Part shown: piece after piece, positions 1 through 64,000 of the stretch
How the letters are laid out: every line of letters begins with the position of its first letter
Numbering within the stretch: the first letter of the stretch is position 1
IMG/VR virus record: IMGVR_UViG_2883327909_000009
Location: 8,628-72,627 of that record
Strand: one strand, 5' to 3'
DNA length: 64,000 nucleotides
From: a virus
Program-made: the position numbers and the translations under genes
Notes under the pieces: generated by a model
The model's input: the letters and a program-made list of their open reading frames with translations, nothing else
The model's database searches: none
Told to the model about the DNA's origin: nothing

Positions 1-4
1 CGTA

Positions 5-178
5 TCACGAGTTGTTGGTGGGCGAAAGCATCCGGATCAGCGTCTCCGCCATCGGCGTGATCCGTCGCGTACCGGCGAGCCAGTAGTACACGGTGCGGGG
101 CGTGACGTGCATGACCTTGGCGAAGTTGTCTACGCCTCCCCAAGACATGACGATTGTTTCGAGTTCGGCGCGAGTCAC
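5..178 (-). CDS. small Cro/Aca-like HTH protein (57 aa, not in ORF track)
   Basis: GTG start overlaps upstream stop (GTGA); MTRAELETIVMSWGGVDNFAKVMHVTPRTVYYWLAGTRRITPMAETLIRML; HTH-like pattern. Confidence 0.65.
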   Translation of the reverse strand: MTRAELETIVMSWGGVDNFAKVMHVTPRTVYYWLAGTRRITPMAETLIRMLSPTNNS

Positions 179-465
179 TCTGCAACTTCCGCAGAGTCAT
201 CGCAAGGCCCACGAAAAATCGGCATCCAATGAGTGGGGCACCACCCATTTTCAACGCCATCCCAATCGGGATGAGTACTGGAGTCATAAAACGATGAAGG
301 TCGTGATTTGCAGTCGGCAAACCGCTTGTAAACGAAATTGTCGCTGTCCGAGAGCCACTTCTTGGCCCAAACGTCCACCCTCGTATTCTGCGGAACCGTA
401 TCGATAGATCGCCAGGCCACTTCGCGGAGCCGCTGTACTTCATCTGTAATATCTACGATTGACAT
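175..465 (-). CDS. phage-type hypothetical protein (DUF551-like C-terminus)
   Basis: ends in 'PTHWMPI', typical of small phage early proteins; coupled to neighbours. Confidence 0.6.
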   Translation of the reverse strand: MSIVDITDEVQRLREVAWRSIDTVPQNTRVDVWAKKWLSDSDNFVYKRFADCKSRPSSFYDSSTHPDWDGVENGWCPTHWMPIFRGPCDDSAEVAE

Positions 466-707
466 AGGGCCTCCTTGGTTAAGATTTCTCGTTGCTTCAA
501 CATGGCATCGGCTATTTCATATGCCAGCACATCGACCCCGTGCCGAACGCCATTGAGTAATGGCTCTTTGCCGCATGCGATCATGCCTTGCAACGCAGCG
601 GCTGCGAAATAATCTCGAAGAGACAGGCCACAAGAGGGTGATCCGCCAGGGTTATGAAAGTTATTTTCCGTCACCGGGTAGGCCGGTCCTCCGTCTGGGC
701 TCGTCAC
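453..707 (-). CDS. phage-type hypothetical protein
   Basis: 'DGGPAYP...GLSLRDYFAAAALQG', a motif common in phage early genes; RBS-like GGAGG upstream. Confidence 0.7.
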   Translation of the reverse strand: MTSPDGGPAYPVTENNFHNPGGSPSCGLSLRDYFAAAALQGMIACGKEPLLNGVRHGVDVLAYEIADAMLKQREILTKEALCQS

Positions 708-729
708 TATTTCTCTCTATCCTCCCGAT

Positions 730-1100
730 TAAATTTTTGTTGCTCACCCCTACGGGTATTCTTTGACCGTCTCTCCGGCCTGTCACGCATTACCGCCATT
801 TAGAAGCGGCTTTCGCCCAGCGTTTGGTCTACGTCTAGGGTTTCCGAGTCCTGATTCGCGGTCCTAGCACCTCTCGGCTGGATGGAAGGACACCCGCACC
901 GACTTCAACCAGCTTTCGCCGCCTCCGTTCTCTTCACGACCTACGGACCGTTAATTCGTTGTTTTTGTGACTGCGGTCACACTCCCGCCGGGCCGACCGA
1001 CAAGGACAGGTTTCGGCACCCAGGTGCTTCGGATATTCCCTCGCACCGCGCCGCAGTCACCCAACGCTTATCTCGTTTCCGAACTGAGTTCAAGCGATTT
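730..1100 (-). ncRNA. candidate structured ncRNA / long structured leader
   Basis: ORF-free gap with several minus-strand hairpins capped by GAAA (CGGC-GAAA-GCUG, GGC-GAAA-GCC, UUCG-GAAA-CGAG) and GGCCG-GAGAGA-CGGUC. Confidence 0.35.
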
Positions 1101-1103
1101 GTT

Positions 1104-1910
1104 TCAATCGACCTCAAGAACATGCTGAATCACCGGGTGTCGATATTCTGCTCCCCCTGTCAGCACGTGCAAGTTGGGCAGCATCTCCACTTCCCCTCCG
1201 CCGTGAGTGTGGCCGCACAGCACGGTCATGTCCCGATCCGGTGCACCGGCCATCGCCACCGCCATCACGTCCCCGACGGCCTTGCAGGTGAAGTGCGGTA
1301 GCCAGTCCTCGCCGGAAACTTTGCCATCGTGCCAGCAGGCCTCGCGGAACGGCGGAACGTGAGTCAATGCAACGACATGCCGGAAGCCCGTTAAGGCCTC
1401 GGGCAGCAATAAGCGGAGGCGGTCCGCCGAGTCATCGCCCAGAGCGTTGAGCTTCTTCAATCGCTCGAACTTCGACTCCTTGAGCCCATCGAATTCCTCG
1501 ATCAAGTCCCAGTCGTTGAGCATCACGGTAGACCCGTCGTAATCCCCGACCCGCCCGTCGCCCCAACCGTCCACGCCGACCAGGCAGGCATTCTCGGTGA
1601 GAGGAATGACGCCATCGTCCGTCATCCAGTGCAAGTTCGGGACGGCCGCACACAAGTCCCGTACCTTCTCCCGCACCCCGGCAATCGATCCCCGATAAAA
1701 GTCGTGGTTCCCCAGGACGAAGTAAACCGGTCGCTTGACGGACTCGGCGATGGCTTCGAGGTGCTCGACCACGTCGGGACCTTCGGCAATGTCGCCGGTG
1801 ATGGCAAACCCATCGGCTTTCGTGTCGGCGAGCGTGCGTAGGAAGTCATCCACAGCCGGGGGCGAGAGGAAGTTGAGGTGGATGTCAGTGAGCCATGCGA
1901 GGCGTTTCAT
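1104..1910 (-). CDS. calcineurin-like metallophosphoesterase (Icc/CpdA-like)
   Basis: DIH, GDIAE, GNHD, THVPP, CGHTH metal-binding motifs. Confidence 0.85.
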   Translation of the reverse strand: MKRLAWLTDIHLNFLSPPAVDDFLRTLADTKADGFAITGDIAEGPDVVEHLEAIAESVKRPVYFVLGNHDFYRGSIAGVREKVRDLCAAVPNLHWMTDDGVIPLTENACLVGVDGWGDGRVGDYDGSTVMLNDWDLIEEFDGLKESKFERLKKLNALGDDSADRLRLLLPEALTGFRHVVALTHVPPFREACWHDGKVSGEDWLPHFTCKAVGDVMAVAMAGAPDRDMTVLCGHTHGGGEVEMLPNLHVLTGGAEYRHPVIQHVLEVD

Positions 1911-1983
1911 CCGTGCGTTATGACAGACGAGGCCCCGCGGCGTCAATCCTTCTCAGCTTTATTTGATTTGTACGTGCGGCTTA

Positions 1984-2262
1984 TTAATCGATCTTCAGAT
2001 GCTTAAGCTTCACATGCGGCGACACCGGCTTTGAGGCCCTCGGCACGGCGGGCTGAGTTACTGGCGTGCTCACACGGAAGGAGGCCAGAAGTTGATCGAG
2101 GTCATCCTTGAGCACGAGGATTTTGCCCCGCTTCCCCGCCGCCCCGATCCGGTAATGCGCCAGCCGCCCGGTTTTCACCCAGTCGCGCACGAGGTTGGGG
2201 CAGACACAGCAATAGAACGCAGCCTGCTTGATGCTCATCATGGACGGAGTTTGAGCGGACAT
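1984..2262 (-). CDS. excisionase-family HTH DNA-binding protein
   Basis: 'SIKQAA...LVRDWVKTGRLAHYRIG...GKILV', HTH_17/Xis-like. Confidence 0.75.
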   Translation of the reverse strand: MSAQTPSMMSIKQAAFYCCVCPNLVRDWVKTGRLAHYRIGAAGKRGKILVLKDDLDQLLASFRVSTPVTQPAVPRASKPVSPHVKLKHLKID

Positions 2263-2334
2263 GGCGTTTCTCGCTCGACGATGTGGAAGGCCTGGAGGGA
2301 AGGGAAAGGGCGTCCATGCCCAGGTGGTGTTGCA

Positions 2335-2574
2335 TTAACCGGCACGGCGGGTAGTCAATCGCTTCCAGATGCAGAAGATCATGGCCGCCACGTACAGGGT
2401 AAATCCCATCCACATGTGCCAAGGGATACTCCGGGCGACCTTCCACCAGGAGTTCGGCACCGGCTTGGGCTTGGCGGCCTTTTCAGCGTACTCGGCGGGC
2501 TGCTGAACCGGCGCAACGGATGCCATCATTGGTAACGCTGGCCAGAGCAAGAAGGCAATTAACGCTGAGCGCAT
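2335..2574 (-). CDS. small membrane protein
   Basis: signal-like N-terminus, C-terminal TM helix, RBS upstream. Confidence 0.5.
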   Translation of the reverse strand: MRSALIAFLLWPALPMMASVAPVQQPAEYAEKAAKPKPVPNSWWKVARSIPWHMWMGFTLYVAAMIFCIWKRLTTRRAG

Positions 2575-2584
2575 GGGAGCCTCC

Positions 2585-2797
2585 TCAGTTGGAGCTGTAA
2601 GGCGGGAACGTCCACACGGGCTTGGCTTGGATCGCCTCTTCCACGGCCTGGGCAAAGTACCCGGCAATGACGAGCAGGCGTTGCTCGGGGGACAGCACGA
2701 GAATGGCGGGAAGTTTCAACGCCAGGTTCACGGCCTTATCTGCCGCGATGTCGGCCTTCACGCACCGGGGGCAATGGTTGGGCCATTTGTCGGACAC
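2585..2797 (-). CDS. hypothetical protein
   Basis: 70 aa with CxxC, in co-oriented run, GGAG RBS. Confidence 0.5.
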   Translation of the reverse strand: MSDKWPNHCPRCVKADIAADKAVNLALKLPAILVLSPEQRLLVIAGYFAQAVEEAIQAKPVWTFPPYSSN

Positions 2798-2816
2798 GAG
2801 TATCTCCTCTGGGGGT

Positions 2817-3038
2817 TTAGAAGCGGTCGCGCAGGTATCGGGCAGTCTGGTAGGTGTCGTACTCCACTTCGTGGAGCACTTTGTTCGTGTGATCGACGCG
2901 GGATTTCAGGGAATCGACTGTCCTCTGCATGTTGGAAAGCAGTTGGTACTGTTTGAAAAATAAGCAGCACATCATGGCGAGGATGACGTGGGCGTAGGTT
3001 GTGGACGTGAACACGCATACCGAGAGCGAATCGAGCAT
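2817..3038 (-). CDS. small membrane/coiled-coil protein
   Basis: 73 aa, hydrophobic N-half, co-oriented. Confidence 0.4.
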   Translation of the reverse strand: MLDSLSVCVFTSTTYAHVILAMMCCLFFKQYQLLSNMQRTVDSLKSRVDHTNKVLHEVEYDTYQTARYLRDRF

Positions 3039-3092
3039 GGGAAGCTCCTGAAAGGAAGGGGCGCGTCATGCGCCCCAGGTTGGGGGACAGGG

Positions 3093-3587
3093 TCACGCTT
3101 GCTTTCGAGCAATCGGAATGATGGCCGTCTTCTGGGCGAGCATCTGCTTGAGATGATCGGCCGAGAGCGATTCAATGGCCTTGGCGACCGCGAGGCGCGC
3201 AGCCTCCTCCGCGATCTTGGCGTGGTCAACCGGAGGAGCGGGCGGCGGAGCTGCCGTCTGTTGGGGGAAAGTCACCACCGGCGGAGCAGTGCGGCCGGGC
3301 ATGCGCATAGAGAGGATTTCGGCGTCCTCGACGTATTGAGGCCGAGGGCGTTTCTTGGCTTTGAGCTGTTTGACCGGCTCGGTAGCCTTTCCCCTGAGTT
3401 GCTCGGGAATCTTCCCTGTCACTCCGAAGGCCAGCGCCATGACGACGATATCGTCGATGTAGCCGAACGGCCCGAAAAGGATTTCCGGCATAAGATCTAT
3501 AGGGCACGCAAGATAAATAAACGCCCCCGCGATACAGAGTGCTCGTTTCATCGGAACCTTTCTCTTGAAGGAACGCGGCCAGGACAC
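3093..3587 (-). CDS. DUF1232 (YkvA-like) membrane protein
   Basis: 'YLACPIDLMPE..FGPFGYIDD' signature. Confidence 0.75.
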   Translation of the reverse strand: MSWPRSFKRKVPMKRALCIAGAFIYLACPIDLMPEILFGPFGYIDDIVVMALAFGVTGKIPEQLRGKATEPVKQLKAKKRPRPQYVEDAEILSMRMPGRTAPPVVTFPQQTAAPPPAPPVDHAKIAEEAARLAVAKAIESLSADHLKQMLAQKTAIIPIARKQA

Positions 3588-3611
3588 CCAGCCGCGTGTT
3601 TTAAAGCCAGG

Positions 3612-3917
3612 TCACTCCATGTCGATCTCAGGCTCTTTGCCCTTGTCCTGAGACACTTGCTGGGCCGTTTCAGCCCGCTCAGCGAGGAACGTGTCATAGT
3701 CGTTGCGGAAATCATCCCGCACGGCGGCGCGATCCTGGGTTACTTCCTGGGGCGTCGGATTGCCTACCGTGCCCATGGTCTCGACAGGGGTCATCCCCTG
3801 CGAAGGGAATGCGGGTAACACCTGCGCCAGTTCAGATGTTCCTTGCCGCCCTGCGGCAGCAAGTTCCGGCTTGGCGTCGGCAATGGCCTCGGCAATCCCG
3901 TCCAAAATCTTCTTCAT
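3612..3917 (-). CDS. hypothetical protein
   Basis: AAGGAG RBS; ends 'QDKGKEPEIDME', like plasmid transfer-region proteins. Confidence 0.6.
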   Translation of the reverse strand: MKKILDGIAEAIADAKPELAAAGRQGTSELAQVLPAFPSQGMTPVETMGTVGNPTPQEVTQDRAAVRDDFRNDYDTFLAERAETAQQVSQDKGKEPEIDME

Positions 3918-3928
3918 CAGAAACTCCT

Positions 3929-4489
3929 TCAAAACAGGGGCGGGCGATCGTTTGACCCGGAGCGATTCCGGGCTTCGTGCAGTGCATCGGCCTGGTCGGC
4001 GCGAATGTACGTCTCGCGGCGAGAGATCCAGTTCATCACCATGGCATGGCCTAAGCCTGCGGCAATCAGCCATGCCCCGAGGGCGTGATCCGCGTCGCGG
4101 ATGAAGAAGCCCGAACCCACGGTGATGGCGGCTTCGAGATAGCGGGCCCGGTGCGGGTCGGTGAACCAGCGGGCGAATATTGACGTTCCGATGTAATTGC
4201 TGTGAACGCTGCCATCGCGCTTGGCCTTCCCGGCTTGCAAGGCGGTCAATAGCAACGCAACCGGGGCGAGGCCGTAGGCGAGGAGTTCGCTCTGGCCGAA
4301 CAAGCCCCACAGGAACATGAGAGCCAATCCCATCCATGTCGCCGGGGAAGATGCCTGCCGCCATCCAATCGAGTGAGGGGCGGAGAAGCAGGTGCGGATC
4401 GGTGCCGAGCCAATGGACGCCAATACGAGAAAAGCGGTCTTACGCTGGGCGTGCGTCATGCCCTCGCGGGCTTGAGTTTGCGGGCTCAT
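3929..4489 (-). CDS. multi-pass membrane protein
   Basis: several TM segments; ATGA overlap with coupling-protein stop. Confidence 0.65.
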   Translation of the reverse strand: MSPQTQAREGMTHAQRKTAFLVLASIGSAPIRTCFSAPHSIGWRQASSPATWMGLALMFLWGLFGQSELLAYGLAPVALLLTALQAGKAKRDGSVHSNYIGTSIFARWFTDPHRARYLEAAITVGSGFFIRDADHALGAWLIAAGLGHAMVMNWISRRETYIRADQADALHEARNRSGSNDRPPLF

Positions 4490-4911
4490 AGTCGCTCCTG
4501 GGTGAAAGTTACCGGCACGAAGTTGTAGCCGGTGGACGGAAATACGGTTCCGGCTTTGATGTGCAGGCAATCGACTTTGAAGCCATGGCGGGCAGAGCCG
4601 GTGCGCATCCGAAAAAGTTCGCTCGGCTGAATCACGGCCTCGTAGATTTCGGACACGGACGCGCTGACTTGGGGGCCATCGGGGCCGCCGTTGTGGGAAC
4701 TGCCCGAGTTGTTGGCAAAGGACGTGCTCGAAGAAGTCGTGAATTTTCGCTCGCGGCCCATACCCTCGCAAACCCATTTGGCAGTACGGGGCGTAGGCAA
4801 AGCGACGAAAATGGAGGCCAGGTTACCGACGAGCGCGTCCACCTTGTCCTCGGCATGGCCGCCAGGGAACGCTCCGAGGATCGATTCATAACCTTGAACC
4901 GCGTAAACTAG
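4486..4911 (-). pseudogene. 3' fragment of type IV coupling protein (TraD/VirD4-like)
   Basis: reads 'LVYAVQGYESILGAF...TAKWVCEGMG', in frame with 5' part once IS630 is removed. Confidence 0.8.
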
Positions 4912-5023
4912 TGGCTTGTCACGCTTTGTTCGGCGGAAGGGTAAGTAGCCGTCGTGGAGGTGGGCGCGATAAGCTGATACCCGCATCAGGGATGCCGTAC
5001 CCCCTTTGACCACGAGAGCATAA

Positions 5024-5506
5024 ATGGCGAGTGCAGCGAGGGCCATGGCCGCGATCGCCGCGGCGATCGCGATCGTCCTCCCTACGCCCGGCTGCGGGGC
5101 TCGTTCGGGCCCGACCACGTACCAAGTTGCTCGGTCCGATGACGGGCGGTGCGAGTGCGAGGTCATCGAATACGTCGACGCGAAGGACTACGGCATGATG
5201 CTGGACCTTCGGATCGCCATGGACGGCCGGGAGGTGCTGGGCCGCTCGTACCTCGGGAATAAGCCTTGGGTCGGGAGTACGAGGCAATTCGTCGTCGGCC
5301 GGGTGGGGGCGTTCTACTGCCTGTCCGTGGCCGGGCACCCAGGGTACGCGCTCGCCGCCACGGACGCGACCACAGGGGCGGTCTGGTTCCAGTCCACTGA
5401 CGAGCCCAGCCGTTCCATTGACGACACCTTCGCGGCCACCCCCTCGTGGCCGAAGCTGACCGACCTCAACTGGATGAACGCCTTCGTCCTTGCCGCGGGT
5501 CGGTAA
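5024..5506 (+). CDS. IS passenger gene, putative exported/lipoprotein
   Basis: hydrophobic N-terminus followed by 'PGC'; lies inside IS ends, upstream of transposase. Confidence 0.55.
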   Translation: MASAARAMAAIAAAIAIVLPTPGCGARSGPTTYQVARSDDGRCECEVIEYVDAKDYGMMLDLRIAMDGREVLGRSYLGNKPWVGSTRQFVVGRVGAFYCLSVAGHPGYALAATDATTGAVWFQSTDEPSRSIDDTFAATPSWPKLTDLNWMNAFVLAAGR

Positions 5507-5564
5507 TCGGCGTGAAATGAACCGGCCCCGCCCCGCGCCCTTGCTCCCCGGTAGGATGCCCGCC

Positions 5565-6017
5565 ATGCCATGCAAGCGATACGTCGTGACCCTCACCGGC
5601 GAGGAGCGCGGGCGTCTGGACGCGCTGACTCGGGCCGGAAAGCGGTCCGCCCGGACCGTCACACGGGCCCGCATCCTGCTTTTGACAGACCAGACGGAAG
5701 GCGGGCCAGGGTGGGAGGACCGGCGGGTGGCCGAGGCCCTCGGGTGCGGGCACCGAACGGTCGAACGGATTCGGGAGCGGTTCGTCACCGAGGGCATCGA
5801 CGCCGCTCTCGCCACCCGGGCCCGGACTGCCCCGCCCCGACCGCCGGTCCTCGACGGGGCCGCCGAAGCGCGGCTGGTCGCACTGGCGTGTTCGGCAACA
5901 CCGGACGGCCGCAAGGCGTGGACCCTGCGGATGCTCGCCGACAAGCTGGTCGAGTTGGAGGTGGTGACCGCCGTGTCGTATGAAACGGTCCGGCGGACGC
6001 TGAAAAAAATGAGCTGA
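5565..6017 (+). CDS. IS630 transposase OrfA (HTH)
   Basis: 'KRYVVTLTGEER...RARILLLTD...LEVVTAVSYETVRRTLKK'. Confidence 0.9.
   Translation: MPCKRYVVTLTGEERGRLDALTRAGKRSARTVTRARILLLTDQTEGGPGWEDRRVAEALGCGHRTVERIRERFVTEGIDAALATRARTAPPRPPVLDGAAEARLVALACSATPDGRKAWTLRMLADKLVELEVVTAVSYETVRRTLKKMS
6003..6009 (+). other. A7 slippery site for programmed -1 frameshift
   Basis: CTGAAAAAAATGAGCTGA; -1 frame gives 'KKNELKPHLREQWCLP', the usual IS630 junction. Confidence 0.75.
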
Positions 6018-6706
6018 AGCCGCACCTGCGGGAGCAGTGGTGCCTGCCGGGCGGGCCGTCGGGCGAGTTCGTGGCGCGGATGGAGGACGTACTCGACGTG
6101 TACCACCGCCCGTACGACGAGGATCGCCCGCTCATCTGCATCGACGAGCAGCCGAAGCAGTTGGTGAGCGAGACCCGGGTGCCGCTCCCGCCCCGGCCCG
6201 GCTTACCGGCCCGGTACGACTACGAGTACAAGCGGGAGGGCGTGGCCAACCTGTTCATGCTGTTCCAGCCGCTGCTCGGCTGGCGGTACGTCATGCCGAC
6301 CGAGCGGCGGACGGCCAAGGACTTCGCCGAGGTGCTCCGGTGGCTGGCCGAGGACCTGTACCCGGATGCCGATCGCCTGGTGCTGGTCACCGACAATCTG
6401 AACACCCACTCGACCGCCTGCCTGTACGAGGCGTTCGACCCGGTCCGGGCGCGGCGGATCGCCGAGCGGCTGGAGTGGCACTACACGCCCAAGCATGGGT
6501 CGTGGCTGAACATGGCCGAGATCGAGTTCGCCGCCCTGTCGAAGCAATGCCTGGACCGCCGGATCGGGACGATGGCCCGGCTCCGCAAGGAGGTGGCCGC
6601 CTGGGAGGAGGAGCGGAACGAGCAGATGGTCGGAGTGAACTGGCGGTTCACCACGCCCGACGCACGGGTCAAACTCCGCTCACTTTATCCGTCAATCAAA
6701 GCGTGA
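6004..6706 (+). CDS. IS630 transposase OrfB (DDE)
   Basis: 'CIDEQP', 'LVTDNLNTH', 'SWLNMAEIE' DDE motifs; stop lies in right TIR. Confidence 0.9.
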
Positions 6707-6713
6707 CGGCCTA

Positions 6714-7839
6714 CTAGTGTGCCGCGGAACTGGCGTGACATGCTGATAAAGGTCTGGTCGTACTCGGTGAGGACGTTGGCCGCCTCATCGGCGCCGATCA
6801 AATGCGGGAGTGTCTCCGGCTTGATGCTTCGTTTCAGGATTTCAATCTCGACGAGGTGCTTGATCCCGCCGGCAATGAACTGACCGACTTGCTGCCAGGC
6901 GGAGTATGGGAAGTCAACGATGATGATGGCGTTCCGCGCGATGGCGTCGGCCAGGTTGAACGTCGATTCCGAAGCCAGCACCTTCGACGCAATCCCGGTG
7001 GACAGCACGTCAAGCACGCCGGTCAGGAAGGCGGTTATGATGGAGCGAGTTTTCGACGCGAGAGTGCAGATCTCTAGGGTGATGTACTCGTCGCAAATAC
7101 GGAACGATTCTTTGCGGCCATCGGCATTGCACCTCGCAAAAGCCGTGCGTAAGCAATGCGAGCAATATTTATCCTTCCACGAAGCGAGTGTGAGGTCTTT
7201 TGGTGACCGTGGCAGGCTGTGAACCACCGCGAGGATATTTGCGGGCGTGACCGGCTCATCGGCCAGGAGCAGCAGCAGGATGACGACGAAGGCTTTCCGC
7301 TTGTACGAGTTAACCCAGAACTGGTCATCACCACCACCGGACTTCGCCCCTGACCGTGAGGAAATCTCGGCGAAAACGTCTAACGCTTGGGACATCATCC
7401 GAGCCATCGTGACTTCGTCTGCCGCACCCATTCGAAACGAATCGAAAAAATTCAGCCGATGGGCGGCCGTCTGGTCGATGACGATCACATCCTTCTCGCG
7501 GCCAGTTTTCTTGGCCATGGCGAGATAGTCGGCACGGTCGGAGGGCTTGGCACATAGCAGCGTGAGGCCGAAGCCCGACTGCATGGCGTTCCGCAGAATA
7601 GTGAACAATGGTCCACTAGTCTTGCCGGAGCCTGTTTGGCCGAGGATAAGACAGCCCTGGACGATGTCCCGGTTGCAGTACGGGACGCCCGTGTTGAGCT
7701 CCAAGAAGCGATTGTCGAGGACATCGTTTGTGCCGCCTCGGGCTAACTTGCCTGTGGCCGCCCGTGACGTGTAGACGCTGTGCGCAACCAGCGCAAGCGC
7801 GCAGAAGCACAGCGATGCCGTGATCAAAATCTCGTTCAT
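6714..7839 (-). pseudogene. 5' fragment of type IV coupling protein (TraD/VirD4-like)
   Basis: N-terminal TM, Walker A GQTGSGKT, Walker B 'GADEA', 'SRQFRG'; interrupted by IS630. Confidence 0.85.
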
Positions 7840-7964
7840 TCTCCACCTCGATCTCATGGGTAACACTCCAGTTGGTTCGTGTGAATGAGGATCGGCGCGC
7901 ACGCCGGAACAGAAGCGGCGCGAGGCCGCCAAAAAAGAGGGCTCATGGTTGTTGAGTTCCGAGA

Positions 7965-7995
7965 GAGAAACCCAGCCCCGCGATTGGGGCTGGGT
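7965..7995 (-). terminator. hairpin terminator candidate after parB-like gene
   Basis: ACCCAGCCCC/GGGGCTGGGT 10-bp stem followed by pyrimidines on minus strand. Confidence 0.45.
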
Positions 7996-8006
7996 GGTTG
8001 GCAGGG

Positions 8007-8858
8007 TTACTTTGGCGGCAGGTTACCCTGGGCGAGCAGAGCCTTTGGCAGGTCTTCCATGGTGTAGCCGAGAGCGAAGATCTTAACGGCGATCTTGACC
8101 ACCTCGCGGCACGCACACTCCAAATCTTCCGGTTTGGCGTCGATGGGAAGTGTCCAAGAGAAGCATCCCCAGCGGATCACGATGAACATTCCGCGAGATT
8201 TCTTCTTCGGCTTCAACAGCGCCTTCACCTGCGCGAGCGTGTACCGATCTTTCGGCCCCATTCCCGAGAAAAACTCCAACGCTTCCGGCTTCGCCCGCTT
8301 CAACTCTGGGCTAGCCTGGAAGGGTAACTGCTTGTCGTGGATGCGTTGCTTTAGATCAGCAGGCAGGGCATCGAACGCCTTCAGCCGAGAGGCAACTGAA
8401 GCCGATACGCCGAACTTTTCCGCCGCCTGCGAGATCGTGCAGTCGTGCTCTTTGGCGAAGTCAGAGATGAGCTTCGCCGTCGAGGCAGGGTCTCTCTTCT
8501 CTTGGGTGTCCATCGCCAAGACGGCGGCGAGTTCCTTCTCGTCCGTGTCAATATCCTCGCGGATGAAGACAGGGACTACCTTCAGGCCAGCCTTCCTCGC
8601 CGCGCGTGCACGACGGTTGCCGCCGAGAATGCGAAACATTTTCGAGATGATGAGCGGTGAGAGCACGCCGTTTTCCTTGAGGCTCTCCGTGAGTTCGTCG
8701 AGCGATAGACCTTTCGGCTTCGTCGCTTCTCCGTCAGGGTCGCGGTCGTATTTGGCCACGAGGTTGTCGATGGGAAATTCAGGCACGTAGGTGCCGTTCG
8801 TGTTGCCACCGGCCAGTTGCTGTCTCTCGATGCGCGTAGCTTCCAATTGCGGCACCAT
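8007..8858 (-). CDS. ParB/RepB/Spo0J-family protein
   Basis: 'LDELTESLKENGVLSPLII...ILGGNRRARAA' ParB-N motif then HTH; start taken at ATG 8858 with GGAGG RBS. Confidence 0.85.
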   Translation of the reverse strand: MVPQLEATRIERQQLAGGNTNGTYVPEFPIDNLVAKYDRDPDGEATKPKGLSLDELTESLKENGVLSPLIISKMFRILGGNRRARAARKAGLKVVPVFIREDIDTDEKELAAVLAMDTQEKRDPASTAKLISDFAKEHDCTISQAAEKFGVSASVASRLKAFDALPADLKQRIHDKQLPFQASPELKRAKPEALEFFSGMGPKDRYTLAQVKALLKPKKKSRGMFIVIRWGCFSWTLPIDAKPEDLECACREVVKIAVKIFALGYTMEDLPKALLAQGNLPPK

Positions 8859-9107
8859 GGCAGTCCTCCAGAATTGGGAATGGGGATGAAGGTGGCGGGA
8901 GGTGAATGCGAGAATCACCTCCCGAAGAACTGTTCGCCCAGGGCGCATGAAGGTCAAACGTGTTTTCCGCTCACTCAGGCTGATCGAGTCCAATGGAAGA
9001 GAGGGTGGAATTCTGCCTAAAAACCATGGATTGCTCTTGTGATGTTGTTGAGGATCATTCTTTAATTCACGAACCCGCCTGCTCCCCTACCGTCTCAGGA
9101 GCGATTC

Positions 9108-10022
9108 ATGCAGTCCTTTAGTCTCTTTGCGGAATCGAAGCTCAAGGAGTTAGGAAAGAACGTATCCGATCTGGCATACGAGGTCGGTTACGGGAAATCC
9201 ATCGCTTACAAGTGGATGACTAGCAACAGGTGGCCCCGAGAGGCCTTCGAGAGAATCTGCCTTGCCTTGCAAATCCCCGCGATGACGCCGGATGAGGCAG
9301 AGGTAGAGTACGAGATGAAGTTCTTCTCGTCGCCGAAGCGGCCTGCGACTGACCCGTTCGGTATCCTCGACCGGCTTCGAGATTTGCCCCCGACGTCACT
9401 CCGCGCTGCCAACGATTTGGTCATGGAAGCTTTCGGGCTTCTGAACAAAAAACACGCCGTCATCATCGCGACCACGACGCTTATTCCGGCTCCGTTCTCC
9501 ACGGAGCCTGGTTCCAAGATGGCCGCCGCCGTCTGCCAGGCGATCAAAAACGGGTGCTGCTTCCTATTCCACACGCCCGACGTGATCAAGGTCGAGCAAC
9601 TCAAAACTGACTTCGGTTCTAGCGACGGCGTGGAAGAGGTGGCAACTTTCAAAAGCGGCTTCACACGGCTTCGGAACCGTCTGATCGACGTCTTGGAGGC
9701 AGAAGGAGAGCTGGAATGGGAATCAAGAGCCGATTGTCACCTCCAAATAGTAGCCACGCAGGGAGCCTTTGACTTCGTGAGCGCGTCTGAAACGACGACG
9801 CTGATTTCTGAAAGCGGCGGCCAGACGAACTGGACGAAGCGGGTACTCAAGCGTACGCCCGGAACCCTCGGCAGGATCGACGTGCAGCCGCCGCACGACT
9901 TGAACGAAACGCGGATGCGCCGCTTCTATACGGCACTGACGCGCACCAAATTTGCTGACGGAACCCATGCCGAGAAGATGTTCCGTGACGAGTTTTGCGC
10001 GAGGCTTAGCGGTCACGCTTGA
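9108..10022 (+). CDS. transcriptional regulator with N-terminal XRE-like HTH
   Basis: 'VSDLAYEVGYGKSIAYKWM...FERICLAL'; divergent from parB. Confidence 0.6.
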   Translation: MQSFSLFAESKLKELGKNVSDLAYEVGYGKSIAYKWMTSNRWPREAFERICLALQIPAMTPDEAEVEYEMKFFSSPKRPATDPFGILDRLRDLPPTSLRAANDLVMEAFGLLNKKHAVIIATTTLIPAPFSTEPGSKMAAAVCQAIKNGCCFLFHTPDVIKVEQLKTDFGSSDGVEEVATFKSGFTRLRNRLIDVLEAEGELEWESRADCHLQIVATQGAFDFVSASETTTLISESGGQTNWTKRVLKRTPGTLGRIDVQPPHDLNETRMRRFYTALTRTKFADGTHAEKMFRDEFCARLSGHA

Positions 10023-10067
10023 GCATGAAACTGTGTACTTGCAATCGAGACAAAACCGTGCTCTACC

Positions 10068-10102
10068 AAAAGAAACCCCGGCAAAGCTTCCACTTGCCGG
10101 GG
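10068..10102 (-). terminator. Rho-independent terminator, minus strand
   Basis: CCCCGGCAA/TTGCCGGGG stem with U-tract on minus side. Confidence 0.65.
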
Positions 10103-10990
10103 CTGATTGCGACTGTAACGGCAGAACGCAACCGGTAGCTACCAGTGCCTTTTTGCCATACCTGGCAAATTGACGCAAGCGCTTTTTCCCCATGTGCCGT
10201 TCCCGGTTGCTGCTTCCCGTACCCAAAGCAGATATTTGTAGGCTCTGCTTGCCCAGCAACCTACGGCATGTACCGCATGGACACGGAGTAACGGGCGCTG
10301 TAGGCGAATGTTCTCGCAGTCAGAATAGCCTACGGCGTGGGTGCGCTCAAAAAAGCGCCCAATGCAGACGCCGCCTGGCGAGAAGGTGGTGGCCAGCGAT
10401 GGCAAGGTAACCGAGTATGCTGCCGAAAGGCATGAGCTGACAGGGTGACAACCTCATGCTCAGTCCCCCATTGCGGGGATGCAGAAAAGGGCGGAGCTAT
10501 GTCCCGATGGCAGGATTGACCTGCGTCACCAGACCAGCTGGCCGAACTCCGAAGGGAGCCGCATCGGGATCAACCCCACTCTGCCTACGTCAGTAACCCA
10601 AGTGGGACTTGAGCCTTCGTCAGAGCGGGGACAGCCTACGCCGGGCGATCAACCCCGGCGGCCTCCAGACCAACCCCCGCTACGCAGTGATCGGTCTCAG
10701 AGGTCTTGAGCGCCCACAAGGGTCAGGCACAATCCTGCGGGGCCTTGCGGGCAAGACCATGTGAGGAAATACTCAGCATGGCCTTTCTCGGCTCGATACC
10801 AAGGGCATCATCGATCGAGGCGATACTCCACCCGTTACCGGGTATGCCCTTGTTCATCCTGACGGACGCCAAGCACACGAACCTTGCCCGAAGCCGAGCG
10901 GATTGTCAACGCATTGAGCCTGGATAGCCTTCCCGGCGGGGATGAGAATGACTGCGCTTCCAAAAGTCCCGATGGCAAATTTCGCCCGCT
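10103..10990 (-). ncRNA. candidate large structured ncRNA or ssDNA structure
   Basis: about 900 bp with no credible ORF, many nested 5-9 bp stems, ends at a minus-strand terminator; strand not certain. Confidence 0.4.
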
Positions 10991-11006
10991 ACGGTAATAT
11001 TCTGCT

Positions 11007-11222
11007 ATGGAAGAAATCACACCGCCCCCGTTGATCCACTGCCAACGATACGTACAGGGCCTGATCTCCCAGCTTTGCCGAGTCCTCGATCATCCCTCCC
11101 AGGCCCAGGAGGCTATGGAACTGGCGGAGCAAACGGGGTTCAAGCGGATGCTCGACATGGTGGCTAGAAAGGACGACCCGCCGCAATCGGGGGACGAGTG
11201 GTTCAGGTCGCAGTTCCATTGA
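11007..11222 (+). CDS. hypothetical protein
   Basis: 71 aa, protein-like composition, weak RBS. Confidence 0.4.
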   Translation: MEEITPPPLIHCQRYVQGLISQLCRVLDHPSQAQEAMELAEQTGFKRMLDMVARKDDPPQSGDEWFRSQFH

Positions 11223-11510
11223 GCCGGTAGCCTGATCGACCGCCGCACGAAGGCGTCGGCACATCTCTGTCGTTGGGGCATGCTGCCCAGGTGAACGCAA
11301 GGGGCAAGCGCGAGCGTCGCCGAGCCACTAAATTCCCCGCTAACGCTCCTCGCGGGCGCTGACGCTCCAATTTAGCGTCCCGCCGACCCCGTGCCTTCAC
11401 CTCCCCTGCCATGCTTCGTTCCTTCGCCGCCCTCCGGGGTATGTTCGCGGCTTTTAGCCGAAACATCCGCCCGAAAGGCGGTCTCTCAACCAAGTGAAGG
11501 AGACAATCCC

Positions 11511-11705
11511 ATGAGCACCAACCAGTACCTATACCGCAAGACCGTAACCGAATCGATCACGTTTGTGGGTAAACCGCAGGAGGCGACCCGCCGCAATTTG
11601 ATTTCGGAAGGCTTCACCTACGACACGAAAAGCCGCCAGTGGTACCGCTCAAACAACGACACCGCGGTCATGGAAGAAACCGTTGCGGCCACGAATGCGG
11701 CGTAG
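11511..11705 (+). CDS. hypothetical protein
   Basis: strong AAGGAG RBS, 64 aa. Confidence 0.6.
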   Translation: MSTNQYLYRKTVTESITFVGKPQEATRRNLISEGFTYDTKSRQWYRSNNDTAVMEETVAATNAA

Positions 11706-11723
11706 TAAACAGTTGGGGCCGGA

Positions 11724-13130
11724 GTGGATTCCGGCCCCGTACACCACCAACACATTGAAAGGGTAATGGTGATGCAATGCGAACTTAACTCCTCTATCGA
11801 ACAAGAGTCAACAGCCCAAGACAACGGGTCGCAATTAGCCATGCTCCGGCGTTTGCCAGACGTGATTGCCGAGTACGACGAGAAAAAAGCTGCCCTTCCA
11901 GATGCCGTCGCAGCCTTCGAGGCCGCCGGAAGCGCCGTCAAGCTTGCCGCCTGCGTAGGTGGGACTTGGGGTGAAACGAGCATCGAGACCGGCAGTGTGT
12001 ACGAGTCCCGGCTTGCCGAGTCGCTCTTGAAATCGGCATGGCGGCACATCTATCGAGGCCTACGGATCGACTCCATTGCCAGCGCGGCCGACAAGCGGCG
12101 ATTCGATCAGGCGATGACTACCCCCGCCCCGTTCACGCTCGAAAACATCCGGGCGACCTTCGGCGACTTCCTGCTTAACCCGCGCGCAAACATCCTTCGG
12201 GGCCTCGCCGAGGTGTTCTGCGACCTCGACCAGGCGTACAAATCGCACGACAAGGTAAAAATTGGCGTGGTCGGCTTGCCCAAGCGGGTCATCATCTCCG
12301 GCTGCTCCAGCTCCTGCGGATGGGGGCAAGACAAACTCCGAGACGTGCTCAACGCTCTAGCGGCATATCAGCGAAAGCCCTTAACCACCTACCAAGAGCT
12401 TACCGCGCTGTTCAAAACTGAGAACGCCCTACTTGTCGAGTGGAAAGCAACCGACCACCAGGGAACAGAAATGACGTACCCAGCCCGAGGAGTCCGTCTT
12501 CGTCGATTCTCCAACGGTAACGGTCACCTTTTCTTCGAGCCGGATGCCTTGCGCGACATTAACATGGCGCTCGCGGAATACTACGGGGACGTTCTGGCCG
12601 ACTGCACGGAAGAGAAACCCACGGAGCGCCGGGCGGGCACCGAAGTCTCAAAAGACTTGCAATATTACCCGACCCCGGCGGCGGTCGTCGAGCGGGTCCT
12701 GGGTGATGTTTACATCCGCCAAGGCGAGCGGGTGCTTGAGCCGTCTTGTGGCTGCGGTCGGTTCCTGGATGCCCTGCGGCAGGCAGGAGCTGATGCGGTC
12801 GGCGTTGAGGTTGACCCCGGCCGCGCGGCAATGGCTCGCTCCAAAGGTCACCGCGTTATGCTGGCGAATTTCCTAGAAACCGTCCCCACGGGTGATTATG
12901 ACCACGTCGTTATGAACCCGCCCTTTTACGGAAAGCACTACGCCAAGCACGTCAACCATGCCCTGAAGTTCCTGAAGCCAGGCGGCAAACTTACTGCAAT
13001 CCTGCCCGTGACGGCCCGATACGATCACGGGTTGCTAGATGGCCGGTGGTCAGACCTGCCGGTGGGGTCGTTCAGCGAGAGCGGCACGAACATCAACACG
13101 ACCGTGTTGGCAATGTGGGCTGCGGCATAA
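11724..13130 (+). CDS. DUF4942-type phage protein with C-terminal SAM-dependent N6-adenine/N4-cytosine DNA methyltransferase
   Basis: 'QYYPTP', 'VLEPSCGCG', 'VVMNPPF'; true start may be downstream. Confidence 0.8.
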   Translation: MDSGPVHHQHIERVMVMQCELNSSIEQESTAQDNGSQLAMLRRLPDVIAEYDEKKAALPDAVAAFEAAGSAVKLAACVGGTWGETSIETGSVYESRLAESLLKSAWRHIYRGLRIDSIASAADKRRFDQAMTTPAPFTLENIRATFGDFLLNPRANILRGLAEVFCDLDQAYKSHDKVKIGVVGLPKRVIISGCSSSCGWGQDKLRDVLNALAAYQRKPLTTYQELTALFKTENALLVEWKATDHQGTEMTYPARGVRLRRFSNGNGHLFFEPDALRDINMALAEYYGDVLADCTEEKPTERRAGTEVSKDLQYYPTPAAVVERVLGDVYIRQGERVLEPSCGCGRFLDALRQAGADAVGVEVDPGRAAMARSKGHRVMLANFLETVPTGDYDHVVMNPPFYGKHYAKHVNHALKFLKPGGKLTAILPVTARYDHGLLDGRWSDLPVGSFSESGTNINTTVLAMWAAA

Positions 13131-13138
13131 ATGCAACA

Positions 13139-13162
13139 GTGGCGGGGTTTCGGCTCCGCCAC
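13139..13162 (+). terminator. hairpin after methyltransferase
   Basis: GTGGCGGGG-TTTCGG-CTCCGCCAC; weak U-tract. Confidence 0.45.
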
Positions 13163-13170
13163 CTTAAATA

Positions 13171-13203
13171 ATGTTTGATTATCACACATAAACGCTTTAC
13201 GGT
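13171..13203 (+). promoter_or_regulatory. sigma70-like promoter overlapped by inverted repeat
   Basis: TTGATT-17bp-TACGGT; ATGTTTGAT-T-ATCACACAT palindrome over the -35. Confidence 0.45.
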
Positions 13204-13251
13204 CAGTCTTGTCAGGCAATGACGCCGACCACATCGAAAGGAAATCCGATC

Positions 13252-13461
13252 ATGTCCCAATTCAAATACCAAGAGCAATTCGCAAGTGACCTGACTGCAT
13301 GTTGGCTGAAAGGCGACCGCAATCACGTGCGGCTCACCATTCGCGGATTGAAGAACAAGCCGCAGGCCTCGTATGTCGCTGCACGGATTGCATTGAATCT
13401 GGTTGAGGAAGGCAAGGCATTCGCCGGTGACTTCGTGAACTTCATGCATCCCAATCAATAA
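13252..13461 (+). CDS. small hypothetical protein
   Basis: GAAAGGA RBS, 69 aa. Confidence 0.6.
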   Translation: MSQFKYQEQFASDLTACWLKGDRNHVRLTIRGLKNKPQASYVAARIALNLVEEGKAFAGDFVNFMHPNQ

Positions 13462-13483
13462 CCCGTATCAAGGAACTGACAAC

Positions 13484-13810
13484 ATGTGCGTATCAAAAGT
13501 ATTCATACCTACCGAATGGGATGCGACCCCATATGGCGACCACTGGGCATTTGCCTACACGACCGACACAGACGAACGGGAAGATTACGACTTCACGGTC
13601 GAGTTTCATGAGTCAGCAGGGGAAGAGGAGCAACGTTCAGTAATACGTTTGCTGGAAATGGCCCCTGCCATGCTGGAATCACTGCAAGAGTTGACCCGAA
13701 TCATCGAAGCCTTCACTTACACCACCCAACTTGGCCGGACGCAAAAGAAGCGGTTGGATCGGGCGAAGGCAGCCATTGCCAAAGCAACCGGAAAGGGATT
13801 AGCCGCATGA
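13484..13810 (+). CDS. small hypothetical phage-type protein
   Basis: acidic N-half; 'APAMLESLQEL...AKAAIAKATG' phage-like tail. Confidence 0.65.
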   Translation: MCVSKVFIPTEWDATPYGDHWAFAYTTDTDEREDYDFTVEFHESAGEEEQRSVIRLLEMAPAMLESLQELTRIIEAFTYTTQLGRTQKKRLDRAKAAIAKATGKGLAA

Positions 13811-13950
13811 GCCTGACCCGATGTGCCGAATGCGACACGATCCACGACACGGATGAGCATCCCGAAGGCTACTACGATCAACACGGCAAAGCCCGCGAAT
13901 ACCTTTGCGAGTGGTGCGCAACCGAAGAAGATGAGGAGGATGAGTTATGA
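13807..13950 (+). CDS. acidic 47-aa CxxC/CxxC protein (not in ORF track)
   Basis: MSLTRCAECD...YLCEWCATEEDEEDEL; ATGA overlaps at both ends. Confidence 0.6.
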   Translation: MSLTRCAECDTIHDTDEHPEGYYDQHGKAREYLCEWCATEEDEEDEL

Positions 13951-14246
13951 CCGAGAAAAAACCAGCAGTCGTGATGACCGCATCGGGACGTGTCAAGGAA
14001 CACCCTTTCGGGGCGGACATCCGGGAAATCCTTGACGCCATCTTCAACGAACACCAGCGGGCTGGAAGTGATTGGGATAGGCCGACCAAACTCTTCATCG
14101 GCGGGGACTGCATCGTCGCCAGCGGGTTGTGCGACATCGCATGGGAGTACGGACGATTCAGCCAGAAGAAGATGGACGAGATGGACGAGGCACTCGACGG
14201 CTGGATCGCGCAGCGGTTTGGATGCAAGGAGAGAATCTCCGCATGA
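13947..14246 (+). CDS. small acidic hypothetical protein
   Basis: GAGGAGG RBS, translationally coupled. Confidence 0.65.
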   Translation: MTEKKPAVVMTASGRVKEHPFGADIREILDAIFNEHQRAGSDWDRPTKLFIGGDCIVASGLCDIAWEYGRFSQKKMDEMDEALDGWIAQRFGCKERISA

Positions 14247-14425
14247 CACCAGCCCGTTTCTGTACCCTCGCCGCTGTCATCGCCGGACGCTTCTGGCGTA
14301 CTCAACTCCCGCCGTTGATCGGCAAAGGCCGCTGGATGGTCCGCACCTACGCCAGCGGCGAACGCCCGATCCCGGAGACGGTTGCAAAGCTGATGGAAAT
14401 GCTGGCAAGTCAGTCGAATGACTAA
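14243..14425 (+). CDS. small Cro/Aca-like HTH protein
   Basis: MTPARF...MVRTYASGERPIPETVAKLMEML; ATGA overlap. Confidence 0.6.
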   Translation: MTPARFCTLAAVIAGRFWRTQLPPLIGKGRWMVRTYASGERPIPETVAKLMEMLASQSND

Positions 14426-14589
14426 TCGCTGTTGGTGACGCTCGCCCCCACCCGGCGGGCGCTCGCCTTCGGCTCGCTTAACCTGCGCCGTTGACACTTC
14501 CGCTGATCCGCACTACCCCTCAAATGCTTGTCCGTCGTTTCCTTTCGGGTATCGGCGGGCAAGTTCAACCCGAAACGAAAGGACACCCC

Positions 14590-15090
14590 ATGGCCCGGAA
14601 GAGAGCCACTGCCCAGGCGGCAGCCACCCAAACCAGCGAAGCGACAAGCCAACCGACCGCCGGCGACGCATACGACCAAGCAGCCGAACGGCACGAACAG
14701 GCCCGGCAGTCCGCCGAGCAACTCGCGGAATCAACCCGCATGCCCGAAGCCGCGAACGCCCAGCTGCGGAAATTCGCCCCCGACCCGATCAACTTCGAAT
14801 CCGTCAGCCTGACCGACCGAAACGGCGGGCCGAAGATGACGCTCTACCGCAGCAACCGCCGCCAGGAACTCGCCATTCACTTCGACGAGAAGCCGGACGC
14901 CAAGTACACGGCACAGCTCCGCGAAGCTGGATTTCACTGGGATCGGGACGACGCGGTGTGGAAAAAGCCCATCGTTTCGGAGACAAAATGGAAGGATCAC
15001 CTGGACGCCGAGAAGACATTCAACGCGATTGCGAACGCCATCCGTGCCGACAACGGCCTGGAGCCGACGAAGCAGATTGGCGTCTCCTAA
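14590..15090 (+). CDS. hypothetical protein
   Basis: GAAAGGA RBS; 166 aa. Confidence 0.7.
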   Translation: MARKRATAQAAATQTSEATSQPTAGDAYDQAAERHEQARQSAEQLAESTRMPEAANAQLRKFAPDPINFESVSLTDRNGGPKMTLYRSNRRQELAIHFDEKPDAKYTAQLREAGFHWDRDDAVWKKPIVSETKWKDHLDAEKTFNAIANAIRADNGLEPTKQIGVS

Positions 15091-15155
15091 ATCGCCCCCT
15101 CCCTCACCCGCTCCCCCGCTCAAGCTGAGCGTCCGAAGCCCCGCCGCTTAGGCCA

Positions 15156-15201
15156 CGGTATGTCGGTCGGGCCACTATTCGCGCACCCGACCGACATACC
15201 G
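15156..15201. repeat. perfect 16-bp inverted repeat, 14-nt loop
   Basis: CGGTATGTCGGTCGGG / CCCGACCGACATACCG between convergent genes. Confidence 0.85.
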
Positions 15202-15234
15202 CGACCACGCGACGGCAGAGCATCCGAAGCAAAG

Positions 15235-15663
15235 TCACTTGGCGAAGACCTGAGCCAAATCCTTGACCGCCTCGACCCCGTACTGATCCACTAAATCCTT
15301 CACCTGGCGCACGAACTCGACCGTATCGCCCTTAGCGGCCTTCCCGGTAGGCTTGGCCTCTGGTTCCACCGTCTTGGCCGTCCGCGACTTCTTTCCCTCG
15401 GCCTTTTTCTTTTCCGCCGTCTTGTACGTGCTGAACATGGCGGTCGATATTTCGATCCCGAACTCGGACTTCAGATAAGCCACGCCGTCAGAAGGGCTTT
15501 CTTTCCCGGCGGCGAGCGCCTTGCGCACCGCTTCGGCTTTGGTGATCGTCCCGGCAAGTGTTTTTGGGGTCGCCTCGTCAATTGTCGTCGCCACCTCCGC
15601 CGGGGCGGGTGCGGCTGCGGGTTTGCTCTTCTTGGCGGCGTCAGCCGGTTTCTTCTTGGCCAT
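15235..15663 (-). CDS. Lys/Ala-rich putative DNA-binding protein
   Basis: MAKKKPADAAKK...; basic low-complexity ends. Confidence 0.7.
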   Translation of the reverse strand: MAKKKPADAAKKSKPAAAPAPAEVATTIDEATPKTLAGTITKAEAVRKALAAGKESPSDGVAYLKSEFGIEISTAMFSTYKTAEKKKAEGKKSRTAKTVEPEAKPTGKAAKGDTVEFVRQVKDLVDQYGVEAVKDLAQVFAK

Positions 15664-15868
15664 GCTCAACCTCATGATGAAAGGGGTTCAGATCAATATT
15701 GCCTATGTATCCGGCCATACAGATGGCGAACAGAGCATTAAGTCGGGAGATTTGCGGAAGATTTGCTCAAAGCTCGGATTTTGCTGGCGGTGCTGCCCGT
15801 TGACGCCAGGTCGCTCCAAACCTAATGTCTTCTCCCTCGGTCTGAGACGAGGTGAAGTGGAGCGAACC

Positions 15869-16105
15869 ATGACGATTAAAGAAGTGATTGCGGAACTGAC
15901 GGCGAAGTACCCGAAGGCGAAGCTAAGTCCGTCCGTGCAACACGGAACGGCTCTCACCCGAGCAACCAAGCTGAAATTCAAGAAGGAGAAAGGCTTCACG
16001 TTCGTCGGCAAAGACACCGACGGAACGGAGGTCATGGTGTACTACAACGACACCGCCGATGCGATCTCCTGCACCGAGATCGAGTCGTTCAGCGAGGATG
16101 ACTAA
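15869..16105 (+). CDS. hypothetical protein
   Basis: 78 aa, GGAG RBS. Confidence 0.55.
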   Translation: MTIKEVIAELTAKYPKAKLSPSVQHGTALTRATKLKFKKEKGFTFVGKDTDGTEVMVYYNDTADAISCTEIESFSEDD

Positions 16106-16407
16106 CCCGTCGGGGCCGAACTATTCGGATCGGGGCTTTCGGTCAACACCACGTCCTGGAACCGCTCGCCGACGGAGTTGTAGAAGAGGATCTTGTCGTC
16201 CTTCGCGCTCCACACGGCCGACGTGCGGAGCATCCGCGGCCCTTCGACGTGGAAGGCGTAACCCCAAATTTCGTCACGGCGTTTGAGCGGCGTCTTTACG
16301 AACGGCGTCAGATCGTAGTCCAGGTTGTCCCGTTGGCAAAGCGTCGCCCTCACGTAATGGATCAGATCGTCGAAGGTGGGGAGAGCCGTCGTCGTCTTGG
16401 TGTGCAT
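16102..16407 (-). CDS. hypothetical protein
   Basis: 101 aa, well-formed high-GC codon usage. Confidence 0.65.
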   Translation of the reverse strand: MHTKTTTALPTFDDLIHYVRATLCQRDNLDYDLTPFVKTPLKRRDEIWGYAFHVEGPRMLRTSAVWSAKDDKILFYNSVGERFQDVVLTESPDPNSSAPTG

Positions 16408-16621
16408 GGCGGAGATGATCGGCAGGAGGCGGAGACGGCATCGGTTGGAAAGTTTGCCCGGCGGCCAATGTGCGAGATCGGCCAACAGCGTGTGCCGAGA
16501 GTAATGAATGGGCAGGAACGGCCAGCTGGGAATTCCACCGGTTGCAATCTTTTCCTGGATCATACGGGCTTCAGAGTGCCTGGGAATTCTCTCATCGCTG
16601 CGAAAACTCTCAGGCACCCGT

Positions 16622-17308
16622 CTACTCCCAACACTTCCGGCAATTTCCGCAATTCACATCCTTCGCCTTCTCTGATGGCCCTTCGTTTGGGCACAACACC
16701 GAAAGCGGAATCCGTTTCTTGCGGAGACGCCGGACTCGAAAGAGCAAATCGACCAGCTCCGGTTGCTCATCCTCGCCGACCTGGAGGTAAGCGAGTCGAA
16801 CGCCGGGCGGGATTGAAGCGGGCACGCCAGTGTCGCCGTCGATGCTGTACCAGATTCTGGCCTGCCGAAGCTGGGCCATTTCTGCCAACACCGGGGCGAT
16901 GTCGTCGATGCGATGCGACCTCGTGTAGAGATAGAACCGCACCTTTGGACACGCACGCATAATCGCCAGCCACTTCTCTGCGTAGGCCTTGCTGTACAGA
17001 TCTCCCGAGCAATGAGCGCGAAGGACAATTACGCCTTTGCTTCTCACCTCGGCGATGACCCGTTTCACAAAGTCGTCACGCTGCGACTGGTCATAGTTCC
17101 AAGCCAGTCGATCCTTGACAGGCTTGAACAAATAGCGACCTCTCCGGCAATAGCACGCGCTTTCACAAACGGGCGATCTTCCGGGGCACGTCACCACAGC
17201 AGGCAGGTCGAAATGATGAATCGAGCTGCCAAGCTTCTGATTTCCTTGGAGAAGCAATCCTCTCACACAAGCAGTCATTTGCATGACTCCGCTCGCGTAT
17301 AACCCCAT
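16622..17308 (-). CDS. GP88-like phage protein (Cys-cluster, radical-SAM-like)
   Basis: 'FDLPAVVTCPGRSPVCESACYC...LRAHCSGDLYS...FYLYTRS'. Confidence 0.7.
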   Translation of the reverse strand: MGLYASGVMQMTACVRGLLLQGNQKLGSSIHHFDLPAVVTCPGRSPVCESACYCRRGRYLFKPVKDRLAWNYDQSQRDDFVKRVIAEVRSKGVIVLRAHCSGDLYSKAYAEKWLAIMRACPKVRFYLYTRSHRIDDIAPVLAEMAQLRQARIWYSIDGDTGVPASIPPGVRLAYLQVGEDEQPELVDLLFRVRRLRKKRIPLSVLCPNEGPSEKAKDVNCGNCRKCWE

Positions 17309-17476
17309 GAATCACTTGTGAAACGCTCAAAAGTGAAGGGGTACGAGCGCCCAGTTGGCTCACGAAATCATGCTTCGCGCAAGCATGAAGAAACCTCTTG
17401 CAACGCATTTCAAAATGCGCTACGGTCCGGGCAATGAAGAAAGAATCCAGACACCAAGATTAACTAGGAGGGAAAG

Positions 17477-17659
17477 ATGACGGTGAATGCAGAATTGGCG
17501 GACAGGTTGGCGAAGCGGCTTTATCCACATCCAGAGGTTTTCAAGTATCTGAGGGACCACGTTGACGTGCGTACCGGAAGTGACCTGGAATGCTTCGAGT
17601 TGGACCTTCTGACGGAGATGGTCGAGGTGCGGCTTCGGAAGAAGCTGGCGGCAGGATGA
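17477..17659 (+). CDS. hypothetical protein
   Basis: AGGAGG RBS, 60 aa. Confidence 0.6.
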   Translation: MTVNAELADRLAKRLYPHPEVFKYLRDHVDVRTGSDLECFELDLLTEMVEVRLRKKLAAG

Positions 17660-17663
17660 TTAT

Positions 17664-17837
17664 GGCTCTGACGGCGCGTGAAAGAAGTACCGACTCGGCA
17701 TCCTTGGGTAAAGGGGCCGAACAGGGAACCAAAGTAACTGGGCTGTGGCTTACCCACCAGAAGAATGCACACGGAGTTACCACCCTCCGCTCTCTTCGGC
17801 TGGATGCAGCAGGTTCGATCCCTGCCAGAGTCCTCCA
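17664..17837 (+). ncRNA. tRNA-like RNA 1 (enlarged)
   Basis: GGCTCTG/CAGAGTC 7-bp acceptor-like stem adjoining T-arm GCAGG-TTCGATC-CCTGC; ends CTCCA. Confidence 0.55.
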
Positions 17838-17843
17838 GTTTAT

Positions 17844-17948
17844 GGCTGCGGTGGCTGTGCAACCAAGCACGAGGGACTCACGGGGTCGTGGCGGGATTGC
17901 CGTTCGACTCGGCGATCCGGTCCTGTTGGGATGCCACCGCAGTCACCA
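17844..17948 (+). ncRNA. tRNA-like RNA 2
   Basis: 12-bp terminal stem GGCTGCGGTGGC/GCCACCGCAGTC + A + CCA; T-loop GCCG-TTCGACT-CGGC. Confidence 0.55.
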
Positions 17949-17965
17949 GAGAAACGGATAACGGT

Positions 17966-18139
17966 ATGAGTGAAGACAAAAACATCTGCATCGACTGCAA
18001 AAGAGACTTTCGGGCCACCCGCGACTGGCAACGCTTCTGCACCCCCGTCTGCCGACTCCGCTCCCACCGCCGCAAGCAACGCGAGATCGAAGCCAGTGTC
18101 GTTGAGCAGAACCGTGTTGCGAGCGCGAGCGTGTTGTGA
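17966..18139 (+). CDS. small Cys-rich (zinc-finger) phage protein
   Basis: CxxC...FCTPVCR. Confidence 0.65.
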   Translation: MSEDKNICIDCKRDFRATRDWQRFCTPVCRLRSHRRKQREIEASVVEQNRVASASVL

Positions 18140-18402
18140 GAGAGATCATGGCACGCCGGTGTTCACGTTGTATCGCTCCTCCAGGTTTCGAGCCAACACC
18201 CGAGACCGAGGACATGAAACGCTGGGTTAATGAAGGCCGCCGCACAGCGGATGACGCCGTGTGGTCCTGTTTCTTGACTTGCACCGCAGATGCAATTCGG
18301 AACAGAACGACGAAGGGATGTCACGGGAGCGCAGTCTACTTCGGGGCGATCAAGCCAATAGCCGGAGAGCAGAACCGCGTGGCGAGCGAGAGCGTGTTGT
18401 GA
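18104..18402 (+). repeat. 36-bp direct repeat pair (18104-18139, 18367-18402)
   Basis: 33/36 identical; each copy encodes the last residues and stop of consecutive ORFs. Confidence 0.85.
18136..18402 (+). CDS. hypothetical Cys-rich protein
   Basis: GTGA coupling to neighbours. Confidence 0.5.
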   Translation: MREIMARRCSRCIAPPGFEPTPETEDMKRWVNEGRRTADDAVWSCFLTCTADAIRNRTTKGCHGSAVYFGAIKPIAGEQNRVASESVL

Positions 18403-18800
18403 ACGCGTCGCGAACCCTATATTGCTGCGCCTGTCAGGCCGATGTGGCCGCCCGTCTCACGGACGGTCGTGAAGTATATCCCCACCGGGCCGACTTGGGC
18501 GACTTGCCCTTTTGGAAGTGTGACATCTGTCTCAACTATGTCGGCTGCCACCACAAGACCAAGGACAGGACGCGGCCCCTCGGCAACATTCCTACCAAGG
18601 AGCTGAAGAACGCCCGCCAGCACATCCACCGCATCCTCGACCCCATCTGGAAAGAGGGGAGGATGGCTCGCGGGAAATTGTACGCTCGGATCGCGGCCGA
18701 GCTTGGCGTTGAGGAGTATCACACGGCAGAGATTGCGAGCATCGACGAAGCGAGAAAGGTGGCCGTCCTCGTGAGACGCCTTGCAGTCGACCTGCGGTGA
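18399..18800 (+). CDS. DUF3268-like zinc-finger phage protein
   Basis: 'YCCACQ...EVYPHR..L..LPFWKCDICLNYVGCH'. Confidence 0.75.
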   Translation: MNASRTLYCCACQADVAARLTDGREVYPHRADLGDLPFWKCDICLNYVGCHHKTKDRTRPLGNIPTKELKNARQHIHRILDPIWKEGRMARGKLYARIAAELGVEEYHTAEIASIDEARKVAVLVRRLAVDLR

Positions 18801-18858
18801 CGAGCTTAGCTAAAGTAACGGCAAGTCGGAAAACTTGACTGTCAAGGTCGTCGCCAAA

Positions 18859-18887
18859 TTGACGAACTCTGGGAAGGTTAATAGGAT
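18859..18887 (+). promoter_or_regulatory. sigma70-like promoter of SIR2-kinase gene
   Basis: TTGACG-17bp-TAGGAT. Confidence 0.55.
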
Positions 18888-18963
18888 TGAGCCTAGCAAG
18901 AATAATCAAGCGATCCAGAGATCTTTCGATCTATTCGCATTCTGAATAGATAACTCGGAAACG

Positions 18964-21333
18964 GTGCGCCGAATGTTTGACAAAACCCAGGTGACCTACT
19001 TAGCATTACGTGAGATTGTTAGCGAGAAGACAAGGCCGATCATAGCATGGATTGGAGCAGGAGCAAGCGCACCAGCCGGGTTGCCGTCCTGGAAGCATCT
19101 AAAAGAGCAAATGTGCGAAGCCCTCGACGCCAAAGGCATTGCAAAAATCGGTGAGGACAAAGTACGGAATGATGCCCAAGCAGCACTGGTAAGGACGGAA
19201 AAGGATTATTGGGCCTCGTTTCAGATGCTCAAGGAATTTCTTGGCAAAACAACCTATCGTGAAACTATACGTCATGCATTAAAAAAAGCCGAATCTGCCA
19301 CTATACCAGTAATATACGATTACCTATGGAAGCTTGGCGTTAATGGGATTTTAAATCTTAACATTGACCCTCTTGCCAAGCGAAGTTATAGCTCAGCGCG
19401 CCCCGGGAAGACACTTCATGACTTTGCAGGCAAATATGCCGCAAGCCATATGCATGTATTGCGATCCTCGCATCCATTTATCGCCTATCTCCACGGCCTC
19501 CTTGACGATGAATCAAGTTGGGTCTTCACTGCAAGCGAGCTAAATCAGCTTTTCGCCACGTCAGGCTACAAAGAGCTAATTACCTCGCTAGCATCAACTG
19601 CAACCTTAATATTCATTGGGATTTCGGCCGACGACACAGCCGCTGGCGGCCATTTGACTCGTCTGCGTGATCAGAACATCGATTTTGGCACGCATTTTTG
19701 GATTACTGATAGAAATGATTCCAGCGCCGACAAATGGGCTGAGGAGTCCGGAGTAAGAGTGATACGTTTTGCAAATGCCGACCGCTCGTTTGCAGAACTC
19801 AATCAGTTAATCCGCGACCTCGTCACCCACATCCCCCCGGAGCAAACAGCTGACCCTGTCGCTCCATCCGTACGTTCTACACATGAGCGGCTTGAGCTGC
19901 CACTCCCGGACGAATTAGAAAAAAGACATCCCGAGGAGATTCGTGAATTGTTAAATGACGCCGCGTCCGCAATTCTTGCAAAAACAGACGAAGCGAAATA
20001 CTTAGAATATGAAAAACTGTGCAGCACATATGACAGCTCGGTCTACAAAGCATGGTATATCCGATCGACTCCTCCGGGAAATGTATTCGCTGGATACACG
20101 ATAATTGAAGAAGTTGCGGAGGGCGGTTTCGGGACCGTATACCGTGGTGAGGATATCAACAAGCGTCAAGTTGCAGTCAAGATATTGCATGAAAAGGTCC
20201 GCCGCAAACTCGATATGCTGCAAAGTTTCCGGCGGGGTGTGGCAGCAATGAACATTCTAAGCGGGGCAGAAGTCGCCGGAATAGTCCCATACATCCGAGC
20301 CTCGGAAGTCCCGGCATCAGTTGTAATGGATTTCGTGGAAGGGCCTAGTCTAGCAGAGGCAGTGGAGAAGCGACTCGTAATAGAATGGGCGCAAATCCTG
20401 CGAATCGCAATTGATTTAGCGTATATTCTTAAGACTTCCCATGGACTGCCCCAGCGAGTGCTTCATCGAGATGTTCGACCATCTAATATTATGATTAGAA
20501 ATGGCTATGTCCCAGACCCCTCTGAGTGGGAAGTAGTGGTACTTGATTTCGATCTTTCTTGGCATAAGGACGCCCTTGAACTCTCAGTAGGCCCTGGTAA
20601 ATTTAGCTCTGGCTATCTGTCTCCTGAACAGCTTGTTGGGGACACAAAGACTTCGACGCGAAATGCACTGGTTGACTCTTACGGCCTGGGCATGACGTTG
20701 CTTTTTCTTAGGACGGCAAAGGCTCCAATACCATTCCAACACCGTCACGGCGAATGGAATCATCTTCTTGGCAAGTATGCGAATGAGAGTCCATGTCGGT
20801 CATGGCTATCTCTACCTAACAGATTTTTCCGACTAATTGAGCAGGCGACTCTAGAAACACAATTAAAACGATGGGGAATGACTCAGATCCACGGAGAGCT
20901 CTTAAGCTTACAACAGGCGATTCTCCGTCCTGCCGAACTCCGGTCTGCTGATTTATTAGCTGAAGAAATCGCATATCGATCTTTTGGGCTAGGTTACAAA
21001 TGGGACGTGGACAAATCGGTGGCAATAATGAGCTCCCCCACAGGTCTGACAGCGAGATGTGTGGCTCACGAGAGAGACCGCTCAATCGCCATTGAGGCTT
21101 CTTGGAAGAAAACCGGGAAAGAGCAGCACGCTCGCATTAAGCAATGGATTTTTAATGCAGCGGACAATGCACGTTCACAATTACAAAAATCATCCTGGTC
21201 TAAAGTGACATCTGATCGCAATCAATCAGAAGTCACTGTCCGCGCGATTGTATCCACTGAGACAGCTGCACAGCATATGAACACGATTACCAGTGGCTTT
21301 ATAAAGTGTCTTGATGCTTTAAATCCTGATTAA
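18964..21333 (+). CDS. SIR2-like domain fused to Hanks-type Ser/Thr protein kinase
   Basis: SIR2: IGAGAS, NLNID, YLHG, FIGIS; kinase: EGGFGTVY, VAVK, HRDVRPSN, DFD, SPE. Confidence 0.85.
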   Translation: MRRMFDKTQVTYLALREIVSEKTRPIIAWIGAGASAPAGLPSWKHLKEQMCEALDAKGIAKIGEDKVRNDAQAALVRTEKDYWASFQMLKEFLGKTTYRETIRHALKKAESATIPVIYDYLWKLGVNGILNLNIDPLAKRSYSSARPGKTLHDFAGKYAASHMHVLRSSHPFIAYLHGLLDDESSWVFTASELNQLFATSGYKELITSLASTATLIFIGISADDTAAGGHLTRLRDQNIDFGTHFWITDRNDSSADKWAEESGVRVIRFANADRSFAELNQLIRDLVTHIPPEQTADPVAPSVRSTHERLELPLPDELEKRHPEEIRELLNDAASAILAKTDEAKYLEYEKLCSTYDSSVYKAWYIRSTPPGNVFAGYTIIEEVAEGGFGTVYRGEDINKRQVAVKILHEKVRRKLDMLQSFRRGVAAMNILSGAEVAGIVPYIRASEVPASVVMDFVEGPSLAEAVEKRLVIEWAQILRIAIDLAYILKTSHGLPQRVLHRDVRPSNIMIRNGYVPDPSEWEVVVLDFDLSWHKDALELSVGPGKFSSGYLSPEQLVGDTKTSTRNALVDSYGLGMTLLFLRTAKAPIPFQHRHGEWNHLLGKYANESPCRSWLSLPNRFFRLIEQATLETQLKRWGMTQIHGELLSLQQAILRPAELRSADLLAEEIAYRSFGLGYKWDVDKSVAIMSSPTGLTARCVAHERDRSIAIEASWKKTGKEQHARIKQWIFNAADNARSQLQKSSWSKVTSDRNQSEVTVRAIVSTETAAQHMNTITSGFIKCLDALNPD

Positions 21334-21358
21334 TCAGACGAGATTTGTGTGTAATGTT

Positions 21359-21757
21359 TTAATTTGAGATTACTTCTACACGAAATTTTGTGACAACCGG
21401 CCGTTCGCTCATTCCGGGCGACCGGTTAGTCGTACTAAAATTCCGTTCTTCACCGCCAACGATGGCCTCGACGAACTCCCGTTTGTGCTGATTCAGCATG
21501 TGCATGAGGCAGTCCTTCGATGGAGCAAACAGCCGTCGCCCTTCCAGAATGACCCGGTGGCCGCTGAACTCGACGACCAGGCAGTCCTTGTCCACGAACA
21601 GCCGATAAAGGTGGGAATACTGAAACGAGTACGGCACGCCGTTCTGGTCGATGAACGTCACGCCGAGGCAGGGCTTATGCGTGGTACGGTCTTCCCCACC
21701 CTCGGAGGCCTTCGCCATCTGCCGCAGGTGTGGCGGAATGTCATCGTTCGTATCCAT
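21359..21757 (-). CDS. hypothetical protein coupled to relaxase
   Basis: overlaps relaxase 3' end, same strand. Confidence 0.6.
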   Translation of the reverse strand: MDTNDDIPPHLRQMAKASEGGEDRTTHKPCLGVTFIDQNGVPYSFQYSHLYRLFVDKDCLVVEFSGHRVILEGRRLFAPSKDCLMHMLNQHKREFVEAIVGGEERNFSTTNRSPGMSERPVVTKFRVEVISN

Positions 21758-24404
21758 AGTCGAGTTCCTTTCGGGTGTGAGTTAGCGATCTGACTTGCTG
21801 CTTGATCTTGGTGGCGACTTGCCGGACGCGAGACATGAACGTTGCGCGATCCCTTACGGGATTCACCGGAACGGATGGTGTCACAGTGACCGACTCAGGC
21901 GGGAACAGGTCTTGAGCGTTCGCCTTCACCCTTTCCTTGGCCGCCACCTCGCGGAGGGCCTGCGCGTCGTCGGTGTAGACGTACACCTGGGAACGGCCGC
22001 GCGTGGCCGAAACGTAGAAGCTTTCCATGCTCGCCGCCGCGAAGCTCGACACCGGCATGTCCACCAGGACGCGATCTACGGTTCGGCCCTGCGAAGCATG
22101 CGAGGTAGATGAGTACGCATAAGCGAAATGCCCCACGTCTCTCGCGATCTCCCAGCCGTTACTAAGCTTGATTCGGCCGTCCTTGCCGAACCCGGTGACG
22201 GTGTAGATGGCTCCGTTGGTGAGTTTGTGGTTGCCGCTGGCATCTTTTGCCGACCCAGTGATGCGTATCGAATCACCGGCACCGAGGCGGATTGCCTCTT
22301 CTCGATAGAGACGATGTTTCCCGCTTCGTCCCGCCAGATCAGATAGGTTGGCTCCGTCCACGACAGCGCGCTCACCAGCCTTGTGATGTCCACTAGCTCT
22401 GACAAACTGGGCAACGAGCCCCGGCTCGTACACCTCGGGCTTGCCTTGCTCCGCCTCGGTAAGATTGAGCGGAACCAGCCGTTTAAACTCGTGTTCTTCA
22501 TCCGTGATCGTCCCTTCCTTCTTCAAAGCCTCCCGGATGGCTTGATTCACACTCTGCCCTTCCGCGTGCGTTGGTGCAACCACGACGACGCTCTGCTTGC
22601 TCTTGACCGCCTCGACGTACTCGGCCGCCAGGAGCCGCATGCGTTCCGTGTAATCGGCTTCCGTCACCCACCCCATCTGGTCAAGCAGGTCGATGGCCTG
22701 GCCTGACCGCCCCTCCGAGAGCCGTTCCGACACGGACTTGTAAAGGCCCGATTGGCGCACCACGTCGGTGATCTCGGCAACCGGCAGTGACGCCCACTTC
22801 TGCATCGCCCGGAACGGCGAACCGGCTTCAACCGCGGAATGTTGTCGCGCATCGCCAACGAAGACCCCTCGCGCGCCGATTTTCTTCATGACGCCGAGCA
22901 GCTCCTGCATCTGCCGGTTGCCGACCAGGCTCGCCTCGTCGAGGATCACTACCCCGCCCTGCACCGCCTGCTGCATGCGTTTGTCCACCAGGAACCGGGC
23001 GACCGTGGCGGCGCCGTCATCGACGTCGAGCAGCTGATCCTTCGCCGTGTTCGAGATGGCGACCGCCTGGACGGAAAGCCCAGCCTGGCGGAAGGCATCG
23101 GCAGCGACCTTGAGCGAGGTGCTCTTTCCGGTTCCCGCAGCGCCCCTCACCATCGTGATCCGGTCGCGGGAGCCAAGGACGTGATTTACTGCCGCCCGCT
23201 GGCCGTCATTCAGATGATCCATTGCCACGCTCGGCTCCACCAGGTCGACGACCGCCGCGACCGTGCCCTTGCCGTCGCGGGCGAAGCGGATCATGTTGCG
23301 TTCACGGCCCAGCTCGACCTCGGTCGTGCATTTGTCGCCCTTCACCAGCACCCCTGCCCCGTCCATCGCCTCGCGCACGCCGTCCAGGTCAACGCCTCCG
23401 ACGCCGTAGCGGAGGGCTTCCTCGACCAGCTTGCGTTCGCCGACGACAGCCGACCGCTCGAAGGCGTGGGCAACGGCGTACTGCATGGCCTGGTCGTTGG
23501 TGGGCAGCGGGGTGTTTGGACTTGTGAGTAAGTTGGCTAACTGTTGCCGATCATGTTCATCGAGGCGGCCCTCCCACAGCGATTGCAGCTGCTCGACCGA
23601 GATGTGAGGGGCTTTGCGTTCCCGCGTCTTGCCGCCCAGCTCGGCCTTGAACTGAGCCTTGATCTTGCCCCATGCCTCGGCCACTTCCTCGATCAGCTTT
23701 GTCCGGCGGCTAAACTTGTCCACCAGGTCGTTGCTGACGTGCTCCAACTCCCAGAACCGCCCCTTCCGCCGGATGCCGTAGCCCAGGTCGGTCGCCCCCT
23801 TCGCCAGCCGCGCCATGAACACGGCCTCGTAGTACCACCCCTGGGCTTTGATCTCGCCGACCTCGACCGACCGCCACTTCCCCTCCGCAAACGTGGCGTT
23901 GAGCACCGTGGCGTGGGCGTGGAGCTGGCAATCGGGAACTCCGCCGACAGGACGGGCGGTGCGATGCACGTAGGTCGCGATCAAGGCGTTGCCGGATTTC
24001 TCTGAGACCATCTCGCCGCCCACGCGGTAGCGGGTGATCACATCGGCCTCGACATCCTTCATCGTCTCGGCAACGGCTTGCTGGAATACGCCCATGAGCC
24101 GGTCGTCGTGGCCGAGTTCCATCGCCAGGGTGTAACTTTTTGGCGCGCTCCAGGTAAAGTCGTACAACACACGGCGGTTGTGCTGGTCTTTCGGCGTGAG
24201 CCGCTGGCCGGTGTTCGGGTCGCGGTTTTCGCAGAGGGCGTCCCATTGCTCCTTCGTGACCTCGCCCTTGAGGCCGAGCAGCTCCGCACCCTTTCCGCTC
24301 CACACGCCGGGCAGCTCCTGGCCTTCGAGGTAGTAGTCGTGCTTCTGGGCGTCGAAGTACGCCTTCGCGGCCGAAGCGTTTGATTGGGACGTGATGCGGA
24401 GCAT
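21741..24404 (-). CDS. MobF (TrwC/TraI-type) relaxase-helicase
   Basis: N-terminal catalytic Tyr (AYF..DYY), 'HRTARP...DCQLHAH' 3H motif, helicase GAAGTGKS, DEAS, GDARQH. Confidence 0.95.
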   Translation of the reverse strand: MLRITSQSNASAAKAYFDAQKHDYYLEGQELPGVWSGKGAELLGLKGEVTKEQWDALCENRDPNTGQRLTPKDQHNRRVLYDFTWSAPKSYTLAMELGHDDRLMGVFQQAVAETMKDVEADVITRYRVGGEMVSEKSGNALIATYVHRTARPVGGVPDCQLHAHATVLNATFAEGKWRSVEVGEIKAQGWYYEAVFMARLAKGATDLGYGIRRKGRFWELEHVSNDLVDKFSRRTKLIEEVAEAWGKIKAQFKAELGGKTRERKAPHISVEQLQSLWEGRLDEHDRQQLANLLTSPNTPLPTNDQAMQYAVAHAFERSAVVGERKLVEEALRYGVGGVDLDGVREAMDGAGVLVKGDKCTTEVELGRERNMIRFARDGKGTVAAVVDLVEPSVAMDHLNDGQRAAVNHVLGSRDRITMVRGAAGTGKSTSLKVAADAFRQAGLSVQAVAISNTAKDQLLDVDDGAATVARFLVDKRMQQAVQGGVVILDEASLVGNRQMQELLGVMKKIGARGVFVGDARQHSAVEAGSPFRAMQKWASLPVAEITDVVRQSGLYKSVSERLSEGRSGQAIDLLDQMGWVTEADYTERMRLLAAEYVEAVKSKQSVVVVAPTHAEGQSVNQAIREALKKEGTITDEEHEFKRLVPLNLTEAEQGKPEVYEPGLVAQFVRASGHHKAGERAVVDGANLSDLAGRSGKHRLYREEAIRLGAGDSIRITGSAKDASGNHKLTNGAIYTVTGFGKDGRIKLSNGWEIARDVGHFAYAYSSTSHASQGRTVDRVLVDMPVSSFAAASMESFYVSATRGRSQVYVYTDDAQALREVAAKERVKANAQDLFPPESVTVTPSVPVNPVRDRATFMSRVRQVATKIKQQVRSLTHTRKELDYGYER

Positions 24405-24422
24405 AGTGGCCCCTGACGGAGG

Positions 24423-24785
24423 TTAGATGAGGCCGCCGATACGGTTGCCACTGACCAGCGCGCCATAACCCGCCGATTGATTGGCAAATTGGCGACTGTA
24501 CTCGGCTTGTTTCTGCTGCTCGAGTTCGCGGTATTTTTGCTCCTGACGCAAGCGGAGTTCACCGGCTGTTGTGCCCGCGACGAGGATGCTGACGATCTCT
24601 TTTGGGTTCACCACAACGATGGGGGCGTCGGCAATCGTAATGAGGCCGGAGTGCCCGGCAGACTGGTAGTTGGTGAACAGTTCGAGGATGGGGTCGAGAG
24701 AGTGGTAGCCCCGGACGTAGGTGCCCGTCTTGGTGGTCGTGGTAACGGTGTATGGGGTGTCATTGGATTCGATGTCGTCGGTCAT
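24423..24785 (-). CDS. hypothetical protein
   Basis: AAGGA RBS; upstream of relaxase. Confidence 0.5.
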   Translation of the reverse strand: MTDDIESNDTPYTVTTTTKTGTYVRGYHSLDPILELFTNYQSAGHSGLITIADAPIVVVNPKEIVSILVAGTTAGELRLRQEQKYRELEQQKQAEYSRQFANQSAGYGALVSGNRIGGLI

Positions 24786-24950
24786 GAGGTGTCCTTCCGA
24801 GATGGTTGAGCCGCAGATATGAAGAGATGCGGCAAGCCATCATTCGGGCAGATCGAAGGAGAAGTCAAGCCAAGAGAAGGGAGGAAGAGGCAGAAGAGTA
24901 ATAGTTATAAGTTTCTTTCAGGCGTCTCGCACGCGCTTCACTTTGTGCCT

Positions 24951-24968
24951 GGTTTTCGCGCGAAAACC
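24951..24968. repeat. perfect 18-bp palindrome, candidate oriT element
   Basis: GGTTTTCGCGCGAAAACC in non-coding gap upstream of relaxase operon. Confidence 0.5.
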
Positions 24969-24976
24969 GCCCACCC

Positions 24977-25315
24977 TCAGTCTTCCAGCTTCGGCCAGTG
25001 AAACGGCTTGCCGTCTCGCTGGATGATGCGGCATCGAGCGCTCGGCTTCATGCCTGCGACGTATTCGAGGCCACCTTTGTTGTTCGGCCCGACCACAAAA
25101 TCACCCTCTTGAATATCCAGCAGGTGCAGGCTGTCGGGGTGGATCGAGAACTCATGTACCCCAAGCGCCTCACGAGCCCATTGAACGTCGGATTCATCAA
25201 AGAGGGTTTCTGCCTGTTCGCTTTCCGTTTCGTCGATCAGGAATTTCATCCCAAAATGCTTCACCATCCAAGCCGCCGCCAGCGGATCGTCGTAGTAGTA
25301 CCGTGCTTCTGTCAT
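24977..25315 (-). CDS. phage hypothetical protein
   Basis: 'YYYDDPLAAAWMVKHFG...IIQRDGKPFHWP'. Confidence 0.65.
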   Translation of the reverse strand: MTEARYYYDDPLAAAWMVKHFGMKFLIDETESEQAETLFDESDVQWAREALGVHEFSIHPDSLHLLDIQEGDFVVGPNNKGGLEYVAGMKPSARCRIIQRDGKPFHWPKLED

Positions 25316-25440
25316 AATAATCCATTAGTCATCGTTAAAAGTGCAGAGGTGCATTGCCAGCATCCCCAGGCCGTAAATCGCAGCCAGTAGAAGCCAGAAT
25401 ATCGGGTCGCCCATAATCTTCATGATTCTCAGTAGGTTGA

Positions 25441-25893
25441 TTAAAACGGAATCTCATCCTCGTCCATCGGGCCGCTAGACTGAGCTGAATACGCCCCAGG
25501 CTGAGCAGAACCATACCCCTGCTCACCGCCGTGGACTTCCTTCTTCCCATCGAGCAGCACCAGCGTCCCGTTGAACGCCTGGAGCACGATCTCCGTCGCG
25601 TACTTCTCGACGCCGGCCTGATCTGTCCACTTCCTCGTCTGAAGCGAACCTTCGAGGTAAACCTTCGATCCTTTGCGGAGGTAATCAGCCGCCACCTTGC
25701 CGAGGTGCTCGTTGAAAATGACCGCGCGATGCCACTCAACTTTCTCGCGCCGCTCGCCCGTTTGACGATCCTTCCACGAGTCCGACGTGGCGACGCTGAG
25801 GGTGACGATCTGCTTTCCATCCTGAGTCGTGCGAACGTCGGGGTCTTTGCCGAGGTTTCCAATGATTATTGCTTTGTTTACGCTTCCTGACAT
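25441..25893 (-). CDS. ssb: single-stranded DNA-binding protein
   Basis: MSGSVNKAIIIGNLGKDPDVR...EWHR...DEDEIPF. Confidence 0.97.
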   Translation of the reverse strand: MSGSVNKAIIIGNLGKDPDVRTTQDGKQIVTLSVATSDSWKDRQTGERREKVEWHRAVIFNEHLGKVAADYLRKGSKVYLEGSLQTRKWTDQAGVEKYATEIVLQAFNGTLVLLDGKKEVHGGEQGYGSAQPGAYSAQSSGPMDEDEIPF

Positions 25894-26079
25894 GGCCCTG
25901 CTCCTGCTTGTGTTGCGAGTTGATATGTGCTGGTGGTGCCGAACATGGCGTCCTGGCGTTCGACGATCATCCCTCGTGTTAGGAGGCGATTAACACTATC
26001 CGATGGCACCTGTCCGTGCCCTTCTACGAAATACTCGACAGCCCCTTCTTTAAAGAACCGGTGCAATTCCAGACCTTTA

Positions 26080-26986
26080 AAAGCTGTGACACAACCACCG
26101 CAGTTATAGGGCGTCGTGGATCAAGATGCGGTAGCAGATGACACTGGCAGCCAGGGACGCGAAGGCATCTCGCATGACGCCGAGGCGATCATACCGGACC
26201 CGCATCCGTCGCAGGCCCTTGACCCAACCGATGGTCCGCTCGACGACCCATCGGACCTTGCCCAGCCCGCTCCCATGAGGCGTGTTCCGCCGGCCGATCT
26301 TCGGCTCGATGCCGAGCCACCGCAAGATCCACCGGGTGGCATCGCTGTCGAACCCGCGGTCCGTGTACGCCTCGTCCGGCATCTCCTTCGGCCGGCCCGG
26401 CTTCCCGCCGACGCGGGGGAAGTCGAGGACCAGGGGGATGATTTGGGTGTGGTCGCTCTCATTCGCTCCGGCCGTGCGAATGGACAATGGCACACCCGAC
26501 CGGTCGACCATCAACGTGTGCTTCGTGCCCGGTTTCCCGCGGTCGACGGGGCTCGGGCCGGTCGCCTCGCCGCCCCCGAACGCCCGCACGTAAACGGAGT
26601 CGATGACGACCAGGTCGGTGTCGAGCTTGCCCGCCTGGCGGAGCAGCCGGAGCAGGTCGACGTGCAACCGGTCCCAGATGCCGGCCTCCTCCCACGCCCG
26701 CAGTCGGCGGTGGGCCGTCCGGCCCGAGCACCCGAGTTCGGGCGGCACGTCGGCCCACCGGACGCCGCTCGCCAGGACGTACCAGATGACCCGGAGGACG
26801 GCCCGGTGGCCGACCCACGGCCGCCCGCCGCGTGATCCGACGGGCCGCTCGGGCGGCAGGTGGTGGGCGACGACCTCGTAGAACTCATCCGGCATTCGTG
26901 CACTCGCCATGGCAGGAACCTCCACGATGGGAACAGTTCCACCGCCGTGGCGCAAAGGCCGTGCCGAAAGGTTGTGTCACAGCTTT
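26080..26986 (-). mobile_element. IS5-family insertion sequence
   Basis: 17-bp TIR AAAGCTGTGACACAACC, TTA target duplication (26077-79, 26987-89). Confidence 0.9.
26104..26955 (-). CDS. IS5-family transposase
   Basis: 'HRAVLRVIWYVLASGVRW', 'VVIDS', 'YTDRGFD', 'RWVVERTIGW'. Confidence 0.93.
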   Translation of the reverse strand: MRHGGGTVPIVEVPAMASARMPDEFYEVVAHHLPPERPVGSRGGRPWVGHRAVLRVIWYVLASGVRWADVPPELGCSGRTAHRRLRAWEEAGIWDRLHVDLLRLLRQAGKLDTDLVVIDSVYVRAFGGGEATGPSPVDRGKPGTKHTLMVDRSGVPLSIRTAGANESDHTQIIPLVLDFPRVGGKPGRPKEMPDEAYTDRGFDSDATRWILRWLGIEPKIGRRNTPHGSGLGKVRWVVERTIGWVKGLRRMRVRYDRLGVMRDAFASLAASVICYRILIHDAL

Positions 26987-27044
26987 TTACCGAGCAGGTT
27001 GACGATGGCTTCCCGGTTTCTCCCAAGTCGTTTGATACTCGCCG

Positions 27045-27503
27045 TCATACTGGTGTTCCTTCCTGGTTGGCGTTAAGTTGGTAGTGTTCGTCCGGCGACG
27101 GGATGTCAAGGCCGTACTGGATCGCCCAGGCACGGATGCGCTCGACGTAGTCGCTGAATTCCATCGTGGTGAGCTTGGCCGACGAGCCGATCGTGTGCAT
27201 CACTTCGCCGTCCGGTGTGACGACGACCTGCGAGAGCTTGCCGACGTGCTGCTTGAGAAACTCGTGAACGTCATCGGCATCGACCATGTTGCCCGCGTCG
27301 CGGAACATCTCGGTGACGCCGGCCACAACGCAGCCCCAGTAATACCTGTTCTGCTGGCCCGACCGCGTTCGCTTGCGCTCGGCCACCGTGAGGATGAGAT
27401 GCTTGCCCTCGTGCTTGCGGATCGTCGCGGCAACCTTCTCGCTGACGTGCTGGGGCAACCTGCCGTTCTCGACCCGTCCTGTGAACTCGATGCCCTTGGT
27501 CAT
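27045..27503 (-). CDS. NinB/Orf-like phage recombination protein
   Basis: 'KRTRSGQQNRYYWG...SSAKLTTMEFSDYVERI'. Confidence 0.65.
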   Translation of the reverse strand: MTKGIEFTGRVENGRLPQHVSEKVAATIRKHEGKHLILTVAERKRTRSGQQNRYYWGCVVAGVTEMFRDAGNMVDADDVHEFLKQHVGKLSQVVVTPDGEVMHTIGSSAKLTTMEFSDYVERIRAWAIQYGLDIPSPDEHYQLNANQEGTPV

Positions 27504-27640
27504 AAAGTCGAAATGATTAGCAAAATGACATAGATAACCGCCAGGAATGCCGAAATCGTCTTTCCCAATTCATCTCTCGCTGACCATGTGCCGACGGAGT
27601 AGATGGCGATTATGATTGCATAAAATTGCTGATCGGTCAT
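27500..27640 (-). CDS. 46-aa two-TM membrane protein (not in ORF track)
   Basis: ATGA overlaps at both ends; two hydrophobic stretches. Confidence 0.65.
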   Translation of the reverse strand: MTDQQFYAIIIAIYSVGTWSARDELGKTISAFLAVIYVILLIISTL

Positions 27641-28602
27641 GCTGCCGTACTCCCCACCCGTGTGTTCAGATCAGACCTGAGCCGCTCCATTTTCTTCTTG
27701 AGCTCCAGGGCGTCGGTCGAAGCGTTCGCCCAGTATTGCTGGAGGCTGCGGACGTTTTGGTCTTTCCAGAAGTCGAAAGCCTCAACGCTATCGAAGGCAC
27801 CGACATACTCCATAACCCGGTCGGCGAACTTACCGAGGGGTACGAGCTGCAACCCCTCCGACATCTCGAAGATGGCCGGAATTGTGTCGTTTGAGGCGAT
27901 CCGTTTGAGGCGTTCCTCCTTCTCGAATGCTTCTACCGCCTCAGTAGCTGACATGTCGAGGTACACTTTCGCCATCTCCTCTTGGACGTACAGCCCGCTC
28001 ATGTCTTCCGGCCAGCCCCGCCGCAGCGCCTGGGCTTCGGCGCATTTGCCCAGCATGACGTGGGGCATATTCTTCCAGTTGCCGTCTTTCAGCAACTTCT
28101 TCCCCTTCGGCACCCGCTTCTTCTTCGGTTTGCCAGTGTCTTCCCACACGTCACCCGTGTCGATCCAATCGAACGCGGCGTAATCCAATGGCGCGAATTC
28201 GTCCCAGCGAGCTTCCCCCGCAACGGGATACCATTGCTTATCTGGTCCGTATTTGAACACCTTCACCACGGCGCGCACCAGGCCTGCCGGATTCGTCTCA
28301 GGGTCTTTGGCGGCTGGATCAAACTCGAATCGGGTCTCTTCCTCCGCCGGGCGGTAATCGCCGCATCGCTGTGCCTTGGCGCGGTAGCCGTCGATGCTCG
28401 TGACGATGACGAGTTGCCGCTTGTCGGGCTTGTCCTTGTTGTAAACTTGGGCAAAAATCTGCTTTTTGAACGGATCGAGCCCCTGTTGCTTGCAAATCTC
28501 GATGAAGAGGTTGAATTCGTCTGTGTTGCAGTCTTTTGCTACCGTGTGCTTGATTAGCGTGAGTTGTGGTGCGGTGTACCCGCGTTGAGCGATCTCGTTC
28601 AT
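27637..28602 (-). CDS. bet: Bet/RecT-family single-strand annealing protein
   Basis: 'DEFNLFIEICKQQGLDPFKKQI...SIDGYR...PHVMLGKCAEAQALRRGWP'. Confidence 0.9.
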   Translation of the reverse strand: MNEIAQRGYTAPQLTLIKHTVAKDCNTDEFNLFIEICKQQGLDPFKKQIFAQVYNKDKPDKRQLVIVTSIDGYRAKAQRCGDYRPAEEETRFEFDPAAKDPETNPAGLVRAVVKVFKYGPDKQWYPVAGEARWDEFAPLDYAAFDWIDTGDVWEDTGKPKKKRVPKGKKLLKDGNWKNMPHVMLGKCAEAQALRRGWPEDMSGLYVQEEMAKVYLDMSATEAVEAFEKEERLKRIASNDTIPAIFEMSEGLQLVPLGKFADRVMEYVGAFDSVEAFDFWKDQNVRSLQQYWANASTDALELKKKMERLRSDLNTRVGSTAA

Positions 28603-29132
28603 TACTTCCTCCTGATTGTCAGCGAAATGGTACCGTTACCGAGCGACACCCCCTCCAGCACCTCCCCGTCTTGAAGCACGGCTTCACGGACGGCTTTCTT
28701 GTCGAGCTTGGGCGGCTGCGGAATGAAGAACCTTGACGGGAGGGCCGACTCGTCGGTGACGACGATATCGGGTTTCTTCGAGGAAACGCTCAATGTCAAA
28801 CACGGCGATGGGATGGTCTTCTCGCTGCGGATATCCATGCACTGTAGCACGATGGTGCGGAGTGCCTCAGCGGAGTGCAGCAGCCGCTGCTTGCGAGATT
28901 GCAGTTCCTTTATCCTCGCCTCTACTGCCTCGGCCTGGTGCTCCCGCTCGACCGCTTCCTCGGCCAGCTCCAAACACAATGCCTTGAAGTCATCGCACTC
29001 GTTCAGGCCGTCCGACAAGTCACTGAAATCGGCCGATTCTTGCGTGTAGCGAAGATCGCGCAGTTGCTTAATTTTTGAACGGATCGTCACCGTCTCTTCA
29101 GTCATAAGCGTTCTCTCTACGTTTGGCTGCAT
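28602..29132 (-). CDS. Gp157-like phage protein
   Basis: coiled coil 'EARIKELQSRKQRL' and C-terminal 'PKLDKKAVREA...GVSL'. Confidence 0.8.
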   Translation of the reverse strand: MQPNVERTLMTEETVTIRSKIKQLRDLRYTQESADFSDLSDGLNECDDFKALCLELAEEAVEREHQAEAVEARIKELQSRKQRLLHSAEALRTIVLQCMDIRSEKTIPSPCLTLSVSSKKPDIVVTDESALPSRFFIPQPPKLDKKAVREAVLQDGEVLEGVSLGNGTISLTIRRK

Positions 29133-29134
29133 TG

Positions 29135-29284
29135 TCACAGATGCTTCCACATGTCCAAGTGAAGGAGGAGGAGCACCACGCAAGGCGCCGCGACAAGTGC
29201 GAACATGCCCAGGACTTCGAGGCAATACCTGAGAAACAGGGCTATCGATTCGAGTGTGGTAGAGACGGGTTTTGAGATGTGCAT
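29135..29284 (-). CDS. 49-aa membrane peptide (not in ORF track)
   Basis: AGGAGG RBS; single long hydrophobic helix. Confidence 0.55.
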   Translation of the reverse strand: MHISKPVSTTLESIALFLRYCLEVLGMFALVAAPCVVLLLLHLDMWKHL

Positions 29285-29292
29285 AAATCCTC

Positions 29293-29640
29293 CTATGCTG
29301 CGTTGAGACGATTAGCCGCCAGTTCGGCTGCCCGGCGAACTTCGAATTGCAACTGCCAGCGGGATTTCCAAAGGCCGATGTACCGTCCTGCATCCGAGAG
29401 CCGCGAAGAAATCCGCGACATATCATCGAACAACATGTCCGACACGGCATCATGGAGCTGGGCTTCCAGGTCGATCCAATTCTGCTCCGTGAGCGGGGAC
29501 TTAATGCCATCCGGGCATTCGTCCTGGTAGCGGGCAACGCACGCGACCATCGCGTCCACGCAATTCTTGAGCTGCCCGTTCAGGTAGAATTGGTAGCTGA
29601 CGGCTTCCTCGTCGGTCATTGAGTTTGAAGTGTTCGTCAT
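29293..29640 (-). CDS. phage hypothetical protein, first gene of leftward operon
   Basis: AGGAG RBS; 115 aa. Confidence 0.6.
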   Translation of the reverse strand: MTNTSNSMTDEEAVSYQFYLNGQLKNCVDAMVACVARYQDECPDGIKSPLTEQNWIDLEAQLHDAVSDMLFDDMSRISSRLSDAGRYIGLWKSRWQLQFEVRRAAELAANRLNAA

Positions 29641-29651
29641 AAAATCTCCTG

Positions 29652-29739
29652 TTGACTTGTTTTTATGTACAGTGTAACTATTGGGTACACTAAAGGAACA
29701 AATACAGTCCGTCAAGCGGAAAGTTACACAAAAGGTACA
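29652..29739. promoter_or_regulatory. divergent control region with 15-bp direct repeats
   Basis: leftward TTGACG-17-TAGTGT; repeats TACACTAAAGGAACA (29686) and TACACAAAAGGTACA (29725). Confidence 0.5.
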
Positions 29740-29745
29740 TGCACT

Positions 29746-29877
29746 ATGGCTAAGAAGCATTTCTCTATACCAGACAATATATTAGAGTGGCTGGAAAAGG
29801 AAGCAAAAGCCGCAGGAATGCGTCGGAGCCAATTTTTGGCACACCTGCTCATGAATATTATGCAGGCTCGCAAATGA
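29746..29877 (+). CDS. ribbon-helix-helix (Arc/CopG-like) regulator, 43 aa
   Basis: 'KHFSIPDNILEWLEKEAKAAGMRRSQFLAHLL'. Confidence 0.75.
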   Translation: MAKKHFSIPDNILEWLEKEAKAAGMRRSQFLAHLLMNIMQARK

Positions 29878-30257
29878 GCGGCCTTCTGTACACGATAACT
29901 TGTATAGCCAATAATCGGCTATATGTCGGATGCACAACATACTTTCCGGCTAGAAAGAAGGCTCACTTGTACCATCTGCGGAAGGGGACACATGTAAATA
30001 AAGAGATGCAATCTGACTATGCCAGCTACGGGGAAGGTGCTTTTGTATTTGACGAGATCAAATACACCTCCGCATATATGGCGGAGATAAAACTAATACG
30101 GAAATATGCGAAAACGCATTTGCTGTATAACATCAACGGCCTTGGGTTTTCAACGAAAGGCATCAACAAAGATCGGATGAAGGCTCATTGGGAAAGAAAA
30201 TTTAGGCATGATGCCCAGTCGCGAGCAAGGAAGGCCAACTCAGATCACAACTTTTAG
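29874..30257 (+). CDS. GIY-YIG endonuclease-like protein
   Basis: 'LLYTITC...LYVGCT...RKKAH...H.NKEMQSDY..YG..AF.F...E'. Confidence 0.75.
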   Translation: MSGLLYTITCIANNRLYVGCTTYFPARKKAHLYHLRKGTHVNKEMQSDYASYGEGAFVFDEIKYTSAYMAEIKLIRKYAKTHLLYNINGLGFSTKGINKDRMKAHWERKFRHDAQSRARKANSDHNF

Positions 30258-30385
30258 GGAGTAGCTGGGTGCGCCAGCTCATCATCCGCACGGTTGAGGC
30301 CGAACTGGAGAAAGCGTGACGGCCGTTAACGACTTGTAAATGAATTGATGGTATATCCTGGCGGCAACGATTCAGGGAGGAATTC

Positions 30386-30646
30386 ATGCAGCCAGCCGCA
30401 CCCAAGCCATCACCGAAGAACAGCTCCATCGAGTTGGTCAAGAAGCACATCCAGGACAGATCACCGAACCGGCCGCACTGGACGCAAGTCAAGCTTAGCG
30501 ACGAGATCGAGGCACTCTGTGCCGTGCTCGACCATTTCAACTCCCTGCACTTCTCCGACCGCGACCGCCTAGCCAAGAAGATCGACCCGAACCACGGGCG
30601 GCTCATCCACCAGCCGGAGCATAAGGGCGGATACGATGCCGCGTAG
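30386..30646 (+). CDS. phage hypothetical protein
   Basis: GGAGG RBS. Confidence 0.6.
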   Translation: MQPAAPKPSPKNSSIELVKKHIQDRSPNRPHWTQVKLSDEIEALCAVLDHFNSLHFSDRDRLAKKIDPNHGRLIHQPEHKGGYDAA

Positions 30647-30986
30647 CCGGGCCAGTTGGGGGCGGAAGGGCAAATACAACAACACCCGCACTTGCGTTGA
30701 CGGCCTCTGGTTCGACAGCAAACTGGAAGCCGCGCGCTGGCAGGAACTGCTGCTGCTCCAGAAGGCCGGTGAAATCATCGACCTCCGCCGCCAGGTGCCC
30801 TACCGCCTGGACGTGAACGGCATGCTCATCTGTCGGATTGTACCGGACTTTCAATACGTCGATAAGCGAACCGGAACGCAGGTTGTTGAAGATACGAAGG
30901 GAATTGTGACCGCCGATTGCGCAATCAAATTGAAGCTCTTGAAAGCCATCCACGGCATCGACGTGCAACTCGTGAGGAAGAAATGA
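30636..30986 (+). CDS. DUF1064-like phage nuclease
   Basis: 'KYNN...VDG..FDSKLEA.RW.EL...QVPY...PDFQY...VVEDTKG'. Confidence 0.85.
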   Translation: MPRSRASWGRKGKYNNTRTCVDGLWFDSKLEAARWQELLLLQKAGEIIDLRRQVPYRLDVNGMLICRIVPDFQYVDKRTGTQVVEDTKGIVTADCAIKLKLLKAIHGIDVQLVRKK

Positions 30987-31444
30987 CCGAAGAACAATCC
31001 CCCTTGTACAAAATGCGGTTCGAAATCGAGCTCGTCGAACTCATCGAGCGGGGGCATACCCCTCAGCAGGTCGCCGCTCAGCTCGCCGTTTCGGAATACA
31101 CCGTCCGGCGCGTGTGTCGGAAGCACCGCGTTACCGTGGAGGCAGAAAAACGCCGTCGCAAGCCCCGGCTGGAGCTCAAGAAGCTGATCCCGAGCAAGAA
31201 GGATGATTTTCTCCCCGTGGGGAAATTGGCTACCGAGAAGCCCGACCCAATCCAAATCGCCAAGGAGTCCCTCATCGACGCCTACTTGCTCAAGCTGACG
31301 AAGCCGATCCTCGACATCCGCGACGACGGCTTCTACCTCCGCGGCAAGCCGGCCAACCTGTCGGACGTGATGAAGGAGACGAACCGGCATCGTATCGGCT
31401 GGGGGCTGGAGCAGGTCGTCACGAACCCGGCGTGGGCGGTGTGA
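30983..31444 (+). CDS. HTH-containing phage protein
   Basis: 'HTPQQVAAQLAVSEYTVRRV'. Confidence 0.6.
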   Translation: MTEEQSPLYKMRFEIELVELIERGHTPQQVAAQLAVSEYTVRRVCRKHRVTVEAEKRRRKPRLELKKLIPSKKDDFLPVGKLATEKPDPIQIAKESLIDAYLLKLTKPILDIRDDGFYLRGKPANLSDVMKETNRHRIGWGLEQVVTNPAWAV

Positions 31445-31600
31445 AGAAAGTGGTTGCGGTAACGCATGACTTATGGTTTGACTTGGGCAGAGGGGAAGGC
31501 CGGTGTTGCAACGCCGAGTCTCAAATTAAATCCTTGTCCGATTCTAACCTTGAGCGCCCTTCCCCGCCTCGGTTCCGCGGGCGAGTAAGGACAAGGTATT

Positions 31601-32440
31601 ATGGCAGAAAACAATCAGTGGTATCCGTTTTACACAGGCGACTACGCCCGCAAGACGGCTCACCTGTCCCTGCTTGAGCACGGAGCCTACCGTCTCCTTC
31701 TCGATCACTACTACGCCACCGGCATTCCCCTCCCGAACGACCATGCCAAGCTCTTCCGAATTTGTCGGGCGAGGACACCATCCGAACGCCAAAGTGTGCT
31801 GTCGGCGGCGAGCGAATTCTTTATCGAAGATGGAACGCTGTTGCGTTCAAAAAGATGCGACCGAGAAATCGCCAAGCGGTTGAGATTCAAAGATTCACAA
31901 ACTGCCAAGGCAAACATCCGGCACTCCCGCGGCACTCCCGCGGCACATGCCGAGGTGCGTGCCGAAACCATGCCTACTACAACCACAACCACAGATAATA
32001 AGGGTAAGAAACCCTTATTATATTCAGGCGAGTTTGAAATCTTCTGGAGTGCCTATCCCGACCGAGCTGGAAGCAAGAAAGAAGCGTTTAAGTCCTATAC
32101 CGATTCACTAAAAATTGAAGGAGTTACCAATGAAACCATTATCCGAAGTGTTGAAAGATATTCCCGCTACCTTGCTGCAACAGGATACACGGCTGCCCAC
32201 GCAACAACTTGGCTTAACCAGCATCGCTGGGAAGGCGACTACTCCATACCAAACCAACCATTTAGACTCTATGGCTCAGGAAACGGGATACCCGTTGACC
32301 GTAGAGACGCAGCAACCCGTGCAAGAGACGAGGGAGTGGCCCTCATCGAAAAGCGAAACAGATTGGCGATGCAGGCCGATCAATCAGACGCTCCAGGGGC
32401 AGAACGAACTCACAACCATGCTCTTCCAAACCTACGCTAG
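31601..32440 (+). CDS. DUF1376/YdaU-like replication initiator
   Basis: 'WYPFYTGDY...T.HLS..EHGAY..LLD.YY'; C-terminal 'HATTWLNQHRW'. Confidence 0.85.
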   Translation: MAENNQWYPFYTGDYARKTAHLSLLEHGAYRLLLDHYYATGIPLPNDHAKLFRICRARTPSERQSVLSAASEFFIEDGTLLRSKRCDREIAKRLRFKDSQTAKANIRHSRGTPAAHAEVRAETMPTTTTTTDNKGKKPLLYSGEFEIFWSAYPDRAGSKKEAFKSYTDSLKIEGVTNETIIRSVERYSRYLAATGYTAAHATTWLNQHRWEGDYSIPNQPFRLYGSGNGIPVDRRDAATRARDEGVALIEKRNRLAMQADQSDAPGAERTHNHALPNLR

Positions 32441-32747
32441 CCAAAAGAGCTACGGCGACAAGGCTGAGATGATGGAGTTCAAGGATAGCATGTTCCAACT
32501 CGTCTTGGGCAAATACCAGTTTGCCGACGTTAAACAAGCATTTATCGATCACGTCAGCCGAAAAGCAGATTTACCTACCCCGTCCGACATCGTGAACATC
32601 ATCGACCCTCCCAAGGAAAAGTTATCGCAGGCAGTCTACATCGACATTAAACGGCGAATGGCGATGCCAAACGAGTATGTTCCCGATTACGAGAAGAAGT
32701 ATTGCCGCGAATTCGAGGCTCAAGAACTGGCGAAGATTGGAGATTGA
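32130..32747 (+). CDS. putative helicase loader (lambda P/G39P-like C-terminus)
   Basis: AAGGAG RBS at 32130; 'YQFADVKQAFIDHV..K..LPTPSDI'; start uncertain. Confidence 0.55.
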   Translation: MKPLSEVLKDIPATLLQQDTRLPTQQLGLTSIAGKATTPYQTNHLDSMAQETGYPLTVETQQPVQETREWPSSKSETDWRCRPINQTLQGQNELTTMLFQTYASQKSYGDKAEMMEFKDSMFQLVLGKYQFADVKQAFIDHVSRKADLPTPSDIVNIIDPPKEKLSQAVYIDIKRRMAMPNEYVPDYEKKYCREFEAQELAKIGD

Positions 32748-32748
32748 C

Positions 32749-33126
32749 ATGATTGACGACAACCTACTGGAGAAGTGCCGCAACATCGTCCGAGCGACCG
32801 TCAGCAATGCTGTCTACGCGGTTGCCGCCTTGACAGACGATGAGTTGATTCAGGTAACAGCGCTGGCGTGGCTTGGCCGAGAGTTCAGCAAAGAGTGGGG
32901 TGAGGCGGCTTCCAAGATGTACGAGAAGCTTCTCCTCGAAGCCAGAGCTAAGCATGACCACGCGAGCATCGAGTACCTGGTTGCCAAAAACAACGTCTTG
33001 CAAGCTTACATCGGTCGCGGCCTCGATCTACTCGGGTTAGACGTGTTCGATTACGACAAGGCCATGAGGATCGCGCAGGAGAAATCCGCATTTAGCAAAC
33101 CACCAACCGAAGGAGCCTATCAATGA
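32749..33126 (+). CDS. phage hypothetical protein
   Basis: GGAG RBS, co-oriented. Confidence 0.55.
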   Translation: MIDDNLLEKCRNIVRATVSNAVYAVAALTDDELIQVTALAWLGREFSKEWGEAASKMYEKLLLEARAKHDHASIEYLVAKNNVLQAYIGRGLDLLGLDVFDYDKAMRIAQEKSAFSKPPTEGAYQ

Positions 33127-33413
33127 CCGCGTTAGACTTTATGAGCAACAGCCCGTACCTCGCGCTCTTCCGTTTCTGGCTGATTTTGAGGATAGTTACC
33201 GGGATCGCGCTTGCTCAGATTCGTCACCTGAATATCCGTTTGGCGGGATGGCCACCCGCGCACCTCGACGCAGATGGCGATTTCGAATGGCAGCCACCAT
33301 CTGACCGCCAGAACATCGCTAGAATGTCGCAAGATGACGATTCATCGGACAACGAAGCGATCAAAGAACGCCACAGTAAAGCCGGATTAGGAAAAAATGA
33401 ACGAATCAGTTGA
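33123..33413 (+). CDS. phage membrane protein
   Basis: ATGA overlap; TM helix; 'GWPPAHLDADGDF'. Confidence 0.55.
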   Translation: MTALDFMSNSPYLALFRFWLILRIVTGIALAQIRHLNIRLAGWPPAHLDADGDFEWQPPSDRQNIARMSQDDDSSDNEAIKERHSKAGLGKNERIS

Positions 33414-33645
33414 AGCAACTCTCAGCTACTACGACCGTGGCCACTTGGCGGCGAATGACGTGTTGAGCGTGCTCTGCAAACATCTCGTGGATATCCCAAG
33501 CGATTTCGAACGGACTTATTTTGCCCTCATCCAGCACCGGAACCCGGAGATCAACATTTTGGCCGGCCGCCTGAATTTGTTTTTCGAATCATATCAAAGC
33601 GAACACCTCGAATCATCACATCAACCAAAGGAGACCACATCCTGA
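33397..33645 (+). CDS. hypothetical protein
   Basis: 82 aa, overlaps upstream gene. Confidence 0.45.
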   Translation: MNESVEATLSYYDRGHLAANDVLSVLCKHLVDIPSDFERTYFALIQHRNPEINILAGRLNLFFESYQSEHLESSHQPKETTS

Positions 33646-34282
33646 CCTGGATTTATCTGCTACTCGGCGGCATCGTTGCCTACCTGATTCTCGCAATCTC
33701 CCTCGTGTTCGCTTTCGCGTGGGCGTTGGACCGTACAAATGGGGAGGAGGGGTTGTGAACGCAATCGAGAGCTGGGCCTCGGCGCGATCAAAGCATAATC
33801 TTCCCGTTCGGGAACAAAACGCCCTCATTGATGCTAATACTTCCCGAATGTTACCGAGCGGGATGAATGTCCGGAATTGACGAGAAGAATCAAAGGCATG
33901 CTCCGAAGTGCCGAGACCCAAACCGTCGCGTCTCTCAGGGCGAGGTTGTGAGCTTCGGAAGAATCGTTTCGGACTCGGGCTTCGGGGCTTTCTCATGCTT
34001 CTTTTCCGGCACAGGCGCGGGTGGGGTTGGCACGAAGCCCTGCTTTGTCTCGGGCGTTACGGACTGAGTTGCCGGCGGCGTTGGTAACTTGGTCGTCGGG
34101 ACCGGGGGTGGCACCGGCGGCGTAGAATCTTTCACAGGCGCAGGCGTTGGCGGTCCCGGCCTGAGCGGTGAACGTATAGGCCACCTTGGTGAGTATGCTG
34201 TCCAGGCAGAGCTGGAGACGGTGGAGAGCGTCAAAGGAGCGAAGAAGCTTGTAAAGTGCGCAATTGAAGAAGCAGTGCCATT

Positions 34283-35572
34283 TTAATCGATACTTAATTC
34301 AACTTTAGGTCGTGCTTTTCTATAGTTCTCTATCAACTCAGGTTTAAATTGTTTGCTCTTTATGAACAATCTCTTTAATTTTGGAGCCGCAATTAGCATT
34401 TCTAGTCCTTTCTCAGGAATTGTCGCATTGGAAATGTCTAGTGAGTCTAACTCTGCAAAGTGACACAACTGGTCAAATGACTTTTCAGTGAGTGTGGCAT
34501 TGCCAAGCCGCAAGAAGTGCAGGCCGCGCAAGCTTGCGAGAATCGGTATCGAGTCGTCGGCGACCTCTGCACTTGTAAAACCAATGAAGTCCAAGTTCGG
34601 AGCTGCGGAAACGATATCTTTAATTCCCGAAATGTTTATCGGACAACCATACAGGTACATGCCAGTTAGTTTCAGAAGTGGCCGTACCGACTTGAAACCG
34701 GTGCCCGTAATCTTGTGGCCCTGCAGGCCCAAAGACATAAGGTTACTCAAATTTCCAAGTTGAGATATTCCTGCATCGGTTATCGCGTCACCTTCCAGTG
34801 TAAGAATCACGATGGATTCAATCTTAGAAATGGCTGCGATTCCCAGATCATCGACGCGTACGCCTCTCAGATTAATTTCCCTTAGCTTGCTTAAGCCTGC
34901 CAAGTTCTGAAACCCCTCTCCACTGATCGTGAGCGGTTCTTTTTTGGGGCCTGTTATATCGATACCAGTTAACCCAGTTAGGTTTTTGAGCTCACCAATC
35001 CCTTTGTCGGTGACTACTAGTCCTGCATTTCCAAGCCATAAACGTGCAAGACAGCGAAGTGAATCGAGCTGAGCCATCCCCTTGTCGCTAAGGGGTATTC
35101 CGATCGTCAACTGTGTAACTCCTGCAAGCCGGAGCAGCTTAAGAAAATCAGGGCGAATTCTACCATCGGCATCGAGGTGACGTGGATTGTATATTTCGAT
35201 AGTCAGTTGACTCGGGCCGAAATCGCGACAATCCAACTCGGGGTCTATTATCTTCAATTGCTGTATTGCTTCATCGGCTTTTTTGGCCAATCGCTGAAGT
35301 TCTGGATTGTTATTTACGTCGTACATATACTGGCGCCAGTTGTCATCATAGGGATCGCCGCTTGGAGCCCTTGGTGCTGGCACTTGGGCCTTCGCTTGGG
35401 CCTTCACTTGGGCTTTCGCTTGAACAGGTTGCACAGGCAGGACGTTTGGCCCTATTTGAGGAGGCTTCTCATTGGCTTGGACTCGGCGGGGCATTTCCTG
35501 CTTGGCGTCCCCGTTGCAGCCGAATAGGCAGGTAATCGTAAATAGGCCAAGCCATGTTGAAAGAATACGCAT
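34283..35572 (-). CDS. leucine-rich-repeat putative lipoprotein (moron)
   Basis: 'LFGC' lipobox-like end of signal; repeated LxxLxL...ITDxGxxxL units; AT-richer, opposite strand. Confidence 0.85.
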   Translation of the reverse strand: MRILSTWLGLFTITCLFGCNGDAKQEMPRRVQANEKPPQIGPNVLPVQPVQAKAQVKAQAKAQVPAPRAPSGDPYDDNWRQYMYDVNNNPELQRLAKKADEAIQQLKIIDPELDCRDFGPSQLTIEIYNPRHLDADGRIRPDFLKLLRLAGVTQLTIGIPLSDKGMAQLDSLRCLARLWLGNAGLVVTDKGIGELKNLTGLTGIDITGPKKEPLTISGEGFQNLAGLSKLREINLRGVRVDDLGIAAISKIESIVILTLEGDAITDAGISQLGNLSNLMSLGLQGHKITGTGFKSVRPLLKLTGMYLYGCPINISGIKDIVSAAPNLDFIGFTSAEVADDSIPILASLRGLHFLRLGNATLTEKSFDQLCHFAELDSLDISNATIPEKGLEMLIAAPKLKRLFIKSKQFKPELIENYRKARPKVELSID

Positions 35573-35769
35573 GGCAAACTCCAATCGAGGTATTAGGTTC
35601 TGCCGATTCTGTTGCGGTCTCAGAAGTGGCAATTTCCCCTTTCCTCAACATAGCATTTTATTTTCCCGATAACTTCTGAACAAATGTGCTTTTGCTCTTC
35701 TATCACTCACCTCAGTTAACTGAAACTTAACCCAAGCCGTGCTACCCTCCCGCGAACCAGGGAGGGTGC

Positions 35770-36246
35770 ATGCGTTACGAAGAACGAATCGAGCCGACGC
35801 CGGAAATGCTCGCAAAGGGCACGGTCATCATCCACCGGGACTCAGACGGCAACTTCCTCTCCGCAGAACCACGGCACATCACAATCCTGCAATGGCTCGA
35901 CGACATGCGGCTCCTGTCGCCGGAGTGCGTGTGGGCGGCGCACCGGTACATGGCCTGCCAGCACGCCTACGAGCGGCGCATCCGGGGCAAAGGCACATTC
36001 CTCGACCGGAGCGTCGGGGAGGGTGAGGGTGATCCATTCGAGCCGACGATGGCAGATGATTACTTGAAGATGGTGCGACGGCTTACGCGGGATGATGCCT
36101 CGGATATCGACCGAGTTTGTCTTACCTATTTCCTGGTAAGCAGCCGGTCGATGCTGTTTTCGCAACGTAAGCGCTTCCAGGAAGTCTTTGAAAAACTGGC
36201 GGCAGCGGTGGAAGCTGTGCATGATTCACGGGTGAGAGAAAACTAA
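35770..36246 (+). CDS. phage protein, possible late-gene regulator
   Basis: position just upstream of terminase leader; function inferred from synteny only. Confidence 0.5.
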   Translation: MRYEERIEPTPEMLAKGTVIIHRDSDGNFLSAEPRHITILQWLDDMRLLSPECVWAAHRYMACQHAYERRIRGKGTFLDRSVGEGEGDPFEPTMADDYLKMVRRLTRDDASDIDRVCLTYFLVSSRSMLFSQRKRFQEVFEKLAAAVEAVHDSRVREN

Positions 36247-36575
36247 TCACTCACAAATCTTACGCCTTTCACCCCAGCGTGTTGCCGGGAAAACCAGAAG
36301 TTGAACAAATCGCTCCGTGGTCGAATCTTCACCGTGGCGGCCTGAAATATCTGCCGCTTGCTGTCCAGAAAATCGTCAGAAAGGGAATTTTCGACCTGGC
36401 GAGTGCTCACCCAGGCGGATTTGAAACGCTTTACCTGACGCGCGGCCTAGGAATCATTCAAGCTGGTCCTCGATCACTTTCCCACTTGCGCGTAAAGATT
36501 CAATGTGGTAGTCCTGGACTTGCGTGACGGGTTCGTCGCGCCTGAAATTTGACTCACAGCCTAAAGCTCAACCTC

Positions 36576-36602
36576 ACCCGCCAACCCACGGCGGGTTTTT
36601 TT
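36576..36602 (+). terminator. intrinsic terminator upstream of small terminase
   Basis: ACCCGCC/GGCGGGT stem + T-run. Confidence 0.7.
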
Positions 36603-36611
36603 CATTCCTCT

Positions 36612-37190
36612 ATGAACCTGACACCAAAGCAAGAGAAGTTCGCTCAGAAGTACATCGAGCTGGGTAATGCGGCCGAAGCGTACCGGCAGAGCTACGACGC
36701 AAAGAAGATGACCGACAAGACCACCTGGGAGGCGGCATCTCGATTACTCGCCGACAGCAAGGTGGCTGCAAGGGTTAACGAACTTAAAGAATTACACCTT
36801 AAGGCTCACGTCGTCACGGTCAATCGTGTGCTGGAAGAGTACGCGCGATTGGCGTTCGCCGATGTGCGCAAAGCGTTCGACCCGAAGGGCAATCTTAAAC
36901 CAATACACGAGATTCCGGACGACATCGCCGCAGCCATCGCGGGAATCGACATCGTCGAGAATCAGTGCGGTGCCAGCATCTCGGCCGAAGGGATTCGAGC
37001 CGTCGAGAGCTATACCAAGAAGCTGAAGTTCGCCGACAAGAAGGGCACGCTCGACAGCCTGGCGAAACACCTCGGCATGTTCACTGACACAATCAAGGTC
37101 ACGCATGACTACGAAGAAATGACCGATGACGAACTCATCGCTCTCGCCCGAAGCAAGGGCATCGTTACTGGAGAAAATTCGCCTCTCTGA
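36612..37190 (+). CDS. terminase small subunit
   Basis: 'LTPKQEKFAQKYIELGNAAEAYR..Y...ASRLL...KVAARV'. Confidence 0.92.
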   Translation: MNLTPKQEKFAQKYIELGNAAEAYRQSYDAKKMTDKTTWEAASRLLADSKVAARVNELKELHLKAHVVTVNRVLEEYARLAFADVRKAFDPKGNLKPIHEIPDDIAAAIAGIDIVENQCGASISAEGIRAVESYTKKLKFADKKGTLDSLAKHLGMFTDTIKVTHDYEEMTDDELIALARSKGIVTGENSPL

Positions 37191-38565
37191 GGAGATCGCG
37201 AAGCGCAAGCGGGAGAACCGCCTCGCGACGTACACCCCGTATGCGAAGCAGCGGGAGTTCCACGCCGCCGGGGCGACTCACCGAGAGCGCCTGTTCATGG
37301 CGGGCAACCAGCTCGGCAAGACCATCGCGGGGGGCAACGAGGAGGCGATCCACGCCACCGGCCTCTACCCCGACTGGTGGACTGGCAAGCGGTGGGAAGA
37401 CCCCACGAAGTCCTGGGTCGCCGGCGTCACCGGGGAATCGACCCGCGACAACCCGCAGCGGATTCTCCTGGGCGAGCGCGGGGCGTTCGGCACAGGCGCG
37501 ATCCCCAAGCGGTGCATCCTCGACTACGCCTCGGCCCGCGGCATCCCCGGCCTGGTCGATACGGTCCAGGTCAAGCACGTCTCCGGCGGCACGAGTTACA
37601 TTGCGTTCAAGTCCTACGAAAAGGGCCGCGAGAAGTGGCAGGGCGAGACGCTGCACCGGGTTTGGTTCGACGAGGAGCCGCCGCTCGACATCTACATCGA
37701 AGGCCTCACCCGCACCAACGCCACCAGCGGCATCGTCACGGTGACGTTCACCCCCCTGCTCGGCATGTCCGACACGGTGCTGCGGTTCATCGGCGACGGC
37801 GAGGCCAAAGCGCCAGGGACGCACGTCACCAACATGACCATCGACGACGCCGAGCACTACTCACCCGAACAGCGTGCCGCCATCGTCGCGAGCTACCCGC
37901 CGCACGAGCGCGAGGCGCGGGCGAAGGGCGTTCCGATCCTCGGCTCGGGCCGCGTCTTCCCCATCTCGGAAGAATCGATCCGCATCGACCCGATCACGAT
38001 CCCGGCCCACTGGGCGCAGATCGGCGCGCTCGACTTCGGCTGGGACCACCCCACCGCCGGCGTTCGCCTCTGCTACGACCGCGACGCCGACTGCATCTAC
38101 GTCACCCACACCCACCGCCTGAAGGAAGCCACGCCGGTCATCCACGCCGCCACGCTCAAGTCCTGGGGCGACTGGCTCCCGTGGGCATGGCCGCACGACG
38201 GCCTTCAGCACGACAAGGGGTCGGGCGAGCAACTCGCCGCCCAGTACAAGGCGCAAGGCCTGAACATGCTCCACGAGCGCGCCACCTTCCCCGACGGCAG
38301 CAACGGCGTCGAGGCGGGGATCATGGAAATGCTCGACCGGATGCAGACGGGCCGGCTCAAAGTGTTCTCCACGCTCACCGAGTGGTTCGAGGAGTTCCGC
38401 ATGTACCACCGCAAGGACGGGCTGATCGTCAAGGAGCGCGACGACCTCATGGCCGCGACCCGCTACGGCGTCATGATGCTCCGCTACGCCAAGACCCGCC
38501 CCGTCAAGCGGACACCGACCACACCGCACGCGGGTGCAAGCACGAACGCCTGGATGGCCCGCTAA
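37126..38565 (+). CDS. terminase large subunit
   Basis: 'MAGNQLGKT', 'WFDEEPP', 'LDFGWDHP', 'DDLMAATRY'. Confidence 0.95.
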   Translation: MTNSSLSPEARASLLEKIRLSEEIAKRKRENRLATYTPYAKQREFHAAGATHRERLFMAGNQLGKTIAGGNEEAIHATGLYPDWWTGKRWEDPTKSWVAGVTGESTRDNPQRILLGERGAFGTGAIPKRCILDYASARGIPGLVDTVQVKHVSGGTSYIAFKSYEKGREKWQGETLHRVWFDEEPPLDIYIEGLTRTNATSGIVTVTFTPLLGMSDTVLRFIGDGEAKAPGTHVTNMTIDDAEHYSPEQRAAIVASYPPHEREARAKGVPILGSGRVFPISEESIRIDPITIPAHWAQIGALDFGWDHPTAGVRLCYDRDADCIYVTHTHRLKEATPVIHAATLKSWGDWLPWAWPHDGLQHDKGSGEQLAAQYKAQGLNMLHERATFPDGSNGVEAGIMEMLDRMQTGRLKVFSTLTEWFEEFRMYHRKDGLIVKERDDLMAATRYGVMMLRYAKTRPVKRTPTTPHAGASTNAWMAR

Positions 38566-38581
38566 CTTTGAAACGAGACCG

Positions 38582-40723
38582 ATGAAGCCAGAAGCCGACG
38601 ACACCGCCGCACCGCAAGAGGGCGACGGGAGGGCCGCGTCCCGCCGGAAGAAGAAGGACGACGAGAAGTTCCTGGCGAAAGCCCGCAAGCAGTTTTCCCA
38701 GGCGATCGAAGCCGACAACGACAACCACCGCCAGTACGTCGAGGACACGACCTTCTGCTCCACCGACGACCAGTGGGATGACGCGGTTAAGATTTTGCGA
38801 GGCCGCGACCGCCCGACGATCACGGTCAACAAGCTCAACGGCGTCATCAAGCAGATCATCGGCGACTACCGCCAGAACAAGCTCTCGATCAAGGTGCTGC
38901 CCGCCGGTCAGGAGGCCAGCGTTGAGACCGCCGACATCCTCGCCGGGCTCATCCGGAACATCGAAGCCCAGAGCAACGCCGACCAGGCGTACACGAACGG
39001 CTTGGACTGCTCGGCCAGGGGCGGCTTCGGCAACTGGCGGGTGATGACCGACTATTGCGAAGACGACACGTTCGACCAGGACTTGAAGGTCGTCCCGATC
39101 TTCAACCCGCTGACCGTTCACTGCGATCCTCTGGCCAAGCGCATCACCCGCGAGGACGCCCGCTACTACTTCATCACCGAGAGCGTGCCGAAAGAGCAGT
39201 TCGAGGCCGACCATCCGGGTGCGAAAACAGGAGCGTTCGACGGCATGGACGCCGATGACAAGGCGAACTGGTCGGGCGAGGATACCATCCGCATCGCCGA
39301 GCACTTCGAGAAGGAGCAATACGAGGTTCGCCTCGTAGCCTTCGACACCGGGCTGGTGGTGCCGATTGAATCCGACGAGCAGCTGCAAAACCTGATCGAT
39401 CTTGGCAATAAGGTTGTGAAAGAGCGCAAAGCCGTGCGCACCCGCATCCGCTGGCGGAAGATGACGGCATTCGAGGTGCTAGACGAGAAAACGCTCCCGA
39501 TCCCATTCATCCCGATCATTCCCTGCCTCGGCGAGGAAGTGAACATCGAGGGCAAGGTTTACCTGCGCTCGGCCATCTTCTACGGCAAAGACCCGCAGCG
39601 GATGCTCAACTACTGGAAGACGGTCGCCACAGAGACGGTTGCTTTGGCTCCAAAATCCCGCGCGAAAGGTACGCCAGCGCACTTCCAGGGCTTGGAGGAT
39701 ACCTGGTCGAGTTCCAACCCCACCAATTTTGCGCTCTACAATCCTGATCCGGAAGCGCCGGGTGGGCCAGAAATGATGCCACCTCCCACCATGCCGGTCG
39801 GCGAGATGGGCATGGCCAACGGTTGCGCCCAGGACATCCGCGACACCACCGGCCTTCAACAGGCATCGTTCGGCGAGCACAGCAATGAGACCAGTGGCCG
39901 AGCCATCATGGCACGCCAGAAGGAAGGCGACACCGCTACGGCGCTGTTCCTCGACAACCTGCGGATGGCCATCGAGTTCACCGGCCGCATCCTAATCGCG
40001 TGGATTCCCCACGTTTACGACACCGAGCGTATCGTCCGCACCCTCGACCTGGAGGGCAACCCGAAGACCGTTACGGTCAACCAGCGCCAGCACGACCCGA
40101 TCACCGGCGTGACGCGCGTGCTCAACTCGTTGGGCGTCGGCAAGTACGACGTGGTGGTCTCCACCGGCCCCGCACAAGCCTCGATGCGCCAGGAGTGGCT
40201 GGGCACGATGCAAGCGCTCATCCAGGCCGATCCGACCATCATGCAGAAGGCGGGCGACCTCGTCGTGAAGTACGTGGACGGCCCCGGTGCCGAAGAGTTG
40301 TCCGAGCGCCTCAAGAAATTCTTGCCGCCGCAGGTCACGCAGGAACAGGACGAGAATGGGCCGCCACAACCACCCCAGCCGTCACCCCAGGAAATCGCCC
40401 AGGCGCAGGCCATGCAGGCGCAGCAACAGCAGATGCAAGCCGAACAGCAACAAAAGCAGGCGGAGTTCATCGCCGAGGTGAAGCAGAAACAGGCCGAACT
40501 CCAGGCCCAACAGCAGCAGGCAGCCGACGAGCTGGCACAGAAGCAGGCGGAATCCCAGGCCAAGATGGCGATGGAGATGAAGCAGATGATGATGGACTTC
40601 ATGACCAGCCAGCGGGAGCTCGACTTCAAGCACAAGCAATTACAGGTGGACGCACAGCTCGAACTCCTGAAGCTCGACGCCGCCGATACGACGGATGAGA
40701 TCGAGCGCGAGGTGGCCGAGTAA
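38582..40723 (+). CDS. P22-like portal protein
   Basis: 'RPTITVNKL', 'KDPQRMLNYW', 'NETSGRAI.ARQ.EG', Gln-rich C-terminal barrel. Confidence 0.92.
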   Translation: MKPEADDTAAPQEGDGRAASRRKKKDDEKFLAKARKQFSQAIEADNDNHRQYVEDTTFCSTDDQWDDAVKILRGRDRPTITVNKLNGVIKQIIGDYRQNKLSIKVLPAGQEASVETADILAGLIRNIEAQSNADQAYTNGLDCSARGGFGNWRVMTDYCEDDTFDQDLKVVPIFNPLTVHCDPLAKRITREDARYYFITESVPKEQFEADHPGAKTGAFDGMDADDKANWSGEDTIRIAEHFEKEQYEVRLVAFDTGLVVPIESDEQLQNLIDLGNKVVKERKAVRTRIRWRKMTAFEVLDEKTLPIPFIPIIPCLGEEVNIEGKVYLRSAIFYGKDPQRMLNYWKTVATETVALAPKSRAKGTPAHFQGLEDTWSSSNPTNFALYNPDPEAPGGPEMMPPPTMPVGEMGMANGCAQDIRDTTGLQQASFGEHSNETSGRAIMARQKEGDTATALFLDNLRMAIEFTGRILIAWIPHVYDTERIVRTLDLEGNPKTVTVNQRQHDPITGVTRVLNSLGVGKYDVVVSTGPAQASMRQEWLGTMQALIQADPTIMQKAGDLVVKYVDGPGAEELSERLKKFLPPQVTQEQDENGPPQPPQPSPQEIAQAQAMQAQQQQMQAEQQQKQAEFIAEVKQKQAELQAQQQQAADELAQKQAESQAKMAMEMKQMMMDFMTSQRELDFKHKQLQVDAQLELLKLDAADTTDEIEREVAE

Positions 40724-42534
40724 TGTCGCTCCTGCTCATGATGGACACGACCGGTGGCGCGGGGAGCGGTACAGGCCGGGTCGCGGCGGCCAACAACTCC
40801 AACCTGCCGTACATTTTTTCAACCGCCGCCAACTGGTGCCACCACGGGGCGACCACGCACGTCACCGGCCCGGAAGCGGTCACCGAGATGGAGCTGTTCT
40901 TCCTCAACGGCATGATGGTCGTCAACGGCGAAGTGGATGCGTATTACGACTTCACCATCCGCAGCTCGGTCTTTTACAACGGGGTCTTCTACCCGGCGTA
41001 CAGCGCGCTCAACCCAGCTGCCCGTGACATTAGCGTCGCCAAGAACTGGGGCTTAGCCCGCTTCAAGGTGCCCGGCCTCAGCATCCCTCCGGCAACGCGC
41101 TTCATCGTCTACAATCGCCGCGTTGCCAACGATTCGGCAACGGCGCAAGCTAACGTATCCGCCATCACCAACGCCAACCCCTGCGTGGTGACCTGCACGG
41201 GGCACTCGTTCCTGGCCGGGCAGCAGGTGCAGTTCGACAGCGTCGGCGGCACCACCCAGCTCAACTACAGCACGAACGGCAACACCATCTACACCGTCGC
41301 CAACCCGACGGCCAACACCTTCGAGCTGCGCAACGCCGCGAACACGGTGAACATCAACTCCACGGCCTACGGCGTGTACACCAGCGGGGGCACGGCCTCC
41401 CGCCAGTACAACGTCATCACCAACACCAGCGGCATACGCGCCCGCCAAGACGGCATCATCAACGCCACCTCCAGCGTCAACGACTTCACCCTCGGCGTCG
41501 GCCTGGCGTATGGCGCGCGGGCGGGCACGCCGGTCATATCCAGCGGGGGCGTCGCTTCATGCCCCGTGGCAGCCGCCGGGCAAGGCTACCTGTCCGGCAT
41601 CAGCATGGGCGCGTGGTACGGTGCAGCCGGTGCAGGTGGTGCAGGTGCGACCATGCCGGGCAGCGGGGCTAGTGGCTTCGGCACGCCGACCGCGGGGGCG
41701 ATTACGAGCATCACACCGACCTCACCCGGCACGGGGCAAAGTTCCGGCAACCCGCCCATGATTACGCTCGGCGGGGGCGGCTCCGGCAACTGCTTCGGCA
41801 TCGGCGACCAGGCCACCTACGGCCCGTGCCTGATTAGCGGCAAGACTGCCGGTGCGAAGAAGGGGCTCATCCTCCTGGGCGACAGCAACGACGCCGGGTA
41901 CAGTGCCGCGGACGGCACCGGCGACCTGAACGGCAGCCACGGCGTGTTGGAGCAAAAACTCGCGGGTACGCGGGGCATCTGGAAGCTCTGCCGCGCCGGG
42001 GAATCCGCCGCGGGGTGGAATTCTAACAACACCCGTCAGCTGGCGCTGATCGATGCCGTGGCCGCAACCGGCGTGCAAATCGGTGACGTGATCGTCGGCT
42101 TCGGCACCAACGACTTCAACTCCGGCTCCAACCTGGCGACCGTGGAAGCCCAGCTCACCACCGTCATCAACACCATCAAGGGCAAGGGCGCGAAGAAGGT
42201 CTTCATCCGCACCCTGCCACCATTCACGACCTCCAGCGACGCCTTCACCACCACGGCGAACCAAACGGCGGGCAACACCGCCTACGGCGCGGGCGGCGAC
42301 GTGCTGACGTTCAACTCCCGCCTGCGCAGTTCGACGGGCATCGCCAACGACGGCATCCTCGACGTGGCGATCCAGGTCGCCGACGGCACCACCGCCTGGA
42401 AGTGGCGCGTGGCGGGCACGTTCCCCCTCGGCGCGGCTTCCGCCACCGCCTTCTCGGACGACGGCGTCCATTACAACAAGGCGGCGGGCATCCCCTACGC
42501 CGTCAACAACCTCGACGTGTCGGCGTTGGCGTGA
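40723..42534 (+). CDS. Gly/Thr-rich virion-type protein with C-terminal SGNH/GDSL hydrolase
   Basis: GDSN, FGTND, DGVH blocks; N-terminal 'AITNANPCVVT..GHSF' module. Confidence 0.8.
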   Translation: MSLLLMMDTTGGAGSGTGRVAAANNSNLPYIFSTAANWCHHGATTHVTGPEAVTEMELFFLNGMMVVNGEVDAYYDFTIRSSVFYNGVFYPAYSALNPAARDISVAKNWGLARFKVPGLSIPPATRFIVYNRRVANDSATAQANVSAITNANPCVVTCTGHSFLAGQQVQFDSVGGTTQLNYSTNGNTIYTVANPTANTFELRNAANTVNINSTAYGVYTSGGTASRQYNVITNTSGIRARQDGIINATSSVNDFTLGVGLAYGARAGTPVISSGGVASCPVAAAGQGYLSGISMGAWYGAAGAGGAGATMPGSGASGFGTPTAGAITSITPTSPGTGQSSGNPPMITLGGGGSGNCFGIGDQATYGPCLISGKTAGAKKGLILLGDSNDAGYSAADGTGDLNGSHGVLEQKLAGTRGIWKLCRAGESAAGWNSNNTRQLALIDAVAATGVQIGDVIVGFGTNDFNSGSNLATVEAQLTTVINTIKGKGAKKVFIRTLPPFTTSSDAFTTTANQTAGNTAYGAGGDVLTFNSRLRSSTGIANDGILDVAIQVADGTTAWKWRVAGTFPLGAASATAFSDDGVHYNKAAGIPYAVNNLDVSALA

Positions 42535-42650
42535 TGCTCCTGCTCCTCCTGCACCCCAATCCCTCGGCGGCCTCGTCCAACCGCCTGCTCATGGAAGACG
42601 GCTCGTACCTGTTGCTGGAAGACGGCAGCAAGATCCCGCTGGAGGCCTGA
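42534..42650 (+). CDS. 38-aa phage protein
   Basis: 'LLMEDGSYLLLEDG' motif; TGATG coupling. Confidence 0.55.
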   Translation: MLLLLLHPNPSAASSNRLLMEDGSYLLLEDGSKIPLEA

Positions 42651-42653
42651 GCC

Positions 42654-43067
42654 GTGGCCGACACGAAGATCAGCGCGCTCACCGACGGGGTTGCCGGGGT
42701 TTCGACGGACATGATTGTGATCGTGCGCGGCGGGGTGAACTACCGGCTGACCCTGGTCAACCTGCTCAGCGGCATGGGATCGGTCACCCAGCTCGTCACC
42801 CCGACGAACGGCAGCACGGTGAACGTTACCAGGTCGAACTACACCACGCTCCTGGTCAACCCGGCCGGGCCGCTGCTCAGCCTGACGATCAACATGCCGT
42901 CTTCGCCCCAAGACGGCGACAGGGTGTCCATCTCCAGCGGGCAGGCCATTACCACCGTCAACCAGACCGGCGGCACGATCCTCAGCGCCCTGACGACGAT
43001 GCTGCTGGGCGGTTTCGCCACCCACGTGTTCAACGCCGCCGCGAACAAGTGGTTCCGGATCGGCTGA
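42654..43067 (+). CDS. putative structural protein
   Basis: 'MADTKISAL' start typical of tail/decoration proteins. Confidence 0.7.
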   Translation: MADTKISALTDGVAGVSTDMIVIVRGGVNYRLTLVNLLSGMGSVTQLVTPTNGSTVNVTRSNYTTLLVNPAGPLLSLTINMPSSPQDGDRVSISSGQAITTVNQTGGTILSALTTMLLGGFATHVFNAAANKWFRIG

Positions 43068-43074
43068 CCAAGAA

Positions 43075-43137
43075 TTCCCCCGCGAGGGGGAAATCCGTAC
43101 CCGTGCGGTTCCACGGGGTTCAATCCTTACGAAAGTA
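43075..43137 (+). promoter_or_regulatory. three-hairpin leader of scaffold gene
   Basis: TTCCCCC-GCGA-GGGGGAA; CCCGTG/CACGGG; TAC-GAAA-GTA just before ATG. Confidence 0.45.
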
Positions 43138-43143
43138 TGACCC

Positions 43144-44034
43144 ATGACTGACACGACCGAAACGGTCGCGCCGCAACCGGCTGCGCCCGAACCCGTAACC
43201 ACCCCAGCGGCCTCACCGGAGCCGTCCCCCGAATCCGATGCACCCCAGGCCGACACTGCCCCCGAGCAGATCGAGGATTCGGCCCCCTCGGACGACCCCG
43301 GTGACGATTCCACCGACGAACAGAGGCCCAAGAAATCCAAGGGCGGCTTTCAAAAGCGCATCGACGAACTGACCCGCGAGCGAGAAATCGTCCGCATCGA
43401 GAAGGAAAACCTGGCGCGCGAGCTACAGGCGATCCGGGAGAAGGAGAGGGCAACCCCCGCCACGGCGACCGACCCCGGCGCGGCCCCGCGCATCGAAGAT
43501 TGTGCGACGGTCGAAGAGTTCCGGGACAAGACGGCGGAATGGGGGCGTCAGCAGGCGCGGTTCGAGGCGGCTCAACAGGCCGAGCAGGACCGCATCGCCG
43601 ACGAGGCGGCCAAGGCGAAGCAGGAGCAGATCACCCGGCAGGCGGAGTTCCGCGTCAAAGCCCAGAAGGCGATGACCAAGTATTCCGACTGGCAGGCAGT
43701 CGCAATGGCTCCCACCGTGCCGTACAGCGAAACCTCCGCCCATCTCGTTGCGCAAAGCGAGCACGCCGCCGAGCTCGCCTACCACCTGGGCAAGAACCCC
43801 GAGGTGGCCGACCGCCTGGCGCGACTCGACCAATACTCGTGCATGCGGGAAGTCATCAGGTTGGAGGCGCGGATCACCGCCGCACCACCGCCCAAGCCCA
43901 TCACCAAAGCCGAAGACCCGATCAAGCCGGTCGGTGGCCGCGAAACCGTCGTCAAGACCATGGCCGACCTGGCCAAGTCCGACGACGCGAGCGCGTACAT
44001 CGCCCGGATGAACGGCAAGCTTCGGAAAACCTAA
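43144..44034 (+). CDS. capsid scaffolding protein
   Basis: acidic Pro-rich N-terminus, 'FQKRIDELT' coiled coil, precedes coat. Confidence 0.85.
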   Translation: MTDTTETVAPQPAAPEPVTTPAASPEPSPESDAPQADTAPEQIEDSAPSDDPGDDSTDEQRPKKSKGGFQKRIDELTREREIVRIEKENLARELQAIREKERATPATATDPGAAPRIEDCATVEEFRDKTAEWGRQQARFEAAQQAEQDRIADEAAKAKQEQITRQAEFRVKAQKAMTKYSDWQAVAMAPTVPYSETSAHLVAQSEHAAELAYHLGKNPEVADRLARLDQYSCMREVIRLEARITAAPPPKPITKAEDPIKPVGGRETVVKTMADLAKSDDASAYIARMNGKLRKT

Positions 44035-44050
44035 CCGAAAGGACTAACCC

Positions 44051-45280
44051 ATGGCTAACACGTTTAACGCCGTTGACCTCATTGCTTCGGAATCCCTGCG
44101 GATCTTTAGCAACGAACTGTACTTCCTCAAAAACATGAACACCGACTACCAGTCGAAGTTCCAGATGGAAGTCGAAGACCACCGAACGGGTCCGACCGTC
44201 CGCATCCAGAAGCCCGCCCGTCGGACCGTCCGTCAAGGCTGGACCCGCAGCCCCCAGGACTTCACCGAGGAAAGCACGTCGCTCACCATCGACACGGTTC
44301 GCGGTGACGACATGAACATTCCGGAAGCGGAACTCGCCCTGCTCGTTCAAGACCCGGAAAGCAACATGGCGGGGTTTTCCAAGCGGTTCCTCCAGACCCG
44401 CATGACCACGCTGGCCAACAGCATCGACGCGGAACAGTTCGCCAAGATGTACGTCCTCGTCGGTAACGCGGTCGGCACCCCCGGCCAGACGCCGAACACC
44501 TGGGGGCCTTACGGCGACGCCATGCAGAAACTCGACGAGAACCTCTGCCCTGCTGCCGACCGCATGGTCATCATCAACCCGGCGGCCCGGAATAAAACGG
44601 CGGATGCATTCAAAGGCCTTGCCTTGCAGCAATTGTCCGAGAAGGCGCTCAGCCGCGCGTACCTCGGCTCAATCGCGGACTTCGACGTGTTCATGTCGCA
44701 GAACGTGCCGAACCACACGGTCGGCCCGTTGGGGGGCACGCCACTCGTCAACACCGGGTCGCAGGTCGGTTCGTCGCTCGTGACCGACGGGTGGACTGCC
44801 GCGGCGGCTTCCCGCCTGAAAAAGGGCGACATCTTCACCATCGCGGGCGTGTACCAGGTCAACTACCAGACCAAGGCGCAGTATTCTTCGCTGCAACAGT
44901 TCCTGGTAACCGCCGACGTGTCCTCGGACGGCTCGGGCAACCTCACCGCCGCCATCTTCCCCTCGATCATCACGAGCGGGGCGACGCAGACGGTGAACGC
45001 TTCCCCGGCGGACAACGCGGCGATTACCGTCGTGGGCACGGCGGCCACGCTCTACGCCCAGAACCTGGCGTACCACAAGGACGCCTTTACCGTGGCGTTC
45101 GCCAAGCTGTCCAGCCCGAAGGTGAGCGTCGAGTCCTCGACCAAGACGTTCGAGAATATCTCCATGCGCTACATGCGGGGCTATGACATCGCCAACGCGC
45201 AGCTCGTCGACCGGATCGACGTGTTCCTCGGCTCGAACGCCCTCTACCGCGAATGGGCGTGTCGGATTTTCGGCGCGTAA
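44051..45280 (+). CDS. P22 gp5-like major capsid protein
   Basis: 'GPTVRIQKP', 'LANSIDAE', 'QNLAYHKDAF', 'DRIDVFLG'. Confidence 0.92.
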   Translation: MANTFNAVDLIASESLRIFSNELYFLKNMNTDYQSKFQMEVEDHRTGPTVRIQKPARRTVRQGWTRSPQDFTEESTSLTIDTVRGDDMNIPEAELALLVQDPESNMAGFSKRFLQTRMTTLANSIDAEQFAKMYVLVGNAVGTPGQTPNTWGPYGDAMQKLDENLCPAADRMVIINPAARNKTADAFKGLALQQLSEKALSRAYLGSIADFDVFMSQNVPNHTVGPLGGTPLVNTGSQVGSSLVTDGWTAAAASRLKKGDIFTIAGVYQVNYQTKAQYSSLQQFLVTADVSSDGSGNLTAAIFPSIITSGATQTVNASPADNAAITVVGTAATLYAQNLAYHKDAFTVAFAKLSSPKVSVESSTKTFENISMRYMRGYDIANAQLVDRIDVFLGSNALYREWACRIFGA

Positions 45281-45290
45281 TGAGGCAACC

Positions 45291-45318
45291 GGGAGGGGTT
45301 TCGGCCCCTCCCATTTTT
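45291..45318 (+). terminator. intrinsic terminator after coat gene
   Basis: GGGAGGGG/CCCCTCCC + ATTTTT. Confidence 0.75.
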
Positions 45319-45340
45319 CAACCAACGAGAAGGACTACCC

Positions 45341-45832
45341 ATGAGCAAGATTCTGATGTTCAACACCGCCAACCAGCACATTCAAGAGCTGGAGGACGGC
45401 GAAACCGACACCATTAACCGCCTGATCGAGTCCGGCTGGCAACGGGTGGAGAAGTACGACCTCCTCGCCGTGTACAGCCCGACGCTCAACCGCCACAAGA
45501 CCGTGCTGAAGGCCGATGCTAAGACGTGGATCAACCAGGGCTACGTCGCCGAGCCGACCGTGGTCTACCACCCGGAACAGGGCGACAAGACCGTCGGTTC
45601 GGACGAGGCCCAACACCTGATCGATAGGGAAGGCTGGTATGACTCACCGGCAAAGTTTCCGAAGGACGGGGGTGTCTCCGGTTTCGTCACCCAGGCCGCC
45701 GCCAAGGCGCTCGACAAGATGACGAAGGAAGAACTGGTGGCCTACGCCAAATCCATTGATCTGACGCCCGACGAGGCCCTGACCAAGGCTCAACTCATCG
45801 CGGCCATCCAAGCTGCTTCTCAGAAGGAGTAA
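45341..45832 (+). CDS. phage protein with C-terminal HeH/Rho-N-like motif
   Basis: 'MTKEELVAYAK.......LTKAQLIAAI'. Confidence 0.7.
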   Translation: MSKILMFNTANQHIQELEDGETDTINRLIESGWQRVEKYDLLAVYSPTLNRHKTVLKADAKTWINQGYVAEPTVVYHPEQGDKTVGSDEAQHLIDREGWYDSPAKFPKDGGVSGFVTQAAAKALDKMTKEELVAYAKSIDLTPDEALTKAQLIAAIQAASQKE

Positions 45833-45836
45833 CCCA

Positions 45837-46151
45837 ATGGGAATTCAACTCAACGAAGACCGGCAAGTCTCGCTGACCGTGGTCAACAGCTTCGCCTCAG
45901 TAGCCGCCAACACGACTGCCGAACAGACCGTCACCGTCAAGGGACTGAAGCCCGGCGACCACTGCCTGGCGTTCAACAAGCTGACGGCGCAAGCGGGCTT
46001 GGGCATCGTCAACCATCGCGTCAGCGGCGCTGACACGCTGGCCATCACGTTCATCAACGCCACGGGTAGCCCCATCGTGCCTACGGCCGGCGACACCTAC
46101 GCCGCGATCATCATGCGGCCCGAGAAGAACTACACCGCGTTCCCAGGCTAA
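45837..46151 (+). CDS. putative capsid decoration/structural protein
   Basis: beta-rich 104 aa after coat. Confidence 0.65.
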   Translation: MGIQLNEDRQVSLTVVNSFASVAANTTAEQTVTVKGLKPGDHCLAFNKLTAQAGLGIVNHRVSGADTLAITFINATGSPIVPTAGDTYAAIIMRPEKNYTAFPG

Positions 46152-46154
46152 CCG

Positions 46155-46847
46155 ATGACCACCGGCAACGCCATCGTCACCGGCGCTCTCCGCTCCGCCA
46201 CCACCATCATGCCCGGCGAGGGCATCGACGGCGGGGAGGCGGAGAGCGCCCTGGCGGTGCTCAACGCCATGCTGGCGGCGTGGAGCGCGGACGGCCTCAC
46301 GCCCGCCTTCCACACGCTCGAAGGGTTCCCCCTCGTCGTCAACCAGGCGAACTACACCGTCGGCACGGGGGGCAACTTCAACACCGTCCGGCCCGACGAG
46401 GTGTGCGCCGTGTTCCGCCGCGACGCCAACGGGTACGACACGCCCCTCAACCCGTGGACGCGGGAGCAGTGGCTTGCCGACGGGCTGAAATCCAACCAGG
46501 GCACGCCGACCTTCTGGTACTACGACCCCCAATACCCGCTCGGCGTCCTGCGGCTCGACAACGCCCCCACGCTCGCCGAGACGATCTACCTCGACACGCT
46601 CAAGCCGATCAACCAGTTCGCCACCCTCTCGTCCACCATGCTCATGCCCGGCGAGTACGAGGAGGCGATGAAGTACAAGCTCGTGGAGCGCCTCGCGCCG
46701 GAGTACGGCTTCCCGATATCCCAAGACCTCCGCGTCCTCATCACCGAGAGTTTCAAGCGGATCAAGCGGAAGAACTCGAAGCCCGTCCGCGCGACGTTCG
46801 ATCCCGCCCTCCGCGGGAGCGTGCCGTTCAACATTAACAACGGCTAG
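46155..46847 (+). CDS. head-tail adaptor (P22 gp4-like)
   Basis: 'ALAVLNAMLAAW', 'YEEAMKYKLVERLAPEYG'. Confidence 0.75.
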   Translation: MTTGNAIVTGALRSATTIMPGEGIDGGEAESALAVLNAMLAAWSADGLTPAFHTLEGFPLVVNQANYTVGTGGNFNTVRPDEVCAVFRRDANGYDTPLNPWTREQWLADGLKSNQGTPTFWYYDPQYPLGVLRLDNAPTLAETIYLDTLKPINQFATLSSTMLMPGEYEEAMKYKLVERLAPEYGFPISQDLRVLITESFKRIKRKNSKPVRATFDPALRGSVPFNINNG

Positions 46848-46850
46848 CCC

Positions 46851-48299
46851 ATGCCGTCCGTCGCCATACCCTTCTGCGGACAAACCTACACGGACAAGAC
46901 GAAGGCCGCAAACGCCCAGCGGTGCGTCAACCTCTACCCCGTCCGCAGTCCCTCGGCCGACAACGACAACCGGATCGTGCTGTACCCCACGCCCGGCTAC
47001 TCGCAAATCCTGGACACCACCCAGCTCGGCATCGTCGGCTGCGGCGCGCTCCGCTGCGGCATCGAGATCAACGGCACCGTGTACGTGGTCAGCGGCAACC
47101 AATTCCTCGTGCTGACCTACGCGGGCGGTACGTTCACCGCCGTGAGCAAGGGCACGCTCTACACGAGCACCGGCCGTTGCACCGTCGTTTGCAACACGGT
47201 CGAGCTGGCGATATCCGACGGCAAGAACGGCTACGTCTACAACATCGCCGCCGCGACCTTCACCGGCATTTCCGGCGGCGGCTGGCCTTCCTCCGGGGTG
47301 ACGAACTTCGCCTTCATGGACGGCTACGTCCTCGGCGCGCAGAACGGATCGAAGACCCTCATCCAGTCAGGTTTACTCAACGCCGGGAGCTACGGCGCGC
47401 AGGCCTTTGCCGCCGTGACCAGCTTCCCCGACAACCTCACCGCCGTGTTCTCCGACCAGATCAACGTCTACGCCTTCGGGCCGAAACTGGGCGAGGTGCG
47501 GTTCAACGCGGCCAGCATCCCCTTCGCCTTCGAGAAGACGCAAGGCGCGCTCATCCAGGCCGGGTGCGTCAGCCCGCACACGCTCGTCAAGCTCGGCGGC
47601 ACGCTCATGTGGCTCGCCTCGGACGCCCAGGGCCGGGCGTACATCGCGGCGCTGCAAGGCTACACCCCGACGGTCATTTCCACCCCGCCGCTCAACGAGG
47701 TGTTCCAACGCTACGGCAGCGTCACCGACGCCTTCGCCTACGGCTACCGCGAGGGCGACAGCCAGTTCTACGCCATCACCTTCCCGAGCGCGAACGCGAC
47801 GTGGGTGTACGACACCAAGAACGCCCTCTTCCACGAGCGCAGCCAGAACGGCGGGCGCGACCTGCCCGAGTTCTGCCTCCCGTACCTCGACCAGCACCTC
47901 GTCGGCGACCTCGACGGCAAGCTCTACTGGATGAGCCAGAACTACAACACCGACGCCAAGGGGCAGGGCATTTCCCGCTCGCGCACCTGCTCGCACGTCT
48001 CGTCCGACGGCAAGCCGCTGTTCCTGCAAGAGCTGGAGATCATGTACGAGGCGGGCACCGCCCCGCTCACCGGCGCGGGCAGCACGCCGCTCGCCACGCT
48101 GGAAGTCAGCACCGACGGCGGGTTCACCTGGCGGAATGCGGGCACGAAGTCGATGGGGCTCACCGGCCAGTACCGAAACCGCCTCATCTGGCGGCGGCTC
48201 GGCTGGGGCTGGCAGTTCACCTTTCGCCTCACCATCACCGACCCCGCGCGGGTCTACCTCCTCGGCGCGACGGCGCGCATCCAGGCGGGGTACAAATGA
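46851..48299 (+). CDS. tail hub / DNA stabilization protein (P22 gp10-like)
   Basis: 'NAQRCVNLYP', 'LEVSTDGG.TW', 'G..GQY..R..WRRLG'. Confidence 0.85.
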   Translation: MPSVAIPFCGQTYTDKTKAANAQRCVNLYPVRSPSADNDNRIVLYPTPGYSQILDTTQLGIVGCGALRCGIEINGTVYVVSGNQFLVLTYAGGTFTAVSKGTLYTSTGRCTVVCNTVELAISDGKNGYVYNIAAATFTGISGGGWPSSGVTNFAFMDGYVLGAQNGSKTLIQSGLLNAGSYGAQAFAAVTSFPDNLTAVFSDQINVYAFGPKLGEVRFNAASIPFAFEKTQGALIQAGCVSPHTLVKLGGTLMWLASDAQGRAYIAALQGYTPTVISTPPLNEVFQRYGSVTDAFAYGYREGDSQFYAITFPSANATWVYDTKNALFHERSQNGGRDLPEFCLPYLDQHLVGDLDGKLYWMSQNYNTDAKGQGISRSRTCSHVSSDGKPLFLQELEIMYEAGTAPLTGAGSTPLATLEVSTDGGFTWRNAGTKSMGLTGQYRNRLIWRRLGWGWQFTFRLTITDPARVYLLGATARIQAGYK

Positions 48300-48730
48300 C
48301 GACGATCCAACCCATCACCCAAACGCAGCAGCTCGTCGAGCAGAACGCCACCGTCACCGTCGAGTTCAAGCGGTACCTCGACCAACTCTTGGAGCGGGTC
48401 GGCGGCACCAAGGGCGGCAGCTACGTCGGCCTGACCGAAGACGCCATCGTCATCTGGGACGTGGACAAGAAGCCGACGGCCTACCTGCTGCTCACCGGCA
48501 ACCGCTCGATGGCCGATCCGGTCAACATGGTGCCCGGCATGCCGATCCTCCGCCTGACCATCGTGCAGGACGGCGTCGGCGGCCACACGCTCAGCTGGGG
48601 GCCGAGCTACAAGTTCCCCTCCGGCCTCGCGCCCTCCCTGTCCGCAGGGGGCAACGCCGTGGACGAGTTGTGGTTCTCCACCGACGGCACCAACATGAAG
48701 CTCATCACCGGCGCAAAGGACTTGAGGTAA
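48296..48730 (+). CDS. phage structural protein
   Basis: ATGA coupling in tail module. Confidence 0.65.
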   Translation: MTTIQPITQTQQLVEQNATVTVEFKRYLDQLLERVGGTKGGSYVGLTEDAIVIWDVDKKPTAYLLLTGNRSMADPVNMVPGMPILRLTIVQDGVGGHTLSWGPSYKFPSGLAPSLSAGGNAVDELWFSTDGTNMKLITGAKDLR

Positions 48731-48733
48731 CAC

Positions 48734-50173
48734 ATGCCAGGCACATTCGACGACCCGGACGGGCTCAACTTCGGGGGCGCAAGCCCAAACCCGATCCTCG
48801 GCCAGATCGCCGCGTACAAGCAGAAGCTGGGCGACTTCAACACCTACGCCAACCAACTCGCCGACCAGTACGGGGCGCAGAACTACTACAAGATGCCCGA
48901 CCTCGTCGCCCGCAAGGACGCCCTGGACAGCGAGTACACCACGCTGCTCGACGGCCTCAACAAGAGCGGGTACGGCCAGACCGGCGCGTTGAACAAGTAT
49001 AACGCGGGCGGTACGGCCAACACCTCCGGCTACGACGCCATCGACCCGACCAAGGACGCGGAAACGCTCAACGGCTTCACCGCGCCCGTCCTCGGCGGCC
49101 ACAACCAGGGGAACGCCTTCACCAGCGCCCTGAAAACGGCGGTGCCCATCGGGCTGAGCCTCATCCCCGGCCTGACCCCGGCCATCGGCGGCCTGTTCGG
49201 AGCCACCGGCGCGACGGCCGGCGCAATCGGCGGCGGCCTGTTGGGTGCGGCCACCGGCGCGGCGACGGGCGGGGGAAAGGGCGCGCTCATCGGCGGCCTG
49301 ACGGGCGGGCTGGGCGGCTACTTCGGCAACGGCGGGCTTTCAGACCTCACGGGCGGCGGCGGCTTGTCCGGCCTGGGGAAATCACTCGGCCTCGACGACC
49401 TGTTCGGCTCCACCAGCCTTTCATCCCAGCCCCTCGACCTCGGCAGTTTCGGCGGCGGCGCAACGGACAACCCCTTCGTACAAGCCGCCCGCTCGGGCGT
49501 GTCCGACGCCGCCACGGCCGCCACCGGCAACGCCCTGGCCGGGGTGACCAACACCGCGTCCGGCGCGACCGGCGGCGGGGGCACGCTGGGCGGATTTTTC
49601 AAAGACCCAATCGGGAGCATCAAGACCATGGCCACAGACGCGATCAGCCCTACCAACCTCCTCAAATCCGGCATCAAGTACGGCCTCGCCGACTTCCTTT
49701 CCAAGGACAACAGCAAGGGCTACGGCGCGATCCAGAACGCCGCGAACGAGAACGCCGCCCTGTACCAGCCCTATCTTCAATCCGGCACTGCGGCTCAGAA
49801 CCAACTCGCCAACCTCTACGGGTTCAACGGTCAGGACGCCGCCACCGCCGCCATGAGCCAATTCCAGACCGACCCCGGCTATCAGTTCGCCCGCCAGCAG
49901 GGTATCGACGCCCTGGATGCCAGTGCGGCCAGGCGCGGGCTTCTCGTTTCCGGCAACAACCAGCAGGCCGTCCAAGATTTCGGCACGAACCTCGCCAACC
50001 AGCAGTACGGCAACTACCTCGCCCGCCTCACCGGCCTGGCCAACACCGGCCTGACGGCTGCCGACGACACGGGATCGAGCAACATTTACGGGGCGTCCGC
50101 ACAAGCCGCCGCGAGCAAGCTCAAGGCCGACAACTCGAACAACCTGCTCTACCGCGCACTCGGCTTGATCTAG
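48734..50173 (+). CDS. DNA injection/pilot protein (P22 gp7-like)
   Basis: Gly-rich; 'YQPYLQSG..A..QL...FQTDPGYQF..QQG'. Confidence 0.75.
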   Translation: MPGTFDDPDGLNFGGASPNPILGQIAAYKQKLGDFNTYANQLADQYGAQNYYKMPDLVARKDALDSEYTTLLDGLNKSGYGQTGALNKYNAGGTANTSGYDAIDPTKDAETLNGFTAPVLGGHNQGNAFTSALKTAVPIGLSLIPGLTPAIGGLFGATGATAGAIGGGLLGAATGAATGGGKGALIGGLTGGLGGYFGNGGLSDLTGGGGLSGLGKSLGLDDLFGSTSLSSQPLDLGSFGGGATDNPFVQAARSGVSDAATAATGNALAGVTNTASGATGGGGTLGGFFKDPIGSIKTMATDAISPTNLLKSGIKYGLADFLSKDNSKGYGAIQNAANENAALYQPYLQSGTAAQNQLANLYGFNGQDAATAAMSQFQTDPGYQFARQQGIDALDASAARRGLLVSGNNQQAVQDFGTNLANQQYGNYLARLTGLANTGLTAADDTGSSNIYGASAQAAASKLKADNSNNLLYRALGLI

Positions 50174-50185
50174 GAAGGGAACCCC

Positions 50186-51565
50186 ATGGCGATTGCCTAC
50201 AACTACGGCCTGCTCCAGGCCATCGCGCCGGAGAGCGCCAACGACCAGATCGGAGCCGTCGAGCAGAGCGCCCTGCGCCAAACGCAGAACCAGCTGGCGC
50301 AACAGCAGGCCCAAGCCGCCGCGATCCAGAACCAGTTCGCCCCTCAACTCAATCAGGTCAAACTCAAAGGGGAGCAAGATGCCCTTGAGAGCGCCCAGGC
50401 GGCCAAACTCGGCTCACTGCTCCAGAGCATCGACGCCATCCCCGACCCCGACCGGCGGCAGACCATGTACTCCAGCATGCTGCCGGTGTTCAAGAAGGTC
50501 GCGCCCGCGTTCGAACTGCCCGACGAGTACAACCCGGACATTACCGGCGTGGTGGCGGGGAGCGCGATTGATCCCAAGACGCGAATGGAGCAGCAGATCG
50601 GTTTGCAAAAAGCGCAATTGCTTGCGGGGACAAAAACCAACCAAGTGACGAGCGACGCCGATGGCAGCAAGTTCATCGTTAACAAAGTCACCGGAGAAAT
50701 TACCCCCTTCTCGGGCAGTCCGACACCCGAGAGTGGCGGTGTATTCCCGGCGGCCGACGGAGGCACGCCTCAACCGCCCGCATTCGGCTTTTCTCCCGTC
50801 GGCCTTGATCCCATGGCTCGTAAGAAGCAGATGGACACGGACGCCAAGCGGTTGCAGGCCTATCAGAACAACAAGCAGAAGGCGGAAAACGCCCTCCGCG
50901 CTCTCGACACGATGGAGCCGAACCTCGACAACTTCCGCACCGGCTCCGGCGGCGACTTCCGCATGAACCTGGACAAAGCCGCCGACGCATTCCTTCCGGG
51001 TGATGGGTTCAAAGCGAGTGCCGACGCGGCTAACAACATCGACAAGTCCAGTAACGATCTCGTGACGGAGCTTCAAGGATTTCAGTACGTCCCCGGCCAA
51101 CGGGGCAGCGTTCTGGGGCTACGCACCCTGCTAGCCAGCAAGCCCGGCGTTGGGCAGCAGGTAGAAACCAACAAGAACATCGTTGGCGGCTTGCGAAGCA
51201 AACTCAATAACTACCTGCTCTCGGAAGAACTTGCCCAGCAGTACAAGGAGGCCAACCCGTTTAAGTTGATCGACTCGAATGCCGAGAAGCTCGACGACGC
51301 CTTGAAGGCGCTTTACCCGCTCGAAACCATTGACCAAAAGAGCGGGAAAGTCACCTTCCACCCGGAAAGTGTCGAACGTATTCGAGCGGCCATTCCGGAT
51401 GCCATCGCCAACCCGCAAAAGTACCTCCAGGCCGTGCAGCAGCAAGGCAACACAGGTGCCGGGCCGTCTCAGCCGGTGACGGCACCCAAAGTCGGAACGG
51501 TCGAAGATGGGCACGTTTTCCTGGGCGGCGACCCGGCTGATCCCAACTCGTGGAAGGCTCAGTAA
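50186..51565 (+). CDS. putative DNA injection protein
   Basis: position; ends 'PKVGTVEDGHVFLGGDPADPNSW'. Confidence 0.65.
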   Translation: MAIAYNYGLLQAIAPESANDQIGAVEQSALRQTQNQLAQQQAQAAAIQNQFAPQLNQVKLKGEQDALESAQAAKLGSLLQSIDAIPDPDRRQTMYSSMLPVFKKVAPAFELPDEYNPDITGVVAGSAIDPKTRMEQQIGLQKAQLLAGTKTNQVTSDADGSKFIVNKVTGEITPFSGSPTPESGGVFPAADGGTPQPPAFGFSPVGLDPMARKKQMDTDAKRLQAYQNNKQKAENALRALDTMEPNLDNFRTGSGGDFRMNLDKAADAFLPGDGFKASADAANNIDKSSNDLVTELQGFQYVPGQRGSVLGLRTLLASKPGVGQQVETNKNIVGGLRSKLNNYLLSEELAQQYKEANPFKLIDSNAEKLDDALKALYPLETIDQKSGKVTFHPESVERIRAAIPDAIANPQKYLQAVQQQGNTGAGPSQPVTAPKVGTVEDGHVFLGGDPADPNSWKAQ

Positions 51566-54216
51566 TGGGCGGCCCCTGGGAGAAGTACCAACAAGCCGCT
51601 CCAGCGGATTCGCAAGCGGATGCTGGCCCGTGGACGAAATACCAGCAGACTTCCACCCCTGTCCCATCGCCAAAATCTGACGAGAACGCCGCACAGCCGG
51701 ATGACTCGATTGCCGGAGGCATCTACCGAGGTCTCGCGGGTCGCGGCGTCGGCATTATCCAGACGCTCGACGACTTGAGCGGTCAGAACATCCTCTCGCC
51801 TGCCTACCGCGAAGCCGCCGGACGGTTTGCCAAACAACTAAAGGACGAGGGCAAGGGCACCGGCTTGAAAGGCGTGGTCACCGAGGCCATCGGCGATCCG
51901 GCGAATTGGATCAACCCAACCGGCATGGGCATGGTCAAGGCCGGGGCCGTGATGGGTGGCGCGTCCGCCATAACCGCCCCTCAGGAGGACGACACCGGCA
52001 TCGGCAACCGCTTAGAAGAGGGCGCTACCGGTGCGGCAGTTGGAGCCATCGCCGCGCCCATCATCGGCCGGGCGACCGGCGCAGTTGGTGACGCAGCGCA
52101 GTACCTCGCCAACAAGACCGGTCTCACTGGCGCGGTGACAGGAATTCTCCAGAAATACGGACGGAACCCGAGCGGCACCGCCCTTTATCAAGCAGCCCAG
52201 GATGCGGGTTTGAGCATCAAGGGCAAGACGCCTCAGGAAATCCACTCCGACTTGCAGAATTGGCTGGCTCAAAATATCAACCAGATCGCGGACGGCGTAT
52301 CTACCAAGCCGCTAAATTCGCTCGGCGCGACCATGCAAGTAGCCGATGCCGTTAGCAATGCGTCGAAGGCGAGCTCTAACGCATACGCCGACGCCTACAA
52401 GGCGGCCGATGGGCAGACCTTGACCGCCCCGGAAGTCCTTGATTCTCTCGACTCCCTGATTGCCGCCGCCGAAAAGAATGCAGCCCCCGGCACGAGCGAC
52501 AATCAGGCCTTAATCAAACTGAGGGCGCTCCGGGATTCCATTTTGCCCCAAGAAACCCCCGTGAAGGGCGGAGGAGGGGCGACCGGAAGACGGTCACCGG
52601 TCACCGTCACCGACCGGGTGGATACGGTTCTTCCCAACGACAGTACGGCATCGTCGCTCGACAATTACTCAATCGGTTACCCCACGCGCCGGAGAACGGA
52701 CGAGATTACTCGGGAAGTGAAAAGCGGTTACGAGTTGCCCATAACTGCCTCGAATTCTCCGGCGTCGAGGGCCGTTCCCAACATCGACTACGCCACCGGC
52801 ACACCCATTCGGCGGGATGGGACAGTCGGTGTCGCCGACCTGCTCGACCTGCGAAAAATCCTCAACGAAGGCTTCGACCCATCCAGGTACGCCACCTCCG
52901 GTGATGCGAAGGTCGGAGAATTCGCCTCCACGATTCGAGCTGCTCTATCAAAAGCCGGAGATGCCAACCCCGAGTTCGGACAGAAATTGGCGGACGCAGA
53001 CGCCCTTCACTCCGAAGTATCGAGGACGCTCAAGGCGAATGAGGTGCTGGACAAGATGTTCACCCCGGAAGACTACCAGGCGTTTAAAGCCTTGGATCGC
53101 GGCCAACCCCTCCCTGACGCCACCCGCCAGCGGGCCGCCGGGCTGCTCGACAACATTAAAACGCCTGACGATCTCGCGGCCATTACGCGCGGCCTGAACG
53201 GGGGCACCGCCAACGCGCTACGAGCCGCGAAGTTCAGGCAGTTGATGCAAGACAGCGGCCTCACCGACCTGAACCTGGACGAGAACTACGACCTTATCAA
53301 GGCCTCACTGCGAAACGATCCCGCCGCGCTCAAACTCCTCGAAGACTCGAAAGTGCTGACCGACGAATTGAACCGGCGTGGCGTTCCAACCGACCCGGAT
53401 TTCAGCGAGAAATCGAGCCGCCTCGGCGAAGCCGGTCGTGCGGTCTGGAGCGCCCTGTCCGGTCACCCGCTCTACGCCATCAAGCACGCCCTCGGCGCGT
53501 TCAATCCTCCGCCGACGGGGGAGCAACAGCAGCTGACCCGTTTTGCTTCTGATCTGGCTATGGGCGTTCCGAATGCTACCGCCGTGCGAGACGTGGCGGG
53601 CGCGGCAGGACGAATGCTTGGCAACGCCAGCGCCGACACGCTCGGAAGGGGTTACGGGCAAGACGCCGGGCAACCCACCCGCGTCACAATCCGCCCGCAG
53701 GACGACCTCCCGCCCGTCAACCTGCCGCAAGTCGCCCCAGTAACACTCGACGAAGACCCAGCGCCCCCGTCGCTCATCGACCGCATGACGCAGGCGGAAT
53801 CCAGCGGAAACGTGAACGCGAAGAACCCGAAGGGTAGCGCCAGCGGAATCCTTGGCTTCACCGACGGCACCTGGGCGCTCGCCGTGGCCAAATGGGGCAA
53901 GCAAACCGGCCTCACTCTCAAGGACAAGAACAATCCGGAAGCCCAAGCCGTGATGGGTAACCTGCTGGCGCAGGACAACGCCCGCATCCTCAACAAGAAG
54001 TTGGGCCGCGAGCCGACGGACGGCGAAGTCTACGCCGCCCACTTCCTCGGCGCGGGCGACGCCGCCAAGCTCATCGCCGCCCAGGGCACGGGCAAGGACG
54101 CCGTCCTCCTCTTCCCCCGCAAGGTCATCAACGACAACCGCCCCATCTTCTTCGACAAGAAGCGCCCCCGCTCGGTCGAGGAGGTGTACGCCCTGCTCAA
54201 CGAAAAAGTCAGTTAA
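51565..54216 (+). CDS. large injection protein with C-terminal lytic transglycosylase-like domain
   Basis: starts 'GPWEKYQ'; 'AESSGN.NAKNP..SASG..GF...TW...YAAHFLG'. Confidence 0.75.
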   Translation: MGGPWEKYQQAAPADSQADAGPWTKYQQTSTPVPSPKSDENAAQPDDSIAGGIYRGLAGRGVGIIQTLDDLSGQNILSPAYREAAGRFAKQLKDEGKGTGLKGVVTEAIGDPANWINPTGMGMVKAGAVMGGASAITAPQEDDTGIGNRLEEGATGAAVGAIAAPIIGRATGAVGDAAQYLANKTGLTGAVTGILQKYGRNPSGTALYQAAQDAGLSIKGKTPQEIHSDLQNWLAQNINQIADGVSTKPLNSLGATMQVADAVSNASKASSNAYADAYKAADGQTLTAPEVLDSLDSLIAAAEKNAAPGTSDNQALIKLRALRDSILPQETPVKGGGGATGRRSPVTVTDRVDTVLPNDSTASSLDNYSIGYPTRRRTDEITREVKSGYELPITASNSPASRAVPNIDYATGTPIRRDGTVGVADLLDLRKILNEGFDPSRYATSGDAKVGEFASTIRAALSKAGDANPEFGQKLADADALHSEVSRTLKANEVLDKMFTPEDYQAFKALDRGQPLPDATRQRAAGLLDNIKTPDDLAAITRGLNGGTANALRAAKFRQLMQDSGLTDLNLDENYDLIKASLRNDPAALKLLEDSKVLTDELNRRGVPTDPDFSEKSSRLGEAGRAVWSALSGHPLYAIKHALGAFNPPPTGEQQQLTRFASDLAMGVPNATAVRDVAGAAGRMLGNASADTLGRGYGQDAGQPTRVTIRPQDDLPPVNLPQVAPVTLDEDPAPPSLIDRMTQAESSGNVNAKNPKGSASGILGFTDGTWALAVAKWGKQTGLTLKDKNNPEAQAVMGNLLAQDNARILNKKLGREPTDGEVYAAHFLGAGDAAKLIAAQGTGKDAVLLFPRKVINDNRPIFFDKKRPRSVEEVYALLNEKVS

Positions 54217-54240
54217 CCAACTCACAGAAGGAACCCGTCC

Positions 54241-54573
54241 ATGGTCGCCATCGTCTACCCCAACTTCTCCTGGCCCGCCGCCGGAACCACGTCGAAGGCC
54301 GAGAAAATCGCCGGGAGCACCATCGCGGGCATCCGCATCCCCTCGGGGTTCAGCGGCACGTCGCTCACCTTCTTGGCGTGTGACGCCATCGACGGCACGT
54401 ACACCACGGTCAAGGACACGACCGGGGCGACAATCACCGTCACGGTCAGCGGTGCCGGGCACCACGTCGTCCTCCCCGCCAACTTCGCCAGCGTCGAGTT
54501 CTTGAAGCTCGTCTCCAGCGCCAGCGAGGCGGCCAACACGGTCGTCAAACTCTGCGTCCGCGAATGCCTGTAG
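54241..54573 (+). CDS. phage structural protein
   Basis: beta-rich, AAGGA RBS. Confidence 0.6.
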   Translation: MVAIVYPNFSWPAAGTTSKAEKIAGSTIAGIRIPSGFSGTSLTFLACDAIDGTYTTVKDTTGATITVTVSGAGHHVVLPANFASVEFLKLVSSASEAANTVVKLCVRECL

Positions 54574-54602
54574 TCCACCATTTCAGCCCGTTGAGGTAGT
54601 CC

Positions 54603-55988
54603 ATGTCGATTGTGTCCGTGCCGGTTGTCCGGTGCTTCTACCAGGGGCAGGTGGCCCCGAACGCCCAGGTGACCGTGTACCAAACCGGCACGACGAATAA
54701 GGTGATCGTCTATTCCGACGCCGCACTTACGGTCCCGATTAGTAATCCCGTGTCGGCCAACTCCAACGGCGAGGCCGGGTTCTACACCGCCAACACAGTC
54801 GCCCTCCGGCTCGACATCACCACATCGGGCGGCCAGGCCATCGGCACCTACGATCCCGTCTACCCGCTCGACTTCACCGGGGCGATTGCCACCTTCGTCG
54901 GCGATTCCGGCTCCGGAGGGGTTAAAGGCCTCGTCCCCGCACCGGCTTCGGGCGACGCGGCGGCCAACAAGTTCCTCTCGGCCAACGGCACGTTCCAAGC
55001 CGTCTCCTCCGTCTTCAACTACGTCAACAAGTTCATCAACAGCTCCATGGACGTGTGGCAACTCGGCACATCCGGCACCATCACGGCGGGTACGCCCTCC
55101 TACACGGCCGACGGGTGGATGGTCGGCTGCACCGGCGCGAACGTCACCTGGAGCCAAACCGGGCAGCGGGGCAACACTGCCTACGGCCTCAAAGTGACCG
55201 GGGCGGCGAGTGTGACGGGCGTGTTCTTCCGCCAGCGGATCGAAAGCCTGGCCTGTGCGAGCTTGCGGGACAGCGGGCCGAAACAAGTCACCATCCAGCA
55301 GCGGATTTACAACGGCACGGGGGGCGCGTTCATCCCGACGCTGACCGTCAAGCACGCCAACGCCGCCGACAACTGGACGGCCTCCACCACCGACGTAAAC
55401 GCGGTCAACCTTCAAACCTGCCCGGACGGTGCCCAAACGACCGTGGCCTACACGTTCACCACCCAGAGCGGCACGGCCAACGGGTTGGAAATCACCATCG
55501 ACTGCGGGAACAACTTCACCACCACCGGCAAGTCGGTCGAAATGAGCGAGCCCGACATCCGCGTCACGGCGGGCGTGCCAACCGGCCTCAACGCCTCGCC
55601 GCCCACCGTGGACTTCCGCCCGACGGCCACCGAGCTGGCCATCTGCCAGCGCTACCTGCCGTCGTTCGCCGCCTCTTCCGTCGGCAGCACCCTCGGTACC
55701 GCCGGGCTAACATCGTCCACCGTGGGGCGGATCACCCTCCCGTTCCCCGTGCAAACTCGCATCGCCCCGACCGGGGTTGCCGGGATTTCGATCACCACTC
55801 CGAGCCAGGTGTCGGTCGCCAACGCGAGCGGCGCGGTCGGCTGCACGACCCTCACCTTCCGCGAGGCGAGCACACTGGCCGCGACGCTCGACTTTACCAA
55901 CTCGGGCGGATTCACCGGCGGGCAAATCGCCTGGGCCACCTTCGCCAGTGGCTCCGGGCGGATCGTGTTCACGGGGGCACAGCTATGA
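54603..55988 (+). CDS. tail fibre/spike
   Basis: P22-like head-binding N-terminus ('VTVYQTGTT.....YSD...T..ISNP..A...G'); C-terminal 'ELAICQRY'. Confidence 0.8.
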   Translation: MSIVSVPVVRCFYQGQVAPNAQVTVYQTGTTNKVIVYSDAALTVPISNPVSANSNGEAGFYTANTVALRLDITTSGGQAIGTYDPVYPLDFTGAIATFVGDSGSGGVKGLVPAPASGDAAANKFLSANGTFQAVSSVFNYVNKFINSSMDVWQLGTSGTITAGTPSYTADGWMVGCTGANVTWSQTGQRGNTAYGLKVTGAASVTGVFFRQRIESLACASLRDSGPKQVTIQQRIYNGTGGAFIPTLTVKHANAADNWTASTTDVNAVNLQTCPDGAQTTVAYTFTTQSGTANGLEITIDCGNNFTTTGKSVEMSEPDIRVTAGVPTGLNASPPTVDFRPTATELAICQRYLPSFAASSVGSTLGTAGLTSSTVGRITLPFPVQTRIAPTGVAGISITTPSQVSVANASGAVGCTTLTFREASTLAATLDFTNSGGFTGGQIAWATFASGSGRIVFTGAQL

Positions 55989-56338
55989 CCAACGAAGAGC
56001 TAATGAATTGGGCATTCCCAGGATTCGTTACCGCCTGCATGGTCGTCATCGGGTTCTTCATCGCCCGGCTGATTCGAGGCTTTGACGACATGGAAAAGTC
56101 AGCCGCCCAATGCAAGGTCGAGCAGGCGACCATCAAGGGCGACATCGGCCGCGACATCAGCCAGCTCCGCTACCACCTGGCCGAGAACTACGCCACCAAA
56201 CTCGACGCCAACCAGCTCCGCAGTGAGGCGCTGGCCATTCGCGCCGAGACGCACGCCAGCCTGGAGCGCATCCACGAGCGGATCGACCAGCTTCCGAAGG
56301 AAATTATCAGCCTCGTGAGGAAAGGGAGCATCGAATGA
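55985..56338 (+). CDS. membrane-anchored coiled-coil lysis-cassette protein
   Basis: single TM + coiled coil, coupled to endolysin. Confidence 0.6.
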   Translation: MTNEELMNWAFPGFVTACMVVIGFFIARLIRGFDDMEKSAAQCKVEQATIKGDIGRDISQLRYHLAENYATKLDANQLRSEALAIRAETHASLERIHERIDQLPKEIISLVRKGSIE

Positions 56339-56826
56339 GTGAGGACTTCGACAAGGCGTTCGCCACGCTGATGAAGCTGGAGGGCGGCTACGTCAACGAT
56401 GCTGCGGATGACGGCGGCGAGACCAACTTCGGCATCAGCAAAGCCCAGTACCCGAACGTGGACGTGGCGCACCTGACCCAAGACCAGGCAAAGGCAATCT
56501 ACCGCAAGGACTTCTGGGACAAGTTTCGTTGCGGCGACATGCCGTTCCCCATCGGCGGGCTGCTGTTCGACTGTGTCGTGAACCACAACCCAACCAACCC
56601 GGTCAAGTGGATGCAAAGCAACATCGGCGTCCTGGCCGACGGGATCATCGGGCCGCGCACCGTGGCCGCCGCCCAAGCCAGCCGCGACCCCGTCGGCGTG
56701 GCGACCGAGATGACGGTCAAGCGCGTGGAGTACGTGAAAACCTTGCCCGACTACCCGCGGTTCGGCAAGGGGTGGCACGCCCGTCACGTCCGCGCGTTGA
56801 GTGCGGCCATCAGCAACTGGAGGTAG
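56335..56826 (+). CDS. GH108 endolysin with peptidoglycan-binding domain
   Basis: 'LEGGYVND..D.GGETNFGIS', 'DGIIGPRT', 'FGKGW'. Confidence 0.92.
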   Translation: MSEDFDKAFATLMKLEGGYVNDAADDGGETNFGISKAQYPNVDVAHLTQDQAKAIYRKDFWDKFRCGDMPFPIGGLLFDCVVNHNPTNPVKWMQSNIGVLADGIIGPRTVAAAQASRDPVGVATEMTVKRVEYVKTLPDYPRFGKGWHARHVRALSAAISNWR

Positions 56827-56828
56827 CC

Positions 56829-57089
56829 ATGATCGAACTGGTGAAGAACGGCGAAATCGAACTCGACAAAATTCCGGTTGTGGAGCCCGCGCCGAGGCCA
56901 CTCACGGCCACCGCCCTGACCATCGCCGACGAGCGGGGCAACGTCGTCACCGTGGCGGTTGACGCGAAAGGCGCGACCCATTGCAGGGCCACCTGCGTCA
57001 CGCCGGACGCCGTCTGCGAACTCGTGGACGCCGCTACGCACCTGCTCGACAACATCACCTTCCTGTCCACCGAAGAAATCCCGGAGTAA
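56829..57089 (+). CDS. hypothetical protein
   Basis: GGAGGT RBS. Confidence 0.55.
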   Translation: MIELVKNGEIELDKIPVVEPAPRPLTATALTIADERGNVVTVAVDAKGATHCRATCVTPDAVCELVDAATHLLDNITFLSTEEIPE

Positions 57090-57092
57090 CCC

Positions 57093-57515
57093 ATGCCCGT
57101 CTGGCTCGCCCTCATCGACCCCATCTCGAAATTGCTGGACCGCCTGATCCCCGATCCGGACGCCCGCGCGAAAGCTCAGCTAGAATTGGTCAAGGAGGAG
57201 AACGCCCAGGCCTTGCAGGAGCTGCAAATCGCCGCCCAGGCCGACGCCAACCAGGTCGAGGTGAACAAGGTCGAAGCCGCGAACGAGAACCTGTTCATCT
57301 CCGGGTGGCGACCCGCCGTGGGCTGGTGTTGCGCCCTGGCCTTCGCCTACAGCTTCGTCATCCAGCCGCTGCTCGCGTTCGCCATTTCAAACTCGACCGG
57401 CACGGAGGCGATTTTGCCCGACTTCGACATGGACGCGCTCAACACCGTGCTGTTCGGCATGCTCGGGATCAGCACGTTGAGGACGGTCGAAAAAGTGCGG
57501 GGCGTAAAAAAATGA
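57093..57515 (+). CDS. 3TM holin (GTA-holin-like)
   Basis: 'LLDRLIPDP', 'SGWRPAVGW', 'LFGMLGI..LRT.EK.RGV'. Confidence 0.85.
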   Translation: MPVWLALIDPISKLLDRLIPDPDARAKAQLELVKEENAQALQELQIAAQADANQVEVNKVEAANENLFISGWRPAVGWCCALAFAYSFVIQPLLAFAISNSTGTEAILPDFDMDALNTVLFGMLGISTLRTVEKVRGVKK

Positions 57516-57685
57516 ACCCCGACGAGAACTGGTTCGTCAAAATGCTCATCCTGACGCTCTCGATCATCGCCGCCTACTTCATCGCGTTGCCCTACGTCAT
57601 GAAGGCGTCGATGACGTGGGACATCACCATTCCGCCCCGCACGCCCTATGAAGCCCCTTCCCTGCCCGATCGCACAGTTCCGTAG
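57512..57685 (+). CDS. small membrane protein
   Basis: ATGA coupling; TM helix. Confidence 0.55.
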   Translation: MNPDENWFVKMLILTLSIIAAYFIALPYVMKASMTWDITIPPRTPYEAPSLPDRTVP

Positions 57686-57915
57686 CCTCACCGTATGGCC
57701 GTGAACACTCGCAAGCCGCCGACGAACTACGTGGAGCGGGAGAACCGGCGGCAGATGCGGGAGCAGTACCCGCGGCCGAAAAATGCTGGAGGAAGTTTTC
57801 TTGAATTAGCGGTGTCATCGATTGTTCTTGGGACCGTTATCTCGGTGGCTGAAATAAGTTACAACGGCATATCTATTTAAAGCACGTCCGCAACACCGCC
57901 CCTTGCTTCTGACTA

Positions 57916-59121
57916 TCAGGCGAAAGACTTCTTTCTTTCAGGCTTTATGGACTTGAGGCCCTGTTCATAAAGGGGAGTAAGTACCTGCTGATCGATCCAT
58001 TCGATAGCAGGCACGCATACCGCGTCGGCAAACCCCCAAAGTTGCTGAATCTCGCTTCCGACCAGTGGAAAGTCGGGTACTCCTTGGAGAGCGGCGTATT
58101 CAGCCGGGCTCATCCATCGCATTTTCATTCGCCCACTTCTGATGGAGATGACTATTTGCTTTGCACTTCCCCCCTTCGGGGTCCGTAGACATCCGGCAAT
58201 ACCATCAAACCTCACCTCAGCACGCATTTGTCCTTCCCTAATCCTTCTAAAAATTGTCCCTGTCCAGTCTGCCTTCGAAGCAACAATCTTATCCACCTGA
58301 CCACGATGCAGATCACTCATCATCGCGTAATGGCGAAGCACTTCGTGTTCGCTCCACCACGCCTGATCGTCGCCTACTGCTATCACATCTTTTAACTGTA
58401 TCTGCAACGAAGGTGGATTTGGCAGTTCAAATTCCACCCACCCTGTCTCCAATTCGATGTCTCTTTTCGCTCGCATGATGGCCGCGGATCGCAGTGGTGA
58501 TAGAGTCTGTGGCGGCCAGAGCCAACCCGCGCGCGCTTTTTCGACCGGTTTCAAATGCGAAAGAACTGCAATGATAAAAACGCGGGGCCGGCTCTGGGGT
58601 GTGAAGTGTGAGGCGTCTAAGACGAAGGCATCGAGCCAATACCCCAATTTGCTCAACGCACGAACAGCATCTGCGAAGTCTTCGCCGCCTCGCGAAGTTA
58701 ATAATCCGGTAACATTCTCAACCATAATTACTTGCGGCTGCCGAGATCCAAGTGATTTCACGACATCTATGAACCCAAAGAATGTCGAAGATTCCTTTCC
58801 TGCCAGTCCGCGATAATTCCCGGCCAAGCTAAGATCGACGCATGGAAAAGATGCGGTAGCCAAAAAAGGCTGACCTGGCATCCTGGTTACAACTGCGTTC
58901 GCATCCGTAATATCGTGAAGATGAAAGTGCTCATCCACGCCGAAACGAGCCTCGTACGCTTGCTGTTTTTTTGCACTAATATCATTCGCGTAGACGCATC
59001 TCCAGCCCGTTCGCACCAACCCCTCACGGACCAATCCGATACCCGCAAAGAACTCAGAGAATGTTTTCTCGCTAATCGTCTTCGTTCTCTTGGCAGGGAT
59101 TTTCTTGGTTTTCAAGCTCAT
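57916..59121 (-). CDS. C5 DNA cytosine methyltransferase
   Basis: FFAGIG, FPC, ENV, QSRPR motifs. Confidence 0.95.
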   Translation of the reverse strand: MSLKTKKIPAKRTKTISEKTFSEFFAGIGLVREGLVRTGWRCVYANDISAKKQQAYEARFGVDEHFHLHDITDANAVVTRMPGQPFLATASFPCVDLSLAGNYRGLAGKESSTFFGFIDVVKSLGSRQPQVIMVENVTGLLTSRGGEDFADAVRALSKLGYWLDAFVLDASHFTPQSRPRVFIIAVLSHLKPVEKARAGWLWPPQTLSPLRSAAIMRAKRDIELETGWVEFELPNPPSLQIQLKDVIAVGDDQAWWSEHEVLRHYAMMSDLHRGQVDKIVASKADWTGTIFRRIREGQMRAEVRFDGIAGCLRTPKGGSAKQIVISIRSGRMKMRWMSPAEYAALQGVPDFPLVGSEIQQLWGFADAVCVPAIEWIDQQVLTPLYEQGLKSIKPERKKSFA

Positions 59122-59160
59122 CCAGCACCTAACGGGCGACCGCGGTACGCATAGTCGGTG

Positions 59161-59186
59161 TACTTATAGTCTGTGGATTTGATTTC
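59161..59186 (+). promoter_or_regulatory. C-box operator
   Basis: TACTTATAGTC-TGTG-GATTTGATTTC upstream of C gene; fits GACT-N3-AGTC double-box pattern. Confidence 0.7.
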
Positions 59187-59210
59187 GTCAACCCCGAGAA
59201 TCTTCACCCT

Positions 59211-59465
59211 ATGGACCAACTTGACGTAAAAGTCCTTTTCGGTGCTCGCGTTAGGCATCTCCGAAAGGAACAGGGTTTCAGCCAAGAAGACTTTGCTCAC
59301 CGTGTCGGGCTCGATCGGAGCTACATGGGTGGGGTGGAGCGGGGTGAAAGAAACATTAGCCTTGAAAACATTTGTTTGATTGCAAGAGCATTGAATCTGC
59401 CCGTATCTCAAATATTCATCGGCTGGACCGATGTGGCTCCGCCTGAGAATACCCCTGAAGAGTGA
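59211..59465 (+). CDS. RM controller (C) protein, XRE HTH
   Basis: 'FGARVRHLRKEQGFSQEDFA...LDRSYMGGVERGERNISLENI'. Confidence 0.9.
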   Translation: MDQLDVKVLFGARVRHLRKEQGFSQEDFAHRVGLDRSYMGGVERGERNISLENICLIARALNLPVSQIFIGWTDVAPPENTPEE

Positions 59466-59544
59466 CTTTTTACTGTCGATTCTTGACCTCTTTAACGATT
59501 GGTTCGGAAATATCTTGGGCTGGCAGTCCAGCCAAGGCCTGACA

Positions 59545-60345
59545 ATGCCCCAGAAGAGACATGGAAAGAGCCGAATGGACGTTCTTTCGGGAATCGTGGC
59601 GCAAATTAAATCCGCAAAACGTGATTTAGACAAATACCAGCCCCATGAAGTAGACTGGAACCAGCATGCAGTAGCGGCAGCTGAGGAACTCGTGCCATGG
59701 TTGTCTACTGTCGTTCACGGAATGAAGGACTATGTTCAAGATGTATTAAATGCGCCTGCACTACTACGATCACTCTGGGGAACGATTCGCAAGCATGTCG
59801 ACTTACCTACAGAACAGATAGAGGCTTTCGATAGGCAACTGACACTTGATGATGTTCTCAGAGAGTCGGTCACCGGGGAAGTTATTAGCAATGTGGTGAC
59901 TAAGTATTTGATCGAGCATCATCCTACGGCTTCCCTCAAGTCGAACGGCCGAAGTGACTACCCCGATCTTTTTCTTAGCGATCGCGACTACACACTGTTG
60001 CCTGTTTTCAAAAGGATCAAGAAAATCCCTCTAAAAGAGGGCAAAGCTGAAGAGCAATATGGTGCTTCCATCAAGGGCTCCCATAAGCGCCCCGTAAGAA
60101 TTCCCGATGGGCTAGAGATCAAAACATGCCGAGACCGGATAGCCGTAGACTGTCATCATCCGCATGCTGGGCTTCATTTAATACTTTTGTTCTCCCACAG
60201 TAAACGAATATTTAATGTCAGCGACGTTCGGATCGGATTTCTTCGCCATGAGGACTACCGCGAGTCTAATCGCAATACTACCGCAACGACCGTGAAATAT
60301 TCCTTTAACGGAGACAGATTCTTAAGTTTGTTAAGCTCGTCGTGA
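59545..60345 (+). CDS. putative type II restriction endonuclease
   Basis: downstream of C gene, divergent from MTase; 'YPDLFL' and 'PDGLEIK' PD-(D/E)xK-like motifs. Confidence 0.7.
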   Translation: MPQKRHGKSRMDVLSGIVAQIKSAKRDLDKYQPHEVDWNQHAVAAAEELVPWLSTVVHGMKDYVQDVLNAPALLRSLWGTIRKHVDLPTEQIEAFDRQLTLDDVLRESVTGEVISNVVTKYLIEHHPTASLKSNGRSDYPDLFLSDRDYTLLPVFKRIKKIPLKEGKAEEQYGASIKGSHKRPVRIPDGLEIKTCRDRIAVDCHHPHAGLHLILLFSHSKRIFNVSDVRIGFLRHEDYRESNRNTTATTVKYSFNGDRFLSLLSSS

Positions 60346-60653
60346 TTAATACGGGCCATTCCTTCCCTCAGCAAACATATGTCATTTAAGCAATGGTGAA
60401 GGAGCAACCGCCTTGAAGCGGCCGAAATGTAAATAACGGGGTTAGGCCTCGTCCAGCTGGGCGCTGGAATGCACATCCCGAAGACATTTAGCCCGGCTGA
60501 ATTGTTGGCGGCGGTTGAATGGGTGATGGGTAGGATTGGAGACTATCCGTTTTGGAAGAGGTGGTCAGGTATAGGTCGATCCGCTGACACTTACGGCATG
60601 CTTAGGTGGAATTGAAGAGAGCGGAGGGCAGTAACCCACCCCCCTAGCAGACA

Positions 60654-60755
60654 TCACTCGTTATCCTGCTTCTTCCAAACGTTCCACAAGGTCAAGCCCT
60701 GAAAGACCGCTGAAATCGCTTTCAAAACGAGGTCCGCCACGTAGTAGGCTTCCAT
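60654..60755 (-). CDS. 33-aa hydrophobic peptide
   Basis: GAAAGGAG RBS; MEAYYVADLVLKAISAVFQGLTLWNVWKKQDNE; hairpins on both sides. Confidence 0.45.
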   Translation of the reverse strand: MEAYYVADLVLKAISAVFQGLTLWNVWKKQDNE

Positions 60756-61030
60756 CTCACACTCCTTTCCTCCCGCAAAGCCCTCTCCCCGACCGTGGGA
60801 TCGTCGGAAGGGAGGCTGCCACTCGGCAACCCGCCCGAGGCCACGCAACTGGCCCCCGGTGGATTGCCGAGCGTCGAAAGGCGTTAGTGATTGTTGGTAC
60901 GGCGTTACCGCCGAACTCGCCTAACCACCCCGAGCTGGGGTAGTATTCGTCTGCTGAACAAGAGTGTACCAAGCCGGGAATTGGCGGCCAGAGAAATTGT
61001 TCGAAAGTCGGTGCGAGCGGTCGGTAAGAA

Positions 61031-61195
61031 TTGCTGGACATCGGTGAACAACTCTACGAACCTCGCGGGCAATCCAAGCTGGCAGGGGCGTTATCTATCT
61101 CCACCCGCACGATCCGCTACTGGCTGGCCGGGAAACGAAAAATCCGCCCGGTGATCGCCAAGCGGATTCACAGCTTGAAGTCAAAAGTTGACTAA
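61031..61195 (+). CDS. small Cro/Aca-like HTH protein (TTG start or 5'-truncated; not in ORF track)
   Basis: 'GEQLY...QSKLAGALSISTRTIRYWLAGKRKI'. Confidence 0.5.
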   Translation: MLDIGEQLYEPRGQSKLAGALSISTRTIRYWLAGKRKIRPVIAKRIHSLKSKVD

Positions 61196-62397
61196 GACGC
61201 TTTCTCGACCGTCGAGTTGACCGCGGCCAGCAGGTGCTCGCCGTCGGTCGAGAGACTTTCATAATGGCGGCAGAGCATGGAGGCGTCACGATGCCCAAGC
61301 AACGTCGCCACGGTAATCGGGTCGTGCCCCTCCTTCAGCTTCCGGGTCGCGAAAAGATGCCTTAAATCATAGAGCGCAAACCGTTGCTTCCCCTTCCGCG
61401 CCAGCGCAGCTCGCTCCTTCCTTCGATCAATCACCGCCTTCTGATGAGCCGCCCGCGCCTCGGCGAGCTTGGCCGGGCCCTTGTACCGACGGCGGTCGAA
61501 GCGCGGCAGAGGAGGGATCGTTTCGATTGCCCCCGACATTTTCACGAGCAGCCGCTGGAAGCGTGAGACGACCGCCTGGGCCCGCCACGGGTTGCCGTCG
61601 ATGTTGCGGAACAGTTTCCCCGTCGGGCGGATGGACCTCAACTTCGCGAGACTTTCCTCGGCGGCGGTGGTCAGGTAAATGACCCGCCAGCGGCGCTTGC
61701 CCTTCGCCTCGGCGGGCGGGATTTCGATCCGGTGCTTGTCCAGGTGGACGTGCCGGGCCTCGATCAGGCGAGCCTCCTGGGGCCGCACACCCACCTCGTA
61801 GGCGAAGATCAGCAAGTCGCGGAAGGCCGCGTCTTTCACGAAGCCGAGCAACCGGGTGAAGTCGGCGGCCGTGACCGTGCTCTCGCGCTTCGTGGCCTGG
61901 GGCTTCTCCACGCCGTTGACCGGGTTCTTGTCGAGGTAGCCGAGCTTCACCGCCCAGTTGAACGGACGCAGCACGGCGACGATGGCACCCCGGCGTTGGT
62001 TCGCTCCCCACTTGGCGTGAGCCGGGCTATCGACCCAGTCTTGCAGGTGGTGCGGTTTCAGGTCGGTCGGCAGGAGCGTCTTGGCCGAGGGCTTGAGCGA
62101 CTTGCAGAAGCTTTGCAGGTGCTCGGTGTACCACTCCAGGGAGCGGCCGGCACGGTGCTTCTCGGTCCAGGAGAGGAACTTGTCGAGGAGTTCCGCGACC
62201 GAGAGTTCGGTAGATTTCTTTTCGCGCGAAACGGGCGATGGCCGGGGAGCCGCCATCACGCGATAGAATTCGGCCCACGCTGCTTTCTCGGTAACAGCGT
62301 TTTTAGGACCGGGGGTGAGCTTGATTTGCTGCTTGCCGACCTGGACGTACCAGGCGTTGCGGGCGGAACGAAAAAAGGGTTTTGGCGAGTGGGACAT
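61192..62397 (-). CDS. tyrosine recombinase/integrase
   Basis: R (GVRPQEA), K, H-x-x-R variant (YDLRH), H/Y ('LLGH...RHY'); adjacent to tRNA 3' end. Confidence 0.93.
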   Translation of the reverse strand: MSHSPKPFFRSARNAWYVQVGKQQIKLTPGPKNAVTEKAAWAEFYRVMAAPRPSPVSREKKSTELSVAELLDKFLSWTEKHRAGRSLEWYTEHLQSFCKSLKPSAKTLLPTDLKPHHLQDWVDSPAHAKWGANQRRGAIVAVLRPFNWAVKLGYLDKNPVNGVEKPQATKRESTVTAADFTRLLGFVKDAAFRDLLIFAYEVGVRPQEARLIEARHVHLDKHRIEIPPAEAKGKRRWRVIYLTTAAEESLAKLRSIRPTGKLFRNIDGNPWRAQAVVSRFQRLLVKMSGAIETIPPLPRFDRRRYKGPAKLAEARAAHQKAVIDRRKERAALARKGKQRFALYDLRHLFATRKLKEGHDPITVATLLGHRDASMLCRHYESLSTDGEHLLAAVNSTVEKAS

Positions 62398-62493
62398 GGC
62401 AGTAACCGCTCCGAGGAGCCGAGGTCTCTGCCACCATTCTCTGCCACGGCGGCAGAGAACATGTGTCCGTTCGTCAAAACCCTTGTTTTCTAG

Positions 62494-62566
62494 TGGTCAC
62501 TCCCGGGATTGAACCGGGGACCTAGCGATTTTCAGTCGCTCGCTCTACCAGCTGAGCTAAGTGACC
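62494..62566 (-). tRNA. tRNA-Phe (GAA), CCA not encoded
   Basis: GGTCACT/AGTGACC acceptor, D-loop AGCTGGTAG, anticodon loop CTGAAAA, T-loop TTCAATC. Confidence 0.97.
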
Positions 62567-62691
62567 CAACACCGATGTTTTACTAGAAATCCCCCGGCCG
62601 GCAAGCCTACGTTTTCAGGCCTAAAAGACGGGGGCGACGCTCGGGCAACTAATCGGTTCCGGCACCTCTGGAGCGAAGTTGCGGCCCCCAC

Positions 62692-62720
62692 AGTGTAGCG
62701 CAAAATGGTACGGTTTTCAA
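62692..62720 (-). promoter_or_regulatory. sigma70-like promoter upstream of tRNA
   Basis: TTGAAA-17bp-TACACT on minus strand. Confidence 0.55.
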
Positions 62721-62723
62721 TGG

Positions 62724-62755
62724 GTAGGGTCCCGCGTAGGGTCCCGTAGGGTCCC
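62724..62755. repeat. three copies of GTAGGGTCCC
   Basis: 62724-33, 62736-45, 62746-55. Confidence 0.85.
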
Positions 62756-62759
62756 AGCG

Positions 62760-63245
62760 TCAGACGGGGTTCAACCGGGCGAATTCTCCGGCCAGAGGAA
62801 GGATCGCGGCGTTGTACGCCTTGGCGGCCACGATCTCGTCCGCGAAGTAGCCGACGAAGTGTGCCTTGCCGTTGCACCGGAAGGCGACGACCCACTTCCC
62901 CTTCGCCGCACTCCACGACACCCCCTTGTACTGTGAGCTGCCGCCGCGTGCGGACGTGTTCTGCTGGTTCATCGCCTGTGTCGCCAGACGGAGGTTGTGA
63001 CGGGAATTGTTCAGCCCGTTGCCGTCGATGTGATCCACTTCGGAACCAGGAGAAGCGTTCAGGATCAGGCGGTGCATCTTCACCCCGATCTGCTGACGGG
63101 CACCAGGAGGCCGGTAGTTGGCGACGACGTAGTAACGGCCGCTGTTGTGCTTCTTCGCCTGCCAAGTGTACTTCGCCAGACCGAGTGTTTCCCAGTCCTC
63201 CTCATCCACCGTTGCCTTGAAGCCGCTCTGAAGTTCGATCTGCAC
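62760..63245 (-). CDS. HNH endonuclease with AP2 domain
   Basis: 'MHRLI...VDHIDGNGLNN...NLR' + 'SQYKGV.W...KW...GYF..E..AAKAYN'. Confidence 0.9.
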   Translation of the reverse strand: MQIELQSGFKATVDEEDWETLGLAKYTWQAKKHNSGRYYVVANYRPPGARQQIGVKMHRLILNASPGSEVDHIDGNGLNNSRHNLRLATQAMNQQNTSARGGSSQYKGVSWSAAKGKWVVAFRCNGKAHFVGYFADEIVAAKAYNAAILPLAGEFARLNPV

Positions 63246-63454
63246 CCGCCGACGCTAGCGCGGGTTTGAACCTCGTGCAAGCACTTCTTGACCGAGTCGG
63301 ACAGCGACCGCCCCTCGACTGTTGCAAGCCGCCGCTTAGGCCGCCCGAACAGCTTGCCTATTTTGACGTGCTGAATCAGAAAACCCACGCAATCGCGCAA
63401 GTCAGACAATTGATCCTCTACCGACATTGCGTTAGGCTGAGAACGGAGTCGAAA

Positions 63455-64000
63455 ATGGCCTCTGTACAGAAGTACAGGGCGTACTTCGTCGGTAACTCTC
63501 TCATGAGCAGTTCGGATTTACCAGAGCAGGACCTGTTCGAGCGGATCAAGGGGAAGGTGAACAAAGAGCCGATCCGGCAGCTCCTCTTGGAATACAAAGA
63601 GCAGCACAAGGACATCCTGACGGGCGGCACTCAGGAGGAGCTGGTCGATCAACTGAAGTCAGCCGAACTGGCTGGGCAAATACCCCGCAGCAGGTTATTC
63701 GGCCTGCTTCAGGAGTTCGAGGAGAACGGCAACCAATCCCTGCTCTACTATTCACCAGCCACGGCCGCAATCAGGGAGCTGTGCCGATCACCCGAGGAGG
63801 TTGCCAAACTCCTGTTTGGGGCTGACTGGCGGAAGACGCAAGGTTTTCCCAAACTTGCCCGCCTGAGCGGCGGGTGGGAAGTGGTGGATTTCCGGACAAA
63901 CATCCCCGGTAAGCCGACCGACTGGTTGATGAAAATTTACACCTACCAAGAGACCAAGGTTCAGGTGCGGGAGTTGCAGGCGGTCGAGGCGAACACGACG
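63455..64000 (+). CDS. hypothetical protein, runs off window end
   Basis: open frame from ATG 63455 (MASVQKYRAYF...) to end of window. Confidence 0.6.
   Translation, partial: MASVQKYRAYFVGNSLMSSSDLPEQDLFERIKGKVNKEPIRQLLLEYKEQHKDILTGGTQEELVDQLKSAELAGQIPRSRLFGLLQEFEENGNQSLLYYSPATAAIRELCRSPEEVAKLLFGADWRKTQGFPKLARLSGGWEVVDFRTNIPGKPTDWLMKIYTYQETKVQVRELQAVEANTT

Follow-up and report, generated by a model that had tools for sequence, protein, structure and literature searches.

Phages and conjugative elements are usually regarded as separate transfer systems. Tandem and nested structures made of a phage and an ICE were reportedly also described by Huang and colleagues in ISME J in 2023 (as cited in PMC12282955). 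In phage-ICE tandems and in the nested structures ICE::Phage and Phage::ICE, two elements with their own integrases are joined with att between them, and the ICE part carries a full T4SS (Huang et al., Sci Adv 2026, PMC13651849). The authors of that study state that phage-ICE tandems are not hybrids, and the word Planctomycetes is absent from its main text.

The element described here lies in a 64,000-nucleotide stretch of DNA (the window; coordinates refer to it, with negative numbers to its left). It resembles phage-ICE tandems in that, at a tRNA/att, a prophage is linked to genes of conjugation type and the two could in principle leave as one circle, and there is also tandem accretion at the same tRNA-Phe, but only between the element and a neighbour. 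It differs from them in having one integrase, one att pair and no inner att, and in carrying only a relaxase, a coupling protein (T4CP) and a ParB, without a mating channel, inside a phage early operon. Relative to the known phage-ICE and IME composites it is a new variant, with a single integrase and with the module embedded in the early operon of the phage.

With IMEs the element shares a tyrosine integrase at a tRNA, att repeats, an Xis-like RDF, a MOBF relaxase, a VirD4-like T4CP and a predicted dependence on a helper channel, and IME-like homologous islands are present in other Gemmataceae genomes. However, IMEs do not encode a full set of virion, lysis and packaging genes, whereas 37 kb of this element is phage. 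Unlike an ICE, it was not found to have a mating-pair-formation T4SS of its own with a VirB4-type ATPase. The phage part resembles P22, Sf6, Xfas53 and VvAW1 (Terminase_2 terS, Terminase_6 terL, P22 portal, scaffold, coat, gp10-like Hc3 and ejection proteins), and the lambdoid early region with RecT and NinB is also that of P22-like podoviruses. It differs from those phages in its size (about 60 kb, as against 33–44 kb), in its planctomycete host, in the placing of integrase and Xis at opposite prophage ends, and in a 25-kb left-arm stretch with the relaxase, T4CP and ParB. Phage-plasmids (the P1, N15 and SSU5 groups) likewise combine phage and plasmid-type genes, including a ParB-type protein, in one replicon, but the present element is integrated between att repeats and not episomal; neither ParA nor a plasmid Rep or replicon was seen among the ORFs scanned.

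Boundaries and phage module

The element measures 62,717 bp from att to att (59,987 bp without its two IS) and occupies the 3' end of a tRNA-Phe gene in a 9.4-Mb Gemmataceae (Planctomycetota) chromosome. attL (62492–62539) is a 48-bp repeat over the 3' 47 nt of the integration target, tRNA-Phe(GAA) (62493–62566, − strand). An earlier note on the window had claimed an integrase at this tRNA, an excisionase about 59 kb from it and no att duplication within the window, and all three claims held. The tyrosine integrase (61192–62397, −) adjoins the tRNA and is the only recombinase of the element: in genome-wide scans with PF00589 and PF00239 it was the sole match within the window, i.e., there was no serine recombinase (PF00239) there. 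A relaxase-bearing tRNA-Asn island of a different Gemmataceae genome has an integrase with 59% identity to it. The Xis/RDF candidate is an HTH_17 protein of the Xis/AlpA type (1984–2241, −; Pfam), homologues of which adjoin the integrase in the relaxase islands of G056 and G503.

Both other att copies lie outside the window. The second att, which the earlier note had proposed to look for to the left, is attR, a 47/48-bp copy at −225 to −178 (genome positions 7207538–7207585), i.e., 225 bp outside; a third copy, at −50169, is 49.9 kb further left. A decayed 49.9-kb element (neighbour A) forms a tandem array with the present element at the same tRNA-Phe. No inner att was found inside the element with 12 mismatches allowed, and no repeats above chance bounded either half of it alone. 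Of the two readings that the earlier note had offered, a mobilizable prophage or nested insertions, the structure favours the former, mobilization itself being predicted from the genes. A single mobilizable prophage is favoured because the element has a single att pair, integrase and Xis and no inner att or sub-element repeat, because the relaxase and the phage recombination genes form part of one strand run, and because the layout of phage plus relaxase, ParB and T4CP is also found in at least eight other elements.

The right 37 kb represents a complete P22-like phage, and the P22-like gene set that had been claimed was recovered, from terS to holin. The virion module (36549–55988, +; Pfam and PHROGs) includes terS (36549–37190; Terminase_2, E = 1e-26), terL (37126–38565; Terminase_6N/6C), the portal (38582–40723; P22_portal, E = 5e-179) and the coat (44051–45280; P22_CoatProtein, E = 7e-40), all on the + strand. 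The same strand encodes a scaffold (Phage-scaffold, 2e-5, 24.8 bits, just below the 25-bit cut-off), an Hc3/gp10-like head-closure protein (phrog_578, 1e-73), ejection proteins (DNA-ejection phrog_598), a GDSL-esterase protein and a 461-aa distal protein. The lysis cassette (56335–57515, +) comprises a GH108 endolysin with a PG-binding domain, a small ORF and a holin with three TM helices. To its right is a low-GC cargo block (57916–60345), possibly an R-M cassette, with a C5 cytosine methyltransferase (57916–59121, −) and ORFs of 171 and 304 aa. To the left of the virion genes, the immunity and replication region (29293–36246) has 80–93% DNA identity to a remnant (E2) at 4.38 Mb in the same genome; it contains divergent small regulators (30.4–31.4 kb), a DUF1376 replication-type protein (31601–32440), a GIY-YIG endonuclease, a DUF3775 protein and a low-GC LRR cargo gene (34283–35632).

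The leftward early arm

The leftward early operon, Gp157-RecT-NinB-SSB, continues directly into an intact MOBF relaxase, and the ParB-like and T4CP genes come after it. The Gp157-like, RecT and NinB genes (27045–29537, −) are separated from SSB (25441–25893, −) by an IS5-family insertion (26067–26987, −), of which another copy, at 4.445 Mb, has 99.7% identity; prophages E3 and E4 have homologues of SSB, 58–63% identical, at the corresponding position. A non-coding 190-bp gap upstream of the relaxase sub-operon (24786–24976) is a candidate oriT or promoter. It holds a perfect 9+9 palindrome (18 bp, 24951–24968), and its stretch 24823–24932 is 80% conserved in E2; no nic/oriT motif was found to be shared between this relaxase locus and other relaxase loci.

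The sub-operon (21359–24785, −) consists of orf120, the relaxase-helicase and orf132, and the relaxase-orf132 pair is also present in E2, G601, G571 and G547. The relaxase, as had been claimed, is a TrwC (MOBF) relaxase-helicase (21741–24404, −; Pfam TrwC, E = 5e-62, plus AAA_30), with TrwC at residues 11–283, AAA_30 at 397–584 and UvrD_C_2 at 762–810, i.e., a MOBF-type relaxase and an SF1 helicase. Its predicted catalytic residues (Tyr, Asp and three His) and Walker A are shown to be intact by an alignment of 15 sequences, including the window protein, in which Y16, Y24, D82, H147, H162, H164 and the Walker A motif are invariant.

Beyond the relaxase, a SIR2 plus Ser/Thr kinase gene (18964–21333, +), low-GC cargo of defence type, lies on the strand opposite to the arm. 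It is followed by accessory early genes common to other prophages and islands (11724–18800), among them small ORFs, a DUF3268 zinc-finger protein (18261–18800), a GP88-like protein (16622–17131) and a DUF4942 methyltransferase (11724–13130). The ParB of the earlier note corresponds to a ParB_N-domain protein (8007–8993, −; Pfam), which in related elements is invariably directly upstream of the T4CP. The coupling protein that it had also named is a real gene for about 545 aa (4486–7932, −), but a broken one, split by a 1.8-kb IS630 (4907–6717). Taking out 1809 bp gives back one 545-aa frame, with a TM helix followed by a Walker A motif (GxTGSGKT); the split is fresh. A profile of the T4CP family matched IcmO/DotL (E = 1.9e-9, in two stretches), and the E3 orthologue gave weak Pfam matches to T4SS-DNA_transf (21.0 bits, cut-off 20.1) and TraG-D_C. 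These comparisons show the predicted product to be a VirD4/DotL-like coupling protein. At the left end of the arm (1–1946, −) are a metallophosphoesterase (1104–1946, −), with a 65% homologue in provirus G638, orf84 (453–707, −) and orf166, which extends to −57.

The absence of VirB4, also claimed earlier, extends to the whole genome, in which no VirB4, TraC/TraC_F or AAA_10-type ATPase scored over the cut-off (PF03135, PF11130, PF12846). A 799-aa protein with a weak DUF87/AAA_10 match was considered as a T4SS ATPase and rejected, being FtsK. Among the genomes of the family Gemmataceae, VirB4 is present in 2 of 201, as against 72 of 201 for the relaxase.

Recurrence of the layout in planctomycetes

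E2, located in the same genome (a single contig), is a decayed third copy, a diverged paralogue with 80–99% nucleotide identity, and carries the same phage-relaxase linkage. The genome also contains E3, a 61-kb contractile-tailed IMG/VR provirus with a tail sheath, terL, a DUF4055 portal, relaxase, ParB and an intact T4CP, in which SSB, DUF3268, relaxase, GP88, ParB and T4CP follow in nearly the same order as in the present element. A survey for co-occurrence of terL and MobF, proposed in the earlier note, placed terL 20.7 kb from the relaxase in Tundrisphaera lichenicola P12 (two-arm layout) and 15–17 kb from it in three other Gemmataceae genomes (G620, G544 and G555; same divergent layout). 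In the IMG/VR proviruses G636, G638 and G639, terS, terL and coat are in one arm and relaxase-ParB-T4CP in the other. Relatives that share the left arm are proviruses of 57–86 kb, the borders of IMG/VR proviruses being software calls; E3, the one examined, is contractile-tailed. In the family, P22-type portals are a rarity, present in 1 of 200 other genomes.

On the tree, the phage-linked relaxases group together (none of 500 label shuffles was equally clustered) and are separate from plain tRNA-island relaxases; the present relaxase is sister to the E3-like clade, with only 80% aLRT in a quick tree. Because the layout is also found in other prophages, the phage-relaxase linkage is shown to be a trait conserved in a phage lineage and not an accident. 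The majority of Gemmataceae relaxases lie in tRNA islands without a Terminase_6 gene nearby. Since Int, Xis, relaxase, ParB and T4CP each have island homologues, an island origin of the left arm is plausible.

Origin and possible function

We consider it likely that the locus is one integrative temperate-phage element with a built-in conjugation-type DNA-processing module in its early arm. It would represent a single temperate tailed-phage genome, in which P22-like head, ejection and lysis genes are combined with a lambdoid immunity, replication and recombination region, and whose long leftward early arm would bear the MOBF relaxase-helicase, the ParB-like protein and a membrane-anchored VirD4/DotL-like ATPase, with the Xis-like gene at its end. 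The late module may have been replaced by recombination. Int and Xis would, on induction, excise the whole 62.7 kb as a single circle, which TerS and TerL could package by headful; alternatively, the relaxase would nick the candidate oriT in the 190-bp gap, and the T4CP would pass the circle to a mating channel supplied in trans. More tentatively, the Planctomycetota might hold an old lineage of self-mobilizable temperate tailed phages, with a working relaxase, ParB and T4CP, a second, virion-independent route, and a mating or export channel of an unrecognized kind; such a channel is proposed because a VirB4-type T4SS is hardly ever seen in the hosts.

It is unlikely that the element is instead an accidental composite, in which a mobilizable tRNA island (int, xis, relaxase, ParB and T4CP) and a P22-like prophage of about 37 kb became one through accretion or recombination, with loss of the inner att and an integrase, and are decaying with no selected dual function. 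The family commonly has islands in which no phage genes were detected and which carry a homologous int (up to 59%), together with xis, relaxase, ParB and T4CP; moreover, the element is in a tandem array with a decayed neighbour, it carries two IS insertions, and its phage part by itself fits the 33–40 kb of relatives. However, no trace of an inner att or integrase came to light, the phage-linked relaxases group on the tree, and the same linkage is present in at least eight other diverged prophages from two planctomycete families. In addition, most islands examined have the opposite gene order relative to int, so that a simple tandem insertion cannot yield the element.

ICE relaxases start rolling-circle replication of the excised element, and the relaxase, ParB and T4CP might similarly serve the phage and not conjugation, either by starting rolling-circle replication or by feeding DNA to a planctomycete-specific export route. 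The retention of the module in phages whose hosts are almost without a detected VirB4-type channel, and its position inside the early operon, beside SSB and RecT, would fit such a use, but we know of no replication role for a membrane-anchored coupling ATPase. The trio is, moreover, typical of integrative mobilizable islands, and replication genes are already present (DUF1376 here, a DnaC-like loader in E3), and we regard this explanation as quite improbable. An assembly artefact was raised in the earlier note as a threat to its reading; it would consist in a misjoining of phage and relaxase contigs at IS repeats. Although the IS5 and IS630 copies inside the element do have paralogues that are 99.7–100% identical, there is no repeat in the relaxase-to-SSB junction, the T4CP halves on either side of the IS630 join in frame, E2 has the same linkage at only about 80% identity, and E3 and external genomes share the architecture. 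Such an error is extremely improbable.

A single phage element with a built-in mobilization module places mobilization genes inside a phage early operon, with one integrase, an arrangement that diverged phages from two planctomycete families have retained. Were the module functional, such phages could escape the limits that receptors set on host range. Since known mating channels are nearly absent from the hosts, the question arises of how the relaxase/T4CP elements, which are very numerous in Planctomycetota, are able to move.

For the portal, the 25 best-matching phages have genomes of 33–40.5 kb, which bears out the earlier view that the whole exceeds usual P22-like packaging; the length of the element, with or without its IS, is also above the range of known P22-like members. 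The present copy is probably partly disabled and no longer competent for packaging or conjugative transfer, because of the IS630 in the T4CP and the IS5 in the left operon upstream of the relaxase, and because the genome yielded no T4SS ATPase and the element's roughly 60 kb exceeds the 33–40 kb of the portal relatives. It is chiefly a well-bounded but damaged example. Another carrier, Tundrisphaera lichenicola P12, should be obtainable for laboratory work, having a strain name and a complete genome record.

Boundaries and gene content of the element at tRNA-Phe

The window maps to G000:C1:7207764-7271763 of a Gemmataceae (Planctomycetota) host genome that consists of one 9.378-Mb contig of 65.6% GC. 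GC content within the window ranged between 48% and 67%; it was close to the genome mean in the virion genes and far lower in several cargo genes. A 48-bp att sequence, starting at 62492, spans the 3' 47 nt of tRNA-Phe(GAA) (62493-62566, minus strand). The earlier note was right that att is not duplicated inside the window; we have now located a second copy, identical at 47 of 48 positions, 225 bp to the left of the window start, and a third (48/48) another 49,944 bp leftward. No inner or degenerate att was found between the copies, even when as many as 12 mismatches per 48 bp, or 3 per 20-mer, were tolerated. Because att copies lie at the two ends with none between them, we treat the sequence as a single att-bounded unit of 62,717 bp.

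Two elements stand in tandem here, this unit being the one proximal to the tRNA. The distal one, which we term element A (genome 7157594-7207585, i.e., window -50169 to -178; loci L001-L003), is a 49.9-kb decayed mosaic with a tape-measure remnant, a GH43+CBM35 gene, and genes for a Ser/Thr kinase and two integrases. One of these integrases (562 aa, HTH_17 plus integrase domains) is encoded in a frame that crosses the middle att copy. A dispersed repeat of about 240 bp is present many times in element A.

The P22-like virion gene set proposed from the sequence was borne out by a complete late region on the plus strand, encoding terS (Terminase_2), terL (Terminase_6N/6C), a P22 portal (E = 5e-179), a GDSL-esterase protein, scaffold, P22-type coat, a gp10-like Hc3 protein, ejection-type proteins, a GH108 endolysin and a holin. 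This region is preceded by a DUF1376 replication-type gene and by small, divergent regulators. A low-GC (about 50%) cassette at 57916-60345 separates the lysis genes from the integrase gene; it comprises a C5 cytosine methyltransferase gene and two unknown ORFs (171 aa and 304 aa) and may be a restriction-modification moron. The integrase gene (61192-62397), the sole recombinase gene of the window, adjoins tRNA-Phe, and an HTH_17 Xis-type gene (1984-2241) lies near the other end, confirming the pairing of one integrase at the tRNA with a distant excisionase.

Three further features of the phage part were recorded. The GDSL esterase-domain protein (603 aa, 40723-42534) is encoded between portal and scaffold, an unusual place for P22-like phages. 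The immunity region holds a GIY-YIG (SegE-like) endonuclease ORF (29787-30257) that may be a homing endonuclease and has homologues in IMG/VR contigs L102 and L107. PHROGs and Pfam were silent on the ORFs at 9108-10022, 14491-15090, 50186-51565, 54603-55988 and 59431-60345.

The left arm begins with a leftward operon that runs on the minus strand from 29.5 kb, with genes for a Gp157-like protein, RecT, NinB, SSB (separated from NinB by an IS5 element) and a small ORF, orf112. Beyond a gap of 190 bp it continues with orf120, a TrwC relaxase-helicase of 887 aa, and orf132. Farther left the arm encodes a SIR2-kinase, whose gene is low in GC, then DUF3268, GP88-like and DUF4942-methyltransferase proteins, and a ParB_N protein. 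The arm ends with an IS630-split gene, the Xis-type gene, a metallophosphoesterase gene and two small ORFs that extend up to the left att.

Relaxase, coupling protein and mating channel

The residues expected of a MOBF enzyme were invariant across an alignment of 15 sequences that included the window relaxase. They are two N-terminal tyrosines, an aspartate, a motif of three histidines and the Walker A of the helicase. When the regions upstream of 30 relaxases were compared, no oriT/nic motif common to relaxase loci was found in the window element, and one motif, some 70 bp ahead of the relaxase start, was restricted to a clade that includes relaxases of tRNA-integrated islands (the island clade). 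This 20-nt conserved motif, AGGCTGGCTGCGGTGGAGCA, stands at a fixed spacing upstream of seven relaxases of that clade (L014, L066, L070, L073, L074, L075 and L079) and may be an oriT or a promoter element.

The split gene at the left end encodes the coupling protein. Its two pieces, at 7932-6718 and 4906-4486, lie on either side of a 1.8-kb IS630-family element (4907-6717), and each of them aligns to the same 511-aa protein, which is encoded by E3, a paralogous element of the host genome; removing 1809 bp of IS regains a single frame of 545 aa. Matches of the E3 protein to T4SS-DNA_transf and TraG-D_C were weak, and the profile of the seven-member family matched the Legionella IcmO/DotL coupling protein (E = 1.9e-9) across the Walker A and Walker B regions. 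Coupling proteins of this family have a hydrophobic helix at the start and GxTGSGKT after it. Thus the earlier identification as a coupling protein stands, but the gene is not intact. We regard the disruption as recent, because two further copies of the IS630 element, at 0.897 and 0.920 Mb in the genome, are 100% identical to it. In all three copies, extra ORFs of 153 and 175 aa precede the DDE_3 part.

The reported absence of VirB4 was upheld: VirB4 (PF03135), TraC_F and AAA_10 gave no match over the cut-off in the host genome, in a Pfam-level scan that a very divergent channel would escape. A weak AAA_10/DUF87 match at 1.534 Mb, considered as a hidden VirB4, was rejected, the protein being FtsK. 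VirB4 was also absent from five complete Gemmataceae genomes that carry from one to four relaxases, and a survey of 201 genomes of the family found it in 2 and a TrwC-type relaxase in 72. Planctomycetota abound in TrwC-type relaxases (more than 525 matches in the species collection); those of Gemmataceae are often multicopy, with many fragments.

One unit or nested insertions

The earlier note had left open whether this is a mobilizable prophage or a set of nested insertions. There was no second recombinase in the window and no inner att, and direct repeats bounding the phage part alone or the left arm alone amounted to just 12-13-bp matches, at chance level. With Int and Xis at opposite ends of the element, we infer that excision would have to take the entire element as one unit. 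The first alternative is therefore the one supported, mobilisation itself being a prediction.

Homologues of the integrase, Xis, relaxase, orf132, ParB and coupling protein exist in the islands of other Gemmataceae genomes; for example, a tRNA-Asn island (G571) has an integrase 59% identical to that of the window, and a tRNA-Arg island (G056) has both int and xis. No phage genes were detected in those islands, which makes it plausible that the left arm descends from such elements. Sizing of four islands (G056, G571, G251 and G547) via a repeat of the tRNA 3' end found none within 40 kb, save a 15-bp match in G251. A 2026 study described 612 phage-ICE tandems in seven phyla, formed by accretion and having separate integrases, which are stated expressly not to be hybrids (PMC13651849). 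Full-text literature searches on planctomycete relaxases and prophages returned nothing relevant. The gene order of the window element (int-[phage]-relaxase...T4CP-xis, T4CP being the coupling protein) differs from that of most islands (int-xis-T4CP...relaxase), so that simple tandem insertion fails to account for it. The arrangement lends structural support to a phage/relaxase hybrid, with a putative oriT and a predicted mobilisation function of the module.

As the note had claimed, the whole exceeds P22-like packaging size: it is 62,717 bp, against genomes of 33-40.5 kb in the nearest 25 phage records (by portal). Subtracting the two IS leaves 59,987 bp, of which the SSB-to-tRNA portion accounts for about 37 kb. 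The head module is probably too small for the genome of the element. This size discrepancy, together with IS630 in the coupling protein gene and IS5 upstream of the relaxase, suggests a mosaic, and the two insertions suggest that the mobilisation module of this copy is currently broken. P22-type portals are rare in Gemmataceae, occurring in 1 of 200 other genomes (31% identity).

Related elements and the relaxase tree

The same genome carries E3 (genome 6597876-6659095, L053-L055), a diverged 61,220-bp provirus that is also IMG/VR UViG_2883327909_000008. Its phage side encodes terL, a DUF4055 portal, a weak match to P22-type coat and a tail sheath (contractile-tailed); a DnaC-like loader, a PD-(D/E)XK exonuclease and an AAA_24 protein are also encoded. 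The mobilisation side has SSB (63% identity), DUF3268 (80%), an intact relaxase (37%; 6643110-6645833), GP88, ParB and an intact coupling protein (6651226-6652761), and the order from SSB to coupling protein is nearly that of the window element. No E3 att repeat of at least 16 bp was found, so the support for its borders comes from the IMG/VR call together with a weak integrase ORF at the far end. Where a short gap separates the ParB-like and coupling protein genes of E3, ARAGORN reported an 82-nt tRNA-Ala(UGC)-like sequence (L055:11132-11213, genome 6651132-6651213), which may be spurious or a structured RNA.

E2 (genome 4378000-4394800, L057), a prophage remnant with 80-99% DNA identity to window 27.8-36.4 kb, retains only the last 226 relaxase residues (662-887), plus orf132 and an integrase; its RecT is interrupted by an IS and virion genes are absent.

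Searched at the DNA level with 14-34 kb of the window, 100 relatives gave just IS and short matches. Single-sequence queries found no match for the relaxase in viral or genome contigs, nor for the portal in viral contigs; relatives were recovered by alignment-based scans. In IMG/VR these yielded five further records with E3-like relaxases, three of which are 57-86-kb proviruses with terS, terL and coat in one arm, the other arm encoding relaxase, ParB and a divergent coupling protein. Family-wide surveys of relaxase against Terminase_6C found the divergent layout of the window element in three genomes (G620, G544 and G555), with terL 15-17 kb from the relaxase. Tundrisphaera lichenicola P12 (Isosphaeraceae), whose genome is complete, carries a prophage (NZ_CP195106.1 6679454-6703543, L179) with terL 20.7 kb from an E3-like relaxase; as a named strain, P12 would suit as a practical experimental model.

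In a quick maximum-likelihood tree (IQ-TREE) of 44 sampled relaxases, the window relaxase was sister to the E3-like clade (80% aLRT). A separate, strongly supported clade held 17 of the 44, some island relaxases among them (G056, G099). The phage-linked relaxases shared one part of the tree, a clustering matched in none of 500 label shuffles.
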